Shown: positions 1-64,000, counted from the stretch's first letter. The stretch: 64,000 nucleotides of DNA from an uncultured Eubacteriales bacterium (GCA_949031345.1 CARNVA010000007.1:8768-72767), one strand, 5' to 3'. Notes: generated by a model not told the origin, from the sequence alone. Translations and numbers: made by a program.

Positions 1-394
1 TGTGGTTGACATTTTCCCATATATCGCCACAATCATGATTGCCGTTGCACTTCTTCGCGTAAGTGGAGTAACCATCCTGCTAGCAAAAGCTTTTTCTCCC
101 TTTTTCAGTCTGCTTGGCATTCCAAGCCAGCTTATCGAGCTTGTCCTGCTTCGCCCATTCACTGGCTCAGGCAGTTATGCCCTTTTAAATAATGTTTTGA
201 TTGAATATGGTCCCGACTCCTATATAGCCCGCTGCGCCTGTGTAATTCTTGGTTGCAGCGAAACCATTTTTTATGTAACCGCTGTCTACACCTCTCAAAC
301 TAAGGTTAAAAAATTGTTATACGCCATCCCAATTGCTTTGATTGCCTCAGTCGTCGGCTCGGTTGTTGCCTGCTTGATCTGTAAGGTTTTATGA
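1..394 (+). CDS. spmB: Spore maturation protein B-like membrane protein (nucleoside-recognition/SpmB family), C-terminal part; 5' end lies outside the window
   Basis: The ORF is open at the window start. The translation (LRPFTGSGSYALLNNVLIEYGPDSYIARCACVILGCSETIFYVTAVY) matches the conserved SpmB core as I remember it from B. subtilis. Hydrophobic helices flank the core. TGA stop at 392-394. Confidence 0.8.
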   Translation, partial: VVDIFPYIATIMIAVALLRVSGVTILLAKAFSPFFSLLGIPSQLIELVLLRPFTGSGSYALLNNVLIEYGPDSYIARCACVILGCSETIFYVTAVYTSQTKVKKLLYAIPIALIASVVGSVVACLICKVL

Positions 395-528
395 CACCTG
401 CTCAGAAACAAACATAATTACACCTTAGCCTCCACCTTATTTTATTGTTTTAATTTTTAAACTTTTTTAACATCTTATTGCTATAGCTTTTTAATGTTTT
501 GCTGCTAAACTTTCTAATACTAAGCTGA

Positions 529-735
529 TTACCATTTTTTGTCGTGTTCTACCACAGATATATTTGCCGTAATTGCGGAAAACAGAATCTTAAGTTTTTT
601 CAAATCTTCTTTTCCATATTTTTCAGACAAACAAATAGCAATGCTTCCAGCAATGCTCACCATTTCCGGCCCAGTCAAACATATCTTACCATCTTCTTTG
701 TCATGCCTTTCTTCTCTTTTTTCATCTTTTTCCAT
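529..735 (-). CDS. Small hypothetical protein (68 aa from the first ATG; the track ORF starts at TTG 753)
   Basis: It is the only sizeable ORF in the 417-bp gap between spmB and the MGMT-like gene. There is no convincing Shine-Dalgarno (SD) sequence and no recognisable family. The central segment is hydrophobic (MVSIAGSIAICL). Confidence 0.25.
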   Translation of the reverse strand: MEKDEKREERHDKEDGKICLTGPEMVSIAGSIAICLSEKYGKEDLKKLKILFSAITANISVVEHDKKW

Positions 736-811
736 AATATTTATTATGAACAATCAAAGTGTAACGCCAAAAACATTTTTTAAAAATATAATTTCATGCT
801 ATAATTTTTAT

Positions 812-1120
812 ATGGAAAACTTATACGAAAAAATTTATCAAGCGGTGAAACTCATTCCAAAAGGAATGGTTTCAAGTTATGGTGAAATTGCAAAATTTAT
901 TGGCCACCCTCGCTGCGCAAGACAGGTGGGCTGGGCTTTACATAGAAACCCTGACCCTTCAACTATTTTTTGTCATCGCGTGGTCTTTGCCGACGGAAGC
1001 TTGTCAGAAGCTTTTGCCTTTGGCGGCGCAAATCAACAAAGCGCCCTTCTTGAAAGGGAAGGTGTGACCTTTTTAGATGGCAAAGTAAATATGTCAAAGC
1101 ACTTTTATAAATTTCTTTAA
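812..1120 (+). CDS. MGMT-family DNA-binding protein (methylated-DNA-protein-cysteine methyltransferase C-terminal domain only, 102 aa)
   Basis: ATG at 812. YGEIAKFIGHPRCARQVGWALHRNP...FCHRVV...LLEREGV matches the Ogt/MGMT DNA-binding domain, and the Cys of the (P)CHRV motif is retained. The track ORF starting at 539 is an unsupported N-terminal extension. Confidence 0.8.
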   Translation: MENLYEKIYQAVKLIPKGMVSSYGEIAKFIGHPRCARQVGWALHRNPDPSTIFCHRVVFADGSLSEAFAFGGANQQSALLEREGVTFLDGKVNMSKHFYKFL

Positions 1121-1264
1121 AAGAAAGTCTTATTAAAACATATTATAATTAAACTATTCACTACGATTGCATACCAGCATGACTATCCAACTCAATCTTT
1201 AAACTTTCATTTGAAAAAATCTAAAAATAAAAATATGAAGTAAAATAATTAAATAATAGAAAAT

Positions 1265-1297
1265 AAAAAATACCATAAAAATATGGTATTTTTTTGT
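1265..1297 (+). terminator. Rho-independent terminator after the MGMT-like gene
   Basis: Hairpin ATACCATA-AAAA-TATGGTAT, extended by A/T pairs and followed by a T-run (TTTTTTTGTTTT). Confidence 0.6.
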
Positions 1298-1523
1298 TTT
1301 AATAATTATTGTTTTAATTAAAAATAATTCAATAAAATGTCATTAAAATAACTTAAATAGACTTTTTATGCTTTTTATTGCAGTTTTTCCTTTTTTTTCG
1401 CCTTTTTTTCATTATTTTTTAATTTTTATTATTTATTTTATTATTAAAATAATTTAATTATTTATTTTTCATTATTTTATTTTTATTTTAATTTTTATTT
1501 TCAAAATAAAAAGCTTTAAACAA
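1298..1523. repeat. Extremely A+T-rich low-complexity spacer between convergent genes
   Basis: Positions 1411..1512 contain no G and only 2 C. The tract is made of reiterated TTTTATT/ATTTTA-like units. Confidence 0.8.
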
Positions 1524-3161
1524 TTAAAATCTGAAACCAAGTCTTTCTTTTACTTCAGCCTCTCCCAAGATTTCCATAATAGTAAATAAAGTTGGAGAAT
1601 CTTTTTCGCCAGTGATTGCCAGTCTGATAAACTCGCATGCTTTTGCAACATTGCCCTTAAAGTTTTCTGGGTTTGCCTTATAGAGTTTGTTGTCGGTGGC
1701 GTAGCCTAGTTTTCCAGCAATCTCTTTCACCTCATTAAACCATTCTTCATTGCTTTGAGCAAGTGCAAAAGTATTTTGATAAACCTCTAAAAGCTCGTTT
1801 GCCTTTTCCCTGTCTTCTTCATCAATTTGAATATCAGCTGGTCTATTAAAGAAATATGCAAACTTATCTTTCATCATGCTGAGGCAATAGATATCCTTTC
1901 TTGGTTTTGGTCTGCCATCTCTGTCCATTTGGCAAACTTTGATAAATTTTTCTCTATCCTTTTCCAAAACTTCAGCCAAAGGCTTGTCATATTCTTTTGC
2001 CCAATCAAGCCAATTTTCATAAAGCGTCTGCCCGCTTTGAAGAGCAATGACATTCTTTGAGATATCGTTGAGTTTGACAAGGTCAAAAATTGGAGCAACT
2101 GTGGTGATGTCATTTGGCTTAAACTTAAATTCCTGCCATGCCTTGTCTGGATTATTTTTTCTCCATAACTCGAAACCAGAATTTATCATATTTAGAAGAT
2201 ATTCAAACACCGCCTCGTTTGGATAACCCTTTTCTATAAAAAACATCATGTTTGACTCTGGGTCGTAGCGTTTTGAAATCTTGCGTCGATTTCCAAGGTC
2301 GTTTAGCTTATATATAAGTGGATTGTGACAATATTGAATTTGTTTGAAACCAAGTGCCTCAAAAAGCTCTACATGCGCAGGTGTTGAAGCAATATACTCC
2401 TCACCTCTCACCACAATGTTTGTGCCCATAAGCGTGTCATCAATAGCGTGAGCAAAAGCATAAGGAGGAGTGCCGTCTGTTTTTAAAATAACAAAGTCTT
2501 TCGCATTCGCCTTAGCTTCTATGTCCCCTTTGATAAGGTCATTAAACACAATTCTTTCATTGCCTTGATTTTTGGTCTTTAGTCTTATAGCAAAGCTGTC
2601 ACCATTGTCAATATGAGCTTTGATTTTTTCAAAACTTAGATCTCTGCATGGGTCATATTCACGCTCGTCATTTTCAGCAAACTTGTTTTCTCTTAATTTC
2701 AAGACATCCTCTTTTCCTTCTGTCTTTTTGCAGAAGCATGGAAAAGCCTTGCCTTCACTCACCAATTTTTTTGCATAAAACTTGTATATATCAACTCTTT
2801 GACTTTGAACATAAGGGCCATAATCACCAACATCCTTGCCATCAAGTGTTTGATATTCATCAAACTTAAGCCCAAATCTTCCAAGCACATCATATAAAAC
2901 TTTTTTTGCTTCCACCTTTTCGCGCTTTCTGTCAGTGTCCTCAATGCGCAAAAAAAGCACACCATCTGTGTTTTTGGCGATGTTGAAACTTATAAATGCT
3001 TGAAAGAAATTTCCAATATGAACAAGACCTGTTGGACTTGGTGCAAATCTTGTCACCATCTGCCCCTTATCTAAGTTTCTTTTTGGATATTTTTTAAAAA
3101 GCTCTTCCTCTGTCAATGTGACATTTGGAAAAAGTAAATCTGCAATCGCTTTATTATCCAT
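1524..3161 (-). CDS. gltX: Glutamate--tRNA ligase (bacterial GluRS type, 545 aa)
   Basis: RFAPSPTGLVHIGN (HIGH region), LRIEDTD and KISKR (KMSKS region). ATG at 3161 is preceded by GAGGAGA. The track start at 3272 is an upstream extension. Confidence 0.88.
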   Translation of the reverse strand: MDNKAIADLLFPNVTLTEEELFKKYPKRNLDKGQMVTRFAPSPTGLVHIGNFFQAFISFNIAKNTDGVLFLRIEDTDRKREKVEAKKVLYDVLGRFGLKFDEYQTLDGKDVGDYGPYVQSQRVDIYKFYAKKLVSEGKAFPCFCKKTEGKEDVLKLRENKFAENDEREYDPCRDLSFEKIKAHIDNGDSFAIRLKTKNQGNERIVFNDLIKGDIEAKANAKDFVILKTDGTPPYAFAHAIDDTLMGTNIVVRGEEYIASTPAHVELFEALGFKQIQYCHNPLIYKLNDLGNRRKISKRYDPESNMMFFIEKGYPNEAVFEYLLNMINSGFELWRKNNPDKAWQEFKFKPNDITTVAPIFDLVKLNDISKNVIALQSGQTLYENWLDWAKEYDKPLAEVLEKDREKFIKVCQMDRDGRPKPRKDIYCLSMMKDKFAYFFNRPADIQIDEEDREKANELLEVYQNTFALAQSNEEWFNEVKEIAGKLGYATDNKLYKANPENFKGNVAKACEFIRLAITGEKDSPTLFTIMEILGEAEVKERLGFRF

Positions 3162-3410
3162 GTATTTCTCCTCTTTAAAAAGATTTATTAAACTTTCTCT
3201 CTTAATATCAAAAAAAAATTTTAAATCTATTTTCAACTGTCTTATTTTATCACTCTCTGCAAAAAAAATCAACAGAATTGTCTTTTTTTATTTTATTAAA
3301 CCTTTCAACCAAATTGATCTTCTTCTCTTTCTAAAAAAGCAAAGCTTAACTTTTGACAAATAAACCTCTCATTTTCCAACTCGGCTTAAAACTCTTATTA
3401 CATCCGCTTG

Positions 3411-3438
3411 CAAAAAAGAGGAGTTATTTCCCCTCTTT
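3411..3438 (-). terminator. Rho-independent terminator overlapping the stop of the 3424..4194 gene
   Basis: Minus strand reads AAGAGGGG-AAATAA-CTCCTCTT followed by TTTTTT. Confidence 0.5.
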
Positions 3439-4194
3439 ATCATTATTATATTGATTTTCTTCTGATTGTGCAGATTTTTCTTCCAATGCGTTATCTTCTT
3501 TCTTTTGTTGTTTCTTAATAACAAGCTCTTTTTCAATATAGTTTATTCCAAGCGAGCATTTTGTGAGTTTTCCAATCAAGAAATGAGCGGCAAAGATAAG
3601 GGCACCGCCAAGATTGCAGAACATATCAGTAATGGTGTCAATGATAAGTGGATAACCATATTCTTCAATTGGCGCACCTTGCATAGTCTGATTGAGCAAT
3701 CTGTCAATGATAAACTCAAACAACTCCCAAACATATTCAATGCTCAGTGAGAAAATCACGCAGAATACAACGACTGTTGAAATTTTCAAACTTTTGTAGT
3801 CTTGACAAAGTGAAATCACCAAAATTCCAACAGCTGCCATAATATAGCCGCAAAGAGCATGCACCATTTTATCAAAGCCAGGCACGATATAATAAATACT
3901 TAGCAAAGAGCCCACAAAGCCACTTAAAGCAACATAAACAGTGTATGCAAGCACCAAAATATTTGAAATTCTTCGACCGATAATAAGCTCTATAATAGGC
4001 GGAAGGATAAACAATGCTGCCATTGTAAGCCCACTCATAAACAATCTGCTGTCATCTTTGACAACTTTGCCGGTTATAGAAATGGTCAAACTTGCAATGA
4101 ATAGTCCTATCATCAAAATAAGATTGACAATTCTGAAAATCTTGTTCTTTTTATCTAAATCTTTAAATCTAACCCAATTTTTTCTTGTTTTCAT
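3424..4194 (-). CDS. Polytopic membrane protein of unknown function (256 aa) with a charged C-terminal tail
   Basis: ATG at 4194 with GGAG 8 nt upstream. About 6 hydrophobic helices. The tail is Lys/Glu-rich (KKQQKKEDNALEEKSAQSEENQ). Confidence 0.6.
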   Translation of the reverse strand: MKTRKNWVRFKDLDKKNKIFRIVNLILMIGLFIASLTISITGKVVKDDSRLFMSGLTMAALFILPPIIELIIGRRISNILVLAYTVYVALSGFVGSLLSIYYIVPGFDKMVHALCGYIMAAVGILVISLCQDYKSLKISTVVVFCVIFSLSIEYVWELFEFIIDRLLNQTMQGAPIEEYGYPLIIDTITDMFCNLGGALIFAAHFLIGKLTKCSLGINYIEKELVIKKQQKKEDNALEEKSAQSEENQYNNDKEGK

Positions 4195-4418
4195 AAACAA
4201 CTCCAATATATTATAAACACCTTTATCATAAATAATAATCATTTTTAATCATAAATAATAATAAATTTTGCCTAGCTTGCATTATCTTATAATTGCCATA
4301 GATTTAAAAAGGGTTTATCATATAATGATAATGTAACTCTAAATTTTCAAAAAGTAAAGCAAATAAGATTTGATTTTGTTTTTTAAAGAAAAAACGCCCT
4401 ATCAACTCATTAGAAGTC

Positions 4419-4448
4419 AAAAAAAAGAGAGGTCATTTCCTCTCTTTT
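4419..4448 (-). terminator. Rho-independent terminator after the 4452..5516 gene
   Basis: Minus strand reads AAGAGAGG-AAATGA-CCTCTCTT followed by TTTTTTTT. Confidence 0.65.
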
Positions 4449-4451
4449 AAA

Positions 4452-5516
4452 TTATGCAACAACAATACCTGTCAAATAGATAATTGTCTTTCCTATAGTG
4501 CAAAGCTCTCCCATAAAATAGCTGTCAAGTTTTTTATAGAATATTCTTGCGTTTTCATTGTCTTTTTCATAAGCGTCAAGATTTCTGTCATAATTGAATG
4601 CGAATTTGTAAAGCGAGAAGTTGTTTGCAGCCTGTCTTGCGTCCGTGCTGCTTCCTTTAAGCTTTTTAAAGAATGTCATAAGAGTCTTAGTTTCTTCTAC
4701 AGAAATGTCTGTCTTCTTATCTTTTGAAACCACCATTGTCATAAAGTCTGCAAAAGTTTCGTTGATGTCATATTCATAAATATCTCCAATAACTACTGCA
4801 TTGCAGCTTGACATATAAACTTCTTTAAAGTCGCACATAATATCAAAATATCTCAAATCAAGATAAAATTCAACTTCTTCAGCTTTCTGCTCTTCGCTGC
4901 CCAACCCTGCAGCAAGTTTAACTTTGTTGTTGAAGAAACCTGCAAGTCTGTCAGCACAGGTGTAAACTTTGTTTAAAAAGTCAATTATTTTAAGTTTATA
5001 GTTGAAGAAGAAGCCATTCATGATTGACACATTTGCCTCTATTTTTGAAGCGTCAACATACTTGTCATGCTCTGCTTTCATATTCTCATAAGATTTTTTC
5101 ATAGCCTTGACTGAATCATCAATTGACCCAAAGTCTGCCCTTTTGTCAAGGGTTTCAAGCATTGGATAATATTTATCTATGAAATTAAGCCCTGCTGAAA
5201 CCAAAACAACATATTGGTCATAATAGACATCTTCCACTTCAATTTCATTATCTGAATTAAGCACTTCTTTCTTCCAAGAAACATCTTTCAGTCTATATTT
5301 TGTGGCAAAGCCATTAAATCTGCTGTAATTCCACTTTGTCTCAGATGTGGCTGTTGAGAATGTGTCTGTGTCTGCTTCCATAGCGCTCATTGTCTGCTCG
5401 AAAAGTCTGAAAGTGGCAAGGCTTGATGTCTCTTTAGCGCAGGCAAACATCATAAAACTTGAGAGAGCAATTACAATTGCAAGAAAGATTGGTAATACAA
5501 TTTTTTTTGCTTTCAT
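4452..5516 (-). CDS. Exported or anchored hypothetical protein (354 aa), imperfect lipobox
   Basis: SD AGGAGGG. The N-terminus MKAKKIVLPIFLAIVIALSSFMMFAC is a signal or anchor helix ending in Cys. The remainder reads as helical and hydrophilic. The start lies 1 nt after the upstream stop. Confidence 0.65.
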   Translation of the reverse strand: MKAKKIVLPIFLAIVIALSSFMMFACAKETSSLATFRLFEQTMSAMEADTDTFSTATSETKWNYSRFNGFATKYRLKDVSWKKEVLNSDNEIEVEDVYYDQYVVLVSAGLNFIDKYYPMLETLDKRADFGSIDDSVKAMKKSYENMKAEHDKYVDASKIEANVSIMNGFFFNYKLKIIDFLNKVYTCADRLAGFFNNKVKLAAGLGSEEQKAEEVEFYLDLRYFDIMCDFKEVYMSSCNAVVIGDIYEYDINETFADFMTMVVSKDKKTDISVEETKTLMTFFKKLKGSSTDARQAANNFSLYKFAFNYDRNLDAYEKDNENARIFYKKLDSYFMGELCTIGKTIIYLTGIVVA

Positions 5517-5517
5517 A

Positions 5518-6504
5518 TTATTTCCCTCCTAAAAATTCTTTGACAGCCGAAAGCGCGTTCACTTCATCTTCAACGCCTTCATAAGTCTTGCTGAAATTAA
5601 ATTTTGTCCCATCTTGTTTTACTGTTTCAATCACCGAAATGAAATTTTTCTCTCCATAAATTTCAAAGAATTTTGTAATCTTTTCATACTTGCTTGATAT
5701 TGCTGTATCAAAATAATAGTTTCTGATCGCAGCTTCATTGGTTATCTTTGTATTAACAAAATTATAGAAAGCGTGTATCTTTGATGATAAATCTAGGCTT
5801 TTGTAAATGTATGAGTCCTCACCAGAGCCCTTTTTGTCTGAACTTTCAACTTTCCTAATGTCGGAAATGATTACGCTTAAATAGTCTTCAACTGCATCTA
5901 ATGCCATTTTTGAAGCGGCATTATTTTCCAAGATGTCTCCCATAGAGCCAGTGTATGCTTTATTTAAAGCCACAACCGCCTTTGAATATGAATTAAGCCA
6001 TTTGATATATTCACGCCTAAAATCAATCACAGAAGTTTGCATATACACAGAGTCTCTTGCGTGCTGAAGTGTCTCTTCAAGTAAGTTTGCCATTTTCTTC
6101 TGACTTTCTTTGGCGTCATTGAGATTATTTTTGATTGGCTTATAATTGTTGTTTAAGTTTTTGTTGTTTGAAGCAAAAACTATATTTTTGTTATAGAATG
6201 CAAGCACATCTTTAAGTGAGCCTGAAAGAATTTGAATGTCAGCCATTTCAGTTGTGTAATATTTATAATTTGACTCGTTTGAAGCAAGCTTTTCTTCCAA
6301 ATTGTCAAAATTCTTTTTCTCGTTTTTGTCAACTAAGAATGAAGTCTGAGTTGTTCTGTTTAAAGTCTGCACCATATTGTATGTATTTGGTGGAATACAA
6401 AGTAAAACTACAACAACAATGATTGCAACAAGTGCAACAATACCAAAGCCTATCAGCCATTTTTTTTCGCCACCTGTTGAGTAACCTTTACTGCTTTTAC
6501 CCAT
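5518..6504 (-). CDS. N-terminally membrane-anchored hypothetical protein (328 aa)
   Basis: SD AAGGAGGAG. A TM helix (WLIGFGIVALVAIIVVVVLLCI) follows a short basic N-terminus. The remainder reads as helical and hydrophilic. Confidence 0.65.
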   Translation of the reverse strand: MGKSSKGYSTGGEKKWLIGFGIVALVAIIVVVVLLCIPPNTYNMVQTLNRTTQTSFLVDKNEKKNFDNLEEKLASNESNYKYYTTEMADIQILSGSLKDVLAFYNKNIVFASNNKNLNNNYKPIKNNLNDAKESQKKMANLLEETLQHARDSVYMQTSVIDFRREYIKWLNSYSKAVVALNKAYTGSMGDILENNAASKMALDAVEDYLSVIISDIRKVESSDKKGSGEDSYIYKSLDLSSKIHAFYNFVNTKITNEAAIRNYYFDTAISSKYEKITKFFEIYGEKNFISVIETVKQDGTKFNFSKTYEGVEDEVNALSAVKEFLGGK

Positions 6505-6684
6505 AGTCTCCTCCTTTATTATCTATATAAAATATAATATAGTCTCTATAGACCTATTTTAACTCATTTTTGTCTGCTATTCAAGTAAAATCGAAATTTA
6601 ATTTTAAATTTTGTACAAATTGTTTAAAAATTACCCTCTTGCCAAGCCCGTTTGCTTCCTTTTATAGCAAATAGGACGGTCAAA

Positions 6685-8118
6685 CTAGTCAAAAACATCA
6701 ACACTTCCAATGTTTTCAACTGGGGTCTCTTCAATCTTGTCAACATCAATTTGTTCTCTCTTCTTGGCTGGAGCGAGTTTTTCTCCAATATTGACAAAAG
6801 TTGTGTATTCTCCAATCCAGCGAAGTTTGACTGTGCCTGTTCCACCATTTCTGTGTTTTGCAATGATAAGCTCGACAGTGCCTGGCTCATCTTCTTGCGC
6901 AACATCATTATATTTTTCTGGGTTATACAAAAACAGTACAATGTCGGCATCCTGTTCGATTGCACCCGAGTCTCTCAGGTCGGAAAGCATTGGTCTATGG
7001 TCACCCTGCCTGCTTTCAACTCCACGCGAAAGCTGAGAAAGGGCTATGATTGGCACATTAAGCTCTTTTGCTGCAATTTTAAGATTTCTTGAAATGTCAC
7101 TGACCTCATTTTGACGGGTGTCACTTTTCTTTCCACCGCCCGAACTCATAAGCTGAACATAGTCAATCATGATTATGTCAAGGTTGTCTTTTGCTTTTAA
7201 GCGTCTGCATTTTGTAAGCACATCAGCAGGCGTAGTCAATGATGAGTCATCAACATAAAGTCCGCTTGCTTCAAGCCTTTTCGCTGCCGACCAAATTCTT
7301 TTCCATTCGTCGCCATCCATGCTTCCATTTAAAGCGCGCGACATTGGCACTTTTGCAAGTGAGCAGATTGCCCTCTGCATAAGCTGGTCACGGCTCATTT
7401 CAAGTGAGAAAATTGCACATTTCTTGCCATGCTCGACTGCAGCGTTTACAAGAATGTTCATAGAAAAAGAAGTTTTTCCAATTCCAGGACGGGCTGCCAA
7501 TAGAATAAGGTCACTGTTTTGAAGACCGTTTGTAATCTTGTCAAAATCGCGATAACCTGTTGGAATACCCTTAATTGAAGTTGGGTCTTTCGCGATTGTA
7601 TCAAATTTGTCAATTACATGCTTGATTGCACCATTTGGCACGCCAACATGCTCAAGGGCCGAACGCGACTGATTTTCAGCAATGTCAAAGATTTCCTTTT
7701 CGGCAAACTGGAGGCACTTTTCTCTATCTTCAGTTTCATAGGCGTTTTCGATAATCTTTTGACCTGAATGGATAAGCTTACGCTTGACAGAGTCTGACTT
7801 GACAATATCGCAATAATATTTGAAGTTTGCGGCAGATGGCACCACATTTGTAAGTGCAGTTATGTATTCAATTCCGCCCACTTTATCAAGAATTTTGTCT
7901 TGGTCAAGTTGGTCTGTAAGCGTGACAAAATCTACAGGCACGGAGCGCTGATAAATCTTGTTCATAGTGGCATAAATGCTGCTGTGCGATTGAGAATAGA
8001 AATCATCCTCTTTCATCATACCAAAAATATCAACTTGAGCTTGCAAGTCAATCAAAATCGCGCCAAGCACAGCCTGTTCGGCTTCAATATTATGCGGCAT
8101 AATCTTATAATCAGCCAT
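6685..8118 (-). CDS. dnaB: Replicative DNA helicase
   Basis: N-terminus PHNIEAEQAVLGAILID, Walker A ARPGIGKTSF, plus IMIDYVQLM and IALSQLSR motifs. It carries a C-terminal extension of about 35 aa. Confidence 0.95.
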   Translation of the reverse strand: MADYKIMPHNIEAEQAVLGAILIDLQAQVDIFGMMKEDDFYSQSHSSIYATMNKIYQRSVPVDFVTLTDQLDQDKILDKVGGIEYITALTNVVPSAANFKYYCDIVKSDSVKRKLIHSGQKIIENAYETEDREKCLQFAEKEIFDIAENQSRSALEHVGVPNGAIKHVIDKFDTIAKDPTSIKGIPTGYRDFDKITNGLQNSDLILLAARPGIGKTSFSMNILVNAAVEHGKKCAIFSLEMSRDQLMQRAICSLAKVPMSRALNGSMDGDEWKRIWSAAKRLEASGLYVDDSSLTTPADVLTKCRRLKAKDNLDIIMIDYVQLMSSGGGKKSDTRQNEVSDISRNLKIAAKELNVPIIALSQLSRGVESRQGDHRPMLSDLRDSGAIEQDADIVLFLYNPEKYNDVAQEDEPGTVELIIAKHRNGGTGTVKLRWIGEYTTFVNIGEKLAPAKKREQIDVDKIEETPVENIGSVDVFD

Positions 8119-8139
8119 ATTTCCCCCTAAGTAAATTTT

Positions 8140-8580
8140 TTATTCTACATCCTCTGTTTCATTTGTCTCATTTTCGATAACTTTTGCATTACTTTCAGTT
8201 TCATCTTCTGAGACAGTTGAAGAAAGGTTTTTTTCATCTTTTCTTTTGTTCTTTTTAGATTTTTTTCTGTCATGCACAAGCATCTCTTTTTTAGACTGAG
8301 CAGGCTTTCCACCCTCTTTGACAAATGGGTCTTTTTTGCCAGACTCTTCAAGACGCCTAGCTTTGCGTTTGTCTATTTTGGCGCAAATGCCCATGAAAAG
8401 CAGATAAAGAAAGGAAGTGATTACAATAATTAAAAAGCCGTTCAAAACTGGATGCATGTTTGTGTATTGATAGAATAAGAAGCAAATGAAACCATCAATG
8501 AAAAACACAAGTGCCAAAAATATTATAAGCCTCTTGTTTGCTTTTTTTAGGTCTCTTCGCTCTTCAGGATTTATCATCAT
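8140..8580 (-). CDS. Small membrane protein with a Lys-rich C-terminal tail (146 aa)
   Basis: SD AGGGAGGG and tandem ATG ATG. Two TM helices are followed by a KKSKKNKRKDEK-type tail. The stop lies 21 nt upstream of the dnaB start, so the two are probably co-transcribed. Confidence 0.5.
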   Translation of the reverse strand: MMINPEERRDLKKANKRLIIFLALVFFIDGFICFLFYQYTNMHPVLNGFLIIVITSFLYLLFMGICAKIDKRKARRLEESGKKDPFVKEGGKPAQSKKEMLVHDRKKSKKNKRKDEKNLSSTVSEDETESNAKVIENETNETEDVE

Positions 8581-8600
8581 AACGCAATGCCCTCCCTTTG

Positions 8601-8640
8601 CGGAATATCCACTGACTTTTTGGAATATCCACTGACTTTC
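8601..8640. repeat. 20-bp tandem direct repeat (2 copies) just upstream of the 8140..8580 start codon
   Basis: cGGAATATCCACTGACTTTt / tGGAATATCCACTGACTTTc. A degenerate third copy, GGATTTTCTGCTGAC, sits at 8703..8717. Confidence 0.9.
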
Positions 8641-8818
8641 TGAAATTCTTTTATTTTCCCCTTAAATTTTTGAATTATCTGGGATTTCCAAACTTTCTTT
8701 ATGGATTTTCTGCTGACAAAATGCTCTTCAGCTTGCTTTCTCAGTTTCCATTTGTTTGCAATTTTTATTACAAGTGTTGACTTGGCATAATAATAAAGTT
8801 TGAATTTTAATCAAAAAG

Positions 8819-8890
8819 GCTTGTTAAAATAATAGCCGCCAAGCGTAAAGCTTGTTAAAATAATAGTCGCCAAGCGTAAGGCTTGTTAAA
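8819..8890. repeat. 31-bp tandem direct repeat (2.3 copies) abutting and including the typA stop codon
   Basis: GCTTGTTAAAATAATAGCCGCCAAGCGTAAA / GCTTGTTAAAATAATAGTCGCCAAGCGTAAG / GCTTGTTAAA. On the minus strand each unit junction can form a CAAGC-N5-GCTTG hairpin. Confidence 0.9.
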
Positions 8891-10721
8891 TTTCTCCCCT
8901 CAAGATTTTTCCTCTTTCGCGGTTTCTTAAGTTATGGTCAAGAATAATCTTTCTTATTCTGAGGCTTTTTGGTGTAACTTCCAAAATTTCATCGTCCGCC
9001 AAAAATTCAATATCATCTTCAAGACTCATCTTTCTTGGAGGTGTAAGTCTGAGTGCGTCATCAGAGCCAGAAGCACGGCAGTTTGAAAGGTGTTTTTTCT
9101 TGCAAACATTGACAACAATGTCGCCACCTTTTGGGTTTGAGCCAACGACCATACCAGCATATACAGGCATGCCCGCCTCGATAAAGAGGTCACCGCGCTC
9201 TTGAGCGTTGAACAGACCATAAACGATGGCTTCACCGCTTTCGTGAGCAACAAGAGAGCCTGTATCTCTTCTTTTGATTTCTCCCTTCCATGGCTGATAG
9301 TCATAGAACACCGAATTGATTACGCCTTCACCCTTTGTATCTGTCAAAAGCTCGCTTTTAAAGCCAAACAAGCCTCTTGATGGGATGTAAAATTCCATTT
9401 TCATACGATTTCCATGTGGAGTCATTTGAATTAACTCGCCCTTTCTAACCCCCATTTTTTGCATAACAACGCCTGTGCAATCTTCTGGAACATCAAGGGT
9501 AAGTCTGTCAATTGGCTCGCATTTTACGCCGTCAATTTCTTTGATTAAAACTTTTGGCATTGAAACTTGAAATTCATAACCCTCTCTTCTCATGTTTTCA
9601 ATCAAAATTGAAAGGTGCATTTCGCCACGGCCGCTCACCCTAAACTGCTCGGCAGTTTGTCCATCTTCAACTTTAAGAGAAAGGTCTTTGATAGCCTCTT
9701 TGTAAAGCCTTTCACGAATATGGCGAGAGGTAACAAATTTTCCTTCCTTTCCAGCTAGTGGGCTGTCATTAACCATAAATGTCATTTCCACACTTGGCTC
9801 GGCAATTTTAACAAATTCAATAGGCTCAACCACTGAGCTGTCGCAGATTGTATCACCAATTTGAACACCTTCAAGTCCAGCAATGCAGACTATGTCTCCC
9901 ATACTTGCACTTTCAACTGGCACTTTTTTCAAGCCTTCAAAGACAAACAAACTTACAACTTTGGCTCTTGTTGCCTTCTTTTCGTCGTGATAATTGCAAA
10001 GCACCACGCTTTGACCCACTTTAATTTGACCTCTTGAAAGTTTGCCTACGGCTAGTTTGCCAACATATTCGTTGTATTCAGCAGAAGAAACAAGCATTTG
10101 GCAAGCCTCTGCTTCCTCACCTTCTGGTGCAGGTATAAAGCTTAATATTTTTTCAAAGAGTGGCTTCATATCGGTGCCTCGAACATTTTGGTCTTCGCTT
10201 GCAATTCCCTCACGCGCTGACGCATAAATGAATGGTGAATCAAGTTGTTCATCACTTGCATCAAGCTCTAAGAAAAGCTCTAAAACTTCATCAACCACTT
10301 CGCTTATTCTGGCGTCTTGCCTGTCAATCTTATTAACAACAACAATGACTTTAAGTTGAAGAGCGAGTGCCTTTTGAAGCACAAAACGGGTTTGAGGCAT
10401 TGTTCCCTCATATGCATCAACAACAAGCAGTACACCGTCAACCATTTTAAGAACGCGTTCCACCTCGCCGCCAAAGTCAGCGTGTCCTGGGGTATCAATA
10501 ATATTTATTTTTGTGTCGCCATAAAGACAAGCGCAGTTTTTGGAAAGAATGGTAATTCCCCTCTCTCTTTCAAGTGCGTTTGAGTCCATAACTCTGTCTT
10601 CAATAACCTGATTATCTCTAAATACACTACCCTGTTTTAAAAGCTCATTTACAAGGCTGGTTTTGCCATGGTCAACATGGGCAATAATTGCAATATTTCT
10701 TATTTTCTCGTTTTTCATCAT
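8886..10721 (-). CDS. typA: Translational GTPase TypA/BipA
   Basis: [18 protein letters not shown] (G1), [14 protein letters not shown] (G3), NKIDR (G4). Length is 611 aa with an EF-G-like domain order. Confidence 0.95.
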
Positions 10722-10790
10722 CTTTTCCTCTTTAAACTAATTTACTATAGCACATTTTTAACATAATTTCAAGAAATGTTTGCCATAAAA

Positions 10791-10815
10791 TAAAAAAAGT
10801 GGACACTTGCCACTT
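10791..10815 (-). terminator. Rho-independent terminator after the 10814..11497 gene
   Basis: Minus strand reads AGTGG-CAAGTGT-CCACT followed by TTTTTTT. Confidence 0.5.
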
Positions 10816-11497
10816 ATTTTAACAACCTTGTTTTGACAGCTTTAATCAAATTTTTCTTATTTTTTTCATCCTCTGCCCAAGTTAATCCGCCTGCATTTTC
10901 AGCTATTAAGCCCATTGCAAGCATGGCAAACTTAAGCATTTGCCTGTCACTTAACTCTTGATAAAACGTTTCATCCTTTTTTAAGGACTTTTCAATCAAA
11001 ATTTGAACGGGCGCTATTTCATAATTATCTATAATGACAGCTTTGATTGTCGCCTTTTCAAAAGCTTCAATTTTTTCGCCTATCGCCCCAACGCTTGTTT
11101 CTCCAATCTCTTTCATAAAAGTCTGATATTTTTCAATTTTTTCAAGATATGATTTGTTTACATGATTGTTTTTTTCTAAAAGAAAAAGTTTGTTTCTAAG
11201 TCTTTTTTTGAAGAGCTTGGCTTTGGCGAGTTTTTCTTCCAATTTGGCTTTTTTCTCTTCAAACTCTTCAATTTCACTCTTCATTTGGGTAATATCTGCC
11301 TCACTTACAACCTGCTCATCTTCAAAACTTTTACTGTAAAATTTAAAGCCAAGCTCATACAAAATATTCGCTTCATTGAAGTGCCTGACAAGCTCTTTAT
11401 ATTCTCTGTCATCTTCAAGTTTTTCCTTGGTTTTTATGAAGATAAACTCAAAAAAACATGGCTTCTGTTCAATCACTCTGAAATTCTTTTTATCCAT
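10814..11497 (-). CDS. Hypothetical coiled-coil protein (227 aa)
   Basis: ATG at 11497. The central segment is Lys/Glu-rich and helical. No recognisable family. It shares motifs with the neighbouring 225-aa protein. Confidence 0.6.
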   Translation of the reverse strand: MDKKNFRVIEQKPCFFEFIFIKTKEKLEDDREYKELVRHFNEANILYELGFKFYSKSFEDEQVVSEADITQMKSEIEEFEEKKAKLEEKLAKAKLFKKRLRNKLFLLEKNNHVNKSYLEKIEKYQTFMKEIGETSVGAIGEKIEAFEKATIKAVIIDNYEIAPVQILIEKSLKKDETFYQELSDRQMLKFAMLAMGLIAENAGGLTWAEDEKNKKNLIKAVKTRLLK

Positions 11498-11753
11498 AAT
11501 CGCACCCTATATTAAATGATATCACATAGGAAAAACAAAAGTCAAATATTGAAATAAATCTAAAAAATTCTCTTCTCTATTTTATTTTTCAATGCTGTTT
11601 TATTAAAAAAACAGAATATTAAACTTATTTAAATCAATAATTATTTAAAACAAAAAAAATATTTAAAAACAACAAAACACTATTTATTTAAATTCCCGAC
11701 AAATTTTCAAAAACCAACAAAAATTTGCTTATTTTATCTTTTATAAAAAAGCA

Positions 11754-11782
11754 ATAAAAAAGAGTGAAAAATTCACTCTTTT
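11754..11782 (-). terminator. Rho-independent terminator after the 11785..12462 gene
   Basis: Minus strand reads AAGAGTGAA-TTT-TTCACTCTT followed by TTTTATT. Confidence 0.65.
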
Positions 11783-11784
11783 GA

Positions 11785-12462
11785 TTATTCTCTTTCGTCC
11801 TCATCGGCGTATTCTTTTGATGAAATTTCTTCAATCTTAATTTCTTTTTTAAGAGACTCCATTTCTTCATTTAACACCTTTGAAACTCTTTCTCTTGCGC
11901 CAGCAATCTTTTCAACTATTATTTTTCTAAATTTATAGAGATTTGATGCACCGCTTAAAGAATAACGGAAACTTGTGCCCATAATGTCTGCTATCATAAT
12001 GTTTGCTATTTCTTGACGCACTATAGGCTCGTTATAATTCTCAAGCACAACCTCTTTAAGCATGTTTGTTTTCATCTCGGCAAGTTTGTTTGAAATTTCT
12101 TGCATGCTTTTTTCTTCCATTCCTTCCCAAATCTTATCATATTCTGCAAGCATTTCAAGACGCTTAGCAGTATTTTTGAGACGCTCTTCAAGCTCTAAAA
12201 CTTCATCTCTGCCTTTGTCTTTCTTTCCAGCAACTTTTTTAACCGTTTTTTTCATTTCGGCAATCTTGCCCGGAGCTTCTTCTACAAACCTTTTCATTTC
12301 TTCAATTTCTTCTGCAGTATAATATCTATGGGCGTTTTGATTGAAGCGATAATGCCTATCAATTCCACTCAAAATGCGGAAGCTTTCATTGAGTTTTTGA
12401 TACTCTTCATTTACAATCTCTTTTCTAAACATTTTTGCATCAAGAAAATCTGCCAGCTCCAT
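11785..12462 (-). CDS. Hypothetical coiled-coil protein (225 aa)
   Basis: SD AAGGAG lies 8 nt upstream of the ATG. Helical and charged, with no recognisable family. Confidence 0.6.
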   Translation of the reverse strand: MELADFLDAKMFRKEIVNEEYQKLNESFRILSGIDRHYRFNQNAHRYYTAEEIEEMKRFVEEAPGKIAEMKKTVKKVAGKKDKGRDEVLELEERLKNTAKRLEMLAEYDKIWEGMEEKSMQEISNKLAEMKTNMLKEVVLENYNEPIVRQEIANIMIADIMGTSFRYSLSGASNLYKFRKIIVEKIAGARERVSKVLNEEMESLKKEIKIEEISSKEYADEDERE

Positions 12463-12742
12463 AATATAATCTCCTTATCTCTTAATTCAACTATAACACA
12501 ATCTCTCTGCAAAGTCAATACAGAAGAAGTGTTCTTATTTTCTATAATTCTTTCAATAAATAAAAACTTTTAAGATGAATTATCATAGTTTTAAATTGCA
12601 AAAATTATTACATAAAAACATTTTTTTCGTTTGGTGGTCTTTAATAATTTTCATTTTATTATGGCAGTTTATTTCTTTAATTTTATTTTTTCAACTTTAA
12701 TTTGGCAGTTTAATTCATCCAATGATTTTCCACATAACCAAA

Positions 12743-12771
12743 ACAAAAAAAGTCGACAACTTTTGCCGACA
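12743..12771 (-). terminator. Rho-independent terminator after rpmE
   Basis: Minus strand reads GTCGGCAA-AAG-TTGTCGAC followed by TTTTTTTG. Confidence 0.6.
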
Positions 12772-12780
12772 TTTTTTAAA

Positions 12781-12987
12781 TTATTTAAGACCATATTTTT
12801 TGTTGAATTTTTCAACATTACCGCTGGCATCAACCACCTTTTTCTTTCCTGTAAAGAAAGGGTGACATTTGTTGCAGATATCAAGGCTTAATGAATCACC
12901 TTTAGAGCAAGACTTTGTCTTGAAAGTGTTTCCACAAGCGCAAGTTACGGTAACTTCATGGTAATCAGGGTGCATATCCTTTTGCAT
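12781..12987 (-). CDS. rpmE: 50S ribosomal protein L31 (Cys-containing, zinc-binding type)
   Basis: [20 protein letters not shown]...[11 protein letters not shown]; 68 aa; SD AGGAGGA. Confidence 0.95.
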
Positions 12988-13049
12988 AAAATCCTCCTAT
13001 AAAATTCTTTTTAAACGATTGGGCTTTGGCAACTTTGCCATCCCACAAA

Positions 13050-13310
13050 TTAGTCACCTACATAAGGTAAAAGTGCAACATTTCTTGCTCTTTTAATAGC
13101 AGTGCAAAGCTCTCTTTGGTGATATGAGCAAACACCAGTTTGGCGTCTTGGCAAAATTTTGCCTTTTTCAGTGATATATTTTCTGATTTTAGCAACATCT
13201 TTATAATCAATTACTTTTTCACCAGCTACACAAAAAGCACAAACTTTCTTTTTTGAAGGCTTGCGAAATTTCTTTACAACAACCCTTTCCTCAGTTTTTA
13301 CTTCAGCCAT
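13050..13310 (-). CDS. rpsR: 30S ribosomal protein S18
   Basis: [33 protein letters not shown]; 86 aa; SD AAGGAGA. Confidence 0.95.
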
Positions 13311-13330
13311 TTTAATTCTCCTTTTATAAT

Positions 13331-13738
13331 TTAGAATGGTAAACTGTCATCGTCATCAATAGGTTCAAGTTCAGCAGAGCCAGTGCCAGTTGGTCTTGGC
13401 ATATCACTGCCGCCATCAGAATTTTTAGTGCTTAAAAATTCTACATCACTTGCAACAATGTCTGTTGAATAGCGTTTTGTGCCATCTTGAGCTTCGTAAG
13501 AAGAGTTTTGTATTGAGCCAACAACACAGCACTTTGAGCCTTTCTTTAAAAATTTGTGACAGTTTTCAGCCAGTCCTCTCCAAGCCACAATGTTGAAAAA
13601 GTCAGCCTGTGGACCTTCACTATTTTTTGAGAAAGGTCTTTGAACAGCAATTGCAAATCTGCAAACTGACACTCCACTGTTTGTGGTGTTGAGCTCTGGG
13701 TCTCTTGTTAAGTTTCCTATTAACATAACTTTATTCAT
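13331..13738 (-). CDS. ssb: Single-stranded DNA-binding protein
   Basis: [16 protein letters not shown]...[13 protein letters not shown], and an acidic C-terminal tip DDDDSLPF. Confidence 0.95.
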
Positions 13739-13777
13739 ATTTTAATCTCCTTAATTCAAGCATAACGCTTGCAAACA

Positions 13778-13813
13778 CAAACCATATGTTTGACGCAAAC
13801 CAAATGTTTGACG
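13778..13813. repeat. 18-bp tandem direct repeat (2 copies, 1 mismatch) in the rpsF-ssb spacer
   Basis: CAAACCATATGTTTGACG / CAAACCAAATGTTTGACG. Each unit contains an imperfect palindrome, CAAAC-N5-GTTTG. Confidence 0.9.
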
Positions 13814-13871
13814 ACTGTTTAGTTTTTTAGAAAATTTAATATTTCTTTTAAACTAATAAGTCGCAAAGCCT

Positions 13872-14159
13872 CTAGGCTTCTTTTTTTACAAACATTTGAC
13901 GAACAACGCCTTCGGTAATGTTCATAAGCTTGGCCATTGGGTCAACTTCATTTGAATCAAGTTGGATGTTCATCAAAACATAGAAACCTTCATTTTTAAA
14001 GTTGATTGGATAAGCAAGCTTTTTCATTCCCCATTTATCAACGCCTTCAACAACTCCGCCTTTAGAAACGATGTAAGAAGAAAACTTTGCGATAATTTCT
14101 TCTCTCTTTTCTTCGCTTGCGTCTGAAGAGATGATGTAAAGAAGTTCATACTTATTCAT
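13872..14159 (-). CDS. rpsF: 30S ribosomal protein S6
   Basis: MNKYELLYIISSD...GVDKWGMKKLAYPI; 95 aa; SD AAAGGAGG. Confidence 0.95.
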   Translation of the reverse strand: MNKYELLYIISSDASEEKREEIIAKFSSYIVSKGGVVEGVDKWGMKKLAYPINFKNEGFYVLMNIQLDSNEVDPMAKLMNITEGVVRQMFVKKEA

Positions 14160-14186
14160 ACTTTTTACCTCCTTTTGGACAAAATG

Positions 14187-14210
14187 GTCTTTCCTCTTCT
14201 TTGGAAAGAC
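14187..14210 (-). promoter_or_regulatory. 5'-UTR hairpin of the rpsF operon (candidate ribosomal-protein autoregulatory leader)
   Basis: GTCTTTCC-N8-GGAAAGAC, an 8-bp stem, lies between the predicted -10 box and the SD of rpsF. S6:S18-binding leaders are known upstream of rpsF in other bacteria. Homology to them is not demonstrated here. Confidence 0.3.
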
Positions 14211-14244
14211 AAGGATGCGGTATAAAAATAATACTGCAAGGCTT

Positions 14245-14273
14245 ATTATAAACTCATCTTAACGTTTTGTCAA
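14245..14273 (-). promoter_or_regulatory. Sigma-A-type promoter of the rpsF-ssb-rpsR(-rpmE) cluster
   Basis: Minus strand reads TTGACA, a 17-nt spacer, then TATAAT. Both hexamers are consensus. Confidence 0.6.
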
Positions 14274-14365
14274 GCATTTAATTATGTTTTGATTATTAAA
14301 TAAATTAAATTATTAAATATAATATAAAGTAAATCTTCAATCATTAAACTTTTCTCTTCATTAAA

Positions 14366-14388
14366 AACAAAAAAGGGTTTAAAACCCC
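14366..14388 (-). terminator. Rho-independent terminator directly after the 518-aa gene
   Basis: Minus strand reads GGGGTTTTAAACCC followed by TTTTTTGTTTTT. Confidence 0.55.
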
Positions 14389-15945
14389 TTAATTATTTTT
14401 ATAATCTTTTTCCCAAGTATTTAAAATGGTCAAAATTTCATTGTCAAAATTGTCACCTATTGGCATGCTTGCGATAAGCTGTCCACAGAAATTTGGTGTA
14501 AATTTAATGAAATAAACTTCCACTTTGTTGTCACCTTTTATAAACTCCGCCTTCTTAACCGTCTCGCCATTATTGAGAGAAACTTGTTTAGCAGAGACAT
14601 CGTATTCTGTGCTGTCAATACTGAGAAACTGACCTTCAACCATGTTGTTAAACATATCATCATTCTCAAACTTCGCAAAAGGTTTGATTGAAACTCTGAG
14701 TTTGTTATCCTCGCTGACAAACTCAAAAATACTGCCATTATCAGACTGAACACCTCTTAAACTCTTTGGCACCTGAAAAGCAAAACCATACTGAAAAGAA
14801 GGACAATACCAGTTTGGAGTAAGCACATTAACCTCAACCACTCTGACATCTTCTTGGCTTGTGCCAAGCACCCTTGTCATCGCAATGAGGTTTTCTTTAG
14901 CTTCTTTAACTCTTGCCTCACTTGTCTCTTTATTTCTAAGGCAAGTATCATAAAGACGCATGCAAAAGTTGCGATTTTGAGAGGTAGGCAAAACTTTCAA
15001 ATTCTTTTCCTTGAAATATTGATAGGTCTTAGCAAAGGATGGTCTTGGCACACTTTCAAAGCCTAATTTATGTTTGATATAATTCAACTCGCCATCAACA
15101 TAGGCAAAAGATTGCTCGTTGTCATCATAAAGCACTGACCATGAAAGGTAGTGTATTGCCCCTTCAATATCGCCTTCTTCAATGCAAAGCCAAGCATTTG
15201 AGCGCATATAACGGGCAAAGTCCTTGGCGTTCCAAATATAAGGATACATTTCATCAAGTGCCTGTCTGCAGTTTTTAAGGTCTCCCACCTTTTTGAAATA
15301 TTCGCATCTTTCAGCAAGTGTAGGCAGATAACATGGTGCAATTTCAAGCATCTGGGCAGCTGTATCAAGAGCTTTAGGATCAGAAAGCTCAATCTGAGCA
15401 AAGAGCTTGTGACTGAGAAGTTTAAGCTCTTTGCCACTTAGCCATTCTAGCCTCTCACCGCTGACAATTGAATAATACATAAAATCAAAATAGTCATAAA
15501 ATTGGCATACCTTAACGCCATTTTTTTCACGCGGATTGCGATATTTTTCAATATTTTTATCCACGAAATCCACCACTTCTTGCCATTTTTTCTGGTCAAT
15601 CAGCATCTGAGTGTTGATGACTGGGTCACTTTCTCTCTTCTTTTTAAACATTTGAATATAACTCTTACATTTTTCAACGACGGTGTTTTCTTCATATTTT
15701 TCAAACTCACTCCAAACAATGTTGTCGTCTTCAACTCTTGATGGAATAAAGCTTCCGCAAACACCAAAAAGCCATTCGCCGTCATCTTCAGCCTTATATT
15801 TTAAAATCACATAAGCCTCGCCGTCAAGGTCTATAACCCTGTCTATTTCCACCTCGCTTGGATAGCGTCCAAGCTCATTTTCATGAGCAAGCCATCTTAC
15901 AAAATGGTCAACCGCATATTTTTGCTGTTCTACAGTAGCGCTCAT
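14389..15945 (-). CDS. Hypothetical protein (518 aa), translationally coupled to lon; helical-repeat (TPR-like) middle region
   Basis: The ATG overlaps the lon stop (ATGA at 15942..15945). SD AAGGAGA sits inside the lon 3' end. No catalytic motif is recognised. The segment FKKVGDLKNCRQALDEMYPYIWNAKDFARYMRSNAWLCIEEGDIEGAIHYL looks like TPR-type repeats. Confidence 0.7.
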   Translation of the reverse strand: MSATVEQQKYAVDHFVRWLAHENELGRYPSEVEIDRVIDLDGEAYVILKYKAEDDGEWLFGVCGSFIPSRVEDDNIVWSEFEKYEENTVVEKCKSYIQMFKKKRESDPVINTQMLIDQKKWQEVVDFVDKNIEKYRNPREKNGVKVCQFYDYFDFMYYSIVSGERLEWLSGKELKLLSHKLFAQIELSDPKALDTAAQMLEIAPCYLPTLAERCEYFKKVGDLKNCRQALDEMYPYIWNAKDFARYMRSNAWLCIEEGDIEGAIHYLSWSVLYDDNEQSFAYVDGELNYIKHKLGFESVPRPSFAKTYQYFKEKNLKVLPTSQNRNFCMRLYDTCLRNKETSEARVKEAKENLIAMTRVLGTSQEDVRVVEVNVLTPNWYCPSFQYGFAFQVPKSLRGVQSDNGSIFEFVSEDNKLRVSIKPFAKFENDDMFNNMVEGQFLSIDSTEYDVSAKQVSLNNGETVKKAEFIKGDNKVEVYFIKFTPNFCGQLIASMPIGDNFDNEILTILNTWEKDYKNN

Positions 15946-18176
15946 AAATTTTCTCCTTTTATTTGTCCATTTTGATTGAACACAAAATCATATACCTCAT
16001 CAATTGTGTCAACATATTTTATCTTCATATCTCCTACAATCTCACTCGAAAGTTTTTCTATTTCCTTTTTATTTTTAAGTGGAACAACCACCGTTTCAAT
16101 CTTATTTCGCTGAGCCGCCAAAAGTTTTTCTTTCAAGCCGCCAATTGCAAGCACCTTTCCTTTAAGTGAAATCTCACCAGTAAAGGCAAGCTTGTGATTG
16201 ACAGGCACCTCTTTAATTGCAGAGAGCAGGCAAATCACATCTGCCACACCACCTGATGGGCCATCATGCTTGATTGCATGGAAAGGTGAATGAATATAGA
16301 AATTATGTTCATCAAACACCTTACTATCTATACCCCATTCTTCAGCCTTTGACCTGACCAGACCAAACACAGTTTTAAAGGTCCATTTAGCAGTGCCAAT
16401 AAGGTTTTCTGATAAAATCTGCTCGCCTGTGCCTTTGACAAGAGAAATTTCAAGTCGAGAAACTTCGCCGACTGGCCCAGTCACACTCATTTTGTTTACA
16501 ACGCCCACCTCATCTTCAAGTGCTACATTATAATCTTTTTCATAATATTCACCCAAAAACTCTCTTGCCTCATTGAGTGAAATGGTCACCTTTTCAAGAG
16601 GTTTTTTATCCAGATATCTTTTAATCAGATATTTCTTGCAAATATCAAGCAAAATACGTTCAAGCTGCCTCACCCCACTTTCAAAGGTGTAATCTTCAAT
16701 AAGCGAGAAAAGAGTGTCATCATCAAGAGTGATTAAATCTTCATTTACGCCCAGCTCCTTAAGGCTTTTGGTGATGATGTAATCTTTGGCAATTTTGACC
16801 TTTTCGTTGATGGAATAGCCTTCAATATTGATAATCTCCATACGGTTTCTAAGCGGCTCTGGAATAGGTTCTAAATTGTTCGCCGTCGCGATGAATACAA
16901 CGCCGCCAAGGTCAAATGGAAGGTCAAAATATTTGTCTTTAAACTCGCTGTTTTGATTTTTATCTAAGACATCCAAAAGCACGCTGTATGGGTCTCCGCG
17001 ATTGTCTGACGAGCTCATCTTGTCAATTTCGTCCATAAGCATAACACAGTTTTTGCTGTTTACTCGTGAAAGCCCCTCCATAATACGCCCAGGCTTTGCA
17101 CCAACATAAAAACGCTTCATTCCATTAAGCTCTTCAGGGCTTGTCACTCCGCCCAAACTGAAACCATAATAGTCTTTGTTGAGCGCCTTTGCAATCGACT
17201 TTACAATAGTGCTTTTCCCCACGCCTGGTGGCCCATACAGACATAAAATTTGACTTGGCGTTTTTCCGCTTATCTCTTTGAGAGCAATATAATCAACAAT
17301 CTTTTGTTTAAGCTCCTCCATACCATAATGCGTTTCGTCCAAAATCTTTCTTGCAAGCTCGACATCTGTGTTTTCTTCTTTGTCTTTATTCCAAGGAAGT
17401 GCAATCACGCGGTCAAGCCAGTCAACAATGTTGCCATATTCACTTTGTCCCGGCCTTGTCGCTTTCAACCTTGTAAGCTCTTCATAAACAATTTTTTTAA
17501 TCTCAGCCGAAAGGTCAAGCCTTTTTATAATGTTTTTATAATATGCAAAAGTATCCTGTCCTTTTTCCGCCTTTTGCTCAAAAAGTCTGGTCTCAAGCTC
17601 GGACTTCAAAATCTCTAAACGCTTTGATGCTTCTGGCTCTTCCACCAGTTTGCGTTTTGCATCCACTTCAAAACGGCAGGCAAGCACGATATTCAAAATC
17701 AAATCTTCAATATCTGTCGAATTTTTGACACCCTCAATCGCCCTCAGCCCAACATCATCATATTTAATGTATTCCTTAAAACGCTCGACAATCTCACTCT
17801 TCGCCTTTTCATGCACTGGCAACAGTTTTTGGTCGTCAAGCAGCTCAATATCAACATTTAAAGAGTTGTTTTCCACTCGAATGTTGACAACTTTGCAGCG
17901 ATGCTCACAAAAATAACCCACAGTGTAAGAATTTTTCTCTTCATCAAACCTTATGGTGTCATACTTGCAATAAGAGGCAATATGCTGACCGTTTTCACGA
18001 TAATGCTCAATGCTAAACTCAACAGGCAAAATGACAACATCACAATGGTTTTCCACCTTTGTTTTAAAGTCGTCAATCTGACTTTTCGACAAGTTGTTGT
18101 AATTGATAGAGCTGCACACCCGAACAAGAGTTGCAACATCTTTTCTGTAAAAAGCACTTATATTTTTAAAAACCAT
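15942..18176 (-). CDS. lon: ATP-dependent Lon protease (LonA architecture) with a strongly diverged N-terminal region
   Basis: Walker A LYGPPGVGKST, Walker B VMLMDEIDK, YTFESGVRQLER, protease Ser context HDGPSGGVA and Lys context GGLKEKLLAA. SD AAGGAGAGGAG. Confidence 0.9.
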   Translation of the reverse strand: MVFKNISAFYRKDVATLVRVCSSINYNNLSKSQIDDFKTKVENHCDVVILPVEFSIEHYRENGQHIASYCKYDTIRFDEEKNSYTVGYFCEHRCKVVNIRVENNSLNVDIELLDDQKLLPVHEKAKSEIVERFKEYIKYDDVGLRAIEGVKNSTDIEDLILNIVLACRFEVDAKRKLVEEPEASKRLEILKSELETRLFEQKAEKGQDTFAYYKNIIKRLDLSAEIKKIVYEELTRLKATRPGQSEYGNIVDWLDRVIALPWNKDKEENTDVELARKILDETHYGMEELKQKIVDYIALKEISGKTPSQILCLYGPPGVGKSTIVKSIAKALNKDYYGFSLGGVTSPEELNGMKRFYVGAKPGRIMEGLSRVNSKNCVMLMDEIDKMSSSDNRGDPYSVLLDVLDKNQNSEFKDKYFDLPFDLGGVVFIATANNLEPIPEPLRNRMEIINIEGYSINEKVKIAKDYIITKSLKELGVNEDLITLDDDTLFSLIEDYTFESGVRQLERILLDICKKYLIKRYLDKKPLEKVTISLNEAREFLGEYYEKDYNVALEDEVGVVNKMSVTGPVGEVSRLEISLVKGTGEQILSENLIGTAKWTFKTVFGLVRSKAEEWGIDSKVFDEHNFYIHSPFHAIKHDGPSGGVADVICLLSAIKEVPVNHKLAFTGEISLKGKVLAIGGLKEKLLAAQRNKIETVVVPLKNKKEIEKLSSEIVGDMKIKYVDTIDEVYDFVFNQNGQIKGENL

Positions 18177-18205
18177 ACTCCTCTCCTTGATTGTTTTTCA
18201 TAAAA

Positions 18206-18214
18206 ATTATATCA
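18206..18214 (-). promoter_or_regulatory. Extended -10 promoter element upstream of lon
   Basis: Minus strand reads TGATATAAT (TGnTATAAT) about 30 nt upstream of the lon ATG. No clear -35 box and no CIRCE element were seen. Confidence 0.45.
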
Positions 18215-18463
18215 TAAAAATTTAAGTTTTCCTATCAAAACACAATTTTATTTTAAATTAAATAAATTCCGTTAAATTTAAAATGTCTCTCTGTTTTATA
18301 AATAATACTTTCGAAAAGCTTGCTATTTTATTATAAATTCCCCAGCTGACATAAAAAATATCAAGCATTTTTAGTTCAAAACAATTTTCCACTCAACTTG
18401 GCTGAATTAAGTGGAATTAAAATAAAAAAAGCCTCATAAATCGTTGAGACTTTTTTGTATTTT

Positions 18464-20485
18464 TTATGCAAGTTTTTCAAACTGGCTGTTGTAAAGTTCT
18501 GCATAGAAACCACCCTTTTCAATTAAATCCTCATGATTGCCACTCTCGATAATATCTCCGTCTTTCATAACTAAAATAAGGTCAGCATTTTTGATGGTGG
18601 AAAGACGGTGCGCAATAATTATGGATGTTCTGTCAATGGTGAGTTTATCCATAGCATTTTGAATAAGCACTTCTGTCCTTGTGTCAACATTACTTGTTGC
18701 TTCATCCAAGATAAGCATTGGCGCATTGTTGACCATAGCCCTTGCAATGGTGACAAGTTGTTTTTGCCCAGCCGACAATGACGCGTCTTCATTTAGAGGC
18801 GTATTGTAACCTTGAGGAAGGGTCTTGATAAAGTGATGCAGCCCCACCGCTTTGCAAGCCTCTTTTACACGCTCAAGTGGAATATCTTTGTTGTTGTAGA
18901 CAATATTGTCATAAATTGTCCCTTCAAAAAGCCAAGTATCTTGAAGCACCATGCAGAACAGATCATGCACATTTTCTCGTGTAAGCGAGTCTGTCGCCAC
19001 CCCATCAATCAAAATCTGCCCGCTGTTTGTTTCATAAAATCGCATCAACAGATTGACCATGGTGGTCTTGCCTGCACCCGTTGGCCCAACAATTGCAATC
19101 TTTTGCCCTGCTTTCGCTTTTGCAGAAAAGTCATTGATGATAATTTTGTCTTTATCATAACCAAAACTTACATGGCTAAACTCAATGTTTCCTTCCACAT
19201 GTTCAAGCACCTCGGTTTTATAGCTTTCATCAGCAAGCTCTCTTTCGCCTAAAAATTCAAACACGCGATAACTTGCCGCCCCAGCCGACTGAAGATTTGA
19301 CATTGCCTGAGCAAAGGTTGAAAGTGGCTGAGTAAATAGTCTTACATAAATCATAAAAGCAACAATGACTTCAAAGCCGACCTTGCCGCTCATAGTCAAG
19401 ACTGCACCTACAACGCACACGGCAACATAACCAAGATTGCCCACAAATCCCATAAGTGAAGGCATAAGCCCACCAAGGAATTGAGACTTCCAAGAGGTCT
19501 TATACATCTCTTTGTTTATTCCGTCAAAGGCTTTGTTGAGTTTGTCTTCGGCATTGTAAGCTTTCACCACATTATGCCCAGAGTAAACCTCCTCAATATG
19601 CCCATTTATTTTACCAAGAAGCTTTTGTTGCCTATTGAAATACTTTTGACTGTTTGCAACAATTACTAAAAGCAGCATAAAGCCAACCACAGAAGCAGCT
19701 ATGGCAACAAGTGCCAAAATCCAACTTGTGACAAACATCATAACGATTGTTCCAACCAACAATGTAATTGCCGACACCAAACTTACAATGCTTTGATTGA
19801 GCGTCTGCCCCAGCGTGTCAACATCATTTGTAACCCTCGACAAAATGTCGCCGTGACTTGTATTATCAAAATATTTGAGCGGAAGCTTGTTGATTTTCTT
19901 TGAAATGTCAGTCCTCATCTTCTTGGTGACTTTTTGAGTGACAGTCGCCATGATGAAACCCTGAAGATAGGAAAGTACAACGCTTGAAGCATAAAACGCA
20001 ACCAAGGTAAAAGCAATTGAGGTGATGAGTTTTAAATCCATGTTTCCGCCAATCCCTTTCATAATTGCCTCGGTCATGTCACTCATCTTGTCAGGCCCTA
20101 AAATAGTAAACACCGTGCCACCAACCGCAAATAAAAGTGCGATAATGATCGCTGGCAAATATCTACTGCAATAGACAAAAAGTTTGCCCCAAGTATCTCT
20201 AAAACTATGTTTTTCTCTTATAATCTTCGGTTTTTTAGCTTTTTTATTGCTTTTTTGACCATTTTCTTGCAGTTTTTCAATATTTTCGTCTAAATTTTGA
20301 TTTTCCTCTGCAAATTTTTCTACTACATCTTCATCAAATTCTTCATTCTCAGTTTCTATTTTATCAGCTTCCATTTTGACAGCTGACATATCAACTTCTT
20401 TTAAATTTTCTGTATTTTCGCCCGTCACATCGTTCTGATTGGATTCAGGCAGGCTTGGAGAAATTTGTTTTAAATCATCTTTCAT
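18464..20485 (-). CDS. ABC exporter permease/ATPase subunit (consensus ATPase site) with an acidic N-terminal extension of about 95 aa
   Basis: Six-TM domain plus an NBD with Walker A GPTGAGKTT, signature LSAGQ, Walker B LILDEATS and H-loop IIAHR. The start overlaps the upstream stop (ATGA at 20482..20485). Confidence 0.9.
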   Translation of the reverse strand: MKDDLKQISPSLPESNQNDVTGENTENLKEVDMSAVKMEADKIETENEEFDEDVVEKFAEENQNLDENIEKLQENGQKSNKKAKKPKIIREKHSFRDTWGKLFVYCSRYLPAIIIALLFAVGGTVFTILGPDKMSDMTEAIMKGIGGNMDLKLITSIAFTLVAFYASSVVLSYLQGFIMATVTQKVTKKMRTDISKKINKLPLKYFDNTSHGDILSRVTNDVDTLGQTLNQSIVSLVSAITLLVGTIVMMFVTSWILALVAIAASVVGFMLLLVIVANSQKYFNRQQKLLGKINGHIEEVYSGHNVVKAYNAEDKLNKAFDGINKEMYKTSWKSQFLGGLMPSLMGFVGNLGYVAVCVVGAVLTMSGKVGFEVIVAFMIYVRLFTQPLSTFAQAMSNLQSAGAASYRVFEFLGERELADESYKTEVLEHVEGNIEFSHVSFGYDKDKIIINDFSAKAKAGQKIAIVGPTGAGKTTMVNLLMRFYETNSGQILIDGVATDSLTRENVHDLFCMVLQDTWLFEGTIYDNIVYNNKDIPLERVKEACKAVGLHHFIKTLPQGYNTPLNEDASLSAGQKQLVTIARAMVNNAPMLILDEATSNVDTRTEVLIQNAMDKLTIDRTSIIIAHRLSTIKNADLILVMKDGDIIESGNHEDLIEKGGFYAELYNSQFEKLA

Positions 20486-22236
20486 TTGTCAAGTTCCTCC
20501 TTTGATAATTGTGATAGAGCTATTTCACGATAAACTTCACATGAAGCCAAAAGATCTTTGTGTTTGCCAATTCCAACGACATCTCCTGCGTCAAGTACGA
20601 TAATCTTGTCAGCATCCTTGATTGTGCCTATTCGCTGTGCCACGATAAATGTTATGGCATCAGCAGTCTTTGACTTAAGTTGCTTTCTCAGCACCCTGTC
20701 CGTCTTATAGTCAAGTGCCGAAAAGCTGTCGTCAAATATGAATATCTCTGGCTTTCTGGCAATTGCTCGCGCAATGGCCATTCTCTGTTTCTGCCCGCCA
20801 GAGAAATTTGTTCCACCTTGCGCAACTCTCGCATCATAGCCCTCTGGCAATTTATCAATAAATTTCTTTGCCTGTGCAATTTCTGCAGCGTCTGCAATAT
20901 CCTCATCGCTTTTCTCGCCCTTGCCATTGTCACCAAAGTCAAGATTTGACTTGATTGTTCCTGCAAACATGACAGCCCGCTGAGGCACATAACCAATCTT
21001 ATTGTGAAGCGCTTTTTGCTCGTAGTCTTTGACATTGACCCCGTCAATCAAAATTTCGCCATCAGTCGCGTCATAAAATCTTGGAATAAGATTGATAAGG
21101 GTGCTTTTTCCACTGCCAGTCGAGCCAATAAAAGCCACTGTTTCACCTTTGCGTGCGGTAAACGAGACATCTCTTACAACATATTCTTCTGCATCAGGAT
21201 ATTTGAAACTTACATTTTTAAATTCAACAATTCCCAAATTTTCAACAGCTGTCTCTTTGCCGTCAAGAATTTTAGGCTTTGTATCAAGCACCTCATTGAT
21301 ACGCTTTGCAGAAACGCTCGCTCTTGGCAAAAGCATGAAAATCATGATAAGCATCATGAAGGACATGACCACCTGCATAGCGTAAGAAATATATACAACC
21401 ATATCACTGAAAAGTTGAATTTTGCCGGGGATAGATGCTGAATTAATGAGATAAGCACCAATCCAATATATAGCCAAAGTAAGCCCACTTGCAATCAGCG
21501 TCATTCCAGGATTCATAATTGCCATGACCCTTCCTGTGAAAAGATGTGTTTTTGTCAGCTCGTTGTTCACCTTTTCAAACTTTGCTTCTTGATAGCTTTC
21601 TGCATTGTAAGCTCGTACCACCCTAAGGCCCTCAAGATTTTCACGAGTAGAGCTGTTTAAATTGTCAGTAAGTTTTTGAATTTTCTTAAATCTTGGCACA
21701 GCAAAGATGATTACTACGCCCAGCATGACAATCAAAATAGCCACCGCAACAGCTGTAGCCACCGACCATTGCCAGCCCTTGTTTGCAATCTTGCAAATTG
21801 CCCACACTGCCATAACTGGTGCTTTGACCAAAAGTTGCAAGGAAAGTGTCATTGCCATTTGCACCTGACTGACATCATTTGTGGTCCTTGTGATAAGACT
21901 TGATGTTGAGAAGTTTTTAATCTCCTCCATTGAGAAAGACTCCACCTTATCATAAACTCCCTGCCTCATACGATAGGAAAGCACCGCCGAAACTCTTGAT
22001 GCAATAAAACTGACAACAACGGCCGTCAAAAGACTGCCCAGCGCACAGGCAAGCATCAGTCCGCCAGCTTCCCAAACCTCATTCATCTTGCTGCCCTCTG
22101 TCTGAACAAGAGTGGTGATTTTTGACATATAATCAGGAAGTTTTAAATCAAGCCAAACTTGAAATATGATTAAGCCAAAGCTCAGCACAATAAAAACCCA
22201 TTCTTTTGCCTTTAAAAAGCGAAACAACCTAAGCAT
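20482..22236 (-). CDS. ABC exporter permease/ATPase subunit (degenerate ATPase site)
   Basis: Walker A GSTGSGKST, signature FSGGQ, Walker B IFIFDDSFS (Asp replaces the catalytic Glu), switch region IVAQR (Gln replaces His). SD AAAGGAGAA. Confidence 0.9.
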   Translation of the reverse strand: MLRLFRFLKAKEWVFIVLSFGLIIFQVWLDLKLPDYMSKITTLVQTEGSKMNEVWEAGGLMLACALGSLLTAVVVSFIASRVSAVLSYRMRQGVYDKVESFSMEEIKNFSTSSLITRTTNDVSQVQMAMTLSLQLLVKAPVMAVWAICKIANKGWQWSVATAVAVAILIVMLGVVIIFAVPRFKKIQKLTDNLNSSTRENLEGLRVVRAYNAESYQEAKFEKVNNELTKTHLFTGRVMAIMNPGMTLIASGLTLAIYWIGAYLINSASIPGKIQLFSDMVVYISYAMQVVMSFMMLIMIFMLLPRASVSAKRINEVLDTKPKILDGKETAVENLGIVEFKNVSFKYPDAEEYVVRDVSFTARKGETVAFIGSTGSGKSTLINLIPRFYDATDGEILIDGVNVKDYEQKALHNKIGYVPQRAVMFAGTIKSNLDFGDNGKGEKSDEDIADAAEIAQAKKFIDKLPEGYDARVAQGGTNFSGGQKQRMAIARAIARKPEIFIFDDSFSALDYKTDRVLRKQLKSKTADAITFIVAQRIGTIKDADKIIVLDAGDVVGIGKHKDLLASCEVYREIALSQLSKEELDK

Positions 22237-22403
22237 TTTTTCTCCTTTTATTAGTTTTAATTGTAAAAATTAGACTAATGTATACTATACAAAATTATAA
22301 AAAAATTGTCAATCAAATAAAAAATCTAATTTGCAAATATGTCATAAAAGATATATTCAATAAAACTAATAAATGACAAAATCAAGAAATATTTTTTTAT
22401 TAA

Positions 22404-22432
22404 AAACAAAAAAGGTGAAAAATTCACCTTTT
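22404..22432 (-). terminator. Rho-independent terminator after the ArsR-like gene
   Basis: Minus strand reads AAAAGGTGAA-TTT-TTCACCTTTT followed by TTGTTTTT. Confidence 0.65.
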
Positions 22433-22460
22433 ATTTACAAAACCGTCAAATTAAAAAATC

Positions 22461-22979
22461 TTATTCCATTGCTCTTGTAAGTTTTTCTGCGCCTGTGAGT
22501 ATTAAAACAACCGCACTGATATATTTTGGTGTAACAAAATATTGGTCATTTTCTTTTGTTATCACGCCTATTTTATCAAGATATGAAAGATGATGATAAA
22601 GCTTGCCAGTTGTTTGATATTGCAGGTTTTCCATAAGTGCCTTAATTGACAAACGCTCCTGCATTAGATTTTTAATTATATCAAGCCTTTCCTCACTTGC
22701 AAAAGCATCAATCACCTTGGCCATTTCAAAAGAATTTATTTTAAACAATGATGAAATTGTATTTGAATCAGCGCCAAAGGTTGAGCCAAAAGACTCATCT
22801 TTTGAATTATATCGCCCTACATAAGCAAATTTGCCCATTGGCATTTCGCTTGGCTGGATGGTGCAATTATGAATTGTCTCCTTCCTTTCTTTTCTATTCT
22901 CCCCCTTTTCACATTCAAGTTTTGTCAGCCTTGACTCTATTCCCTCTAATTGAGCCAAAATAATATCAATTTTATCCAC
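22461..22979 (-). CDS. ArsR/SmtB-type winged-helix regulator with an N-terminal coiled-coil extension (172 aa, GTG start)
   Basis: The C-terminal half, FASEERLDIIKNLMQERLSIKALMENLQYQTTGKLYHHLSYLDKIGVI, fits the ArsR wHTH pattern. GTG at 22979 is preceded by GGGGGA 8 nt upstream. Confidence 0.6.
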   Translation of the reverse strand: MDKIDIILAQLEGIESRLTKLECEKGENRKERKETIHNCTIQPSEMPMGKFAYVGRYNSKDESFGSTFGADSNTISSLFKINSFEMAKVIDAFASEERLDIIKNLMQERLSIKALMENLQYQTTGKLYHHLSYLDKIGVITKENDQYFVTPKYISAVVLILTGAEKLTRAME

Positions 22980-23083
22980 AATATTTCCCCCTTTTTAAAC
23001 TTTTCATATTTACGAATGAATAATTCTATTTTGCCTTAACTTGGTTTAATCATTACAAAATAGAGCTGTTTTAGCAATGTTTC

Positions 23084-23124
23084 GTAATTATGTAATTTCA
23101 TAATATCATAATTTCATAATTATG
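23084..23124. repeat. Nested short direct repeats upstream of the ArsR-like gene
   Basis: TCATAAT occurs 3 times at an exact 8-bp period (23097, 23105, 23113). TAATTTCATAAT occurs twice (23092, 23108). TAATTATGT occurs twice (23084, 23116). Confidence 0.85.
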
Positions 23125-23198
23125 TCAATAGTCTTAAATGGTTTTTTAAAAAATTTTGCTCCTTATTTTATATTGAATATAAATATAATCAACTAAGA

Positions 23199-24488
23199 TT
23201 ATACACAAGGATGAGGACAATTGGTGCAAGAATGAAGATTGCTTTTATCTATCACTTCAATTTTTCCCTTTCTATTATAAAAGACTGGGCAGGCAAACTT
23301 TTTTAAATCAATTTTAGCCAAAGAGTTGTCAAGTTTAAGCAGATGATTAAACGCCAAATCAAGTCCCCTTTGCGTCATAATGTATACAGGAATTTTTATT
23401 CCTACTTGAGCCATGGAATTTGGAGCAATATATTCTTTTACATATTTTGAAGCACACGACCAAACAATATCTGCACCTTGCCTCATAGAAAGAGCGGCTT
23501 CTTCACTTATGCCAGTTGAGCATAATCCAAACTTAAAAATCTTAACACCATTTTTTTCAAGACTTTTCAACTCTTTGTGTAAAATATTATCCTGCCAAGC
23601 AACTGACACAGCAATATTCTTAAATCCCAGCCTTATCGCTTCTTTTACGCCTGCAAGCTGATCAATCTTTGCAGTATATGGGAAGACTGGAATTATGCCT
23701 GACTCTTCTGCAGTTTTCACAAGCTTAGCTGAAGGACTTGAGTAAAAAAGGCCAGTCATGCGTTTTACAGCACCTTGAGTGTTTGAAGCATTTGTGGTAA
23801 TAATTGTGCCAAGATTGTTTGAAACAATGACGCTGCAATCAAGCCTTCCTGCTTCCATTGCTGAAGAAATTGTCTCTGATGCACCAAACAAAACATTCGC
23901 TTCGCAGGAATTAAGAGGCCTGTTTGTATCAAAATAACCACCTTTAATCACAACCTCATTGATCAGCTTGCACATGTTTTGAGTTTGCTTTTCTTCATCT
24001 TCAATCTGCAAAGTTTTTATCAGCACTTCTGCACTTTCACCACCAACCTCTTTTAAAAGTTTAATCATCAGCGGGCAATATTTAATGGGAATAGGCGTAG
24101 CCTTGACCGCCTGCAATATTTCACCTTTCTTTTGAAGGACTACAAAACTTCCAAACATTCGTGATACATGAAGTTCTTTCTTCTCATAAAAAGCCCTCAC
24201 CCCCTCACAAATCAATTTCAAAATCTTTTCTTCAAAGGCTGATAAGGTTATCTTTAAGTCATCCCCCTCTCTATCAACACCTATTACAACAGTTTCACTT
24301 TCATGACTGGCACTTTTAAGCAGTTTTTTTATAAAAATTTCAATACCTTCATTCTGCCATTCATTAAGCCCCAACACCTCTTCAGCTTTAAAAAATCTTT
24401 CAAGTTTTGGACTATTTAAATGAAACAAAATTTCAGTTTTATTTTCCTCTATAGTCAAAGTATATTCAGTATATTTCTTTATTTCCAT
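23199..24488 (-). CDS. Uncharacterised protein (429 aa) with a C-terminal Cys motif; divergent from a LysR regulator
   Basis: ATG at 24488 with AGGAGA 7 nt upstream; the track start at 24524 is unsupported. The C-terminal half looks alpha/beta. It ends in HSCTNCPHPCV. Confidence 0.6.
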   Translation of the reverse strand: MEIKKYTEYTLTIEENKTEILFHLNSPKLERFFKAEEVLGLNEWQNEGIEIFIKKLLKSASHESETVVIGVDREGDDLKITLSAFEEKILKLICEGVRAFYEKKELHVSRMFGSFVVLQKKGEILQAVKATPIPIKYCPLMIKLLKEVGGESAEVLIKTLQIEDEEKQTQNMCKLINEVVIKGGYFDTNRPLNSCEANVLFGASETISSAMEAGRLDCSVIVSNNLGTIITTNASNTQGAVKRMTGLFYSSPSAKLVKTAEESGIIPVFPYTAKIDQLAGVKEAIRLGFKNIAVSVAWQDNILHKELKSLEKNGVKIFKFGLCSTGISEEAALSMRQGADIVWSCASKYVKEYIAPNSMAQVGIKIPVYIMTQRGLDLAFNHLLKLDNSLAKIDLKKFACPVFYNRKGKIEVIDKSNLHSCTNCPHPCV

Positions 24489-24506
24489 AATTTTCTCCTT
24501 TCCTTC

Positions 24507-24549
24507 ACTTGCATTATACTCCACTTCTATGATAAAATAAAATATATAT
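24507..24549 (-). promoter_or_regulatory. Promoter module ATATATATTTTA-N19-TATAATGCAAGT (copy 1), upstream of the 429-aa gene
   Basis: Plus strand carries ACTTGCATTATA at 24507..24518 and TAAAATATATAT at 24538..24549. Both 12-mers recur with the same 19-nt spacing at 32657..32699. An ATGAT-N14-ATCAT dyad (24529..24552) overlaps the module. Confidence 0.5.
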
Positions 24550-24588
24550 CATTTATGTCAAATATAAATACAGTTTATGGAGAAAAAT

Positions 24589-25482
24589 ATGAATATCAGT
24601 CTTGACGCCTACAAAATATTTTATACAGTCGCCTTAAATGGAAGTATTTCAAAGGGCGCTGAAGAGCTTATGATATCTCAACCTGCCGTCAGTTGGCAAA
24701 TACATACACTTGAAGGACAGCTTGGGTTGCCTTTATTTATTCGCACTAAAAAAGGTGTAGTTTTGACAGAAGAGGGTAAGGTTTTGTTTGAATATATAAA
24801 ACAAGGCATAGAAAGTTTTACAAATGCTGAAAACATTCTGACCAACATGAAAAATATGGATTATGGCACCATCAGAATTGGTGCAAGCACCACTGTCAGT
24901 CAACACGTGCTTATGCCATACTTAGAAAAGTTTCACAAAACCTATCCAAATATAGAAATAGATATTGTCAACACCCTCACAAAAGACCTTGTCAGTCAGC
25001 TCAGAAAGGGAAACCTTGACCTTTTGCTTTTAAATCTGCCCTGCGAAGAGGCAAGTGACCTTAAAGTGCAAAAACTTCTTTCTGTGCACGACATTTTTGT
25101 TGGCAACAAAGATTTTTATGAAATGACGGGAGGAGAAATTGAATTAAATAAGCTGAAAGACTATCCAACCATATTCCAAAAAAGGCCATCAAACACACGC
25201 AACTTTCTTGACAACTATCTCAAAGCAAACAACACCTCCCTTCTCCCTAAAATGGAAGTAGTAAGCTATAATCTCATAATGGAGCTTGTAAAAATTGGCT
25301 TTGGAATAGGTTATGCCACTAAAGAGTTTGCCCAAAAAGAGCTTGAAAGAAGGGAATTGTTTGAGATAAATATTTCACCCGCCCTGCCTGAAAGGCATAT
25401 TGGAGTTGTCACCCTTAAAAACCAAATTCCAAATTACAGCACCAAAAAACTTATTGAGCTTATGCTTAACAAAAATGCTTAA
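24589..25482 (+). CDS. LysR-family transcriptional regulator
   Basis: N-terminal HTH FYTVALNGSISKGAEELMISQPAVSWQIHTLEGQLGLPLFIR plus a substrate-binding domain. ATG at 24589 is preceded by GGAG. Confidence 0.9.
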   Translation: MNISLDAYKIFYTVALNGSISKGAEELMISQPAVSWQIHTLEGQLGLPLFIRTKKGVVLTEEGKVLFEYIKQGIESFTNAENILTNMKNMDYGTIRIGASTTVSQHVLMPYLEKFHKTYPNIEIDIVNTLTKDLVSQLRKGNLDLLLLNLPCEEASDLKVQKLLSVHDIFVGNKDFYEMTGGEIELNKLKDYPTIFQKRPSNTRNFLDNYLKANNTSLLPKMEVVSYNLIMELVKIGFGIGYATKEFAQKELERRELFEINISPALPERHIGVVTLKNQIPNYSTKKLIELMLNKNA

Positions 25483-25498
25483 ACTAGTTTATAAAAAC

Positions 25499-25534
25499 AA
25501 AAAAAAACATATTAGTCATCTAATATGTTTTTAT
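25499..25534. terminator. Bidirectional rho-independent terminator
   Basis: Perfect 11-bp stem AAACATATTAG-TCAT-CTAATATGTTT, flanked by an A-run and a T-run, between convergent genes. Confidence 0.75.
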
Positions 25535-25591
25535 TTATTGTCAAATGCGTTTGTTTTATTTTAATAGTTATGTTTTTACAATTCGCCTAAA

Positions 25592-26068
25592 TCAATTTCC
25601 CTTCTTTTGGGTGATTTTTGCACCACAGCTTGAACACTTGTTCTCTTTTGGATTGATCTTGCTTCCGCAATATTCACAATAAACATCTTCTTTCTTTTGG
25701 TTAAGCTCCACCCCAGTGACTTGGGTGAATACATCGCTCAGTCTTGAGCCGATATTGCTGAGATTTGAGCCATTTGTGCTGGTTATCGCTTTATGTGCGC
25801 TTGTCGCTGCTGCAACAATTCCAAAAACCATAAGTCCGCCACCTACTGCAAGAAACAATCCACCAATAAGCATTCCTACGCCTGACATTATGGTCGCATT
25901 TTTATCTACTGACGCTTCAAACCAGCCGTCTTCCATCATACCAGGCAAAGATATTCCTTTCCCACCAGTAATTCTTATTATTCCAAATATCGCAAGCACA
26001 ATCCCAATAACAATTGGGATTAAGCACAAAAGTCTGAGCGCTTTTTTATTCTTTTTCTTCTCTTCCAT
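25592..26068 (-). CDS. Membrane protein with a C-terminal zinc-ribbon (158 aa)
   Basis: Two TM helices, then CEYCGSKINPKENKCSSCGAKI (CxxC-N10-CxxC). SD GGAGTG. Confidence 0.6.
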   Translation of the reverse strand: MEEKKKNKKALRLLCLIPIVIGIVLAIFGIIRITGGKGISLPGMMEDGWFEASVDKNATIMSGVGMLIGGLFLAVGGGLMVFGIVAAATSAHKAITSTNGSNLSNIGSRLSDVFTQVTGVELNQKKEDVYCEYCGSKINPKENKCSSCGAKITQKKGN

Positions 26069-26114
26069 TATTCACTCCATTTAACAATAATAAATTATTT
26101 AGATAGCTTGCAAA

Positions 26115-26684
26115 CTATTCTTTTTCGTCCTCATTACTGTATAATGTAAGACATTCTTTTTGATATTCCTTTAAATTTCCTGCCAAACTTGTGTTTGAAA
26201 GCTCATCAAGATTGTTTGCAAAATCAAAAAGTGTTTCTGCCATGGTTTGCAGGCGAACACCCTGCCAAATCTCCTTTTTGTAAAACTTTCCATTTTCATC
26301 TGAAGGGTTGAGCATTAAATATTGCATGCTGGCATTTGGCTTTACATTATGAAAGCTGAATTGCAATCCAGCAATATTGACCATCATAGCCTTTTCGGCA
26401 GCGTCATAACAAAAGGTGGCGTTTTCTACATCATTGGCAATCAGCCCATCAATGCCACTGTTGACAGAAAGTTTGAAATTGTAAGAAACATCTTTGTGAG
26501 ATTTTACATAAGTGTTGATAAGATTGATTGATGCAAAGTATAAAAATGCGTCAGCGGTGTTTGTGATAAACATTGTTTTTAGGTTTGCCTTTGCCCGAAT
26601 ATACGACTCCCTTGAAACCTCTTCTTTTTGTGTATTTTCTTTTATAATCTTTTTCAAATCCTTTATATTTTCAAGTTTAAACAC
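26115..26684 (-). CDS. Hypothetical protein (189 aa, GTG start)
   Basis: GTG at 26684 is preceded by AAGGAGGG 6 nt upstream. No recognisable family. Confidence 0.55.
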   Translation of the reverse strand: MFKLENIKDLKKIIKENTQKEEVSRESYIRAKANLKTMFITNTADAFLYFASINLINTYVKSHKDVSYNFKLSVNSGIDGLIANDVENATFCYDAAEKAMMVNIAGLQFSFHNVKPNASMQYLMLNPSDENGKFYKKEIWQGVRLQTMAETLFDFANNLDELSNTSLAGNLKEYQKECLTLYSNEDEKE

Positions 26685-26849
26685 GCTTTTCCCTCCTTTG
26701 CAATACTTTTTAATATTTTAACATATGCATTTTTGATAAGTCAATACAAATTTAAATCTTATAAAATAATGCTAAAATTTGCATTTTTAAAATTTTTAAT
26801 TTTTTAAACTATTTTTTCTCTTAAAATCTGCTTATTTAATAAAACAGCT

Positions 26850-27446
26850 TTATTCAAGCTCTAATCCGCTTTCTTTTTTAAACCATTCATTAAATTCAAC
26901 AAAAGGGTTTACATAGCCGTCATTTCTATTTGCACGCTCTTCATCAGTCATCTCCGCCATGGTCTTTTGGCAATTTTTAGGTATAAAAACATACCACAAA
27001 TCAGACCACTTTTGATCAGTATCATTGCCACGTATTTCTGTTGACAAGGTCCCTTTTACATATCCAAAAAACTTCTTAACCTGCCTGCCGTCAAAATAGG
27101 CAAGGCATTCTTTAAAATAACACTCCCTATTGTTTACATCTTTCATTATTTCAAGCAGCCCATCAATGCCCATTTTATTTAAAAGTTCTCTTTTAGGAAA
27201 TGCACCCGGAAAATCAGGCTTTCCTGGAAAGGCTGGAATATAAAATCCTGCATCAAGAGAAATGCAAGGTTTTTTCACCCTTTCATAAGCCTGTCTCACT
27301 TTATATTCTGCAATATATTCTATATCATTGACTTCTGGTTCTGCAATGTCATATTCAAAGTGTTTAAGTTCGATATTTTTTTCTATATGCTTCTTCGCTG
27401 AGGCCACCTTGCCCATATTTGATGTTACAAATATAATTTCTTTCAT
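26850..27446 (-). CDS. Ham1/ITPase-like (non-canonical NTP pyrophosphatase superfamily) protein, divergent
   Basis: IIFVTSNMGKVASAKK...ISLDAGFYIPAFPGKPDFPG...RECYFKECLAYF fits the Ham1 pattern (xTxNxxK, DDSGL-like, R-A-F-like). The C-terminal SHR-type motif is not evident. ATG at 27446 with GGAGAG SD. Confidence 0.5.
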   Translation of the reverse strand: MKEIIFVTSNMGKVASAKKHIEKNIELKHFEYDIAEPEVNDIEYIAEYKVRQAYERVKKPCISLDAGFYIPAFPGKPDFPGAFPKRELLNKMGIDGLLEIMKDVNNRECYFKECLAYFDGRQVKKFFGYVKGTLSTEIRGNDTDQKWSDLWYVFIPKNCQKTMAEMTDEERANRNDGYVNPFVEFNEWFKKESGLELE

Positions 27447-27462
27447 AAATCTCTCCACTTCT

Positions 27463-28143
27463 CTATTTCTTTTCGCCGCTCCAAATTCCTAAAAACTCTT
27501 TCCGCCATAACAGTTTTAAATTTGCAAGCCCAGAGTTTTCAAGCAGTTTGAAATTATCTTCAAGCGTTTCAGGTTCATCTTCTTCATCCAGCAAGTTCAG
27601 CCATTCTTCAGTCTCTTTTTCATTATAAGTCTTTCTAAGCCACTGTCTTTGAAACTGCTGAAATTGTCTGCATTCATTTTCATCATTGCCCTTAATCAAA
27701 TCGCAGGTGATATATTGCCCGCCCTTCTTTAAATGTTTTGCCACATTTTTAAGAGCAACAAGTTTATTTTCCTGTCCATGTATGTTGTGCACGCCAAAGC
27801 TTGTAATCACAAGGTCAAACTGCTCAAGCCCTTCCATGCCTTTTTCATCACAAATGTCACAGACTAGATAGGAAAAATCATAAGCTTTCATTCGCTCCTT
27901 TGCAATTGCAAGCATCCCAGTAGAAAAATCCACTCCAAAAAATTTTGCTTTTGGAAATCTTTTCGCAACCTTTTCTGTCAAAATTGCTGTTCCACAACAA
28001 ATATCTAAAATTTTAATATCTTGTTTTTCAATCAAAATATTTTCAACAAGATTGTCAAGTGCCTCATCAAAATATATATTTACAGCCCTGCTTGTAAAGT
28101 CATATTCTTCAGCTTCATTATCAAAAGTTGATTTTATATCCAT
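27463..28143 (-). CDS. Class I SAM-dependent methyltransferase
   Basis: Motif I ILDICCGTAILTEK, then FGVDFS and VITSFGVHN. SD AAGGAGAA. Confidence 0.85.
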   Translation of the reverse strand: MDIKSTFDNEAEEYDFTSRAVNIYFDEALDNLVENILIEKQDIKILDICCGTAILTEKVAKRFPKAKFFGVDFSTGMLAIAKERMKAYDFSYLVCDICDEKGMEGLEQFDLVITSFGVHNIHGQENKLVALKNVAKHLKKGGQYITCDLIKGNDENECRQFQQFQRQWLRKTYNEKETEEWLNLLDEEDEPETLEDNFKLLENSGLANLKLLWRKEFLGIWSGEKK

Positions 28144-28173
28144 TGATTTCTCCTTATTTGTGTTTTATTCTTT

Positions 28174-28722
28174 TTACATATTTTTTATAATGTTTAATAT
28201 ATCTGAAAAGCCCTTCACCATCTTGTCAAAAGAAAAGAAATTTTTCATTTGAGGAAGGTGCAAAAATATTATTTTTGGATAGGCCTGTACATTTTCAAGT
28301 TTTGACAAAGCAAAACTATATATATGGTTGCAATATGAATTGCCTGCTTTTTTTGAAAGAACGAAATCTATATTGCAGCCAAAAAGCAGCTTTTGCAGCC
28401 AAACATAATCAAAATTGGTTTGCAATTCTCTTATTTCTCTTTCATTTTCAATCGCCAACTGACTTATATTTTTTTCATCTTTTAAACAATCGTCAATGCC
28501 CTTTCTAGCCACAAGCTCTATGGAGATTTTGTCTTTTAAAAGAGGTTTTTGTCCAAGCAGTATTATACAACCAAACTCATCAGCTTTTATTGCCCGCTCT
28601 AGTTGCAAGCACGACTTTTCTTTGTCATTGTCAAGATAAAGTTTGAAATCTGGAGTAAGTTCATCCAAAAACAGCTTGCTTGAATTAGTTTTTCCCTTAA
28701 ATGCAGCAACCAATGTTTTCAT
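28174..28722 (-). CDS. Peptidase C15 (pyroglutamyl-peptidase I)-like protein, short divergent form
   Basis: Aligns by eye to Pcp. CIILLGQKPLLKDKISIELVA matches IICVGQAGGRxxITPERVA (Glu). AGNSYCNHIY matches AGTFVCNHLFY (Cys). IIFLHLP matches GFIHIP (His). No clear SD. Confidence 0.5.
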   Translation of the reverse strand: MKTLVAAFKGKTNSSKLFLDELTPDFKLYLDNDKEKSCLQLERAIKADEFGCIILLGQKPLLKDKISIELVARKGIDDCLKDEKNISQLAIENEREIRELQTNFDYVWLQKLLFGCNIDFVLSKKAGNSYCNHIYSFALSKLENVQAYPKIIFLHLPQMKNFFSFDKMVKGFSDILNIIKNM

Positions 28723-28851
28723 ATTTACATAATAACATATTTTAATAAATTTTTAAACAATTTACCTAAACTTTATCAATCAAATATTTCATTTGGATAA
28801 ATTTAAAATGATTTAATATCAAAAACTATATAAAACATATTTCAAGGCAAG

Positions 28852-28876
28852 AAAAAAGCAGAGAACATTCTCCGCT
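28852..28876 (-). terminator. Rho-independent terminator after the AAA ATPase gene
   Basis: Minus strand reads GCGGAGA-ATGT-TCTCTGC followed by TTTTTT. Confidence 0.55.
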
Positions 28877-28883
28877 TTTATGT

Positions 28884-30989
28884 TTAAGCATCAATATTTT
28901 CAAGATCTTCCTCATCTTCCATCTCTTGAAGGAACAATGCATGTTCATCACTTTGTTGAGACCAAATAAGATCATAGTTTGCAAGATTTTCTTCACCAAG
29001 ATTGTCCTTAATGAATTTTCTTACAGCTTTCAACTGATTTGCATCAGCCCATCTAAGTGAAAGCATAAGAGCATACTTTGAGTTTGCATCTTTTGGAAGT
29101 TTGCCTATATCATAAGTCCCCTTAACAATGCTGTCAATTGAAATTGGAGGAATTTTTACAAACGCCAAGAAGTCTCTTGCAAGAGCGTCGCCAACTTTAT
29201 TTTTGATAAGGTTGTAATCAAATTCACCATGACCGGCAAATAAAATATCAGAAACTTGTTCCCAAGAACGAGGGTCAACAGCATGTTCTGGTGGCTCTTC
29301 ACTGTCATAAGGAGTGCAAAGTGCCTTAATGCCTTTTGCTGCAATGAAAGACAAAACTGCTGGATGGACTTTTGGTCTATTTGGGAATTTTTTATGTGGT
29401 TGACCACCCCATTGCAAGAAGCTTTTTACATCAGGCTCCAAATAAATATGAGCATAAAATCTTCTGAAAAGTGGCTCTGGCATATTGTAAGCCGCTGATG
29501 ACTCTTTTGGATTATTTCCTGTTGAAACGATTACGCAGTTGTCTGGAAGTCTGCCCTCTTTGCCATTGATTGAACGCTCAAGGACAATGTCATAAACCAA
29601 GCTTTGCTCATTTTCTTTTACATTTGTAAGCTCGTCGATAAGAAGAACATGGTTTTTCTTAGGCTCTCTCTTACAGATATCCCAAATTTGAGTAAACCAT
29701 GTAGGCTCTATCCAAGAAGAAACTCCATTTTCATAAGCAGTCTTTCCAATAATTTCTTCAGGCAAAATTCCGTTTCTGAGTCTTATCATAACGAAATCTG
29801 GGTCTAATTCTTGAACGCGTCTTGTTTTACCAACACCGCTTGGACCATGAAGCATGAAAGATTGACCTTTTTCAATATAGAAAGCAAGCTGTTCATCAAC
29901 AGTTTTTGGTTTTGTGCTGATTTTAATGCCATAAGGATTGACTTCTTTTGTTTCTACAAGCTCAGTTTCATCTTTGAAAACGATATGTTTGAATGACGCT
30001 TTGCTCTTTTCACCTGAGAAGTCAATGTTTGTTGAAGCCTTATTGTCTTTTTCACCATTTCCGTTGTCAATTACAGAACGAAGGTTTGTTCCGTTTAACA
30101 TACTTCTGATATAAGAGTTTTGCCAAAGAATACCGTTGCTATCATTTTTGTCTATATAGAAAGGAAGTCCACCAATAAGCCCCTCTTCACTGCGCAAGAG
30201 CACTGTGTCGCCTTTGTCAAAAGCGTTTGGATTTAAGCTTGTGCTGTCCCAATTGACAACAACCCATTTAATAGGCTCTACTTTAAACCAATACGCCTTG
30301 CCATCTTCACAAGTTGTGCGATCTGCAAAGAAATTCATATTCTTAGCGCTTTTTGACTCAGCAACCACGCGGACATATCTTTCGCCTTCATAAACATATT
30401 CGTAATCTTTTTCTTCATCTTTCCATGATTTGCCATCCGCGGCTGTCGTTGACCCCATATAATAAGCAGAAGGTTTTGGGCTTTCAGTTTGAAAGAAAAA
30501 CTCAAGTCTTTCAGCAAGCGCATCACTCACTTTAGATTGTGGATATTGCATATCTGGAAAAACAACAGTTTGATATATACCATTGTGTTTTAATACAGCG
30601 CCTGCATTTTTAAGGTCTTTAACTGACACCTGAAAAGCAGGTGCAACAACTAAGCTTGTAACATTCTGGTCGCTATGTGATAAATGGCCTTCTGCGTCAA
30701 CTACTTTTACCGCTCTCTTAGCCTGGTTGAAGCCACCGATTGTGCCTTTAATATAATAATCACTTGTCCAGTATACAGTACCATATTTACCATTCGAACA
30801 TACACAGTTTGGGTTTGTTCTTGCTTGGTTTGCAACGGCATAGTCTGAGGCGGAAATCTGTTTCAATACACCTTGCATATTTGTAACTTGTTCAGCAGAT
30901 AAAACGAAAAATTCATCCTTAGTATTTACAGTTGATTGTTTAAATACCTGCTGTGAGGTCATAATTGACTTTTTAATACTTTTTGCCAT
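28884..30989 (-). CDS. AAA_5/MoxR-like ATPase fused to a ~350-aa N-terminal region of unknown function (701 aa)
   Basis: Walker A LHGPSGVGKT, Walker B VLLIDELTN, VIVSTGNNP and EPLFRRF. No signal peptide. The N-terminal region carries FFVLSAEQV...YWTSD and WQNSYIRSMLNG motifs. Confidence 0.8.
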   Translation of the reverse strand: MAKSIKKSIMTSQQVFKQSTVNTKDEFFVLSAEQVTNMQGVLKQISASDYAVANQARTNPNCVCSNGKYGTVYWTSDYYIKGTIGGFNQAKRAVKVVDAEGHLSHSDQNVTSLVVAPAFQVSVKDLKNAGAVLKHNGIYQTVVFPDMQYPQSKVSDALAERLEFFFQTESPKPSAYYMGSTTAADGKSWKDEEKDYEYVYEGERYVRVVAESKSAKNMNFFADRTTCEDGKAYWFKVEPIKWVVVNWDSTSLNPNAFDKGDTVLLRSEEGLIGGLPFYIDKNDSNGILWQNSYIRSMLNGTNLRSVIDNGNGEKDNKASTNIDFSGEKSKASFKHIVFKDETELVETKEVNPYGIKISTKPKTVDEQLAFYIEKGQSFMLHGPSGVGKTRRVQELDPDFVMIRLRNGILPEEIIGKTAYENGVSSWIEPTWFTQIWDICKREPKKNHVLLIDELTNVKENEQSLVYDIVLERSINGKEGRLPDNCVIVSTGNNPKESSAAYNMPEPLFRRFYAHIYLEPDVKSFLQWGGQPHKKFPNRPKVHPAVLSFIAAKGIKALCTPYDSEEPPEHAVDPRSWEQVSDILFAGHGEFDYNLIKNKVGDALARDFLAFVKIPPISIDSIVKGTYDIGKLPKDANSKYALMLSLRWADANQLKAVRKFIKDNLGEENLANYDLIWSQQSDEHALFLQEMEDEEDLENIDA

Positions 30990-30999
30990 AATAATCTCC

Positions 31000-31017
31000 T
31001 GTGCTAATTATAGCACA
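31000..31017. promoter_or_regulatory. Perfect 7-bp inverted repeat abutting the SD of the AAA ATPase gene
   Basis: TGTGCTA-ATTA-TAGCACA. On the minus strand it reads TGTGCTATAATTAGCACA, so a TATAAT hexamer spans the 3' end of the left arm and the 4-nt loop. GGAG follows immediately. Confidence 0.35.
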
Positions 31018-31142
31018 ACTTTTTTTAGATTTCAAGATATTTGGTAAAAATAATATAATATTAAAAAACACAAAACATCATTATTCTGCTTGTTTTTTTC
31101 AAGCATTTTGTTGCATTATTCATTGATTTTTTTTCTTTAATC

Positions 31143-31171
31143 TTGAATTTTTTGGATGCTTATGCTATAAT
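31143..31171 (+). promoter_or_regulatory. Promoter of the HAD hydrolase gene
   Basis: TTGAAT, a 17-nt spacer, then TATAAT with an extended TG (TGCTATAAT). Confidence 0.5.
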
Positions 31172-31210
31172 CAACAATAAGAATAATCATATTTTTTACA
31201 AGGGGAAAAA

Positions 31211-31900
31211 ATGAAGGCAATAATTTTCGATTTTGATGGCACTATTACTTATAAAAGCAAAAATATCTGGGACTGGATTTGGACAAATCTTGGCTTTGAC
31301 TTATCTGAGGGCTCTGAATATGACATTCTCGAAAAACGCTATGCCAGTGGCGAAATTTCCTATCAAAAATGGTGTGACATAACCTGTGACATGTTTCGCG
31401 AAAAGGGCTTGAGCAAGCAGATTGTAAAAAGTGCAACCTCTGACACTAAGGTGATAAATGGTTTTGCCCAAACAATAAAAAAGCTTAAAGAAAAAGGGAT
31501 AAAGTTATACATAGTCAGTGGAAGCGTGCTTGAATGCATTGAAAATGTGCTGGGTGAAAACAAAGATTATTTTGACTTTATCGCAGCAAACCATTTTGTA
31601 TTTGATAAGTCTGGACTTATTTCTCGCATTGACGCAACCAAATATGACTATGAAGGAAAGGCTGTCTTTGCCAAAAAAGTCATCAAAAAACTTGGTATAA
31701 AACCTCAAGATGTTTACTTTGTAGGCAATGGCGACAATGATGAATGGGTGTATCAAACAGGTTGCAAAACACTTTGCATAAATCCAGACGGTGCAGATTT
31801 CGCAAATAAAGAAAAATGGACAGGCTGCATCGAACATACTGACAACTTTGAAGACATTCTCTCATTTATTCTTGACTCTTCAATCGAAAATGAAAAATAA
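31211..31900 (+). CDS. HAD-superfamily hydrolase (phosphoserine-phosphatase-like subfamily)
   Basis: Motif I IIFDFDGTIT, motif II YIVSGS, motif III/IV K...FVGNGDNDEW. Confidence 0.85.
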   Translation: MKAIIFDFDGTITYKSKNIWDWIWTNLGFDLSEGSEYDILEKRYASGEISYQKWCDITCDMFREKGLSKQIVKSATSDTKVINGFAQTIKKLKEKGIKLYIVSGSVLECIENVLGENKDYFDFIAANHFVFDKSGLISRIDATKYDYEGKAVFAKKVIKKLGIKPQDVYFVGNGDNDEWVYQTGCKTLCINPDGADFANKEKWTGCIEHTDNFEDILSFILDSSIENEK

Positions 31901-31901
31901 C

Positions 31902-31937
31902 AAAAAAAAGTGGACACTACCCCACTTTTTATTTTTT
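31902..31937 (+). terminator. Rho-independent terminator after the HAD gene
   Basis: AAAAGTGG-ACACTACC-CCACTTTT followed by TATTTTTTT. Confidence 0.6.
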
Positions 31938-32041
31938 TCTTTAATATTCGATAACCAGCAAACACATATTATAAATCAATTAAACCAAAATTTATTTAGG
32001 TTGAAATAAAACTTGTTAATCATGCCAATGTAAAAATCATT

Positions 32042-32641
32042 TTAATCTAAATCATTAAAATTATTTTTGCCTTTGTCATTAAAGCTGTCAGAAGAATCCT
32101 CTTTTTCTAAAAATACTTGACGGAAATATTTTGTAAGCTCTTTATACATTTGCGTATGTTTTAATGGGCTGAATATCTTGATTGAATGATAGTAGTGCTG
32201 AGCAATATTATCTTTTGTTGAATTGAAATTGTTCCAAATTTCCCTTCCCATATATTTCAAATCAAAATAAAGCGACCTCAAATTTGAAAGGCAATCGGCA
32301 CATTTAATCATTTTTGCCTCAATTGGCCCATTTGCCAGCCTTTTTGCATGTTCTTCTTTTCGCTCGACATAAGGCAAGCTTTTAATCTCGCTGACATAAC
32401 TTACTAAGGTGGCAACCTTCTTTCCAAAAAGCCCCTCAATTTCTGCAAGGCTGGTGCCTGTGTCTTCAACTGTGTCATGAAGTATTCCCCCAATCAGCGT
32501 CTCCTCATCAGCACCATTCTCTCTTAAAATTTGCATAACCTCATAAATATGCACAATATATGGGAAAGGCGCAACCTTTCTTTTTTGTCTTGCGTGCCTC
32601 TCACTTGCAAATATAATCGCTTCATTAAATTTTTCCGTCAT
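32042..32641 (-). CDS. HD-domain (p)ppGpp-hydrolase-type protein (RelA/SpoT hydrolase domain only, about 199 aa)
   Basis: FASERHARQKRK...PYIVHIYEV...GGILHDTVEDTGTSLAEIEGLFGKKVATLV. ATG at 32641 is preceded by AAGGAGAA; the track start at 32674 is unsupported. Confidence 0.85.
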   Translation of the reverse strand: MTEKFNEAIIFASERHARQKRKVAPFPYIVHIYEVMQILRENGADEETLIGGILHDTVEDTGTSLAEIEGLFGKKVATLVSYVSEIKSLPYVERKEEHAKRLANGPIEAKMIKCADCLSNLRSLYFDLKYMGREIWNNFNSTKDNIAQHYYHSIKIFSPLKHTQMYKELTKYFRQVFLEKEDSSDSFNDKGKNNFNDLD

Positions 32642-32656
32642 ATCTTTCTCCTTTAT

Positions 32657-32699
32657 ACTTGCATTATAGCACACAATGTGGTATAAGTAAAATATATAT
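32657..32699 (-). promoter_or_regulatory. Promoter module ATATATATTTTA-N19-TATAATGCAAGT (copy 2), upstream of the HD hydrolase gene
   Basis: ACTTGCATTATA at 32657..32668 and TAAAATATATAT at 32688..32699. The 12-mers and the 19-nt spacing are identical to copy 1. Confidence 0.5.
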
Positions 32700-32726
32700 T
32701 TTTAATGATAATCATAAGAGGTAGTT

Positions 32727-33566
32727 ATGGATTTGTCAAGTAATTTAGATCACTTTCGCATATTTTATATGGTTGCGAGAGAGGGAAACATCACCAAGGC
32801 TGCAGAGAAACTTTATATTTCGCAGCCAGCCGTTTCTATGACGATAAAGAATCTTGAAGAAAATCTTGGCAACAAATTGTTTATAAGAAGCAAGAGAGGA
32901 GTGACCCTTACAAAATTTGGCGAGAAAATCTTCAATAAGGTTGACAGTGCTTTTTTGCAACTCAGCCAAATAGGCGGAATTGTTGAGGAAGAAGACCAAC
33001 TGCTTCGTGGCGAAATTGTGATTGGCTGCGGCTCACATATTGCAAGACAGACACTTGTCGAGCCATTAAAGAAGTTTTTAAATTTTCACCCTCAAATCAA
33101 AATCAAACAAATTGAAGATGTGCAAGCCAAAATGTTTAGCCAGCTTGAAAAGGGCGAAATCGACCTCATCATCTCGCAATACAATGAGATTAAAAACGAG
33201 CTTGTTTTCAAGCCTCTTCACAATCAGCCTTATGCCTTTGTACGCTCTCCAAACGCTGAAACGACAAGGTTTATATCCTTTTCACAGGGCTCTTACGCAC
33301 AAAAGATTTTCAGCCAGTTTATTAAGGACTATCACTATGATGATGTTCCAAACATTCAAGTGTCTGGCTATAACTTTGCAATAGAGCTTGCTTTAAACGG
33401 ACTTGGCACCACCCTTGCGCCTGCATATCTGACTGAAAAATATGTCAAGGCTGGCACTCTTGAGCTGGTATATAGCGATTATCCACTGCCAAATATAAAC
33501 TTTGGTTTTTATTATAATCCCAAACTTTTAAGTCGTGCAGCCAAAGAATTGATTAAAAATTTTTAA
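32727..33566 (+). CDS. LysR-family transcriptional regulator
   Basis: FRIFYMVAREGNITKAAEKLYISQPAVSMTIKNLEENLGNKLFIR plus a substrate-binding domain. SD AGAGG. Confidence 0.9.
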   Translation: MDLSSNLDHFRIFYMVAREGNITKAAEKLYISQPAVSMTIKNLEENLGNKLFIRSKRGVTLTKFGEKIFNKVDSAFLQLSQIGGIVEEEDQLLRGEIVIGCGSHIARQTLVEPLKKFLNFHPQIKIKQIEDVQAKMFSQLEKGEIDLIISQYNEIKNELVFKPLHNQPYAFVRSPNAETTRFISFSQGSYAQKIFSQFIKDYHYDDVPNIQVSGYNFAIELALNGLGTTLAPAYLTEKYVKAGTLELVYSDYPLPNINFGFYYNPKLLSRAAKELIKNF

Positions 33567-33719
33567 AAAAGTGTCAAGCTGTCGAATTTTTTCATATATA
33601 AGCCAATGTTTTGACCTTATTGCAAGAAAAATTCGATAAATTTTTAAGAATTACTATTTACAAACGAAAAAGAATATGATATCATTAAGGTGTAAAAAAA
33701 TCTTCATGTGAGGTGAATT

Positions 33720-34412
33720 ATGAAAAAAAATCCATATTTTATAGACGGAAATGGCGGTTTGAGTAAAGAGCAACTTGCCAATATGAAATTAAACAACTTT
33801 TATTTGTATAAAGCTTTAAATCAAATTTTGAAATCAGTAAGAACAAATGACGCAAAAATTGGTGGTCCACTCCGTGCTTCTCTTCTTACAGGCGAGCTTA
33901 AAAAGAGTGACGCTCTTACTGGAGTTGATACAAACAGACTTGGTGAAAAACTTAAATTTTTGGTTATTGAATTAAGCGACAAAAATCATCCTGAAAAACT
34001 TGAAGCTTTCAAGAAGTCATATCTTTACAACACTGTTATAGAGCCTCTTTCTTCTGGTTACATCCTTGATGAAGACAGAAAATGGTCAAACTATAAGCAC
34101 ACTTCAAATTATGAGCAAGCTTTTAAAAACAAAAATGCTCTTGATGCAGCACTTACCTGCCAAAGAGAAGATGAAAAAGCTCCACTCGGACTTGACTTCT
34201 CAAAAATCATTGACAGTTTTGTAAAAACTGATGAGAAAGGAAACTTCTATTTGGAAGACAGTTATACAATTGAAGAAGAAATTGCAATGGGCGAAGCTGT
34301 AAACGAACAACTTAAAACCTTCAAAAACAACAGCAGATTTAAAGCAAACTATTCAAACCCAAAAGCTGCTTCAAGTGAAAATGAATTTGAAGATGAAGAT
34401 GAATTGGGCTAA
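33720..34412 (+). CDS. Hypothetical protein (230 aa)
   Basis: SD GAGGTG. No TM segment and no recognisable family. The C-terminus is acidic. Confidence 0.6.
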   Translation: MKKNPYFIDGNGGLSKEQLANMKLNNFYLYKALNQILKSVRTNDAKIGGPLRASLLTGELKKSDALTGVDTNRLGEKLKFLVIELSDKNHPEKLEAFKKSYLYNTVIEPLSSGYILDEDRKWSNYKHTSNYEQAFKNKNALDAALTCQREDEKAPLGLDFSKIIDSFVKTDEKGNFYLEDSYTIEEEIAMGEAVNEQLKTFKNNSRFKANYSNPKAASSENEFEDEDELG

Positions 34413-34431
34413 ACAGTACTAAATTGCAAAC

Positions 34432-34463
34432 AAAAAACTCTAAGAAATTTCTTAGAGTTTTTT
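34432..34463. terminator. Bidirectional rho-independent terminator between convergent genes
   Basis: Near-perfect palindrome AAAAAACTCTAAGAAA/TTTCTTAGAGTTTTTT. Confidence 0.75.
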
Positions 34464-34474
34464 ATTTTATATGT

Positions 34475-35899
34475 TTATATCATATCGTTTTCATCTTCAC
34501 TGCTGTTTACTCTTTCGTCTGGTGGTGTAACCTCTGGAATATATGCAGAGCTATCATTTTCTTCCATGTTGCTTTCTATCACTTCAGAAGAAAGGTTTTC
34601 CAAATCATCAACATCATTGTTTAAGTCTTCTTTTCCTGGCTGCTCTTGCTCTTTTGGAGGAGCAGGCTGCTCTTTTTGAATATCCCCTCCGCGCATGAAG
34701 TCATCTTCTATTGCTTTTACAACTTTTGACGCAACTTCGGAAATAACAACGGCTCCCATTTTAAGCAGTCCCAAATCAATATCACTTACATCAACAGGTT
34801 TGATTGCTGATGGTGTATAATAACTGCTTTTCTTTGCCTCTTCTTCCTTCTTTTTAGCGTCTTTTTTGGCGTCTTTTTTCTGCTCTGGCTTTTTCTCTGG
34901 CGGTTTCTTTTGTGCAGCCTTCTTTGCGCCTGCCGCCTTTTTCATGCCATCTTTTGCATCTGAATGAATGGTCTGCATTTCAAGTGGACCTCTTACAGAC
35001 GCCTTGTCAACCTGCTGAAGCATCTTGTTCATATCGCTGACAATCTTTGAAACTTTGACTGGGTCAAGCCCAATTCCTTCAAGGCCGCCAAACTCATCCA
35101 TAACCCTGTCAAGCAAAGCCTTATAGCTTGTATATCTAAATTTTTCATCAACTTCAATATTGCCTTCTGCCAAAAGTTGACGATACCTTGCAAGCACTTC
35201 CGCCCCAATAGGCCCAGAAGCTTCAAGCTCTTTAAGCATGCTCATCAGATAAACCTGAGAAGCCATGTCATAAAGGTCACCCGCAATAAGCTCGAAATCA
35301 AAGGCGTCTTGCATAACCACCGCAAGCTCTGGCACGGCCATATCATCCACCTTAGTCTCAACATCTACAAGATGAAAAGCCTTTCTCAGCTTAACCCTAT
35401 ATTCATCATCATAAATGTCAACGAAATCGGCAACATGAGTGACTATGTATTCATGCCCAAGAAAATTATCGACAAATTCCGACAAGTATAATGAAGCTTT
35501 TGCAGTGCCATCATCAAGCAGTTGTATTCTTATGCTGTAATAGAAATGCTTTTTCATGTAAAGAGCAATGGCTTTGTAATAAAATTCGTTTTGGTCTTCA
35601 ATTTCCTTTTCCATTTTGACAAGGTCTCTTCGAATTTCATCAGCAATTCTGTATTGACCATCGTCGCCAACTCTTCCCACCAGCTTATACTTCATTATCA
35701 TCATTTTCATGCGATATTTATAATAGGTAATAAACTCGGCCTTTGTGACAGTCATATCACTGCCAAAGACATGATAAGGCTGAGGCTGGGCAACTTTGTT
35801 TTCTGCCTGCCCGGCACTCATTTCAAGCTCTTTTTCCTCAGCTTTTTCGCCGCCACCATTTTGTGCGCTGGCAAATTGCTCTATTTCATTTTCAACCAT
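34475..35899 (-). CDS. Hypothetical protein (474 aa) with a Lys/Ala/Pro-rich low-complexity segment and an acidic tail
   Basis: ATG at 35899. Contains KKAAGAKKAAQKKPPEKKPEQKKDAKKDAKKKEEEAKK. No TM segment and no recognisable family. Confidence 0.6.
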   Translation of the reverse strand: MVENEIEQFASAQNGGGEKAEEKELEMSAGQAENKVAQPQPYHVFGSDMTVTKAEFITYYKYRMKMMIMKYKLVGRVGDDGQYRIADEIRRDLVKMEKEIEDQNEFYYKAIALYMKKHFYYSIRIQLLDDGTAKASLYLSEFVDNFLGHEYIVTHVADFVDIYDDEYRVKLRKAFHLVDVETKVDDMAVPELAVVMQDAFDFELIAGDLYDMASQVYLMSMLKELEASGPIGAEVLARYRQLLAEGNIEVDEKFRYTSYKALLDRVMDEFGGLEGIGLDPVKVSKIVSDMNKMLQQVDKASVRGPLEMQTIHSDAKDGMKKAAGAKKAAQKKPPEKKPEQKKDAKKDAKKKEEEAKKSSYYTPSAIKPVDVSDIDLGLLKMGAVVISEVASKVVKAIEDDFMRGGDIQKEQPAPPKEQEQPGKEDLNNDVDDLENLSSEVIESNMEENDSSAYIPEVTPPDERVNSSEDENDMI

Positions 35900-36008
35900 G
35901 ATTTCATTATATATTAAATATCTTCATTTGTCAAAATATATTTTCTATAAACCGCCGATTTTTCTTTCTTTTTCCTTGCTTTCAGCATGCACCCCTTCAC
36001 TAGTGCTG

Positions 36009-36326
36009 TCAGTTTTTCTTTAAATATGACACGCAATATGGTTTTTCTTTGATTGAATTGAGAGTTATGCCATTAGAAACGCACAGTCCATTGTGGTTGA
36101 AAAGACAATCTGCCCTGCACTTTATTTCCAACGCCTTGCTGTCACGCTGTGGAGCATAGTCTGGCACCTTTGTAAACATATCCTTGGTGACATCCTGCAC
36201 CTCTTCTTTATTTTCATCACGCTGATAACTGCTGCATACAACTTCGCCATCCACAAGCACCCTCTCAGCCTTGCATGTAAATCTGTCGTTATATTTGCAC
36301 AGCCCCTTTCTGCATCTAATATCCAT
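36009..36326 (-). CDS. DUF1540-type Cys-rich protein (two repeats)
   Basis: Two copies of the C-x4-C-x-(Y/F)N-x6-8-C pattern (IRCRKGLCKYNDRFTCKAERV and IKCRADCLFNHNGLCVSNGI). ATG at 36326 follows GAGGTG. Confidence 0.7.
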   Translation of the reverse strand: MDIRCRKGLCKYNDRFTCKAERVLVDGEVVCSSYQRDENKEEVQDVTKDMFTKVPDYAPQRDSKALEIKCRADCLFNHNGLCVSNGITLNSIKEKPYCVSYLKKN

Positions 36327-36392
36327 TATCACCTCACAAAATCATTATTGACAATAAACAAAAATTTAATCAATTTGTTTTCTCTTTTTTAT

Positions 36393-36421
36393 TTGACAAA
36401 GAGAGTAATTTTTAATAAACT
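36393..36421 (+). promoter_or_regulatory. Promoter of rplI
   Basis: TTGACA, a 17-nt spacer, then TAAACT. Confidence 0.4.
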
Positions 36422-36451
36422 TAAATTAAAGTAAAATAAAGAGGTGAAATC

Positions 36452-36895
36452 ATGAAAGTATTACTACTTGCAGATGTAAGAGGCACTGGAAAAAAGGGAG
36501 AAATCAAAGAGGTTGCTGACGGCTATGCAAACAATTTTTTAATTAAAACAGGCAAGGCAAGACGGGCTGACAACAGCGCATTAAGCGAAAATAAAAACAG
36601 AATAGCAGCAAATGACTACCATAAAGAGATGGAACGCCAAGACGCAGTCAAACTGGGCGAACAACTGAAAGGCCAAAGCGTGAATATAAAAATTAAATGT
36701 GGTGAAAACGGAAAGACTTTTGGCTCTGTCACCGCGAAAGAAGTTGCAGACGCCCTTGCAAAACAGGGCTTTAATGTAGATAAACGCAAGATTGAGCTTA
36801 AAGAGCCAATTCGCACAGTCGGCAACTATCAAGTGAATGTCAAACTGCACAGCGAGGTATCAGTCAAACTGACCATCGAAGTTTCTGCTGCTTAA
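36452..36895 (+). CDS. rplI: 50S ribosomal protein L9
   Basis: [36 protein letters not shown]; 147 aa; SD AGAGGTG. Confidence 0.95.
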
Positions 36896-36929
36896 ACTCG
36901 TCTTTGAAACTTTTTGCTTAAAACACAGA

Positions 36930-36968
36930 AAAACCATCCCAATATTTAGGATGGCTTTTCTTTTTTTC
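36930..36968. terminator. Terminator shared by rplI and the convergent 563-aa gene
   Basis: CCATCC-N9-GGATGG with T-runs on both strands. Confidence 0.55.
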
Positions 36969-38660
36969 TTAATTAACATATAGTTTAATGCTATAAACAA
37001 ATGCTTGTGAATTTGGCTGATTTAGATAAACGCCCACATTAAATTCTGACTTCTCAGGAATATCTTTTGGAACATAAAATGAAACTTGATCTATATTTTT
37101 GTCTTTATTTTCTACCGCTTTATTTAATAAATATTTTATATCGCCATTTTCCATTTTATAGCGTGCAAAAATATTTAATTTAGTATTTACTTCTGTCTTA
37201 CTTTCCACTTTTAAACATAGTGTTTTGCCTAGATGTTTATTAAAATCAATTTTCTGTGACAAAATATTCCAGCATTCTTTTTCGTCTCCACAAACTAATT
37301 TTATGCAAGCTTTATCAAAATAAGATTTAGATGAATGAGAAGATTTCCATAGACAATTTTCTTTTTCTCCAACATTGTCAATAAAAGTGTCTTTCAATAA
37401 ATTATTTTCATCATTGCAGCGTCTTTCTTCTTTTTCAGTTTTATTGTCGATAAAGTTTTGAACTAAATTGTAATAAGAATCTTTGTCTTTGTTTTGTATA
37501 TATACTTTCCCAATTTCTATAAATAATTGATTTAATTCAATTTCTTTATCTTGAATTTGTTTTAAAACCTTATCATATTCATCTTCAAACGCTTTTATTT
37601 TGTCTACAACTTTAATAGGATTGATGTTTTTCTTAGCTTCAAAATCAATAGGCTTTGCTTTCTTACTTATGATGAGCTTGTTTTTAGAAACAAATTCAGC
37701 AAATCTATCAAACATTACACGATAATTTTCATTAAACTCACGGTAATTTGCGAGATAAAAATAATAATCTAAAGGTTTGTTTTCTTCAAAATCATTTTTT
37801 GAAATGTAAGGTAAATGAAATAAATCTATCATCTCTTGCGTTCTTGAATCAATGGCAATAAATAAAGCTTTTATATTGTGATGAAGTGCAATTATATTCC
37901 CATGAAATCTTAACCCCATAGAAAAATTGTATTCTTGCAATCTTTCTACCCATTTTTGATAATTAAATTCTAGTAATGTATTTTCTTCAAGGTAATCATG
38001 CAAAAATTCAAAATTCTTTTTATCTTTTATATGAAAATTTTCCAGTTTGCCACCTGTTTGTTCAACAAACAAGAAATTTCTCTTTGCAAAATAGTTTAAA
38101 ATAGAAATCTCTTTTTCATCCAAGACTTCTCCAAAACTCTTAAAATTGCAACATGTATTGATTGCTTTTTGTTCATCTTCTATCTTTAAATTGCGGTTGT
38201 TCCAATAATACATAGATGGACAACCAATTACAGCAATATTAGTAATTCCATATTTTCTCAATATAGATGCAGTATATTCACCTCTCACGCCGAGCACAGC
38301 CCTTTCTTGCATCTTTTTCAACATTCTTTCAACCTGACTGCTCAGTTTAAAATCAGGATTAAAATTTTTATTTTGCAATCCTATACTTAAAGGTATAAAA
38401 GGAATGTTGTATTTATCTATATAAGATTCAATATAATCATATTCCGCACCTTCTCTAATCCAACATAAATCAGTAATTATAACAGCATCATAATCTTTGA
38501 ATTTATAGCTATCTTTATAGGACACTATGTCCGGGTCAAAAAGCCTGATTATTGATTCCCAATAAACAATGTTTCCCGAGTTCATTCCTACACTTTTAAA
38601 TAGTTCATCGAGAGCTTCAGAGCTTTCCTTTGAATATTTTTTTAATAACGCAATTTTCAT
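36969..38660 (-). CDS. Polysaccharide pyruvyl-transferase-like protein with a C-terminal extension of about 220 aa (563 aa)
   Basis: Motif-level only: NSGNIVYWESI near the N-terminus, GVRGEYTASILRKYGI...VIGCPSMY, and GLRFHGNIIALHH resembling the family's RxHxxIxA motif. SD AGGAG. Confidence 0.45.
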   Translation of the reverse strand: MKIALLKKYSKESSEALDELFKSVGMNSGNIVYWESIIRLFDPDIVSYKDSYKFKDYDAVIITDLCWIREGAEYDYIESYIDKYNIPFIPLSIGLQNKNFNPDFKLSSQVERMLKKMQERAVLGVRGEYTASILRKYGITNIAVIGCPSMYYWNNRNLKIEDEQKAINTCCNFKSFGEVLDEKEISILNYFAKRNFLFVEQTGGKLENFHIKDKKNFEFLHDYLEENTLLEFNYQKWVERLQEYNFSMGLRFHGNIIALHHNIKALFIAIDSRTQEMIDLFHLPYISKNDFEENKPLDYYFYLANYREFNENYRVMFDRFAEFVSKNKLIISKKAKPIDFEAKKNINPIKVVDKIKAFEDEYDKVLKQIQDKEIELNQLFIEIGKVYIQNKDKDSYYNLVQNFIDNKTEKEERRCNDENNLLKDTFIDNVGEKENCLWKSSHSSKSYFDKACIKLVCGDEKECWNILSQKIDFNKHLGKTLCLKVESKTEVNTKLNIFARYKMENGDIKYLLNKAVENKDKNIDQVSFYVPKDIPEKSEFNVGVYLNQPNSQAFVYSIKLYVN

Positions 38661-38739
38661 GTAATCTCCTAAGATTTTATAAACTTATTACAAACAAGTA
38701 AGCATTTACCTAGTTTTAAAAATATTTTTATTTTAAAAC

Positions 38740-39312
38740 TTATTGAAGAGGCACGAAACCACAGAAATAGTTTGGAATGTCACCAAAGATGAAACCTGTC
38801 TCGATTTTATCCTCAATGATTTTTTCGCCCTCTTTGAGAATGTTTGCTGAGCATGTCACTGTGAAGCCTGCGCGTTTTGCATAGTGGAAAATTGACCTTA
38901 ATGTCTTTCCTGTTGAAAATACATCATCAACAAAAACAACATTCTTGCCCAAAAGTTTTTGTTCGTCATCTTCTGATATGTAATAATTTACTCTGCCAGA
39001 AGTTATGCTTTCACCGTCAATTTGGCGTGGATTTGCCATATAGCACTTCTTTTCTTTTCTGAGGCAAACATAGTCAACGCCCATAAGGTTTGCCACCTCT
39101 TGTGCAATTGGAACGCCCTTAAGCTCTGTAGTGAGAATGATATCGCACTTATTCCCGCCCTTTTTGATTTGTCTTACAAGGTCTACTCCTGCAGCTTTCA
39201 AAAGTTGCATATCTCCAACAGGATTAAAGCCAGCAATCATGTCGCCATTTGGTGCTGGCAACACTGGCAATTTTCTTTCAAGCCCTAAAACATTTAAAAT
39301 ATAATATTCCAT
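38740..39312 (-). CDS. Phosphoribosyltransferase-family protein (purine/adenine PRTase-like)
   Basis: PRPP-binding motif NVVFVDDVFSTGKTL; 190 aa; SD GGGGGA. Confidence 0.8.
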   Translation of the reverse strand: MEYYILNVLGLERKLPVLPAPNGDMIAGFNPVGDMQLLKAAGVDLVRQIKKGGNKCDIILTTELKGVPIAQEVANLMGVDYVCLRKEKKCYMANPRQIDGESITSGRVNYYISEDDEQKLLGKNVVFVDDVFSTGKTLRSIFHYAKRAGFTVTCSANILKEGEKIIEDKIETGFIFGDIPNYFCGFVPLQ

Positions 39313-39458
39313 AAAATCCCCCTATTACTTAAAAAAATTTTATCATATCATAAATTATTTTGTCAAACAAAAGCAAGATAATTCGTTTAAAAGAAAATTT
39401 ATTTTACTCTTGAAATGTCTTTCAAAAGGTGTTATACTTAAGCTAGGAGATTTTTAAT

Positions 39459-40487
39459 ATGGCAAGAGACTTTTTTGATGGGAAAAATCCTACAGCAATT
39501 GAAATGCTTTCTTATATTGATGAAAATTTTTTCAAACGAGTTGACACAAAGCGCAAACTCATGAAATTCACACGCGCCTTTCTTGACAAATTTTGTGAAG
39601 AACGCAACCTTGCACCAGTTACACTCACCTCAGTTGAGTATAAATATGGTCATTATGCAACATACATGCACTACTCAGGACAGCTCAAAGTCAACAATCT
39701 GCTTGTAAAAAGCTTTGCTGAGTTTAAAGAGAAAAACAACTTTTTCTATGTTCAAGAATATTTTGACACAATCTTGCACGAGCTTCGCCACCATGAACAG
39801 TTTGTTGGAGCCCTTAAAGACGCTCACCCAATCGTAAAAAACACCATGCAGATTATGCGCCGCTTTAAAGGTGAAGAAATTTTTGACTCTCACTCATACT
39901 TTTTCAACCCAGTCGAACTTGACGCAAGACACTTTGCTTATAAGACACTTAAAAGCAATGCAAAAGTTTTTGAGCCTTATTACAAACATGAAGATTATGT
40001 CGAGTTTGAAACAACTGGTGAAGTTGAGGCGCAACTTGATTATGTTGCCCTGCTTAAAGACCCAGAGCTTCGCGGACTTAAACTTGTAAGCAGACAGGTA
40101 AAAGAAATTGAAGAGTCTGTAAAAGAAATTGCACTTAAAAACAAGCTCAGTTTTGTTGGTATTAAAGAGCGCCCTGAAATTGAGACAAAGATGGATGAAA
40201 TTGAAAACTTAATTCTTTCAAGCCGTGTAAATGCAGAAATCGCGCCAGAGTTTTATCGTGATGAATTTGTGCTTGAGTCAAACCCTGATGAGATTGAAGA
40301 AAAAATCAGTATAGAAAAAGCTTCATATACCAACTTCTTAAAAACACTCGCCGAAAAAGACAGAATTCGTCGCAAAAACAGAAGAATTGCAAAAAAGGAA
40401 GAAAAGCAAAAGTGTGAAGAGCTTATCAAAGAAAAGAAACTTTCAGAGCGCAAAGAAGAATACATAAAAGAAGAAAGAGATATTTAA
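39459..40487 (+). CDS. Hypothetical protein with an HExxH motif (342 aa) and a Lys/Glu-rich C-terminus
   Basis: ILHELRHHEQF (coding 39776..39790), followed about 45 aa later by NPVELDARHFA. SD AGGAGA. Confidence 0.6.
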   Translation: MARDFFDGKNPTAIEMLSYIDENFFKRVDTKRKLMKFTRAFLDKFCEERNLAPVTLTSVEYKYGHYATYMHYSGQLKVNNLLVKSFAEFKEKNNFFYVQEYFDTILHELRHHEQFVGALKDAHPIVKNTMQIMRRFKGEEIFDSHSYFFNPVELDARHFAYKTLKSNAKVFEPYYKHEDYVEFETTGEVEAQLDYVALLKDPELRGLKLVSRQVKEIEESVKEIALKNKLSFVGIKERPEIETKMDEIENLILSSRVNAEIAPEFYRDEFVLESNPDEIEEKISIEKASYTNFLKTLAEKDRIRRKNRRIAKKEEKQKCEELIKEKKLSERKEEYIKEERDI

Positions 40488-40545
40488 AGGGGATTATCCC
40501 CTTTTTTTGGGGGGTATTATACCCTTTTTTTGGGTTTATCCCCTT
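40488..40545 (+). terminator. Three tandem hairpin + T-run units after the 39459..40487 gene
   Basis: AGGGGATTATCCCCT-TTTTTT, GGGTATTATACCC-TTTTTTT, GGGTTTATCCCC-TTATTTT. The period is about 21-22 nt. Confidence 0.7.
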
Positions 40546-40571
40546 ATTTTAATTTTTTTTATTCTTAAAAA

Positions 40572-40605
40572 GAAAAAAAGCAGGTTATCAAAAGATAATC
40601 TGCTT
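40572..40605 (-). terminator. Rho-independent terminator of the giant gene
   Basis: Minus strand reads GCAGATTATC-TTTT-GATAACCTGC followed by TTTTTTTC, starting 15 nt after the stop. Confidence 0.7.
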
Positions 40606-40619
40606 TCTTTCTCAATCAA

Positions 40620-43600
40620 TTATTGATTTGCAAGTTTATCAAGTTTTTTCTTTCTTCTCTTAGCAAGAAGGATAATCAAAATGATTATTAAGATTACAAC
40701 TACGACTACTACTACAATTACAATAATGATTGTTGTCATTGTCTTGGTATTGACAATGATTTGAGCATCTTTATCAACGCACCAGAAAAGTCCGCTGTAG
40801 CTAAGTCTTGGGTCTGGATAGCTCTTGTAATGAAGCACATTTTTAAATTCATGTGCGCCAAGGTCTATCTTTCCCTTGAATGGATTTTCTTTTGTGCCGA
40901 TAGGCTCCCAATATCTGCCTTCAAAGCCGATATTGCTTGTTACTTTATAGCTGCACTCGCTGTAAGGAATGCCCTCGTCATTTGTTTCGCCATTATTTAC
41001 TGCATAAGCAACAAAGGCAAAATCTCTTGCTGTATTGATGAGATATGGGTCTTCATCTGTACCGCTTCCGCTAAGCCCAGACGCCCTTGCATCTTCATCA
41101 GTCCAAAGCACTCTTGCAAAGTATACATAGATGTTTATTTGATAACCAAAGAATCTATCCATGAAATCTTTGCCCATTGAAAGTGTGCCATTTACCACAT
41201 ATTCAGAAGCGTCAAAGGTTATGCCATCAACAACCACATAAGTCTTTTCATACTTGTAGTTTGCATTTGCGATTATTCTCATTGAGAAGTTGTCGCCATA
41301 CTTGACAGTCTTGCGGTCACCATTATTCACCTTATTTGAAGAGCCAGAGCCGTCTATGAAATAGAGTGTTCCAGACTTCAAGATTTCTGAATTATCAAGT
41401 GGTGAAGTCATTGCAAGATTGAAGGCAAGTGTGATGTCTTCTCTTGTGACCGGAATTGAAAGCTTGATTGAGTAATCTCCGCCATCAACTTCAGTGAGAT
41501 CTTTTACATCTAAGACATAACTGAATACATAAGTATTTGTTTCGCTGTCATAAACAGATTCAAAGATGCTTTGACCGAAGCCATAACCTCTTGATTTTTG
41601 AACAACTACAACCAAAGTATCGCCGACAGCTGCATTGAATACGCTGTTGTAATCACACTGCTTTCCATTTACAAGCACCTTAACAATTGTGTGAAGTGAG
41701 CCAAGCTCGCCTGCGTTAAAGTTTACTGCAACATTTCGGCCTTCAAACACTGCTGTAATGTCAAGTGGATAGTCAATGAGATTTGTAAATTCATATATGA
41801 TTTCACCAGCAACTCCAGGCTTGCCAATGTATTGCTCGCCTGTTGAATTGTTTTCCCAATATAAGAATTTATACCCTTCAATTGGCACTGCAACAAGAGT
41901 GAGAAGTTTTCCAGCGTCAAAGCTGCCGCTTAAAATTCCGCCATCCTGCCTTGCAAAGCTTTCGCCGCCATTTGCAAAGTCATTATTGTTGTTTTTAATA
42001 GTAAATTTAACTGTTGGGTTGTAAAGCGCTCTGACAACATATTCACCCATAACTAGATCTTTAATAGTAAAGCTCTTGCCGCGTTCGGTGATTTCTCCGC
42101 CATCGAGTTGAACAGTAAAACCAACAAATTCATATCCTGCTATTTCTGGAGCAGCAAACTCTAAGGTAGAGCCAACAGCAATTTCGCTATACCAGCGATT
42201 TTCCTGTCCAGTCCAAGCACTTGAGCCAAGGGCTGCAAGGTTGGTAATGAAATTGAAGTTTGAATAATTTGGGTCTTCAAGATATTTTGAAGGTGATACT
42301 TCTACTCTCACCTTAGCCCTGTCATACACATAGCGTGCGTAAAGGGTGAAAGTTTGAGTTGTTGCATCAAAGCTTCTATCTTGTTCATACATAGAGCCCT
42401 TATGAGTGTAACCAGTATTTTGCCAATTCATCATAATGTCATTGTATTTGTCAATGTATTGAATTGCATTTTCGTCACTTGTGTAGTAATAATATCCTGC
42501 AAAAGTGAAGCCCTTCTTCTTTGCAAATACAGTGCCATAATCGTTGGCTGAAAGACTGCTTAAATCCCACTCTTCGCCAAAGCGGATTTTCTTTTCCATT
42601 GTCACTGAGGTGTTTTCATCAACCACGAATTTCAAAGTATATTCTTTTGGCTCTACATAAACCACAATGGTTGCACCAGCTGTCACTTCATCAATGATAA
42701 AGTAAGCACTGTTTGTGAAGCCTGAGCTGAGTGGGTCTTCAGCAGTTACTTGTGAAACTTGAATGTTGTTGAAAGTTTCGTCACCTGAGTAGATAATGTG
42801 ATATTTAAGTAATCCGTCATCTCCTGTAAGGAGGCTGTATGAAATGAGTGAAGCAATGTCTACTCTAAGGCCGGCGCCAGTTACAACTGCAACATTGATT
42901 GAGTCACCACGGCTTGGTCTTGAAGAAACAAGCTCGTTTGATGTGTCAACAGTGAAAATTCCGCCGTGTACACCCTTTGTAATATCTTCGCCTTCATTGA
43001 CGAACATAATTTTAATATTGTTCTCTTTTGCGATAAAGCGCACGAGAATTTGTGAACCTTTTGTTGCGCCAGTGATTACATAGATGTCTTTTCCATTTAT
43101 GGTTGTCTGGCTTTGTATCATTCCTTTTGATGTGACAACTGAAGCTGTAAAGCCTTTTTCTGCAACAACTTCAAAGTAAAGCACTTCATCTGTATAAGAA
43201 ATGATTGTGTAGTTTCCGCCAATTACGAGGCTTCCTTGATATTCGTGATATTTATCATCTGAATATCTTTCGCCCTCACTGTTTGTCGCAAACACCTTTC
43301 CGCCCTTTGTAGAGCCAAGGTTGTCAATGTAGTTTACTTGAGTCGACGACTGAACAACCACTTCAATTTCGCTTGGTGTAAACACCACTTCAATATGTGT
43401 GATTGGGTCATAAAGATCAAGGTAGATTGAAATCTTGTTTCCATCAATTTCAAAGTCACCCTCGCCTGCCTTAACTCCATCAAGTAAAATCTCTGAAAGC
43501 TCATAACCATTTTGCGCTGCAAGCACAAGGTCAACATTAAGTCCAAGGAAGAAGTTTCCATTGTTTTGACCGATTACATCAACAGTGATGTCTTCACTTT

Positions 43601-46600
43601 CTTGAGAAGCTGTGAAGCTGCCCTTTCCAGTAGAAACAAATGTGATGTTGCGTTCTTTTCTTGCATAACATGCAAAGATTGGAATTATTCCCTCTTCGCC
43701 AGCTGCCTCTAAGGCATCTCTGATGTCACTTGAAACAACATAGTTTGTGTTTGGCTCTGTTGAAATTACATTTTCACCGATTTTCCAACCGATAAACTCA
43801 TAATTTTCAACAAGCTCTCTCTGAGTAAGAGTGATTGTCTTGCCAAAGTCAACAACTTGAACGCTGTCACTTGTGATTTCACCATACGCACCCTGACCTT
43901 CAGCCACATTTACACTGAATGTATATGTGCGAGGCGTTGCAGAAAATTCAATTGCAAAGTCTTCGTCAAAGCCTGCAAGTGAAGCTGAGAAGTAATAATA
44001 TCCGTCAGCATTAAGCACATTTGACACGCTTCCTTCAACAACATAGTTGTTCTCACCAGTTGCGAGGTCGCCAGCAGTGTAGCCATAGGCCATAACGCCA
44101 CTTACTGTGAAGGTTTCACCTGTTCTGATTAAGAAGGTGTCGCCTGAAAGTGTAATATTTGTTGAATTGAATGAAAGTCTTAAGAAGATGTTTCTCACAT
44201 CACTTACAGTCACTCTGTTGAGAGCGGCCTGAGCGCGTACTGAAAGTGAAGCACCGCTTACAAACTCTTCCCAAACATAGGTAAGAGTTTTCTTGTCTTC
44301 GCTGATGATTGGAGCATTTACTTTTCCGTTTCCAGCAAATACAACGCTTGATTCGGTAAATTCATAACCCTTCTTAGCAGTGTAGACAATTCTCACCCTT
44401 TGCTCTGTCTTAGCAACAACAGTTGTGCCTGAAATTGTCACTTCTTCGTCATCAATGAACACTTGATAATTTGCAATGTTTTCATTGAAGAGTTGAAGAG
44501 TATTGTCATCTGGCAAAATGTTGAAGACAACTGAGCTGTCTGCGATTAAGTTTTTAATGGTGAAGTAACCATTGTTTGTGATTTCTCCATGAAGATTTTC
44601 ATCATTCACTTCAAAGGTGTAGCCCTGTTTTGGAGTAACAGCCACTTGAAGATTTGTCTCGTTGTAAACGAGTGTGAAGGTCTGACCACTTATAATATTG
44701 TTGCCATTTACATTGACAGTAAGTCCATCGTCAAACACAATTGTGAGGTCAAATGGAGCATTTGTCCAAGTTGCAGCAAAGGTAAGTGTGAATACATTTT
44801 CGTTTGCGTCATAAACGCCGATTGTCTCTAAAATGTCACCTTCGTTGTAAATTTTTCCATCTTTGTCACTCCACTGAGCATTCTTTCCAGCAAGCACTGC
44901 TTGAGGGAATGCGCCAAGCGTCTGACCATAACGAGCAGAAATTACATTCGAGCCATTGATTGCACCATCGGTTGCGTCAAAGGTAATCTTATAAACTGCA
45001 CTTGTCCAAACTGCGTCAAGCACAACTGTCTTGTCGCCGTCAAGGTCTGGGAAAAGTTCATCAACAATTTGCTGGAAGTTTTTCTCGCCAAGTCTCAAGC
45101 CATTTGAGTAGGTATAACGCTCTAAGGTGTAAGTACCTTCAGTAGCAGTAAGTCTTGGTAGATTTTCTTCTGTAATTGAAGCAAGCTCTGAGTATTTATA
45201 AACTGGAGAAAGTGAATTTGAGTCTGTTCTGTTTGTATTTGCAGGAAGGTTGAGATTGATGCTTAATGTAATTTCCATCTCATCATAGGTCACGCTGAGC
45301 ACAACGGCTGAAGCAATGCCCTTCAAGATTGCCTTTCCTCTCAAATTGCCAGTATCAGTCAAATCTTTGTCTTTTGTTTCTCCACTTACAAGGTTGTAAG
45401 ACCTTACTTTGAAACCTCTTTCACCCACGAAATCAATTTCAACATCGGTGAAATATTCAACATAATAAACTCCGTCAACGTTTGTAAGTGCGTTTGCTGG
45501 GTTTGCTGTGACTGTAATATCTTCAACATTGTTTCCACTTAATGTAATTGAATATTTTTCAATTGTCCAAGAAGCGTAAATATTTAAAGTCAAGTTTTCG
45601 CCAGATTGGGTTGTAACAACCTCTTTAAGCACATCTACAATATTTGAGCTGTCAAGAGTGATATATCCACCATTTTGTGCAAGTTTATAACCTGCGAATT
45701 TATAACCTTTTCTTGTTGGCTGTCTGAATGAAGCAAGAAGTTCTTCGGCTGTTATATTTTGAAGTGGATAGCCCACTTTGAATGTAAAGCCTTCAGCAAC
45801 AATTCCGTCACTTACAAACTTGCCACCACTTACAAGGTCTGCGTGCTCTGTTGAAGCATTTACAACAATTTCAATTGTGAAGTTGTTGATATCACCTTTC
45901 ACATTATTAAGCACTTTGTAGTTTGCACTATCTTCGCCCTTAATTGAAAGAAGCACTGGTTTGTTTGTGCCAACCTCAGCGTCATAGAAGCCACTGTTGT
46001 CAAGGTCAATTTCAACCCTGTCTCCGCTTTCAATATAAGCGTCAATATTTGTATCGAATGAAGCAGGAAGTTTGTTTGTTTCATCATATTGTTTCACAAC
46101 TTCAACACTTGAAAGGTCAAGGTCTTTCACTTTGATTTCAACTGTTATGCTGTAGCCGTTTGACATAAGCCCAACAAAGTTTGAAGAAGTGATGACAAAT
46201 GAAATTGTCATGTCACTGCCCGCTTTAAGAAGTCCAGCACCAGAAATACTGCCATTGTCAAGCAAGATTGAGCTGATTGAAGCAAAGCCATTTTCAACAT
46301 CGGTTGTAACTCCGCCAATTGAAAGAGTGAAGCCTTCAATGAGAGCAAGCACATCTTCAATTGCAGTATTTACGCCAATCTGACCATAAGTGAAAGTCTT
46401 GTTTGTAATATCAAATGATACGCTTTCAACTACGGCTGGAGTGATTGAGCCCACATATTTGCCTTCTGGCAAGATGTAGTTTGCAATGTCTGCGCCCGCA
46501 ATAGCAATGCCTAAGAGGTCAATGTTTTGACCTGCTGTAACTTGAGCATATCTTCCTGTAAGATATACCTCGTCACCTTCAACAACATTTGTAAAGTTTG

Positions 46601-49600
46601 CGTCTTCTTTATTGATTGTGTCATTTCTGTCAAACACTTTGCTTGTGCTGTCAAGATTAAGCACAACCTTTTCGATTGTGAAATCAACATCAAGCAGATA
46701 TGAAGAGAAGTTTCCTCTTCCGCTGATAGTGATGTCTGCCTCGCTGTAAGAAGCTGCATTGATTGCACCATCTGCTGTCAAGGTAAGATTTTCAAGAGCA
46801 AGCACTTTAAGGAAGCCATCAAGCTCTTTCACCTCATCTCCATCAACATAAGTAAGAGTGATGGTTGAGCTTGCCTCGCCAAGAGTGATAACCCACTTTC
46901 CAGCAAGGTTGTCATAAGTAAGAGTGATGGTTGGTGCTTTCTTAGTGTATGTGACAACAAGAGGGTTGTCAACGCGGATGGTAACTTCAACATCAGATTG
47001 GTTGATTGTGAAGATTGCATCCTCAGTGATTGTAACATAGAAGTTGTCATTGCTTGGTCTTCCCACAGTAAATCTGTAAGTGCCAATGCTTTCTCCGCTT
47101 TCTCTTGAAAGAGAGATTGTGAGCTCTTGCTGAGCGTCACCTTCAAACATGGTTGTATCAAAGGTAAATTCAGGATCGGTATTGCCAAACAGTTTTGACC
47201 TAAGCGCGCTTGGAATGTCATCCATGCCCACAACGATTTCTGCCTGAGCAACAGCAATTTGAATTTCACTATCAAGTGAAGCAGAAGAAAGGTCAAAGAT
47301 TGTTTCATCTGCAACAAGTGAAACAGTGTATGTGCCAGCAAGTTTGATTTCGCCAACATTTACTCCAGTCTTATCTTCAGTGAGTGTAAGACTGTATGAG
47401 CTGTCAGCTTTGCCAAGAAGGTCAGCAACCTTTTCTCTGCCAAGCCCTGCGCCAGTGAAAGTCACATAAAGCTCTGGAAGGTAATCTTTGTTTTGGTAAA
47501 CAAATTTGATGTCACTAAGCTCCATAGCACCAAGCACAAGTCTTTCAACAGTCACATTGAAGCTAAGCTCAAGTGATTTTGGTTGATATCCAGACCTGCT
47601 TGCTGTAATTGTGAGAATATATTCTCCGTTTGAGGTAGTATTTGTTGGAAGAGTAAATGTGTCACTAGTTGCCACTTCAACTCCACCCTTTGTAATGCGG
47701 TATGTGTAAGAAATGAGACCATTTCTGTTTGTAATATCACCCTCGCCACCAAGCATTCTGTCAAGAGTGATTTCTTCCTTGCCGTTGAGGTCAATCTTAG
47801 CCGAGAAGGTAATGTCTTGACTTTCTCCATCTGGAGTTTCAAGCAACCAGTTTGCAGTCACGCTATCTGCGGCAATGCCAGCCTCAGCTGAAGCTGTAAG
47901 AGTGTTTCCTGCAATGGTGAGTTTGTCATTTGCGCTTATCCAGCTTTCAAATTCAAAACCTTTAATGTCACCCTCATGGTCGTCTGCTTCTGGGCTTGGC
48001 AGTGAAACGCTTGAGCCAAGTTTGACATAAACATAACCTGTGTCGCCCTTGCCTTCACTTGCAATATCACCAAGTCTGAGCATAATTGCTTTGTAGTCAG
48101 TCACAAACGCAACAATGGTTGCATCGTCACTCACCTCTCTAGTCTCTGTGCGAGCTGCTGCCCCTTCAAGAGTGTTGAGAACGGTGGTCAACTCAGTAAT
48201 TTGTTCTGCCTCATTTTCGCTAAGCTCACTCCATTGAAGCACATTCATTGTGCCGCCAATTTCAAGACTAAGTGAAAGTGAAACTCCCTTTTGAATGAGA
48301 ATGTATGCACGACTTTGTCCATTTCCAACGATTGAGAATATAAGCTCGCCTTCGCTGGTCATGAAGTTGAGGTCTCCGTTTTCAAGAGTGCCTTTAATTC
48401 CTACATTTGTCTGTTCAAAGCCAGTTGCTTTAACCACATTTGCACTATTATCAGCAAGCGTAAAGTCACCAGCATTGAAATATTTAGTTTGAAGGTCAAT
48501 TCTGTAAGCTTGGTCAGTTGAGATAATTTTAAAGAAACTGTCTTCTGCAAGCAAGATTTCAAAATTTTCCTTTCTTTCCACACCCATTGCATCAACAGCT
48601 GAGTATTCATAAATAAACTCTGATGCAAGGTTGTAAACTTTTATAACTTTGTCATTTGTATTAACTTTATTGACTTTTATGTCAAAGGTCTCTACACCAG
48701 CTGAGGTAACAAATCCCAAATTCCTCACCGTGTGAGCGGCATCTTTGTAATAACCTTTTTCTTTGAATGAAAGGATGATTTGTGCCTTCTCAACCTTTGC
48801 CTTGAGGCTGTCATCTGTCACGAATGTGACAAAGCCACCCTCTATTGAAAGTCCGCTGTAGTTTGAAATATCAAAACCGCCAGCATTATTTAAATAATAT
48901 TTAACTGCAAAGCTGTTTCCGGCTTCATATAAGCCTTTATCATCAACAAGCTCTACTCTATCAATGCTCAATTCTCTATTATCCGCACCATCTTCTGCAT
49001 AAGTCACCTTTCCAAGACTGTTGAGTTGCTCGTCAGTAGAAGTTGGATAATAAACATTTGTGCCTGAATAGAATGTAGAAAGCTTTGCATTCGCTATACT
49101 TACAACGCTCCTAAGAATTGCCACATTTACTTCACTTGATGAAAGTGTTCTTGTTTGACCTGTCAAGTTGTCTTTAATTTCGAGTACGAAAATCGCTTTT
49201 GAAGAAAGCACATTCTTTTGCATCAAACTGAAATCACTTGCAGCGTTTGTTCTCACGCCATCAAGCAAATAATAATAGCCTGTTATTTCATCACCATTGC
49301 CTTGAACACCAATGCTTAATACTTCATTGCCATCCACATATATGCCAGAGGTGGCAACAGCCTGTTCTCCACCATTATAAGTGAGAGTTGTGCCTGTTGT
49401 CACAAGGCTGATATAAGAATAATCTGCCTTAACCTGCCATACTGGGCTGAGGGTGATATCTCTTGTTCCATTAACTATTTCATAAAGCTCATCATCACTT
49501 ACAACGAAACCTGTGCCATTGATAAACTCGCTTGCGAAAGTGAAAGCAGAGCCATCAAAGGTTGCAAATGTTCTTGTCCCCCACATCAAAGCTTTAAGGT

Positions 49601-52600
49601 CATAGCCTGGTCTTGTAAAGATGAGGGAATTGAATTTTGCTGCTATGTTTTCATCATATCTGATTTCAAATTGAGTTGTTCCAGAAATTGTGTAATAGCG
49701 TTTTTCATTTGTTTCAATTGTCACATTGTAAGCCTTTGCCACAATGCTGACTGTAATATTTGTATGAGCTTCAAGACCCAAAATTGTGAGAGTATTTTCT
49801 GTCAGAATATACTTTTCACTTTCAAGCCCTGAAACCTCGCCAAGCTCATATCCTTTTGCAAGGCTGAAGGTAAAGAGTTTTGTTGCACCGTTGAAATAGC
49901 GCACTTCAAGTTTTGTTCCACTCTCGTTAAAGCCGTCATATTTTACTGAGTTGTACTTGTCAACATTGCCTGTAATATCGATTACGAGGTTGTAAACAAG
50001 TCCCCAAGCAGCTTTAAGGTCAAGAGTGTGGTCAGCGCTTCTGAAATGCTGGCTGACAAGAAGTTGACCTTCAGCGAAAGTCTCAACAATTTGAGCCTGT
50101 GTGCCTTTGTTTTCAATCTTATGCCATACATATTCTTCATCGTCTGATTGAGTAAGAGTTGGAATGTTTGTCATTGGCTTGCCATATTCATACTGTCTTG
50201 TCACAGTTTGTTGTCCAGCTTCTGCCCCTGCAAAGTCAACGCCTTTTCTGTCAGTCTTATCAAATGTGACTGTATAAATTACACCTTCAAACACCGCTTT
50301 TAAGGTAATTCCATTTTTGTCATAACGCTCCTGCTCTGGCACGCCGCCGCAGATTGCTTTGATGACATCAACAAGTTTTGCATTGAGTGCAAAGTTGTTT
50401 GTCAAGCCTTCTGCCCAAGCTTCTTGAGTGTAAGTGCCAATGGCTGCAGTGTATGTCTTGTTTGCAAATAAATCACTAAGAGTGAAGTTTTCACCTTTTG
50501 TAATGTCATATTCGCCACTTATGTCACCGCTCTTTTCGGCGATTTCAGTGCCGTCTGGAGTGACATAACTTGTTGCGAATGAGAATTTCATTGGTGAAAT
50601 TTCAATATTTACATTTGTTGTATCTTTGATTGTATCAATGATTGCTTCCCCAGTTCTGAGATTGTTTGGCTTAGACTCAGTAAAACCAAAGCTCTTTTCT
50701 GGAGTCACTTCAAAACCAGTCCACATATAGAAATCGTTTGAAGTAATTTCAATTCTGATATCGTGTGTGTATAAAACTTTATAAACATCATTTCCGTCAA
50801 CATTTGTTGGAGAAATTTTTCTATCTTCATCAATGTCAAACACAGCAATGCTTGCATTTGAATAAGAGATGTTTACATCAATTTCGTCCTCTTTCCAACT
50901 TGCATAGAAGGTAATTCCTGCCAAATTATCTCTTTCAAGAGAGGCTCCGTTTATTCTTTGCCAGATGTTTTCGCCTGTATTTACAGTTGCGCCAGCTTCA
51001 CCCAAAACTCCACCAGTTGTCCAGCGGTCGAATATATAACCATGGTTGAGGGTAAGCTCTGGAAGGTTTCCAGCCAGCATTTCGCTGTATTTAAGGTCGC
51101 GAGATTGAACGCCAATCCAGCCTTCAGTCTCTGTGGAAACTACATAGTCACTTCCTGGCTTATTGTAGTCAACAATAATTCTCACAACAATCTCAGAAGT
51201 GTTTACTGTAAGAGTGACATTATCTGTAATTCTTGCAAGAGTAATGGTTGCATTTTTGTCATTTTGTCCACTTGCAATTGCAGCATCTATATTTGCCGCA
51301 AAAAGCGTTCTGCCAACAAATTTGTATCCTTCATCTGCAGTTACTGCAAGAGTGACAACCTCTTCCCCTTCATTATAATAAGGAAGAATTAAAGTTGTGC
51401 CAGCTGCAGTGCCGTCAATGCTCAACTGTCCGTTTGCGATTGCAAAGGTGACAGTATAAGATTTTCTTTTCCAAATCGCATTGATTTCAATTCCGATATT
51501 GCCGCCGTCAACTGCCGCTTGAAGCAGAGTTGCCTTATCATTAGCACTCATATCTCTTGAAATTGTGATTGCACTTTCGCCAACTCCAAGTTTCCAGCCG
51601 GTATTTATGTAACCTTCTCTTATCAAACGATTTCCGTTTGCAAGAATGTCTCCAATAAGGCTGTCAATGTTTCCGTTGTAAGAAAGAGACATTGGATTTG
51701 CATTTTCAAATGAGGTAATTTTGTTATTTGCGAATGTTGTCTCATATCTGTCTGCAACTGGGTTGTAGATATCACCAGAATTTCCATTCTTGTTGAAAAT
51801 GAGTGGAGTGCTTGTAATATCACCAGTGACATTTGTTGTAATTGTATAGTTTACGCTGTCATCATTGCTTAAATCATAGACAAGAGTCACCTTCTTTCCA
51901 CTTGCGATGAGTGAGTCAGAATATGTTCCACTTGTCACAGTGATGATATCACCACTAAGCAAGCCGTTTGATGAATAGAAGCCACCAACAGCATTTACAT
52001 TTTGCCCAACAAACTTGCCAAGCAATTCATTGTTTCCATCATATTGTTTTGTGATAGTAAGGGTTGAATTTGTGATTTCAATTACCTTCTTATCAACAAC
52101 GATGGTCTTTTCATAGGTTGTGGTATAAACCTCGTCAAGCCCGCCAAGTGCTTCTTTGAAAGTGAAATCTTTTGAAGTCACTGTAAAGACGATTGTGTAA
52201 GTGCCAGCTTTAAGATATTTGCCTGTTGAGTAAACTGCATCCTTAATCTCATAGTCTGTGATTATGAAACAGTTTTTATCAATCTCGCCAGTCTTTCCAC
52301 CTGCATAACTGAAGGTTGGCGCAAACTTATTATTCACAATTTCAAGAATAGTATCATCTTTCAAGTCTCCATAAGGAAGGTTTGTAAGAGATGTGTTGAA
52401 TGAAACTGTGCTTGTGCTGTCAGCAATAACTGTGGCTTGAAGGTCGTCAGCATATACGAGAGTATAGCTTTCTCCTCTGCCCACATTTGAAAGCACAATA
52501 TTTGAAAGGTTTCTCTTTCCAGCATTCTTAAGCGAAATTTTTCCGCTGATTGAAACTTCGTCATCGACGCCATTTACTGAAACAAGACCTGACAGATTTA

Positions 52601-55600
52601 TTTCGCAGCTGTTTTTATCTTTATTTACAGTGTTGTAAACAAAGTCAACTGTTCCGTCATAAACCTTGTCGATTGAATTGATTGTAAGTGTGCGTTTTTC
52701 AACTGAAATTTGTGCTTTGTCAGCATTTGCAAAATCTACGCCAGACCATTTTGCGTCAACAGCTTCTTGAGTGAGCACCACAGAAAGTGGATATTCACCA
52801 AACACTGCTTCAGCCGATGAGATCATGGTGATAAACTGGGTATAATGCTCTTTTTCCTCTGCTGGGATTGCGATTTGTTTGTCACCGCTTAAGTAATAAA
52901 TATCAAAAGTGGTTGAATAGCTTTCGCTTCCTGCAGTGATTGTAAGAGTATAATTTGTGCCGTTGTAAGTAATTGCATAGCCGGTTGCGGCATAGCCATT
53001 GTATGTATAGATAATCTTTTCATCAAAGCTTACCTGAAGTTTTCCGCTTGGTGTGCGGATTTCAAATTTAACATCAAATACATTTGCAAAATCTTCTGCA
53101 TCAATTGCATAGTTTTGTCTGTCCTCACTGCTCATAAGATTTGCCGCAGTAAGTGCATATTGTCCAATAGCCTCGCCTGCCACTCTGTCAAACGAGATGT
53201 CAACAGTGTCATTTGAGTTTTCTCTTATTGTAACTGTTGCCTTAATTGGGCTTGGGTCTTCAAGACCGAAATACTTGAAGAATTCAAAGCCGTCAGCATA
53301 GTTTGATAGACTGATAACATATTGAATAATATTTACATCAAGGTCTTGTTCATAAATTCCATCAGCAAACTGATAGACACCCTTCATATTGCTGTCAATG
53401 CTTGCCTTGATTGTGTATGTGTCAACATTTCTTACAGAAGTTGCAATTTGACCATTGCTGCCATAAACGCCTGCATTGAAGCGTAATGCATTGCCACTGT
53501 TGTCTGTGTTTGGCACATTGAGAAGGGTTGTTTGACCCTTGCTTTCTTCATTATTATTGATAATAAAGTCAAGAATTATATTTCCCTTCTGATCGGCGTT
53601 GTTGAAAGTAAGGTCTCCGCCATTGTATGAAAGAGAAATTGTATTTCTGTTGATGGTAAGCCCAACTTCCTCTGATTGAGTAACGCTTTGTGGAGCAAAA
53701 CCGTCAGAGAAGGTGTAGGTAATTGTCACAGTATAAACATCATTTAAGCTGAAGCTTGCCTGTGAATTTTCATCCACGATTGTAAATGAGTTGTCAACGC
53801 TTGAGAATATGAAGCTTGCACCCTTATCTTTGCCCACCATTGTCGCAGTGAAACCAGTCACTCCGTTTGGTGCTTGAATTTGAGTAAATTCTGAAAGAGG
53901 CAATTTGATTGATGAAACGCTTGCATAATATTCAAGTGCCTTTGTCACCTCAAAGTCAAAGCGGTCGAATTTCCACTTCGCAGTGATAGTCTCTGTTTGA
54001 CCAGCCTTAGCATTTGATATGAAGCATTTTCCATTGTCTCTGTCTTCTCTTATTGTAATGTTGCTTTCTGAAGATTCTTTGTTATAACCATTGAATGAAA
54101 GATAATCAGCCTCTCTCACTGGATTGTTAAGCACGACTTCGCCTGTGCTTGAAGAGGTATAGATTGTCTCATTTTTAGCGCCTTCCCCATTTGCTCCGCC
54201 ATTGTAATTCACATTGACTTTCACAACATCGGTCAAAACGCCATAGAAACTTGCATTTGCGTCGCCGCCATTTGGAGCAACTTCCAAACTATAACCACTT
54301 ACAAGCCCATCATCGAAGAGAGCTGCAATTGAAGTCATGTTTACACTATTTGAAACAAATGAAAGCAAAGTCAAATCATTTTCTCTTTCCACGCTCATGT
54401 CAATATTTACTTTGACTGAAACTGTGTGAGAAGCAAGATAGTTTTTGTTGAAGAAAAGCTTAAGGTCTTGAGTGCCATTTCCAACGAATGAAAGCACAAC
54501 TTGATTGTCATCAGAAATTACACTTCCCTGCTCGCCTTCAGGCAATTCTTTTGAAACATTGTCAATCAAAAGATTCGATATAAACAAGTTGTCAGACTTA
54601 TCTTTATATAATGATGAAAGAGCATTGGCAAGCACTCCACCATTTGCAGTGAGATATCTTGTGCTGTAGTCAAGCCCAAGCGCATCTCTTGAGTCAAGAA
54701 GGGTAAATCTTTTTTCATTTGTCACATTCCACTCAAAGTTTGTGTCGCGGTCATCAACATGTCCTTCAATTGCAAGGTCATAGATGTTGAACACTTTTGC
54801 ATCCTCATCATGATTTAATGTGCCTGTGTAGACCCCTGCTGGAGAACCCATCTTGAGAGTAAGTTTTGAATAAGTGTATTTGAAAGTCACCTTTCCAACA
54901 TTGAAAGGAATTTCATTTGCCTTGTTGACATAAACGGTTGTTTCAACGCCGTCAAAATAGTAAGCTGTTCCGTCAACAAAGTCAACAGTAAATCTTGCCT
55001 TTTCTATTGTGAGAACGCCGTCAAGTGTAACATAGTAATTCCCGCCCTCTTTTACAACATTTGATACAAGATTTTCATAAAGCATATCACCAAGTTTGTC
55101 TGTATCAACTTTCATTTTAAGTGATTTGCCGCTGCCAGTGTTAAACTTGCCGCTGCCATCACTGTCAAGCACTTCATAAGCACTTGGATTGAAATACTCT
55201 TCTGTTGTCTTTGGCTCTGGTTTAGTCTCAAGTTGTGACCTATCTGTTCCATCCCAGTCAAACTTATAGATAAACTGACCATAATCATTGCTTACGCCCT
55301 CAACAAATTCCTTTGTGCCATTATATATAGTTGCAAAGTGGTTGTCGAAGAAGTGAAGCTCGTTTTTAGCCATAGTGAAATCAAGCATAGCACTTGTGGC
55401 TGAATAAGAAATTGTTCCAAGTCCGATTGTTCCGTCATCTTTCAGACCATATCTTGTAAGAGTATCGGCAATTGTGATTTCAAACTTAATTGAATAATCG
55501 CCATTTTTTAACAATTTGTTTATATTAAACAGGTCAACAGTCTCAAATGAAACAGTGCCGTCGGCTGAAGTGACAATGAATTTAAAGCCTGTCACCTTCT

Positions 55601-58600
55601 CGCCATTTTTGAGCACCAGATTTTTATCTGATGCTGAATTATTGTTTCCGTCAACATTGTTTCCGCCAAGGAAACCTCTTATTACATCGCGCGAGTTGAG
55701 CAGATAGAAGATAGGTTTTCCAGAAGCAGTCACATCATCACTAAATTTGATTTGTGCAGTAGTTGTATTGTCAACCTTTTCCCAAACAGGAACAACTGCA
55801 ATATCACTTAATGATTTGAAAATTTCGTCAGTCTTAAATACGCCTGTTTGAACGCCCTTGTTGTCGCCTTCAAGTGCTGAATAAGCCCAGCCTGCCAAGC
55901 GATAACCAAGTCTGTTTACGCTGAGGGCGCCATCACTTACAGCATCAAGAATATTTGATGGAAGTGCGTCATAAGTTGCATTGATTGTTATTTGACCATT
56001 TCCGTCAATTTGACCCCAGTCACCGCCGTCCTTAGTTTCATCCCATGCATAAGTGTAATAACCGCCATCAGAATTTACCAGACTGATGATATATCTTGCA
56101 GGGTCGCGCTCGGTTGTAAGCAAAACTGGGTTGGCATTGTCATTTATTGCAAACTTATACTCTTCAGCAATAAATTGCAAGAAAAGCTCTGGAGTAAGTT
56201 TATAATTTGTGTCACCGCCACCAAGCTTGGTAATCTTTCCATCTTGAGAAAGACTGAAACCTTTGGCAACATAACCATTTTTAGTAGCGCCTGAGAAAGT
56301 TTGAGTCACAACAGGAGAAGAGGTGTCTGAAATTGTATAGTTTGCAACGCCTGTCTTTTCTGTTGTTTCGTTGAAGTAAATTTTGTCACCAATTGAAAGC
56401 TCTTTTGGTGTGCCATAACCGTTATCAACGCTTAAGATATATTTAATAATGTTCCATTGTGCAACAAGGTCAACAGTGGCAAACTTTTCGCCATCAGTTG
56501 AAGCAAACTTGTTCCATGTCTGAACGCTTGTTGCAGAAATGTCGTTGCCCGCTTCATTGAAAAGGTCAATCCAGCCCTTTCCATTAAGGATAAATGTAAG
56601 CACTCCATTTTCATCTGCAACTGTGCCATATTTGGCTGAATATGTATTGAAAGCATATCCAAGATTAAAGAAGCTGTATTTTGAAAGATTGATTTTTGTG
56701 TTGAAGGTAAGTGCGCCATCAGCCTTGATTGCATTCAGCGCGCCAGAAGTTGTTTCAGTAAGATTTTTATTCTCAAGAGTAAGCCCGCTGTCAGTGTTTT
56801 CGTAAAGTTTGCCTTCACCCGCTTCACCGGCATTGTAGTTTACAGAAACTGTCCTTCTTGCAACAAGTGCTGCCAAGTCGTTAAACACCACAGTGTTGCC
56901 CTGACTGCTGCCCGCTGTCGCAATTGCATCAACGAATGCTTGGTTTGCTTTAAGGCCATCATAAGAGCCCTCTTCTGTGCTTATCACTTCGCCGTTTTTG
57001 AGATACCAGCCAAGCAGGTAATATTGTGAGTCAAGCGCAATGCTTCCAATCTCACCGCTTAAGCTTAATACACCCTCGCTTGAGAAACTGAAAGTCAATG
57101 TTGCAAGATGAGGTGTGTCAATATCCACCAAACTTGAGTCATCTCTTACAAACAATTTGTTGATGTTAAGCTCAACTTGCTTATATTCAAAATAAACCTT
57201 CAAAATTGTGTCATAGTCGCCAAGACTAAGCTTTGCCTCAGAGCTGTTATATCCGCCCTTTTGATATTCATTCTCGTTTGCAAAGTCGTCATGGTCAGCC
57301 CCGTCATTATAAAGAGCCTTTTTTCCGTCCTGCCAAAGCTCATACTTAGCAGTGCGATATATTGCACCAGAGCCGATTGTTGTGAGTGCATAATTTACAT
57401 CAAACTCTCTGCCTTCACTGTTTGGTTTAAGCCCAACAGCACCTTGATAGAAACTATCAAAAAGCACCGCTTTGTTTTCATCAGTCACCTGAACAACATT
57501 TTCACCACTGCCATCGGATACATAATATTCAACTTTTAAGTCATAACTGCGCTCTTCGAAATAAATCTTAATCTCATAATTTATCTCGTCAGCATGACTG
57601 TAAGCTGTCTTGAATAAGTCTTTAGCAGATACAGTTGAGGTTTTATAGAATTGGCTTTGATAATAAGCGCTGTCAATATCAGTTGTGCCTTCAAAATATT
57701 TTGTGCCGTTGTTCACATTAGGCTCTTTTGTAGAGCCATCTTTTGTCTCAACGATGACAACTTTAGCCGCCTGATATTTGCCATTCTTTGTAATTTCAAT
57801 AATGTCATCTTTTGCCTGAGTTTGCCCACTTTCATCCTTTCCAGAAACAATTGGAACAAACACTCCTTGAAGATTTACTCCAAGAGCCTGTCCAGCATTG
57901 ATTGTTGCTTTGATTACATTTGAAGAGGCGTTCAACGCCAATTCTTCATCACTTGCATTTGGGTTTTCTTGATATTTTGCAAAGTCAAGGAAATTGATAG
58001 TCACTCTTGTCCTAACTGTGCCGATAAATGTGGTAATTTTGCTTCCAGTCATATATACGCCTTGAAGCTTAATGTTCCAACTTGAATAATAATCAAGACT
58101 TGGATTGCTGTTAAAGCCACCATTTGTGCCTGCAACAAACTCTGTTGTGTAAGTCTGCAAGCCTTGAATTGTTGGGTCATCACTGAAATTTTTGCTGTCA
58201 ACATTCAAGATATACTTGCTTCCAGAATGTTTATTATCTTTCAATGCATCAACGATTGAAAGATTGAAATTTGCATTGTCGTTGTATCTTACAAGGAAAA
58301 CTGGTCTGTTTGTCTCGTCAATTACACCGCCAGCAACCTGTGGAGTGCTTCCATCAAACTCTCCAGTTGTAAAACCATAGTCGCCATTTACAGAGTATTC
58401 AACAGTCTCCCCGTCTTTCTGTACCATAATCTTTGCATGAACAAAGCCACTCGCATTGTCGTCAGCATAAGGCAAAATGTTTAATCTGAATGCTGGTAAA
58501 GTTACATCTGTTGAAACTCCATCAACATCAACAGGTGTGATATCAACATCAACAAATTCTCTTTCAACAACCAGATAAAGCTCGCCACCATTGCCAACAA

Positions 58601-60446
58601 CATGGTCTACAGTGACCTCATATTGATTGAGCCCATCTTCTGTCTTTGACTTGATTGCATAAACAGAAACTGGCTGATAAATATCATTGTTTTTTCCGCT
58701 TACTTCATAGCTTCCGCCAATGTTTGTGTAATTTGTAAAGTGTGTATAAAGACCACTTGTCACATCAGCTTTTGTTCCGTTTAAAACAATCGCACCTTGA
58801 GCATAGCTTTCAATTGCCAACTGCCCTTTTTGATTTAAAATTGTGTGAGGCTCGCTTACAGAAGCAATATCAGCAAGCATAAAACCTTGTTTTAAAACTA
58901 CGGTGAATGTATAACTGTCTCCTGTAAAATCGTTGCTTGTTATATACTTTTCACTAGCCTCTTCCGCACTCATAGAGTTTGACATACTTTTGACAACATT
59001 TGTAAGTGGTGAATTTAATAATGGAACAATTTTTCCACCTTCATCGCTTGCATAAGCAAAGTTTGCCGTAAAGTTTCTGCTATTATTTATATCGTTAATC
59101 CAATTCCATTTAAAGCAATATGTAGGAATTTCCCCACTAATTTGAGGATAAGAAAGGTCATAGTCGTTTGCATTCTCAACATTAACCTTGCTGCCTGACT
59201 CACTTCCTCTGTAAAGCCCTTCAAAAGCATAACCAAGTCTTTCCTTGTATTGTGAATTATTCGTGAAGAAATCTGCAAAAGTTTGGTCATAATTAAAGTT
59301 GACAGATATTTCATTTCCTTGTGTACCTCTTGTTCCATAGCCATAATTTAAAGAAACAGAGAGTGATTTAGCGTCATAAGTTATAGATTTTACCAAACCT
59401 TCCTCAGAGCCATCTATAAGCTTAATATTAGGCTCTTTCCCGTTTAATAGAGCATAAACCTTGTTTGTGTCACCCAAAGCATCCACTCTTTTCGTTGGAT
59501 TTGAATTGTAATAAAGATTGCAAACCCTAGCGGTGTAATTTGAATAATTTTCATCATTTAAAAGCACTCTCAAAAGGTTTGACTCATACCATGATTGATT
59601 ACCAAACTTGAAAGCACCTTCTCCAGATTGATAAAAACCAACCTTTCCTCTTGTGATTGTGGATCTATTAGATTGTACTTGTATATGTAATTTTTCTGAA
59701 TCGGCGTTTGTTAAAGTATCAATATTATTTCCTCTTACATAAGCATAGCCATCAAAAATGTATGTAGGAGCATTAACAATTCCAATGCCACTAATGTTAT
59801 TTCCTGATTGGTCAGTTTTTGTTGTGCATTCATCATAGCAGTTGATTACATAACCGCCATTCATAAATCCGATAAGTGCACCCTTTGCACCATTTGTATA
59901 AATTTGTTGCCAGCCAGTAAGTCTTACATCTGTGACAACTGCACCTTCAGTTACGCCAAATAAGCCTGCCCCTGAATCAGCACTAGAGCCCCCTTCGCAA
60001 GAGACCTCGTCAATTGATATGTTTGAAATTGTGTGGCCGTTTCCATAGAAAATTCCCTTAAAAGGCCTAGCTTGTGTGCCAATAGGGGTCCACAAAGCGC
60101 CATTGAGGTCAATGTCGCCATTCAGTGAAATCACCACTTTACCTGTGAAATCTGACACACCGTGGTTTACATTATAAGCAATTTCTGCAAGCCCAGCGGC
60201 ATCAGAAACCACATAAGCATTATCATGCCCATAAACAGATTCTCTGCTTACTGCCATTTCGCTTACATTTCCGCTTGACCAAAGCTTGTCTGGCATAGAA
60301 GCAGCCAGTGGCTGAAGTGCCACCTTTTCGGTAGTGCTGCCCGTGTCAGCTTTTGCCCCTTTTAAGCTTGGAAATAAACAAAAACTGCCTGCCATAAATA
60401 GAACAAACAGAATTAAGTAAACCCCTTTACACATTTTCTTCAACAT
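40620..60446 (-). CDS. Giant surface protein (6,608 aa): signal peptide, GLUG-like head, long array of InlB-B-repeat (Listeria-Bacteroides repeat) and MBG-type modules, C-terminal TM anchor
   Basis: A single uninterrupted ORF of 19,827 nt. ATG is preceded by AAGGAGG with a 5-nt spacer. There are many (Y)TVTF...GY.F.GW...W modules and K(V/Q)YDG(T/N) modules. The N-terminus is hydrophobic and the C-terminus carries a poly-Ile/Val helix. Confidence 0.9.
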   Translation of the reverse strand: MLKKMCKGVYLILFVLFMAGSFCLFPSLKGAKADTGSTTEKVALQPLAASMPDKLWSSGNVSEMAVSRESVYGHDNAYVVSDAAGLAEIAYNVNHGVSDFTGKVVISLNGDIDLNGALWTPIGTQARPFKGIFYGNGHTISNISIDEVSCEGGSSADSGAGLFGVTEGAVVTDVRLTGWQQIYTNGAKGALIGFMNGGYVINCYDECTTKTDQSGNNISGIGIVNAPTYIFDGYAYVRGNNIDTLTNADSEKLHIQVQSNRSTITRGKVGFYQSGEGAFKFGNQSWYESNLLRVLLNDENYSNYTARVCNLYYNSNPTKRVDALGDTNKVYALLNGKEPNIKLIDGSEEGLVKSITYDAKSLSVSLNYGYGTRGTQGNEISVNFNYDQTFADFFTNNSQYKERLGYAFEGLYRGSESGSKVNVENANDYDLSYPQISGEIPTYCFKWNWINDINNSRNFTANFAYASDEGGKIVPLLNSPLTNVVKSMSNSMSAEEASEKYITSNDFTGDSYTFTVVLKQGFMLADIASVSEPHTILNQKGQLAIESYAQGAIVLNGTKADVTSGLYTHFTNYTNIGGSYEVSGKNNDIYQPVSVYAIKSKTEDGLNQYEVTVDHVVGNGGELYLVVEREFVDVDITPVDVDGVSTDVTLPAFRLNILPYADDNASGFVHAKIMVQKDGETVEYSVNGDYGFTTGEFDGSTPQVAGGVIDETNRPVFLVRYNDNANFNLSIVDALKDNKHSGSKYILNVDSKNFSDDPTIQGLQTYTTEFVAGTNGGFNSNPSLDYYSSWNIKLQGVYMTGSKITTFIGTVRTRVTINFLDFAKYQENPNASDEELALNASSNVIKATINAGQALGVNLQGVFVPIVSGKDESGQTQAKDDIIEITKNGKYQAAKVVIVETKDGSTKEPNVNNGTKYFEGTTDIDSAYYQSQFYKTSTVSAKDLFKTAYSHADEINYEIKIYFEERSYDLKVEYYVSDGSGENVVQVTDENKAVLFDSFYQGAVGLKPNSEGREFDVNYALTTIGSGAIYRTAKYELWQDGKKALYNDGADHDDFANENEYQKGGYNSSEAKLSLGDYDTILKVYFEYKQVELNINKLFVRDDSSLVDIDTPHLATLTFSFSSEGVLSLSGEIGSIALDSQYYLLGWYLKNGEVISTEEGSYDGLKANQAFVDAIATAGSSQGNTVVFNDLAALVARRTVSVNYNAGEAGEGKLYENTDSGLTLENKNLTETTSGALNAIKADGALTFNTKINLSKYSFFNLGYAFNTYSAKYGTVADENGVLTFILNGKGWIDLFNEAGNDISATSVQTWNKFASTDGEKFATVDLVAQWNIIKYILSVDNGYGTPKELSIGDKIYFNETTEKTGVANYTISDTSSPVVTQTFSGATKNGYVAKGFSLSQDGKITKLGGGDTNYKLTPELFLQFIAEEYKFAINDNANPVLLTTERDPARYIISLVNSDGGYYTYAWDETKDGGDWGQIDGNGQITINATYDALPSNILDAVSDGALSVNRLGYRLAGWAYSALEGDNKGVQTGVFKTDEIFKSLSDIAVVPVWEKVDNTTTAQIKFSDDVTASGKPIFYLLNSRDVIRGFLGGNNVDGNNNSASDKNLVLKNGEKVTGFKFIVTSADGTVSFETVDLFNINKLLKNGDYSIKFEITIADTLTRYGLKDDGTIGLGTISYSATSAMLDFTMAKNELHFFDNHFATIYNGTKEFVEGVSNDYGQFIYKFDWDGTDRSQLETKPEPKTTEEYFNPSAYEVLDSDGSGKFNTGSGKSLKMKVDTDKLGDMLYENLVSNVVKEGGNYYVTLDGVLTIEKARFTVDFVDGTAYYFDGVETTVYVNKANEIPFNVGKVTFKYTYSKLTLKMGSPAGVYTGTLNHDEDAKVFNIYDLAIEGHVDDRDTNFEWNVTNEKRFTLLDSRDALGLDYSTRYLTANGGVLANALSSLYKDKSDNLFISNLLIDNVSKELPEGEQGSVISDDNQVVLSFVGNGTQDLKLFFNKNYLASHTVSVKVNIDMSVERENDLTLLSFVSNSVNMTSIAALFDDGLVSGYSLEVAPNGGDANASFYGVLTDVVKVNVNYNGGANGEGAKNETIYTSSSTGEVVLNNPVREADYLSFNGYNKESSESNITIREDRDNGKCFISNAKAGQTETITAKWKFDRFDFEVTKALEYYASVSSIKLPLSEFTQIQAPNGVTGFTATMVGKDKGASFIFSSVDNSFTIVDENSQASFSLNDVYTVTITYTFSDGFAPQSVTQSEEVGLTINRNTISLSYNGGDLTFNNADQKGNIILDFIINNNEESKGQTTLLNVPNTDNSGNALRFNAGVYGSNGQIATSVRNVDTYTIKASIDSNMKGVYQFADGIYEQDLDVNIIQYVISLSNYADGFEFFKYFGLEDPSPIKATVTIRENSNDTVDISFDRVAGEAIGQYALTAANLMSSEDRQNYAIDAEDFANVFDVKFEIRTPSGKLQVSFDEKIIYTYNGYAATGYAITYNGTNYTLTITAGSESYSTTFDIYYLSGDKQIAIPAEEKEHYTQFITMISSAEAVFGEYPLSVVLTQEAVDAKWSGVDFANADKAQISVEKRTLTINSIDKVYDGTVDFVYNTVNKDKNSCEINLSGLVSVNGVDDEVSISGKISLKNAGKRNLSNIVLSNVGRGESYTLVYADDLQATVIADSTSTVSFNTSLTNLPYGDLKDDTILEIVNNKFAPTFSYAGGKTGEIDKNCFIITDYEIKDAVYSTGKYLKAGTYTIVFTVTSKDFTFKEALGGLDEVYTTTYEKTIVVDKKVIEITNSTLTITKQYDGNNELLGKFVGQNVNAVGGFYSSNGLLSGDIITVTSGTYSDSLIASGKKVTLVYDLSNDDSVNYTITTNVTGDITSTPLIFNKNGNSGDIYNPVADRYETTFANNKITSFENANPMSLSYNGNIDSLIGDILANGNRLIREGYINTGWKLGVGESAITISRDMSANDKATLLQAAVDGGNIGIEINAIWKRKSYTVTFAIANGQLSIDGTAAGTTLILPYYNEGEEVVTLAVTADEGYKFVGRTLFAANIDAAIASGQNDKNATITLARITDNVTLTVNTSEIVVRIIVDYNKPGSDYVVSTETEGWIGVQSRDLKYSEMLAGNLPELTLNHGYIFDRWTTGGVLGEAGATVNTGENIWQRINGASLERDNLAGITFYASWKEDEIDVNISYSNASIAVFDIDEDRKISPTNVDGNDVYKVLYTHDIRIEITSNDFYMWTGFEVTPEKSFGFTESKPNNLRTGEAIIDTIKDTTNVNIEISPMKFSFATSYVTPDGTEIAEKSGDISGEYDITKGENFTLSDLFANKTYTAAIGTYTQEAWAEGLTNNFALNAKLVDVIKAICGGVPEQERYDKNGITLKAVFEGVIYTVTFDKTDRKGVDFAGAEAGQQTVTRQYEYGKPMTNIPTLTQSDDEEYVWHKIENKGTQAQIVETFAEGQLLVSQHFRSADHTLDLKAAWGLVYNLVIDITGNVDKYNSVKYDGFNESGTKLEVRYFNGATKLFTFSLAKGYELGEVSGLESEKYILTENTLTILGLEAHTNITVSIVAKAYNVTIETNEKRYYTISGTTQFEIRYDENIAAKFNSLIFTRPGYDLKALMWGTRTFATFDGSAFTFASEFINGTGFVVSDDELYEIVNGTRDITLSPVWQVKADYSYISLVTTGTTLTYNGGEQAVATSGIYVDGNEVLSIGVQGNGDEITGYYYLLDGVRTNAASDFSLMQKNVLSSKAIFVLEIKDNLTGQTRTLSSSEVNVAILRSVVSIANAKLSTFYSGTNVYYPTSTDEQLNSLGKVTYAEDGADNRELSIDRVELVDDKGLYEAGNSFAVKYYLNNAGGFDISNYSGLSIEGGFVTFVTDDSLKAKVEKAQIILSFKEKGYYKDAAHTVRNLGFVTSAGVETFDIKVNKVNTNDKVIKVYNLASEFIYEYSAVDAMGVERKENFEILLAEDSFFKIISTDQAYRIDLQTKYFNAGDFTLADNSANVVKATGFEQTNVGIKGTLENGDLNFMTSEGELIFSIVGNGQSRAYILIQKGVSLSLSLEIGGTMNVLQWSELSENEAEQITELTTVLNTLEGAAARTETREVSDDATIVAFVTDYKAIMLRLGDIASEGKGDTGYVYVKLGSSVSLPSPEADDHEGDIKGFEFESWISANDKLTIAGNTLTASAEAGIAADSVTANWLLETPDGESQDITFSAKIDLNGKEEITLDRMLGGEGDITNRNGLISYTYRITKGGVEVATSDTFTLPTNTTSNGEYILTITASRSGYQPKSLELSFNVTVERLVLGAMELSDIKFVYQNKDYLPELYVTFTGAGLGREKVADLLGKADSSYSLTLTEDKTGVNVGEIKLAGTYTVSLVADETIFDLSSASLDSEIQIAVAQAEIVVGMDDIPSALRSKLFGNTDPEFTFDTTMFEGDAQQELTISLSRESGESIGTYRFTVGRPSNDNFYVTITEDAIFTINQSDVEVTIRVDNPLVVTYTKKAPTITLTYDNLAGKWVITLGEASSTITLTYVDGDEVKELDGFLKVLALENLTLTADGAINAASYSEADITISGRGNFSSYLLDVDFTIEKVVLNLDSTSKVFDRNDTINKEDANFTNVVEGDEVYLTGRYAQVTAGQNIDLLGIAIAGADIANYILPEGKYVGSITPAVVESVSFDITNKTFTYGQIGVNTAIEDVLALIEGFTLSIGGVTTDVENGFASISSILLDNGSISGAGLLKAGSDMTISFVITSSNFVGLMSNGYSITVEIKVKDLDLSSVEVVKQYDETNKLPASFDTNIDAYIESGDRVEIDLDNSGFYDAEVGTNKPVLLSIKGEDSANYKVLNNVKGDINNFTIEIVVNASTEHADLVSGGKFVSDGIVAEGFTFKVGYPLQNITAEELLASFRQPTRKGYKFAGYKLAQNGGYITLDSSNIVDVLKEVVTTQSGENLTLNIYASWTIEKYSITLSGNNVEDITVTANPANALTNVDGVYYVEYFTDVEIDFVGERGFKVRSYNLVSGETKDKDLTDTGNLRGKAILKGIASAVVLSVTYDEMEITLSINLNLPANTNRTDSNSLSPVYKYSELASITEENLPRLTATEGTYTLERYTYSNGLRLGEKNFQQIVDELFPDLDGDKTVVLDAVWTSAVYKITFDATDGAINGSNVISARYGQTLGAFPQAVLAGKNAQWSDKDGKIYNEGDILETIGVYDANENVFTLTFAATWTNAPFDLTIVFDDGLTVNVNGNNIISGQTFTLVYNETNLQVAVTPKQGYTFEVNDENLHGEITNNGYFTIKNLIADSSVVFNILPDDNTLQLFNENIANYQVFIDDEEVTISGTTVVAKTEQRVRIVYTAKKGYEFTESSVVFAGNGKVNAPIISEDKKTLTYVWEEFVSGASLSVRAQAALNRVTVSDVRNIFLRLSFNSTNITLSGDTFLIRTGETFTVSGVMAYGYTAGDLATGENNYVVEGSVSNVLNADGYYYFSASLAGFDEDFAIEFSATPRTYTFSVNVAEGQGAYGEITSDSVQVVDFGKTITLTQRELVENYEFIGWKIGENVISTEPNTNYVVSSDIRDALEAAGEEGIIPIFACYARKERNITFVSTGKGSFTASQESEDITVDVIGQNNGNFFLGLNVDLVLAAQNGYELSEILLDGVKAGEGDFEIDGNKISIYLDLYDPITHIEVVFTPSEIEVVVQSSTQVNYIDNLGSTKGGKVFATNSEGERYSDDKYHEYQGSLVIGGNYTIISYTDEVLYFEVVAEKGFTASVVTSKGMIQSQTTINGKDIYVITGATKGSQILVRFIAKENNIKIMFVNEGEDITKGVHGGIFTVDTSNELVSSRPSRGDSINVAVVTGAGLRVDIASLISYSLLTGDDGLLKYHIIYSGDETFNNIQVSQVTAEDPLSSGFTNSAYFIIDEVTAGATIVVYVEPKEYTLKFVVDENTSVTMEKKIRFGEEWDLSSLSANDYGTVFAKKKGFTFAGYYYYTSDENAIQYIDKYNDIMMNWQNTGYTHKGSMYEQDRSFDATTQTFTLYARYVYDRAKVRVEVSPSKYLEDPNYSNFNFITNLAALGSSAWTGQENRWYSEIAVGSTLEFAAPEIAGYEFVGFTVQLDGGEITERGKSFTIKDLVMGEYVVRALYNPTVKFTIKNNNNDFANGGESFARQDGGILSGSFDAGKLLTLVAVPIEGYKFLYWENNSTGEQYIGKPGVAGEIIYEFTNLIDYPLDITAVFEGRNVAVNFNAGELGSLHTIVKVLVNGKQCDYNSVFNAAVGDTLVVVVQKSRGYGFGQSIFESVYDSETNTYVFSYVLDVKDLTEVDGGDYSIKLSIPVTREDITLAFNLAMTSPLDNSEILKSGTLYFIDGSGSSNKVNNGDRKTVKYGDNFSMRIIANANYKYEKTYVVVDGITFDASEYVVNGTLSMGKDFMDRFFGYQINIYVYFARVLWTDEDARASGLSGSGTDEDPYLINTARDFAFVAYAVNNGETNDEGIPYSECSYKVTSNIGFEGRYWEPIGTKENPFKGKIDLGAHEFKNVLHYKSYPDPRLSYSGLFWCVDKDAQIIVNTKTMTTIIIVIVVVVVVVILIIILIILLAKRRKKKLDKLANQ
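40623..40742 (-). other. C-terminal transmembrane anchor plus basic cytoplasmic tail of the giant protein
   Basis: TMTTIIIVIVVVVVVILIIILIILLA followed by KRRKKKLDKLANQ. No LPXTG-like sorting motif precedes it. Confidence 0.85.
40743..41085 (-). other. C-terminal partial GLUG-like module of the giant protein
   Basis: GSGTDEDPYLINTARDFAFVAYAVNNG...RYWEPIGTKENPFKGKIDLGAHEFKNV...YSGLFW. It is homologous to the N-terminal module. Confidence 0.7.
59900..60215 (-). other. N-terminal GLUG-like module of the giant protein
   Basis: VSDAAGLAEIAYNVNHG...ALWTPIGTQARPFKGIFYGNGHTISNISI...GAGLFGVTEGAVVTDVRL. Confidence 0.7.
60348..60446 (-). other. Signal peptide of the giant protein
   Basis: MLKKMCKGVYLILFVLFMAGSFCLFPSLKGAKA/D: basic N-region, hydrophobic core, and an AKA cleavage-type motif. 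Confidence 0.7.
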
Positions 60447-60507
60447 AAACGCCTCCTTTTTAGTGGCTTCGCTTTTGAATTTTTTAAGCGTAATAAACTC
60501 TTAAATA

Positions 60508-60536
60508 TATTATACAAGTTTATTTTACATAAGGCA
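60508..60536 (-). promoter_or_regulatory. Candidate promoter of the giant gene
   Basis: Minus strand reads TTGCCT, a 17-nt spacer, then TATAAT, about 60 nt upstream of the ATG. Confidence 0.4.
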
Positions 60537-60749
60537 AATAAAATTATGCAATTAAAAATATTTTTTGCCTTTTAATATAAAGCTTTTCATGAATATGAAA
60601 GGCCTCGTCTAACTTTTCCTATGAAATTTGAGTTTAGTATCCTCAATAAATTGCAAAAAAATGCCAACAAAATGAAAAAATAGGATGAAAAATTATATAA
60701 AATTCGACTAAAAAGAGGCTATGCCGAAAAAGATTATAATAAAGTTTGC

Positions 60750-60778
60750 TTGACAAAAGTTTCGCAATGCCCTAAACT
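60750..60778 (+). promoter_or_regulatory. Candidate promoter of trpS
   Basis: TTGACA, a 17-nt spacer, then TAAACT, about 35 nt upstream of the ATG. This leaves no room for a T-box leader. Confidence 0.45.
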
Positions 60779-60813
60779 GATTTTGAAAAGAAAATATTAA
60801 AAACGAGGATTTT

Positions 60814-61878
60814 ATGAAAGATATTATCTTAACAGGTGACAGACCCACCGGAAATTTGCATCTTGGCCACTATGTAGGCTCATTGCAAAAGCGTGTGGAA
60901 ATGCAAAACACCCTTGATTATGACAAATTTTATATCATGATTGCCGATACACAGGCGCTCACCGACAACGCTGACAAAGTTGACAAAGTTAAAAACAACA
61001 TTATTCAAGTGGCAATTGACTACATAGCTGCCGGCATTGACCCAAGCAAAGTAAACATTTTTATTCAGTCAATGGTGCCCCAGCTTCACGAATTTACCAC
61101 CTATTTTATGAATCTTGTCACCCTTTCAAGACTGCAGCGCAACCCTACCATCAAGGAAGAAATCAAACTGAGAGGCTTTAATAACTCACTGCCAATCGGG
61201 TTTATAAACTATCCAGTATCGCAGGCCGCTGACATCCTTGCCTTTGGAACAACCTTAGTACCAGTTGGGAATGACCAGCTTCCTATGCTTGAACAAGCAA
61301 GAGAAGTTGTAAATTCCTTCAATTTCACTTACAACCCAGAAGAAGAGGTGTTTGTGCTTCCAAAAGCAATCGTCTCTGAAAGCAAACTTTGCCAAAGACT
61401 GCCTGGCATTGACGGAAAAATCAAAATGTCAAAATCTGCTGGAAATGCCATTTATCTTTGTGATGATGAAAAGACGGTGCGCGAAAAGGTAATGTCAGCA
61501 TACACTGACCCAAATCACATCAAAGTAAGCGACCCTGGTCAAATTGAAGGCAACATCGTATTTGCTTATCTTGACGCCTTTTGCAAAGATGAACATTTCA
61601 GCCGTTATTTGCCTGAATATGAAAATCTTGACCAGCTTAAAGAACACTACACTCGCGGCGGCCTTGGTGATGTCAAAGTAAAAAACTTTCTCATCAAAGT
61701 GCTTGAAGAGCTGCTTACGCCAATTCGCAAACGCAGAGAAGAATGCCTTAAACATGTTGATGAAATTTATGAAATGCTTTTCAAAAACTCTCTTCTTGCA
61801 AGCGAAGAAGCTGCAAAACGCCTTGAAAAAATGAAGGACGCAATCGGAATAAACTACAAAAAATTTATAAAAAAATAG
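60814..61878 (+). CDS. trpS: Tryptophan--tRNA ligase
   Basis: GDRPTGNLHLGHYVGSL (HIGH region) and KMSKSAGNAI (KMSKS region); 354 aa. Confidence 0.95.
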   Translation: MKDIILTGDRPTGNLHLGHYVGSLQKRVEMQNTLDYDKFYIMIADTQALTDNADKVDKVKNNIIQVAIDYIAAGIDPSKVNIFIQSMVPQLHEFTTYFMNLVTLSRLQRNPTIKEEIKLRGFNNSLPIGFINYPVSQAADILAFGTTLVPVGNDQLPMLEQAREVVNSFNFTYNPEEEVFVLPKAIVSESKLCQRLPGIDGKIKMSKSAGNAIYLCDDEKTVREKVMSAYTDPNHIKVSDPGQIEGNIVFAYLDAFCKDEHFSRYLPEYENLDQLKEHYTRGGLGDVKVKNFLIKVLEELLTPIRKRREECLKHVDEIYEMLFKNSLLASEEAAKRLEKMKDAIGINYKKFIKK

Positions 61879-62173
61879 GCAAAAAATTATCTAAAAACAG
61901 TCGAAATCCAACTTAAAAATCAACTTAAATTTGACTGAATTTAGACATAATTTGTACTAAAAAATTGACTGAAAAAAAGATTTAAAATCAACTATTTAAA
62001 GCCAAATAATAAAAGCAAAAATTTCAAAAATATTTTGCCTAATTAAAGAAAAATTGGATAAACTATCATTACAACAAACTAAAACCAGCTTATCATTTTA
62101 AGCGTATTTAAATAGATAAAAATAAATGTAATTTCATAAAATTATAAGAAAATTTATTAAAAAGGGGTGAAAA

Positions 62174-63397
62174 ATGACAAAAAAAGCGAAAAAAAGCGTG
62201 TTTTTACCAATATTTTTACTTATTACCATTGCAATGACTGCAATATTACTAGCAGGCTGTGGCAAGGATGTTCCTGTCAAAGAGGTAAAAATAAACTATG
62301 ACTCAATTGAGATTTACAAAGGCCAAGTTGTGGCACTTGATTACTCTGTATTGCCAAACAATGCAAACAACTACACTCTTACCATTAAAAGCTCTGACAA
62401 GTCAATTGTTGCACTCAACAGCTCTGGCTATTTGATGGGTGTCAATTATGGCACTGCGACAATTACAATTGCCATTTCTGATACCGAGCTTTCTGACAGT
62501 TGCACAGTCACTGTTGGTGATGGAAAGATTACAGAAATTTCTTTAAACACTGCCGGACTTAAAACCACCTATTATGAAAATGATAGAATTGACACAAGCG
62601 GACTTAAAGTATTTGGAAAATATCAATCTGGCAAAGAAGAAGAACTTGACTTAACTGCATGCAAGATTACTCATCCAGAATACGCCGTTCAAGGTGCAAA
62701 AATTGTAGTAGAATATGAAGGTGCTCGTGCACAGGAAGTAGACCTCACCATTCTTAAAGATGCAGTTGAAGGGCTTGAAGTCACCTCTTCCCCAACAAAG
62801 ACCGAATATTATTTTGGCGAAAGGTTTGACCAAAGTGGAATGAAGGTTGCTCTCAAATATAGAAGCGGAAAAACCGAAGAAGTGCAAAACTTCTCTGTCG
62901 AAAATGCAGTTATTCAACCTGGCCAAAAAGAGATAACCATAATATATGGTGACTATCAAACTAAAATATCAATCACCTCAAACGCAAGAAGAATTGTAAG
63001 ATCACTCTCTGACCTTCAAAGTGCCATTGATGAAGGTATTGACAGCGTTATGCTCGCACACGGCTTTACCAGCACCTTTGAAAGCCCATTGGTACTTGAA
63101 AATGTAAAAAACTTAACCATTTATTCAGAGCGTTCAACAAACTCACTTAACGGTCAAGAAATAATTCCAATCAAAATTGTCGGAAAGATTGAAAATGTAA
63201 AATTTATCAATTTCACCCTTGCTTCAACTGGAGAAAGCCCTGCCACTCATTTAGTTGATTTTTCAGCTTGCACTGGCGGAACAATTACCTTCAAAGATAT
63301 GACCTTCAATGCTACTCAAACTGAAGCGCTTCTTGTGCCTACAGGAAATCCCGTTGAAATCACTTTCAGCAATTGCACATACACAAAAAATGCATAA
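62174..63397 (+). CDS. Surface lipoprotein with Ig-like domains and a beta-helix-like C-terminal region (407 aa)
   Basis: Lipobox LLAGC after a signal helix. One Big_2-like module (YSVLPNNANNYTLTIKSSDKSIVALNSSGYLMGVNYGTATITI). Two tandem Ig-like modules (TYYENDRIDTSGLKVFGKYQSGKEEE and EYYFGERFDQSGMKVALKYRSGKTEE). Confidence 0.8.
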   Translation: MTKKAKKSVFLPIFLLITIAMTAILLAGCGKDVPVKEVKINYDSIEIYKGQVVALDYSVLPNNANNYTLTIKSSDKSIVALNSSGYLMGVNYGTATITIAISDTELSDSCTVTVGDGKITEISLNTAGLKTTYYENDRIDTSGLKVFGKYQSGKEEELDLTACKITHPEYAVQGAKIVVEYEGARAQEVDLTILKDAVEGLEVTSSPTKTEYYFGERFDQSGMKVALKYRSGKTEEVQNFSVENAVIQPGQKEITIIYGDYQTKISITSNARRIVRSLSDLQSAIDEGIDSVMLAHGFTSTFESPLVLENVKNLTIYSERSTNSLNGQEIIPIKIVGKIENVKFINFTLASTGESPATHLVDFSACTGGTITFKDMTFNATQTEALLVPTGNPVEITFSNCTYTKNA

Positions 63398-63533
63398 TTC
63401 AAAGAAATTTTATTAAAAATGTGCAAAAATGTCGAAAAAACAATGGTTTTTCATCAAATTTAAAACATTTTATCATAAATTATTGTAAAACAAAATCAAA
63501 GATGCTGATTTAAAAAAATGTCTAAATAATCAA

Positions 63534-63573
63534 AAAAAACACAGTTTTCCAAGAAAGATGACTGTGTTTTTTA
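63534..63573. terminator. Bidirectional terminator between the lipoprotein gene and recF
   Basis: AAAAAACACAGT-N15-ACTGTGTTTTTT. Confidence 0.55.
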
Positions 63574-63755
63574 TTATATTATTCCGCTTAAAAAAACTTA
63601 AAATTATTGTTATTTTGCAAAAGCCTTTATCAAGTTAAGTTATCCAAAAAGCTAAATATATTTAGTTTTTTACAGTAATTATTACTAAAAATCTATCTTT
63701 ATAAAAAATCAAATATGCTGTCGTTTTTACCTAAAAGTTTCTCAAATATCACCTA

Positions 63756-64000
63756 TCAAGGAAGCCTTATTACATTGCAATCAATTTCACTTTCATCAAA
63801 ATCGGTGCAGGTGATTATGGTCTGGGCTTTTGATGTAAACTTTAAAAGTTTTTTTCTTCGCTCTTTGTCAAGCTCACTGAATACATCATCCAAAAGCAGC
63901 ACAGGCTCTTCACCAACCCTATTTTTCATAACTTCAAGCTCGGCAAGTTTAAGCGAAAGTGCTACCGTTCTTTGCTGCCCCTGAGAGCCAAAACTTTTCA
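63756..64000 (-). CDS. recF: DNA replication/repair protein RecF, C-terminal 81 codons (5' part outside the window)
   Basis: Not in the ORF track because it has no start in the window. My translation of the minus strand is [52 protein letters not shown]...QTIITCTD, which contains the RecF signature and Walker B region. TGA stop at 63756..63758. Confidence 0.85.

Follow-up and report, generated by a model that had tools for sequence, protein, structure and literature searches.

An intact giant gene of gut Clostridia encodes a putative membrane-anchored surface fibre of 6,608 residues built around a single ancient duplication

We analysed a 64,000-nucleotide stretch of DNA (hereafter, the window) from an uncultured Eubacteriales bacterium, where one giant ORF of 19.8 kb, free of internal stops, accounts for 31% of the length. 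The gene is intact and conserved, its product carries topology signals at both ends along with several domain matches, and its internal organisation is dominated by one ancient duplication, that of a super-block of about 2,050 aa, followed by deletions in a number of relatives. From the sequence and structural models, we infer that the gene is expressed and exported, and that its product is probably a non-enzymatic, membrane-anchored, very long surface fibre serving as an adhesin or a spacer. Most likely, we are dealing with a familiar general kind of surface fibre, but from a rare family not previously described. The initial annotation of this DNA had reported a single uninterrupted ORF of 6,608 aa at positions 40620-60446, and this was confirmed: the coding sequence lies on the minus strand and comprises an ATG start, 6,608 codons and a TAA stop.

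The exact protein is present in public collections, where it is annotated as a "hypothetical protein" with MBG_2 as the sole precomputed Pfam match, and its cluster comprises 39 members of 6,607-6,619 aa. Identical or at least 95%-identical full-length alleles were found in dozens of independent assemblies, mostly from mouse gut; one allele is identically encoded in 79 collection blocks, mouse-gut metagenomes among them, and the 6.6-kaa ORF was recovered in assemblies from four repositories. The dN/dS across the whole 19.8-kb gene, measured against a 95%-identical allele, was 0.15, and the codon usage proved to be native, with an RSCU correlation of 0.95 with housekeeping genes. In line with the earlier reading, the gene holds no long exact DNA repeats, the longest being about 21 nt, and its DNA is free of meaningful tandem arrays. 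The full-length alleles in many assemblies, the dN/dS value, the native codon usage and the orthologues at the same locus in 21 other species strongly support the view, also held at the outset, that the ORF is a genuine gene and not an artefact. Since the source is a metagenome-type assembly, one could suspect an assembly error, a product of repeat collapse or a decaying pseudogene still open by chance. This explanation retains hardly any probability and is already effectively refuted by the recovery of the same ORF in independent assemblies from four repositories, the lack of DNA repeats able to mislead an assembler, and the dN/dS. Moreover, in each of the 18 loci long enough to show it, an orthologous ORF of 4,375 codons or more is open, and in all 24 family loci the ORF is open to the locus end, with stops in none.

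The signals flanking the gene were read from the minus strand. The consensus Shine-Dalgarno sequence AAGGAGG (60452-60458), separated by the 5-nt spacer CGTTT from the ATG at 60446, is present as first described. The gene also has its own intrinsic terminator (40565-40603), with a 10-bp stem bearing one mismatch, a UUUU loop and a U7 tail; the hairpin, GCAGAUUAUC-UUUU-GAUAACCUGC followed by the U-run, has an MFE of -22.5 kcal/mol (z = -5.8) and is kept in strain L001. A simple consensus scan did not detect this terminator. The proposed promoter is plausible only: an element TTGCCT-17 nt-TATAAT, matching the consensus at 10 of 12 positions, does exist about 63 nt upstream of the start codon (60509-60537), but such matches in the AT-rich spacer are no commoner than in shuffled sequences.

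Only two hydrophobic segments were revealed in the giant protein, one at each end. The N-terminal one (aa 1-33; 60348-60446, minus strand) is a Sec-type signal-like segment, as judged by sequence and hydropathy, which bears out the signal peptide of the initial annotation. It reads MLKKMCKG-VYLILFVLFMAGSFCLF-PSLKGAKA/D, with a basic n-region, a 17-aa hydrophobic core and a motif AKA/D, where the slash marks the putative cleavage site. A lipoprotein signal was rejected, for no lipobox precedes the conserved Cys of the h-region. The C-terminal segment is a TM helix (aa ~6571-6594; hydropathy maximum 4.3) followed by the basic tail AKRRKKKLDKLANQ (40623-40736, minus strand). The helix and the R/K-rich tail are kept in the homologues, five of the six full-length ones ending in ..LANQ or similar, and the signal-peptide/TM layout is common to all homologues compared. 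Anchoring by sortase was also rejected: the last 5,700 aa, which include the hydrophobic segment and the basic tail, contain no LPXTG-like motif, and no sortase gene is present among the Pfam-annotated ORFs of the window. The predicted ectodomain is acidic (pI 4.5) and comprises about 6,540 aa, or about 714 kDa. A membrane-anchored surface protein is consistent with this evidence and appears to be its best explanation. Assuming a monoderm envelope, which we take from the "Clostridia/Eubacteriales" labels of the MAGs alone, the protein would be exported by the Sec pathway, relieved of its signal peptide and then tethered, in a type I topology, by the C-terminal TM helix with the short basic tail in the cytoplasm. 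The remainder would be a long fibre without enzymatic activity that crosses the wall and reaches outward.

This layout invites a comparison with Ebh and Embp, giant surface proteins of the Gram-positive genus Staphylococcus. Each combines a signal peptide with many alpha-helical FIVAR/GA repeats that are nearly identical to one another, and is anchored at the C-terminus not through LPXTG but through a membrane-spanning segment with a basic tail; both are proposed to be wall-spanning rods, and for staphylococcal Ebh a contribution to envelope integrity has been proposed. The window protein shares with them the signal peptide and the C-terminal TM anchor with its basic tail. Unlike them, it is mostly beta-strand in the modelled third, bears beta-type Pfam modules and has no FIVAR/GA match in Pfam. 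It may work in an Ebh-like manner as regards topology without being a member of the Ebh/Embp group.

Short GLUG-associated modules are found near both ends of the ectodomain (both on the minus strand). The N-terminal module (aa ~70-205; 59832-60239) bears the motifs W.PIGT..PFKG, AGLFG and INCYD, and the C-terminal module (aa ~6461-6572; 40731-41066), located directly before the membrane anchor, is kept in all homologues. The two are homologous to each other (i-E 4e-8; hhsearch probability 99%), and both align by BLAST, at 30-46% identity, to a segment that overlaps the C-terminal part of Peptidase_M26_N and precedes GLUG motifs in other surface proteins; the Pfam models GLUG (PF07581) and Peptidase_M26_N (PF05342) gave no match at E<=0.1 in aa 36-240 or aa 6433-6608. 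The motifs W.PIG, GLFG and I.NCY are shared with the GLUG/M26_N proteins, such as the N-terminal region of the streptococcal IgA1 protease and GLUG proteins bearing SLH or dockerin. There, copies of the segment are spaced ~350 aa apart in long GLUG arrays, and some of these proteins have a protease domain, whereas the window protein has one short copy per end and no protease. SLH is carried by some distant relatives of the N-terminal module. Homology searches with aa 1-1200 or with the family alignment returned no proteins other than those sharing the ~130-aa N-terminal module, none of them longer than ~2,170 aa; with both the protein's own cluster and P0110-P0116 missing from the results, this protein-homology index evidently overlooks giant proteins and is unfit for a family census.

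The kinship of the end modules with segments of M26 IgA1-protease-type and GLUG proteins, together with about 2,400 aa without an assignable fold family, might point to a secreted or contact-dependent effector or an enzyme carrier, that is, a polymorphic toxin, a protease or a glycosidase on a long stalk. We find this very improbable. Pfam and NCBIfam revealed no catalytic or toxin family, be it a peptidase, a hydrolase or a toxin, in the protein or its homologues, and no peptidase family, including the catalytic M26 domain, was found in any segment; the M26-type segment that does match is the non-catalytic N-terminal region. A toxin cassette was rejected, as the C-terminus is a TM anchor, and no immunity-like gene lies downstream.

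Just after the N-terminal module, the protein enters a fast-evolving, Pfam-dark region (aa ~201-1000; 57447-59846, minus strand), for which no Pfam match was obtained in any family member. Allelic identity drops to 64-70% in aa 201-400 and is 81-91% from there to aa 1000, compared to 93-100% elsewhere, and allelic indels are confined to aa 260-495. In aa 201-1000, the dN/dS amounts to 0.23-0.45, whereas most other parts are at <=0.2 and the gene as a whole at 0.15. The sequence is mosaic between alleles, and the raised divergence is accompanied by a raised dS, with dN/dS below 1; it may result from relaxed constraint and recombination rather than from diversifying selection. In the AF2 models, the N-terminal module is the only confidently predicted part of aa 36-1200 (pLDDT 76-88), and the presumed head, aa 235-1000, is of low confidence (mean pLDDT ~30-50).

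Such fast and mosaic evolution behind the N-terminal module, a between-species identity of 25-33% for the giant protein against 70-85% for the neighbouring TrpRS, and the very acidic ectodomain would also suit a protective role, as a shield or decoy that keeps off phages, host IgA or predators; here, a dense acidic brush of long fibres with a variable outer end would limit access to the cell surface. We regard this role as quite improbable: nothing speaks specifically in its favour, the same observations fit an adhesin, and there is no defence-system context among the neighbouring genes. In the adhesin or spacer model that we prefer, the distal end of the fibre would be made up of the N-terminal module and the ~800 fast-evolving aa next to it; this end would attach to a partner outside the cell (host mucus or glycans, food particles, other cells) or hold it at a distance. 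A fibre-like adhesin or spacer was the leading hypothesis of the initial annotation as well; the evidence is consistent with it, and it is still the best explanation, but no recognisable ligand-binding domain was found in the giant protein.

The nature of the stalk was addressed with both structural models and sequence profiles. AF2 models covering aa 36-2400, about one third of the protein, are mostly beta-strand. Confidence is low across aa 235-1500, unlike aa ~1560-2270 (53637-55769, minus strand), where an all-beta string of Ig-like beta-sandwiches is predicted with pLDDT 70-90. Foldseek comparison of this Ig-like region with the PDB gave 25 matches at E<1e-3 (down to 1e-8), all of them tandem Ig-like/beta-sandwich chains: cadherins, the Sap S-layer, a pentameric S-layer protein, Dscam, phage T5 pb4, the MG domains of alpha-2-macroglobulin, and gp210. 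Such matches are generic and fit an adhesin as well as a structural coat. The model of aa 36-1200 gave no PDB match below E 1e-3, because it is mostly of low confidence.

At the sequence level, Pfam recognises few modules (MBG_2, YDG, Flg_new), all after aa ~2,950, i.e., in the C-terminal 55% (coordinates in this paragraph refer to the minus strand). In super-block copy 2, MBG_2 (PF18676; aa ~4405-4480, 47007-47234) scored 34-35.9 bits, with the match at aa ~4417-4477, and two YDG modules (PF18657; aa ~4598-4660 and ~4775-4860, 45867-46655) scored 37-40.3 bits, in both cases vs. a 25-bit cut-off. Closer to the C-terminus, Flg_new_2 (PF18998, a divergent InlB B-repeat; aa 6173-6203, 41838-41930) reached 26.4-31.1 bits vs. 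a cut-off of 23.6. Counterparts in copy 1 were an MBG-like module (aa 2384-2457, 53076-53297), detected only when an internal profile was iterated from its Pfam-positive paralogue (i-E 7e-23), and a YDG-like module (aa 2790-2883, 51798-52079; i-E 1.6e-24). Two Flg_new-like modules of the Listeria-Bacteroides/InlB B-repeat type (aa 4890-4975 and 5083-5160, 44967-45779) have paralogues at aa 2923-3006 (51429-51680) and aa 3317-3399 (50250-50498), the four copies being linked by an internal iterated profile with i-E of 1e-13 to 1e-33. Their best score with Flg_new (PF09479), 22.9 bits (E 9e-5), falls short of the 27-bit cut-off, and NCBIfam, including TIGR02543 (the Listeria-Bacteroides repeat), gave no match in the giant protein. 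InlB-B-repeat-type modules are thus present but divergent.

The first ~2,400 aa lack matches to Pfam families and PDB sequences in every relative, and nothing was found when two profiles and two single segments, jointly spanning aa 36-6608, were searched against PDB sequences. Self-BLASTP detected no internal repeat at E<=1e-3, iterated jackhmmer profiles gave just 2-5 copies of any module type, and an all-against-all hhsearch comparison revealed no repeats in the first ~2,000 aa; by sequence, the protein is almost non-repetitive. The dozens of diverged 80-100-aa modules described earlier were, therefore, upheld in part: a string of modules is supported structurally for aa ~1,560-2,270, but self-BLASTP, iterated profiles and hhsearch give little support, and the protein cannot be recognised as an array of dozens of similar modules. 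Likewise, the domain annotation by HMM that had been suggested as a check placed MBG_2, YDG and Flg_new_2 above their Pfam cut-offs, but these are few and confined to the C-terminal part. The fibre would consist of many sequence-unrelated beta-rich modules, Ig-like beta-sandwiches along with MBG-, YDG- and InlB-B-repeat-type modules; by extrapolation, their number would be about 60, and the fibre length about 0.2-0.3 um, assuming ~100 aa and ~4 nm per module.

InlB B-repeat/Flg_new and MucBP-type domains are beta-grasp modules of Listeria and lactobacilli, and internalins combine an LRR binding domain with GW or LPXTG anchoring. With Flg_new_2 above the cut-off and the Flg_new-like paralogues, the window protein shares this module type; unlike internalins, it has no LPXTG, no LRR was found in it, and B-repeat-type modules make up less than 10% of its length. 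Strings of beta-sandwiches are also known from SiiE, LapA and MpIBP, RTX adhesins of hundreds of kDa to MDa that are exported in diderm bacteria by type I secretion, that carry RTX repeats and a C-terminal secretion signal, and whose stalk repeats are highly similar. The likeness lies in the size range, in the Foldseek matches to tandem Ig-like strings and in a stalk that would present a distal binding region, and the difference in the Sec signal, the C-terminal TM anchor and the absence of repeat similarity in the N-terminal 2,000 aa. Export of the RTX/T1SS type was rejected: the window protein contains no GGxGxD motif and has a Sec signal and a TM helix instead, and two ABC genes at 18.4-22.2 kb lie ~18 kb from the giant gene without an MFP or OMP partner.

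The dominant feature of the internal architecture is the tandem duplication of the ~2,050-aa super-block, which was absent from the initial annotation. Copy 1 (aa ~1540-3640, family-profile positions ~1396-3182; 49527-55829, minus strand) and copy 2 (aa ~3648-5351; 44394-49505, minus strand) are both supported by profile mapping and Smith-Waterman alignment. The alignment of aa 1884-3150 with aa 3933-5121 scored 468, against 80+-15 for shuffled sequences, and extends over 1,144 columns at 25% identity; overall, the copies are 21-25% identical. Each copy is orthologous to the corresponding copy in 10 other species: copy 2 scores 265-451 bits with its counterparts vs. 22-50 bits with copy 1, reaching 1,656 bits with the own-species locus L008. 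Long-term maintenance of the gene is accordingly even better founded than had been claimed, as orthologues of both copies persist in at least 10 species.

Comparison of orthologue lengths, another check suggested earlier, revealed long forms of ~6,600 aa and short forms of ~4,500 aa that differ by the ~2,050-aa block. The short relatives are chimeric deletion derivatives with at least three different breakpoints, so that the block has been lost independently several times. The opposite scenario, a ~4,500-aa ancestor with a lineage-specific duplication, was rejected, the genome scan having shown the long form to be ancestral. An exhaustive search of representatives showed only short forms because it probably omits proteins longer than ~5,000 aa; the query's own cluster was not listed in it. 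The duplication would account for about a third of the stalk length, with both copies kept in many species and in-register deletions between them giving rise to the ~4,500-aa protein in others. Stalk length appears to be an evolvable trait.

Among 185,579 species genomes, the family was found in 24, all of them MAGs of uncultured gut Clostridia. The window protein shows the features that define it: a signal peptide, both end modules, a colinear match to the family profile (2,177 and 2,441 bits, spanning the whole protein), a TM anchor and a position next to trpS. Homologues are 30-44% identical end to end. The trpS gene encoding Trp-tRNA ligase (60814-61878, plus strand; Pfam) is divergent from the giant gene; the two adjoin in 21 related loci and are divergent in 20 of these. 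The same conserved locus includes a gene for a 407-aa Big_2/Big_3 protein (62174-63397, plus strand; Pfam), found again in 18 related loci with 26-45% identity, rising to 95% for the own-species locus. This chromosomal region lies some 5 kb away from recF-dnaA. A prophage origin was rejected, with no relatives found in a scan of viral contigs.

Gut-Clostridia proteins of 10,000-30,000 aa with Listeria-Bacteroides repeat domains have been described (West-Roberts et al. 2023, bioRxiv 10.1101/2023.11.21.568195), and the present family, distinct and rare, is not described in that work. Common to both are the origin from Clostridia of mammalian guts, the Listeria-Bacteroides (Flg_new) repeat type and the proposed binding to host or other cell surfaces; unlike those giants, the window protein is smaller and TM-anchored, and only a minor share of it consists of Flg_new-type modules.

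In 21 species, the gene occupies the same trpS-adjacent position near oriC; it belongs to the conserved core and is inherited vertically, unlike the majority of accessory adhesins that vary between strains. This raises the question of whether the protein might instead be a structural coat, spacer or "ruler" that builds or supports an outer layer, keeps a fixed distance or contributes to envelope integrity. The topology matching that of Ebh (a signal peptide and a C-terminal TM anchor), the S-layer proteins (Sap and the pentameric one) among the Foldseek matches, and the shift of stalk length in discrete ~2,050-aa steps agree with such a role. Nevertheless, we consider it rather unlikely, albeit worth keeping in mind: Pfam gave no match to SLH, CWB or choline-binding modules, no self-assembly domain was found, the S-layer matches are generic Ig-like ones, and the fast-evolving N-terminal region fits an outward interaction surface better than a lattice. 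A bolder version, to our mind improbable, would make the protein a titin-like ruler of ~0.2-0.3 um and a clade-defining envelope organelle, whose length sets the spacing to the host or partner and has changed over evolution in ~2,050-aa quanta, through in-register deletion between the two paralogous blocks, and whose end modules mediate head-to-tail or cell-to-cell contacts. We retain the adhesin or spacer fibre as the preferred reading.

Few gene products of gut bacteria are understood as poorly as giant surface proteins, and standard annotation fails to reveal this family. Its conserved locus can serve to mark an uncultured clade of Clostridia from mammalian guts, and its ~2,400 aa of beta-rich sequence without Pfam or PDB relatives may hold new domain families. 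With its long forms of ~6,600 aa and short ones of ~4,500 aa, which would differ by ~70-80 nm, the family amounts to a clean natural experiment on the length of such fibres. Should the fast-evolving N-terminal region bind mucus or glycans of the host, it could help to determine the colonisation niche and strain-level differences in the mouse gut.

The giant gene occupies 40620..60446 on the minus strand, 31% of the window, as one ATG-initiated open reading frame of 6,608 aa whose translation contains no internal stops; the initial annotation had described this uninterrupted 19.8-kb frame and left its strand unstated. Reading the reverse complement directly confirmed the consensus Shine-Dalgarno sequence AAGGAGG, separated from the ATG by the 5-nt spacer CGTTT (within 60447-60470, minus strand). 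A sigma-70-like TTGCCT-17-TATAAT was found upstream at 60537..60509 in a scan for promoter-like sites, as had been proposed, but such matches around it are no more frequent than in shuffled sequence, so that this promoter can be regarded as plausible only. The gene also has its own terminator, a minus-strand hairpin GCAGAUUAUC-UUUU-GAUAACCUGC followed by U7 3′ of the stop codon (−22.5 kcal/mol, z = −5.8), which escaped the consensus terminator scan because its stem has one mismatch, and which is kept in L001, the locus of the P0003-type strain. In agreement with the reported absence of long exact DNA repeats, the longest exact ones are of ~21 nt, and a search of the gene for tandem arrays revealed no real ones.

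The giant ORF is a real gene, since it has public clusters, identical alleles in many blocks, a dN/dS of 0.15 and native codon usage. The exact protein is present on 6 contigs of the public collection, under the sole name 'MAG: hypothetical protein [Clostridia bacterium]', and its ≥90% identity cluster comprises 39 members, with 14 listed as full-length (each 6,607-6,619 aa). The allele P0003 (6,612 aa, 95% identical to the window protein) is encoded identically in 79 collection blocks (JGI, NCBI, ENA, Logan), among them a 398-kb contig and mouse-gut metagenomes; over 19.8 kb it differs from the window gene by dS 0.163 and dN 0.025. Codon usage follows that of the window housekeeping genes (RSCU r = 0.95, GC3 0.33 vs 0.35). 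The 39-member cluster, together with the dN/dS and RSCU values, thus bears out the genuineness of what had been said to look like a genuine, expressible gene.

A 19-residue hydropathy scan revealed only two hydrophobic segments in the giant protein, one at each end, in agreement with the reported signal peptide and membrane anchor. The N-terminal signal reads MLKKMCKG, VYLILFVLFMAGSFCLF, PSLKGAKA and then D; the C-terminal helix (aa ~6571-6594) is followed by AKRRKKKLDKLANQ. Neither an RTX motif nor, close to the C-terminus, an LPXTG-like motif was found in the protein, the ectodomain of which (~714 kDa) is acidic, with a pI of 4.45. The cytoplasmic tail (aa 6595-6608; window 40623-40664) bears an R/K-rich run kept across the homologues P0110-P0116 and ends in L(E/D/N)K(L/Y)(A/S)NQ or similar in 5 of 6 full-length homologues. 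This conservation suggests that the tail may contact a partner in the cytoplasm.

All indels among the 14 full-length alleles fall within aa 260-495. When compared to the most divergent alleles, identity drops to 64-70% at aa 201-400, is 81-91% beyond this stretch up to aa 1000, and reaches 93-100% in the rest of the protein except aa 3701-3800, where it falls to 85%; dN/dS at aa 201-1000 is 0.23-0.45 vs 0.15 for the whole gene. Identity, indels and dN/dS thus point to the region after the N-terminal module as the least constrained part of the protein, and the elevated dN/dS does not demonstrate positive selection. Along the gene dS ranges from 0.008 to 0.44, which suggests a recombination mosaic among alleles.

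The initial annotation had reported dozens of diverged modules of 80-100 aa. Pfam, scanned on both long and 760-aa segments, matched MBG_2 (aa ~4417-4477, 34-36 bits), YDG (aa ~4598-4660 and ~4775-4860, 37-40 bits) and Flg_new_2 (aa 6173-6203, 26-31 bits), with sub-threshold Flg_new/Flg_new_2 at aa ~2997-3045, ~4896-4927 and ~5517-5571, but gave no matches before aa ~2,950. An NCBIfam search of the protein returned nothing meaningful, aa 36-2400 had no domain match when every family member was scanned separately, and PDB sequence searches found no match with profiles for aa 36-2400 or with single sequences for aa 2401-6608. Self-BLASTP at E ≤ 1e-3 gave no off-diagonal matches. Sliding phmmer windows, and jackhmmer run on the giant protein and seven homologues, detected few copies of each module type: four clear Flg_new-like ones (aa 2923-3006, 3317-3399, 4890-4975 and 5083-5160) with a weak fifth, and two each of the YDG-like, MBG-like and end modules. 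An all-vs-all hhsearch of 110-column family-profile windows added a short ~85-aa periodicity over profile positions 3050-3280, as well as some pairs of Flg_new type, with no repeats in the N-terminal ~2,000 profile positions. Because these approaches show few copies or none, dozens of modules are not demonstrable from sequence.

The AF2 model of aa 1201-2400, based on the 9-row alignment A2, had a mean pLDDT of 64 and was all beta, with pLDDT 70-90 over aa ~1560-2100 and 2160-2270. Foldseek against the PDB gave 25 matches to it at E<1e-3, all of them tandem Ig-like/beta-sandwich chains, including nuclear-pore gp210, cadherins, the Bacillus anthracis Sap S-layer protein, Dscam, the phage T5 pb4 fibre, alpha-2-macroglobulin MG domains and the B. 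anthracis TIE protein. Segment-wise prediction thus yielded an Ig-like string at aa ~1560-2270, but aa 36-1200 (alignment A1) were mostly of low confidence: only aa ~65-235 were modelled confidently (pLDDT 76-88), the remainder being poor (mean pLDDT 50), and Foldseek found nothing significant for this model. The predicted model shows a beads-on-a-string build over ~700 aa; Pfam points to ~10 modules, and for the remaining protein the picture is an extrapolation.

The two ends of the protein carry homologous modules, aa 74-143 matching aa 6464-6537 (i-E 4e-8 by phmmer, 2e-27 by jackhmmer, 99% probability by hhsearch). Within the first 1,200 aa, only this ~130-aa N-terminal module has relatives outside the family in an index of 5.8 billion proteins, and these are surface proteins with GLUG, Peptidase_M26_N, SLH, dockerin, cohesin, Flg_new or T9SS domains. 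In BLAST the module aligns to a segment that overlaps the Peptidase_M26_N end, ahead of the first GLUG motif, and recurs every ~350 aa in GLUG/M26_N proteins. Since Pfam Glug and M26_N give no direct match to the giant protein, we call the module GLUG-associated and assign it to neither family.

When aa 201-1400 were searched exhaustively with HMMER against 1.84 billion representatives, only 11 relatives emerged. Of these, six are full-length (P0110-P0114 and P0116; 4,453-4,855 aa, 32-39% identity over matched stretches) and share one layout, in which a signal peptide and the N-terminal module are followed by a long middle, the C-terminal module, a TM helix and a basic tail. Scanning one genome per species with alignment A1 uncovered 24 loci among 185,579 species, all from uncultured MAGs (Clostridia, Eubacteriales, Firmicutes or otherwise unclassified) whose hosts include mouse (MGBC), rabbit, water deer and human; at no locus does a stop interrupt the ORF within the fetched DNA, which covers up to 4,845 codons of it. 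A literature search found no description of this family. The gene adjoins trpS in 21 loci, divergently in 20 of them. TrpRS is 70-85% identical at family loci (99% at the own-species locus L008) and the N-terminal region of the giant protein 25-33% between species, so the latter evolves much faster than its neighbours. Beyond trpS, 62174-63397 encodes a protein of 407 aa that carries Big_2 and Big_3 Ig-like domains; it is kept at this position in 18 loci (26-45% identity; 95% at L008) and may either act as a partner to the giant protein or simply be a syntenic surface protein.

Orthologues come in long and short (4,453-4,855 aa) forms, which differ by one duplicated block. In a Smith-Waterman alignment aa 1884-3150 are colinear with aa 3933-5121 (score 468, 25% identity over 1,144 columns), compared with 80±15 (maximum 122) for shuffles and 66-121 for other region pairs. 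On a profile built from five short homologues, aa 1-3103 map to positions 1-2902, aa 3135-3609 weakly to 2742-3182, and aa 3648-6608 to 1396-4439. Because the profile restarts at 1396 from aa 3648, a block of about 2,050 aa (profile ~1396-3182) is present twice in tandem, as copy 1 (aa ~1540-3640) and copy 2 (aa ~3648-5351). The restart is seen in 11 species loci (L008, L012, L013, L015, L016, L018, L019, L021, L022, L026 and L029); a twelfth, L031, ends just past the weak second segment, and eight are colinear and single-copy (L009, L010, L011, L014, L017, L023, L028 and L030). A neighbour-joining tree built on the N-terminal region intersperses long and short forms.

At each of the 10 long-form loci compared, the second copy scores 265-451 bits against window copy 2 vs 22-50 against copy 1 (1,656 bits against copy 2 for L008), and the first copy shows the reverse pattern, matching window copy 1. 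Since the copies are orthologous one by one, the duplication predates the family radiation, and the long-term maintenance suggested initially is upheld for both copies. The short forms are all chimeric, copy-1-like early in the block and copy-2-like later, with the switch at profile ~2300 (P0110, L009), ~2450 (P0111, L010, L011, L014, P0112, P0113), ~2450-2600 (L017, L023, L028) or ~2600-2750 (P0114, P0116, L030). Properties of the window copies alone would give one common point; the differing switch points thus mean that in-register deletions, at least three of them independent, turned the long form into the short ones. A ~4,500-aa ancestor with recent expansion was rejected on the grounds of the orthologous copies in 10 loci and the chimeric short forms. 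That reading is an artefact of protein libraries from which proteins over ~5,000 aa seem to be missing: the longest match was ~2,170 aa in the word-index search and 4,855 aa in the representative library, and neither returned the giant protein's own 6.6-kaa cluster.

The locus is chromosomal: longer contigs place recF-dnaA and jag-yidC-rnpA-rpmH ~5 kb past trpS. These oriC-region genes fall just beyond the right end of the window (same-species longer contigs; L001 1-10000). The flanking recF-dnaA, the negative plus-strand GC skew throughout (1-64000) and the minus-strand position of most genes, the giant gene included, indicate that it is probably co-oriented with replication, near oriC. The remaining window genes are housekeeping (gltX, dnaB, typA, rpsF-ssb-rpsR, lon, ABC transporters, rplI). 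No relatives were found in IMG/VR viral contigs, and no catalytic, toxin, wall-binding or secretion-system components were detected in the protein or its neighbourhood. The 367 nt that separate the giant gene from divergent trpS (60447-60813) had no Rfam match at the gathering threshold, and no T-box leader was detected upstream of trpS, a gene that T-boxes commonly regulate in Firmicutes.

On the other side, the spacer to a convergent 342-aa gene measures 132 nt in the window (40488-40619) vs 497 nt in L001 (29840-30336), where an extra ~365-nt AT-rich stretch is called as an 86-aa ORF. Directly after the 342-aa gene (40488-40550) lie three related short G/C-ended palindromes, GGGGATTATCCCC, GGGGGGTATTATACCC and GGGTTTATCCCC, each with a T-run; the terminator scan called the middle one only, and no more copies of the generic form turned up when the window was searched by exact pattern. 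Pfam gave no match to the 342-aa ORF (39459-40487), whose C-terminus is rich in lysine and glutamate. The ORF is conserved within the species, with 42 members in its cluster, but several assemblies have truncated versions of 66-257 aa. Two kb from the giant gene, 36969-38660 encodes a 563-aa protein with a CsaB-like polysaccharide pyruvyl transferase domain. CsaB-like enzymes in other Firmicutes modify wall polymers so that SLH proteins can be anchored, but none of the latter was seen in the window. A 441-aa protein (23199-24524) matches DUF2099 ('uncharacterized protein conserved in archaea', E 9e-53), which is unexpected in a Clostridia genome.

Taken together, the giant protein would be exported via Sec, its signal peptide being cleaved after AKA33, and would then stay anchored through its C-terminal TM helix, the basic tail facing the cytoplasm. 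The acidic ectodomain may extend as a beta-module fibre with the N-terminal module and the variable region at its distal end; if each module has ~100 aa and spans ~4 nm, this would give a fibre ~0.2-0.3 µm long, to which the duplicated block would contribute ~70-80 nm. We infer that the protein most likely adheres to host mucus, particles or other cells, or keeps the cell at a distance from them, in line with the very long fibre-like adhesin or spacer proposed initially. The main rival is a structural role in the envelope, favoured by core-gene status and the fixed locus. The topology (signal peptide plus C-terminal TM anchor) resembles that of staphylococcal Ebh/Embp, whose modules are FIVAR/GA instead of beta. 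The build is reminiscent of the Ig-like-repeat fibre adhesins SiiE, LapA and MpIBP, but the giant protein lacks RTX/T1SS features, has a Sec signal and a TM anchor, and is non-repetitive in sequence. Module types are shared with internalin B-repeats and with the large gut-Clostridia proteins with Listeria-Bacteroides repeats mentioned in bioRxiv 10.1101/2023.11.21.568195.

The giant gene is therefore a genuine giant surface-protein gene of a known general kind, and its size by itself is not exceptional. New here is a rare family that is unusual in four respects: sequence repetition is almost absent, the N-terminal third is without Pfam or PDB relatives, homologous modules occupy both protein ends, and an ancient 2-kaa block duplication has been kept in some species and collapsed in others.
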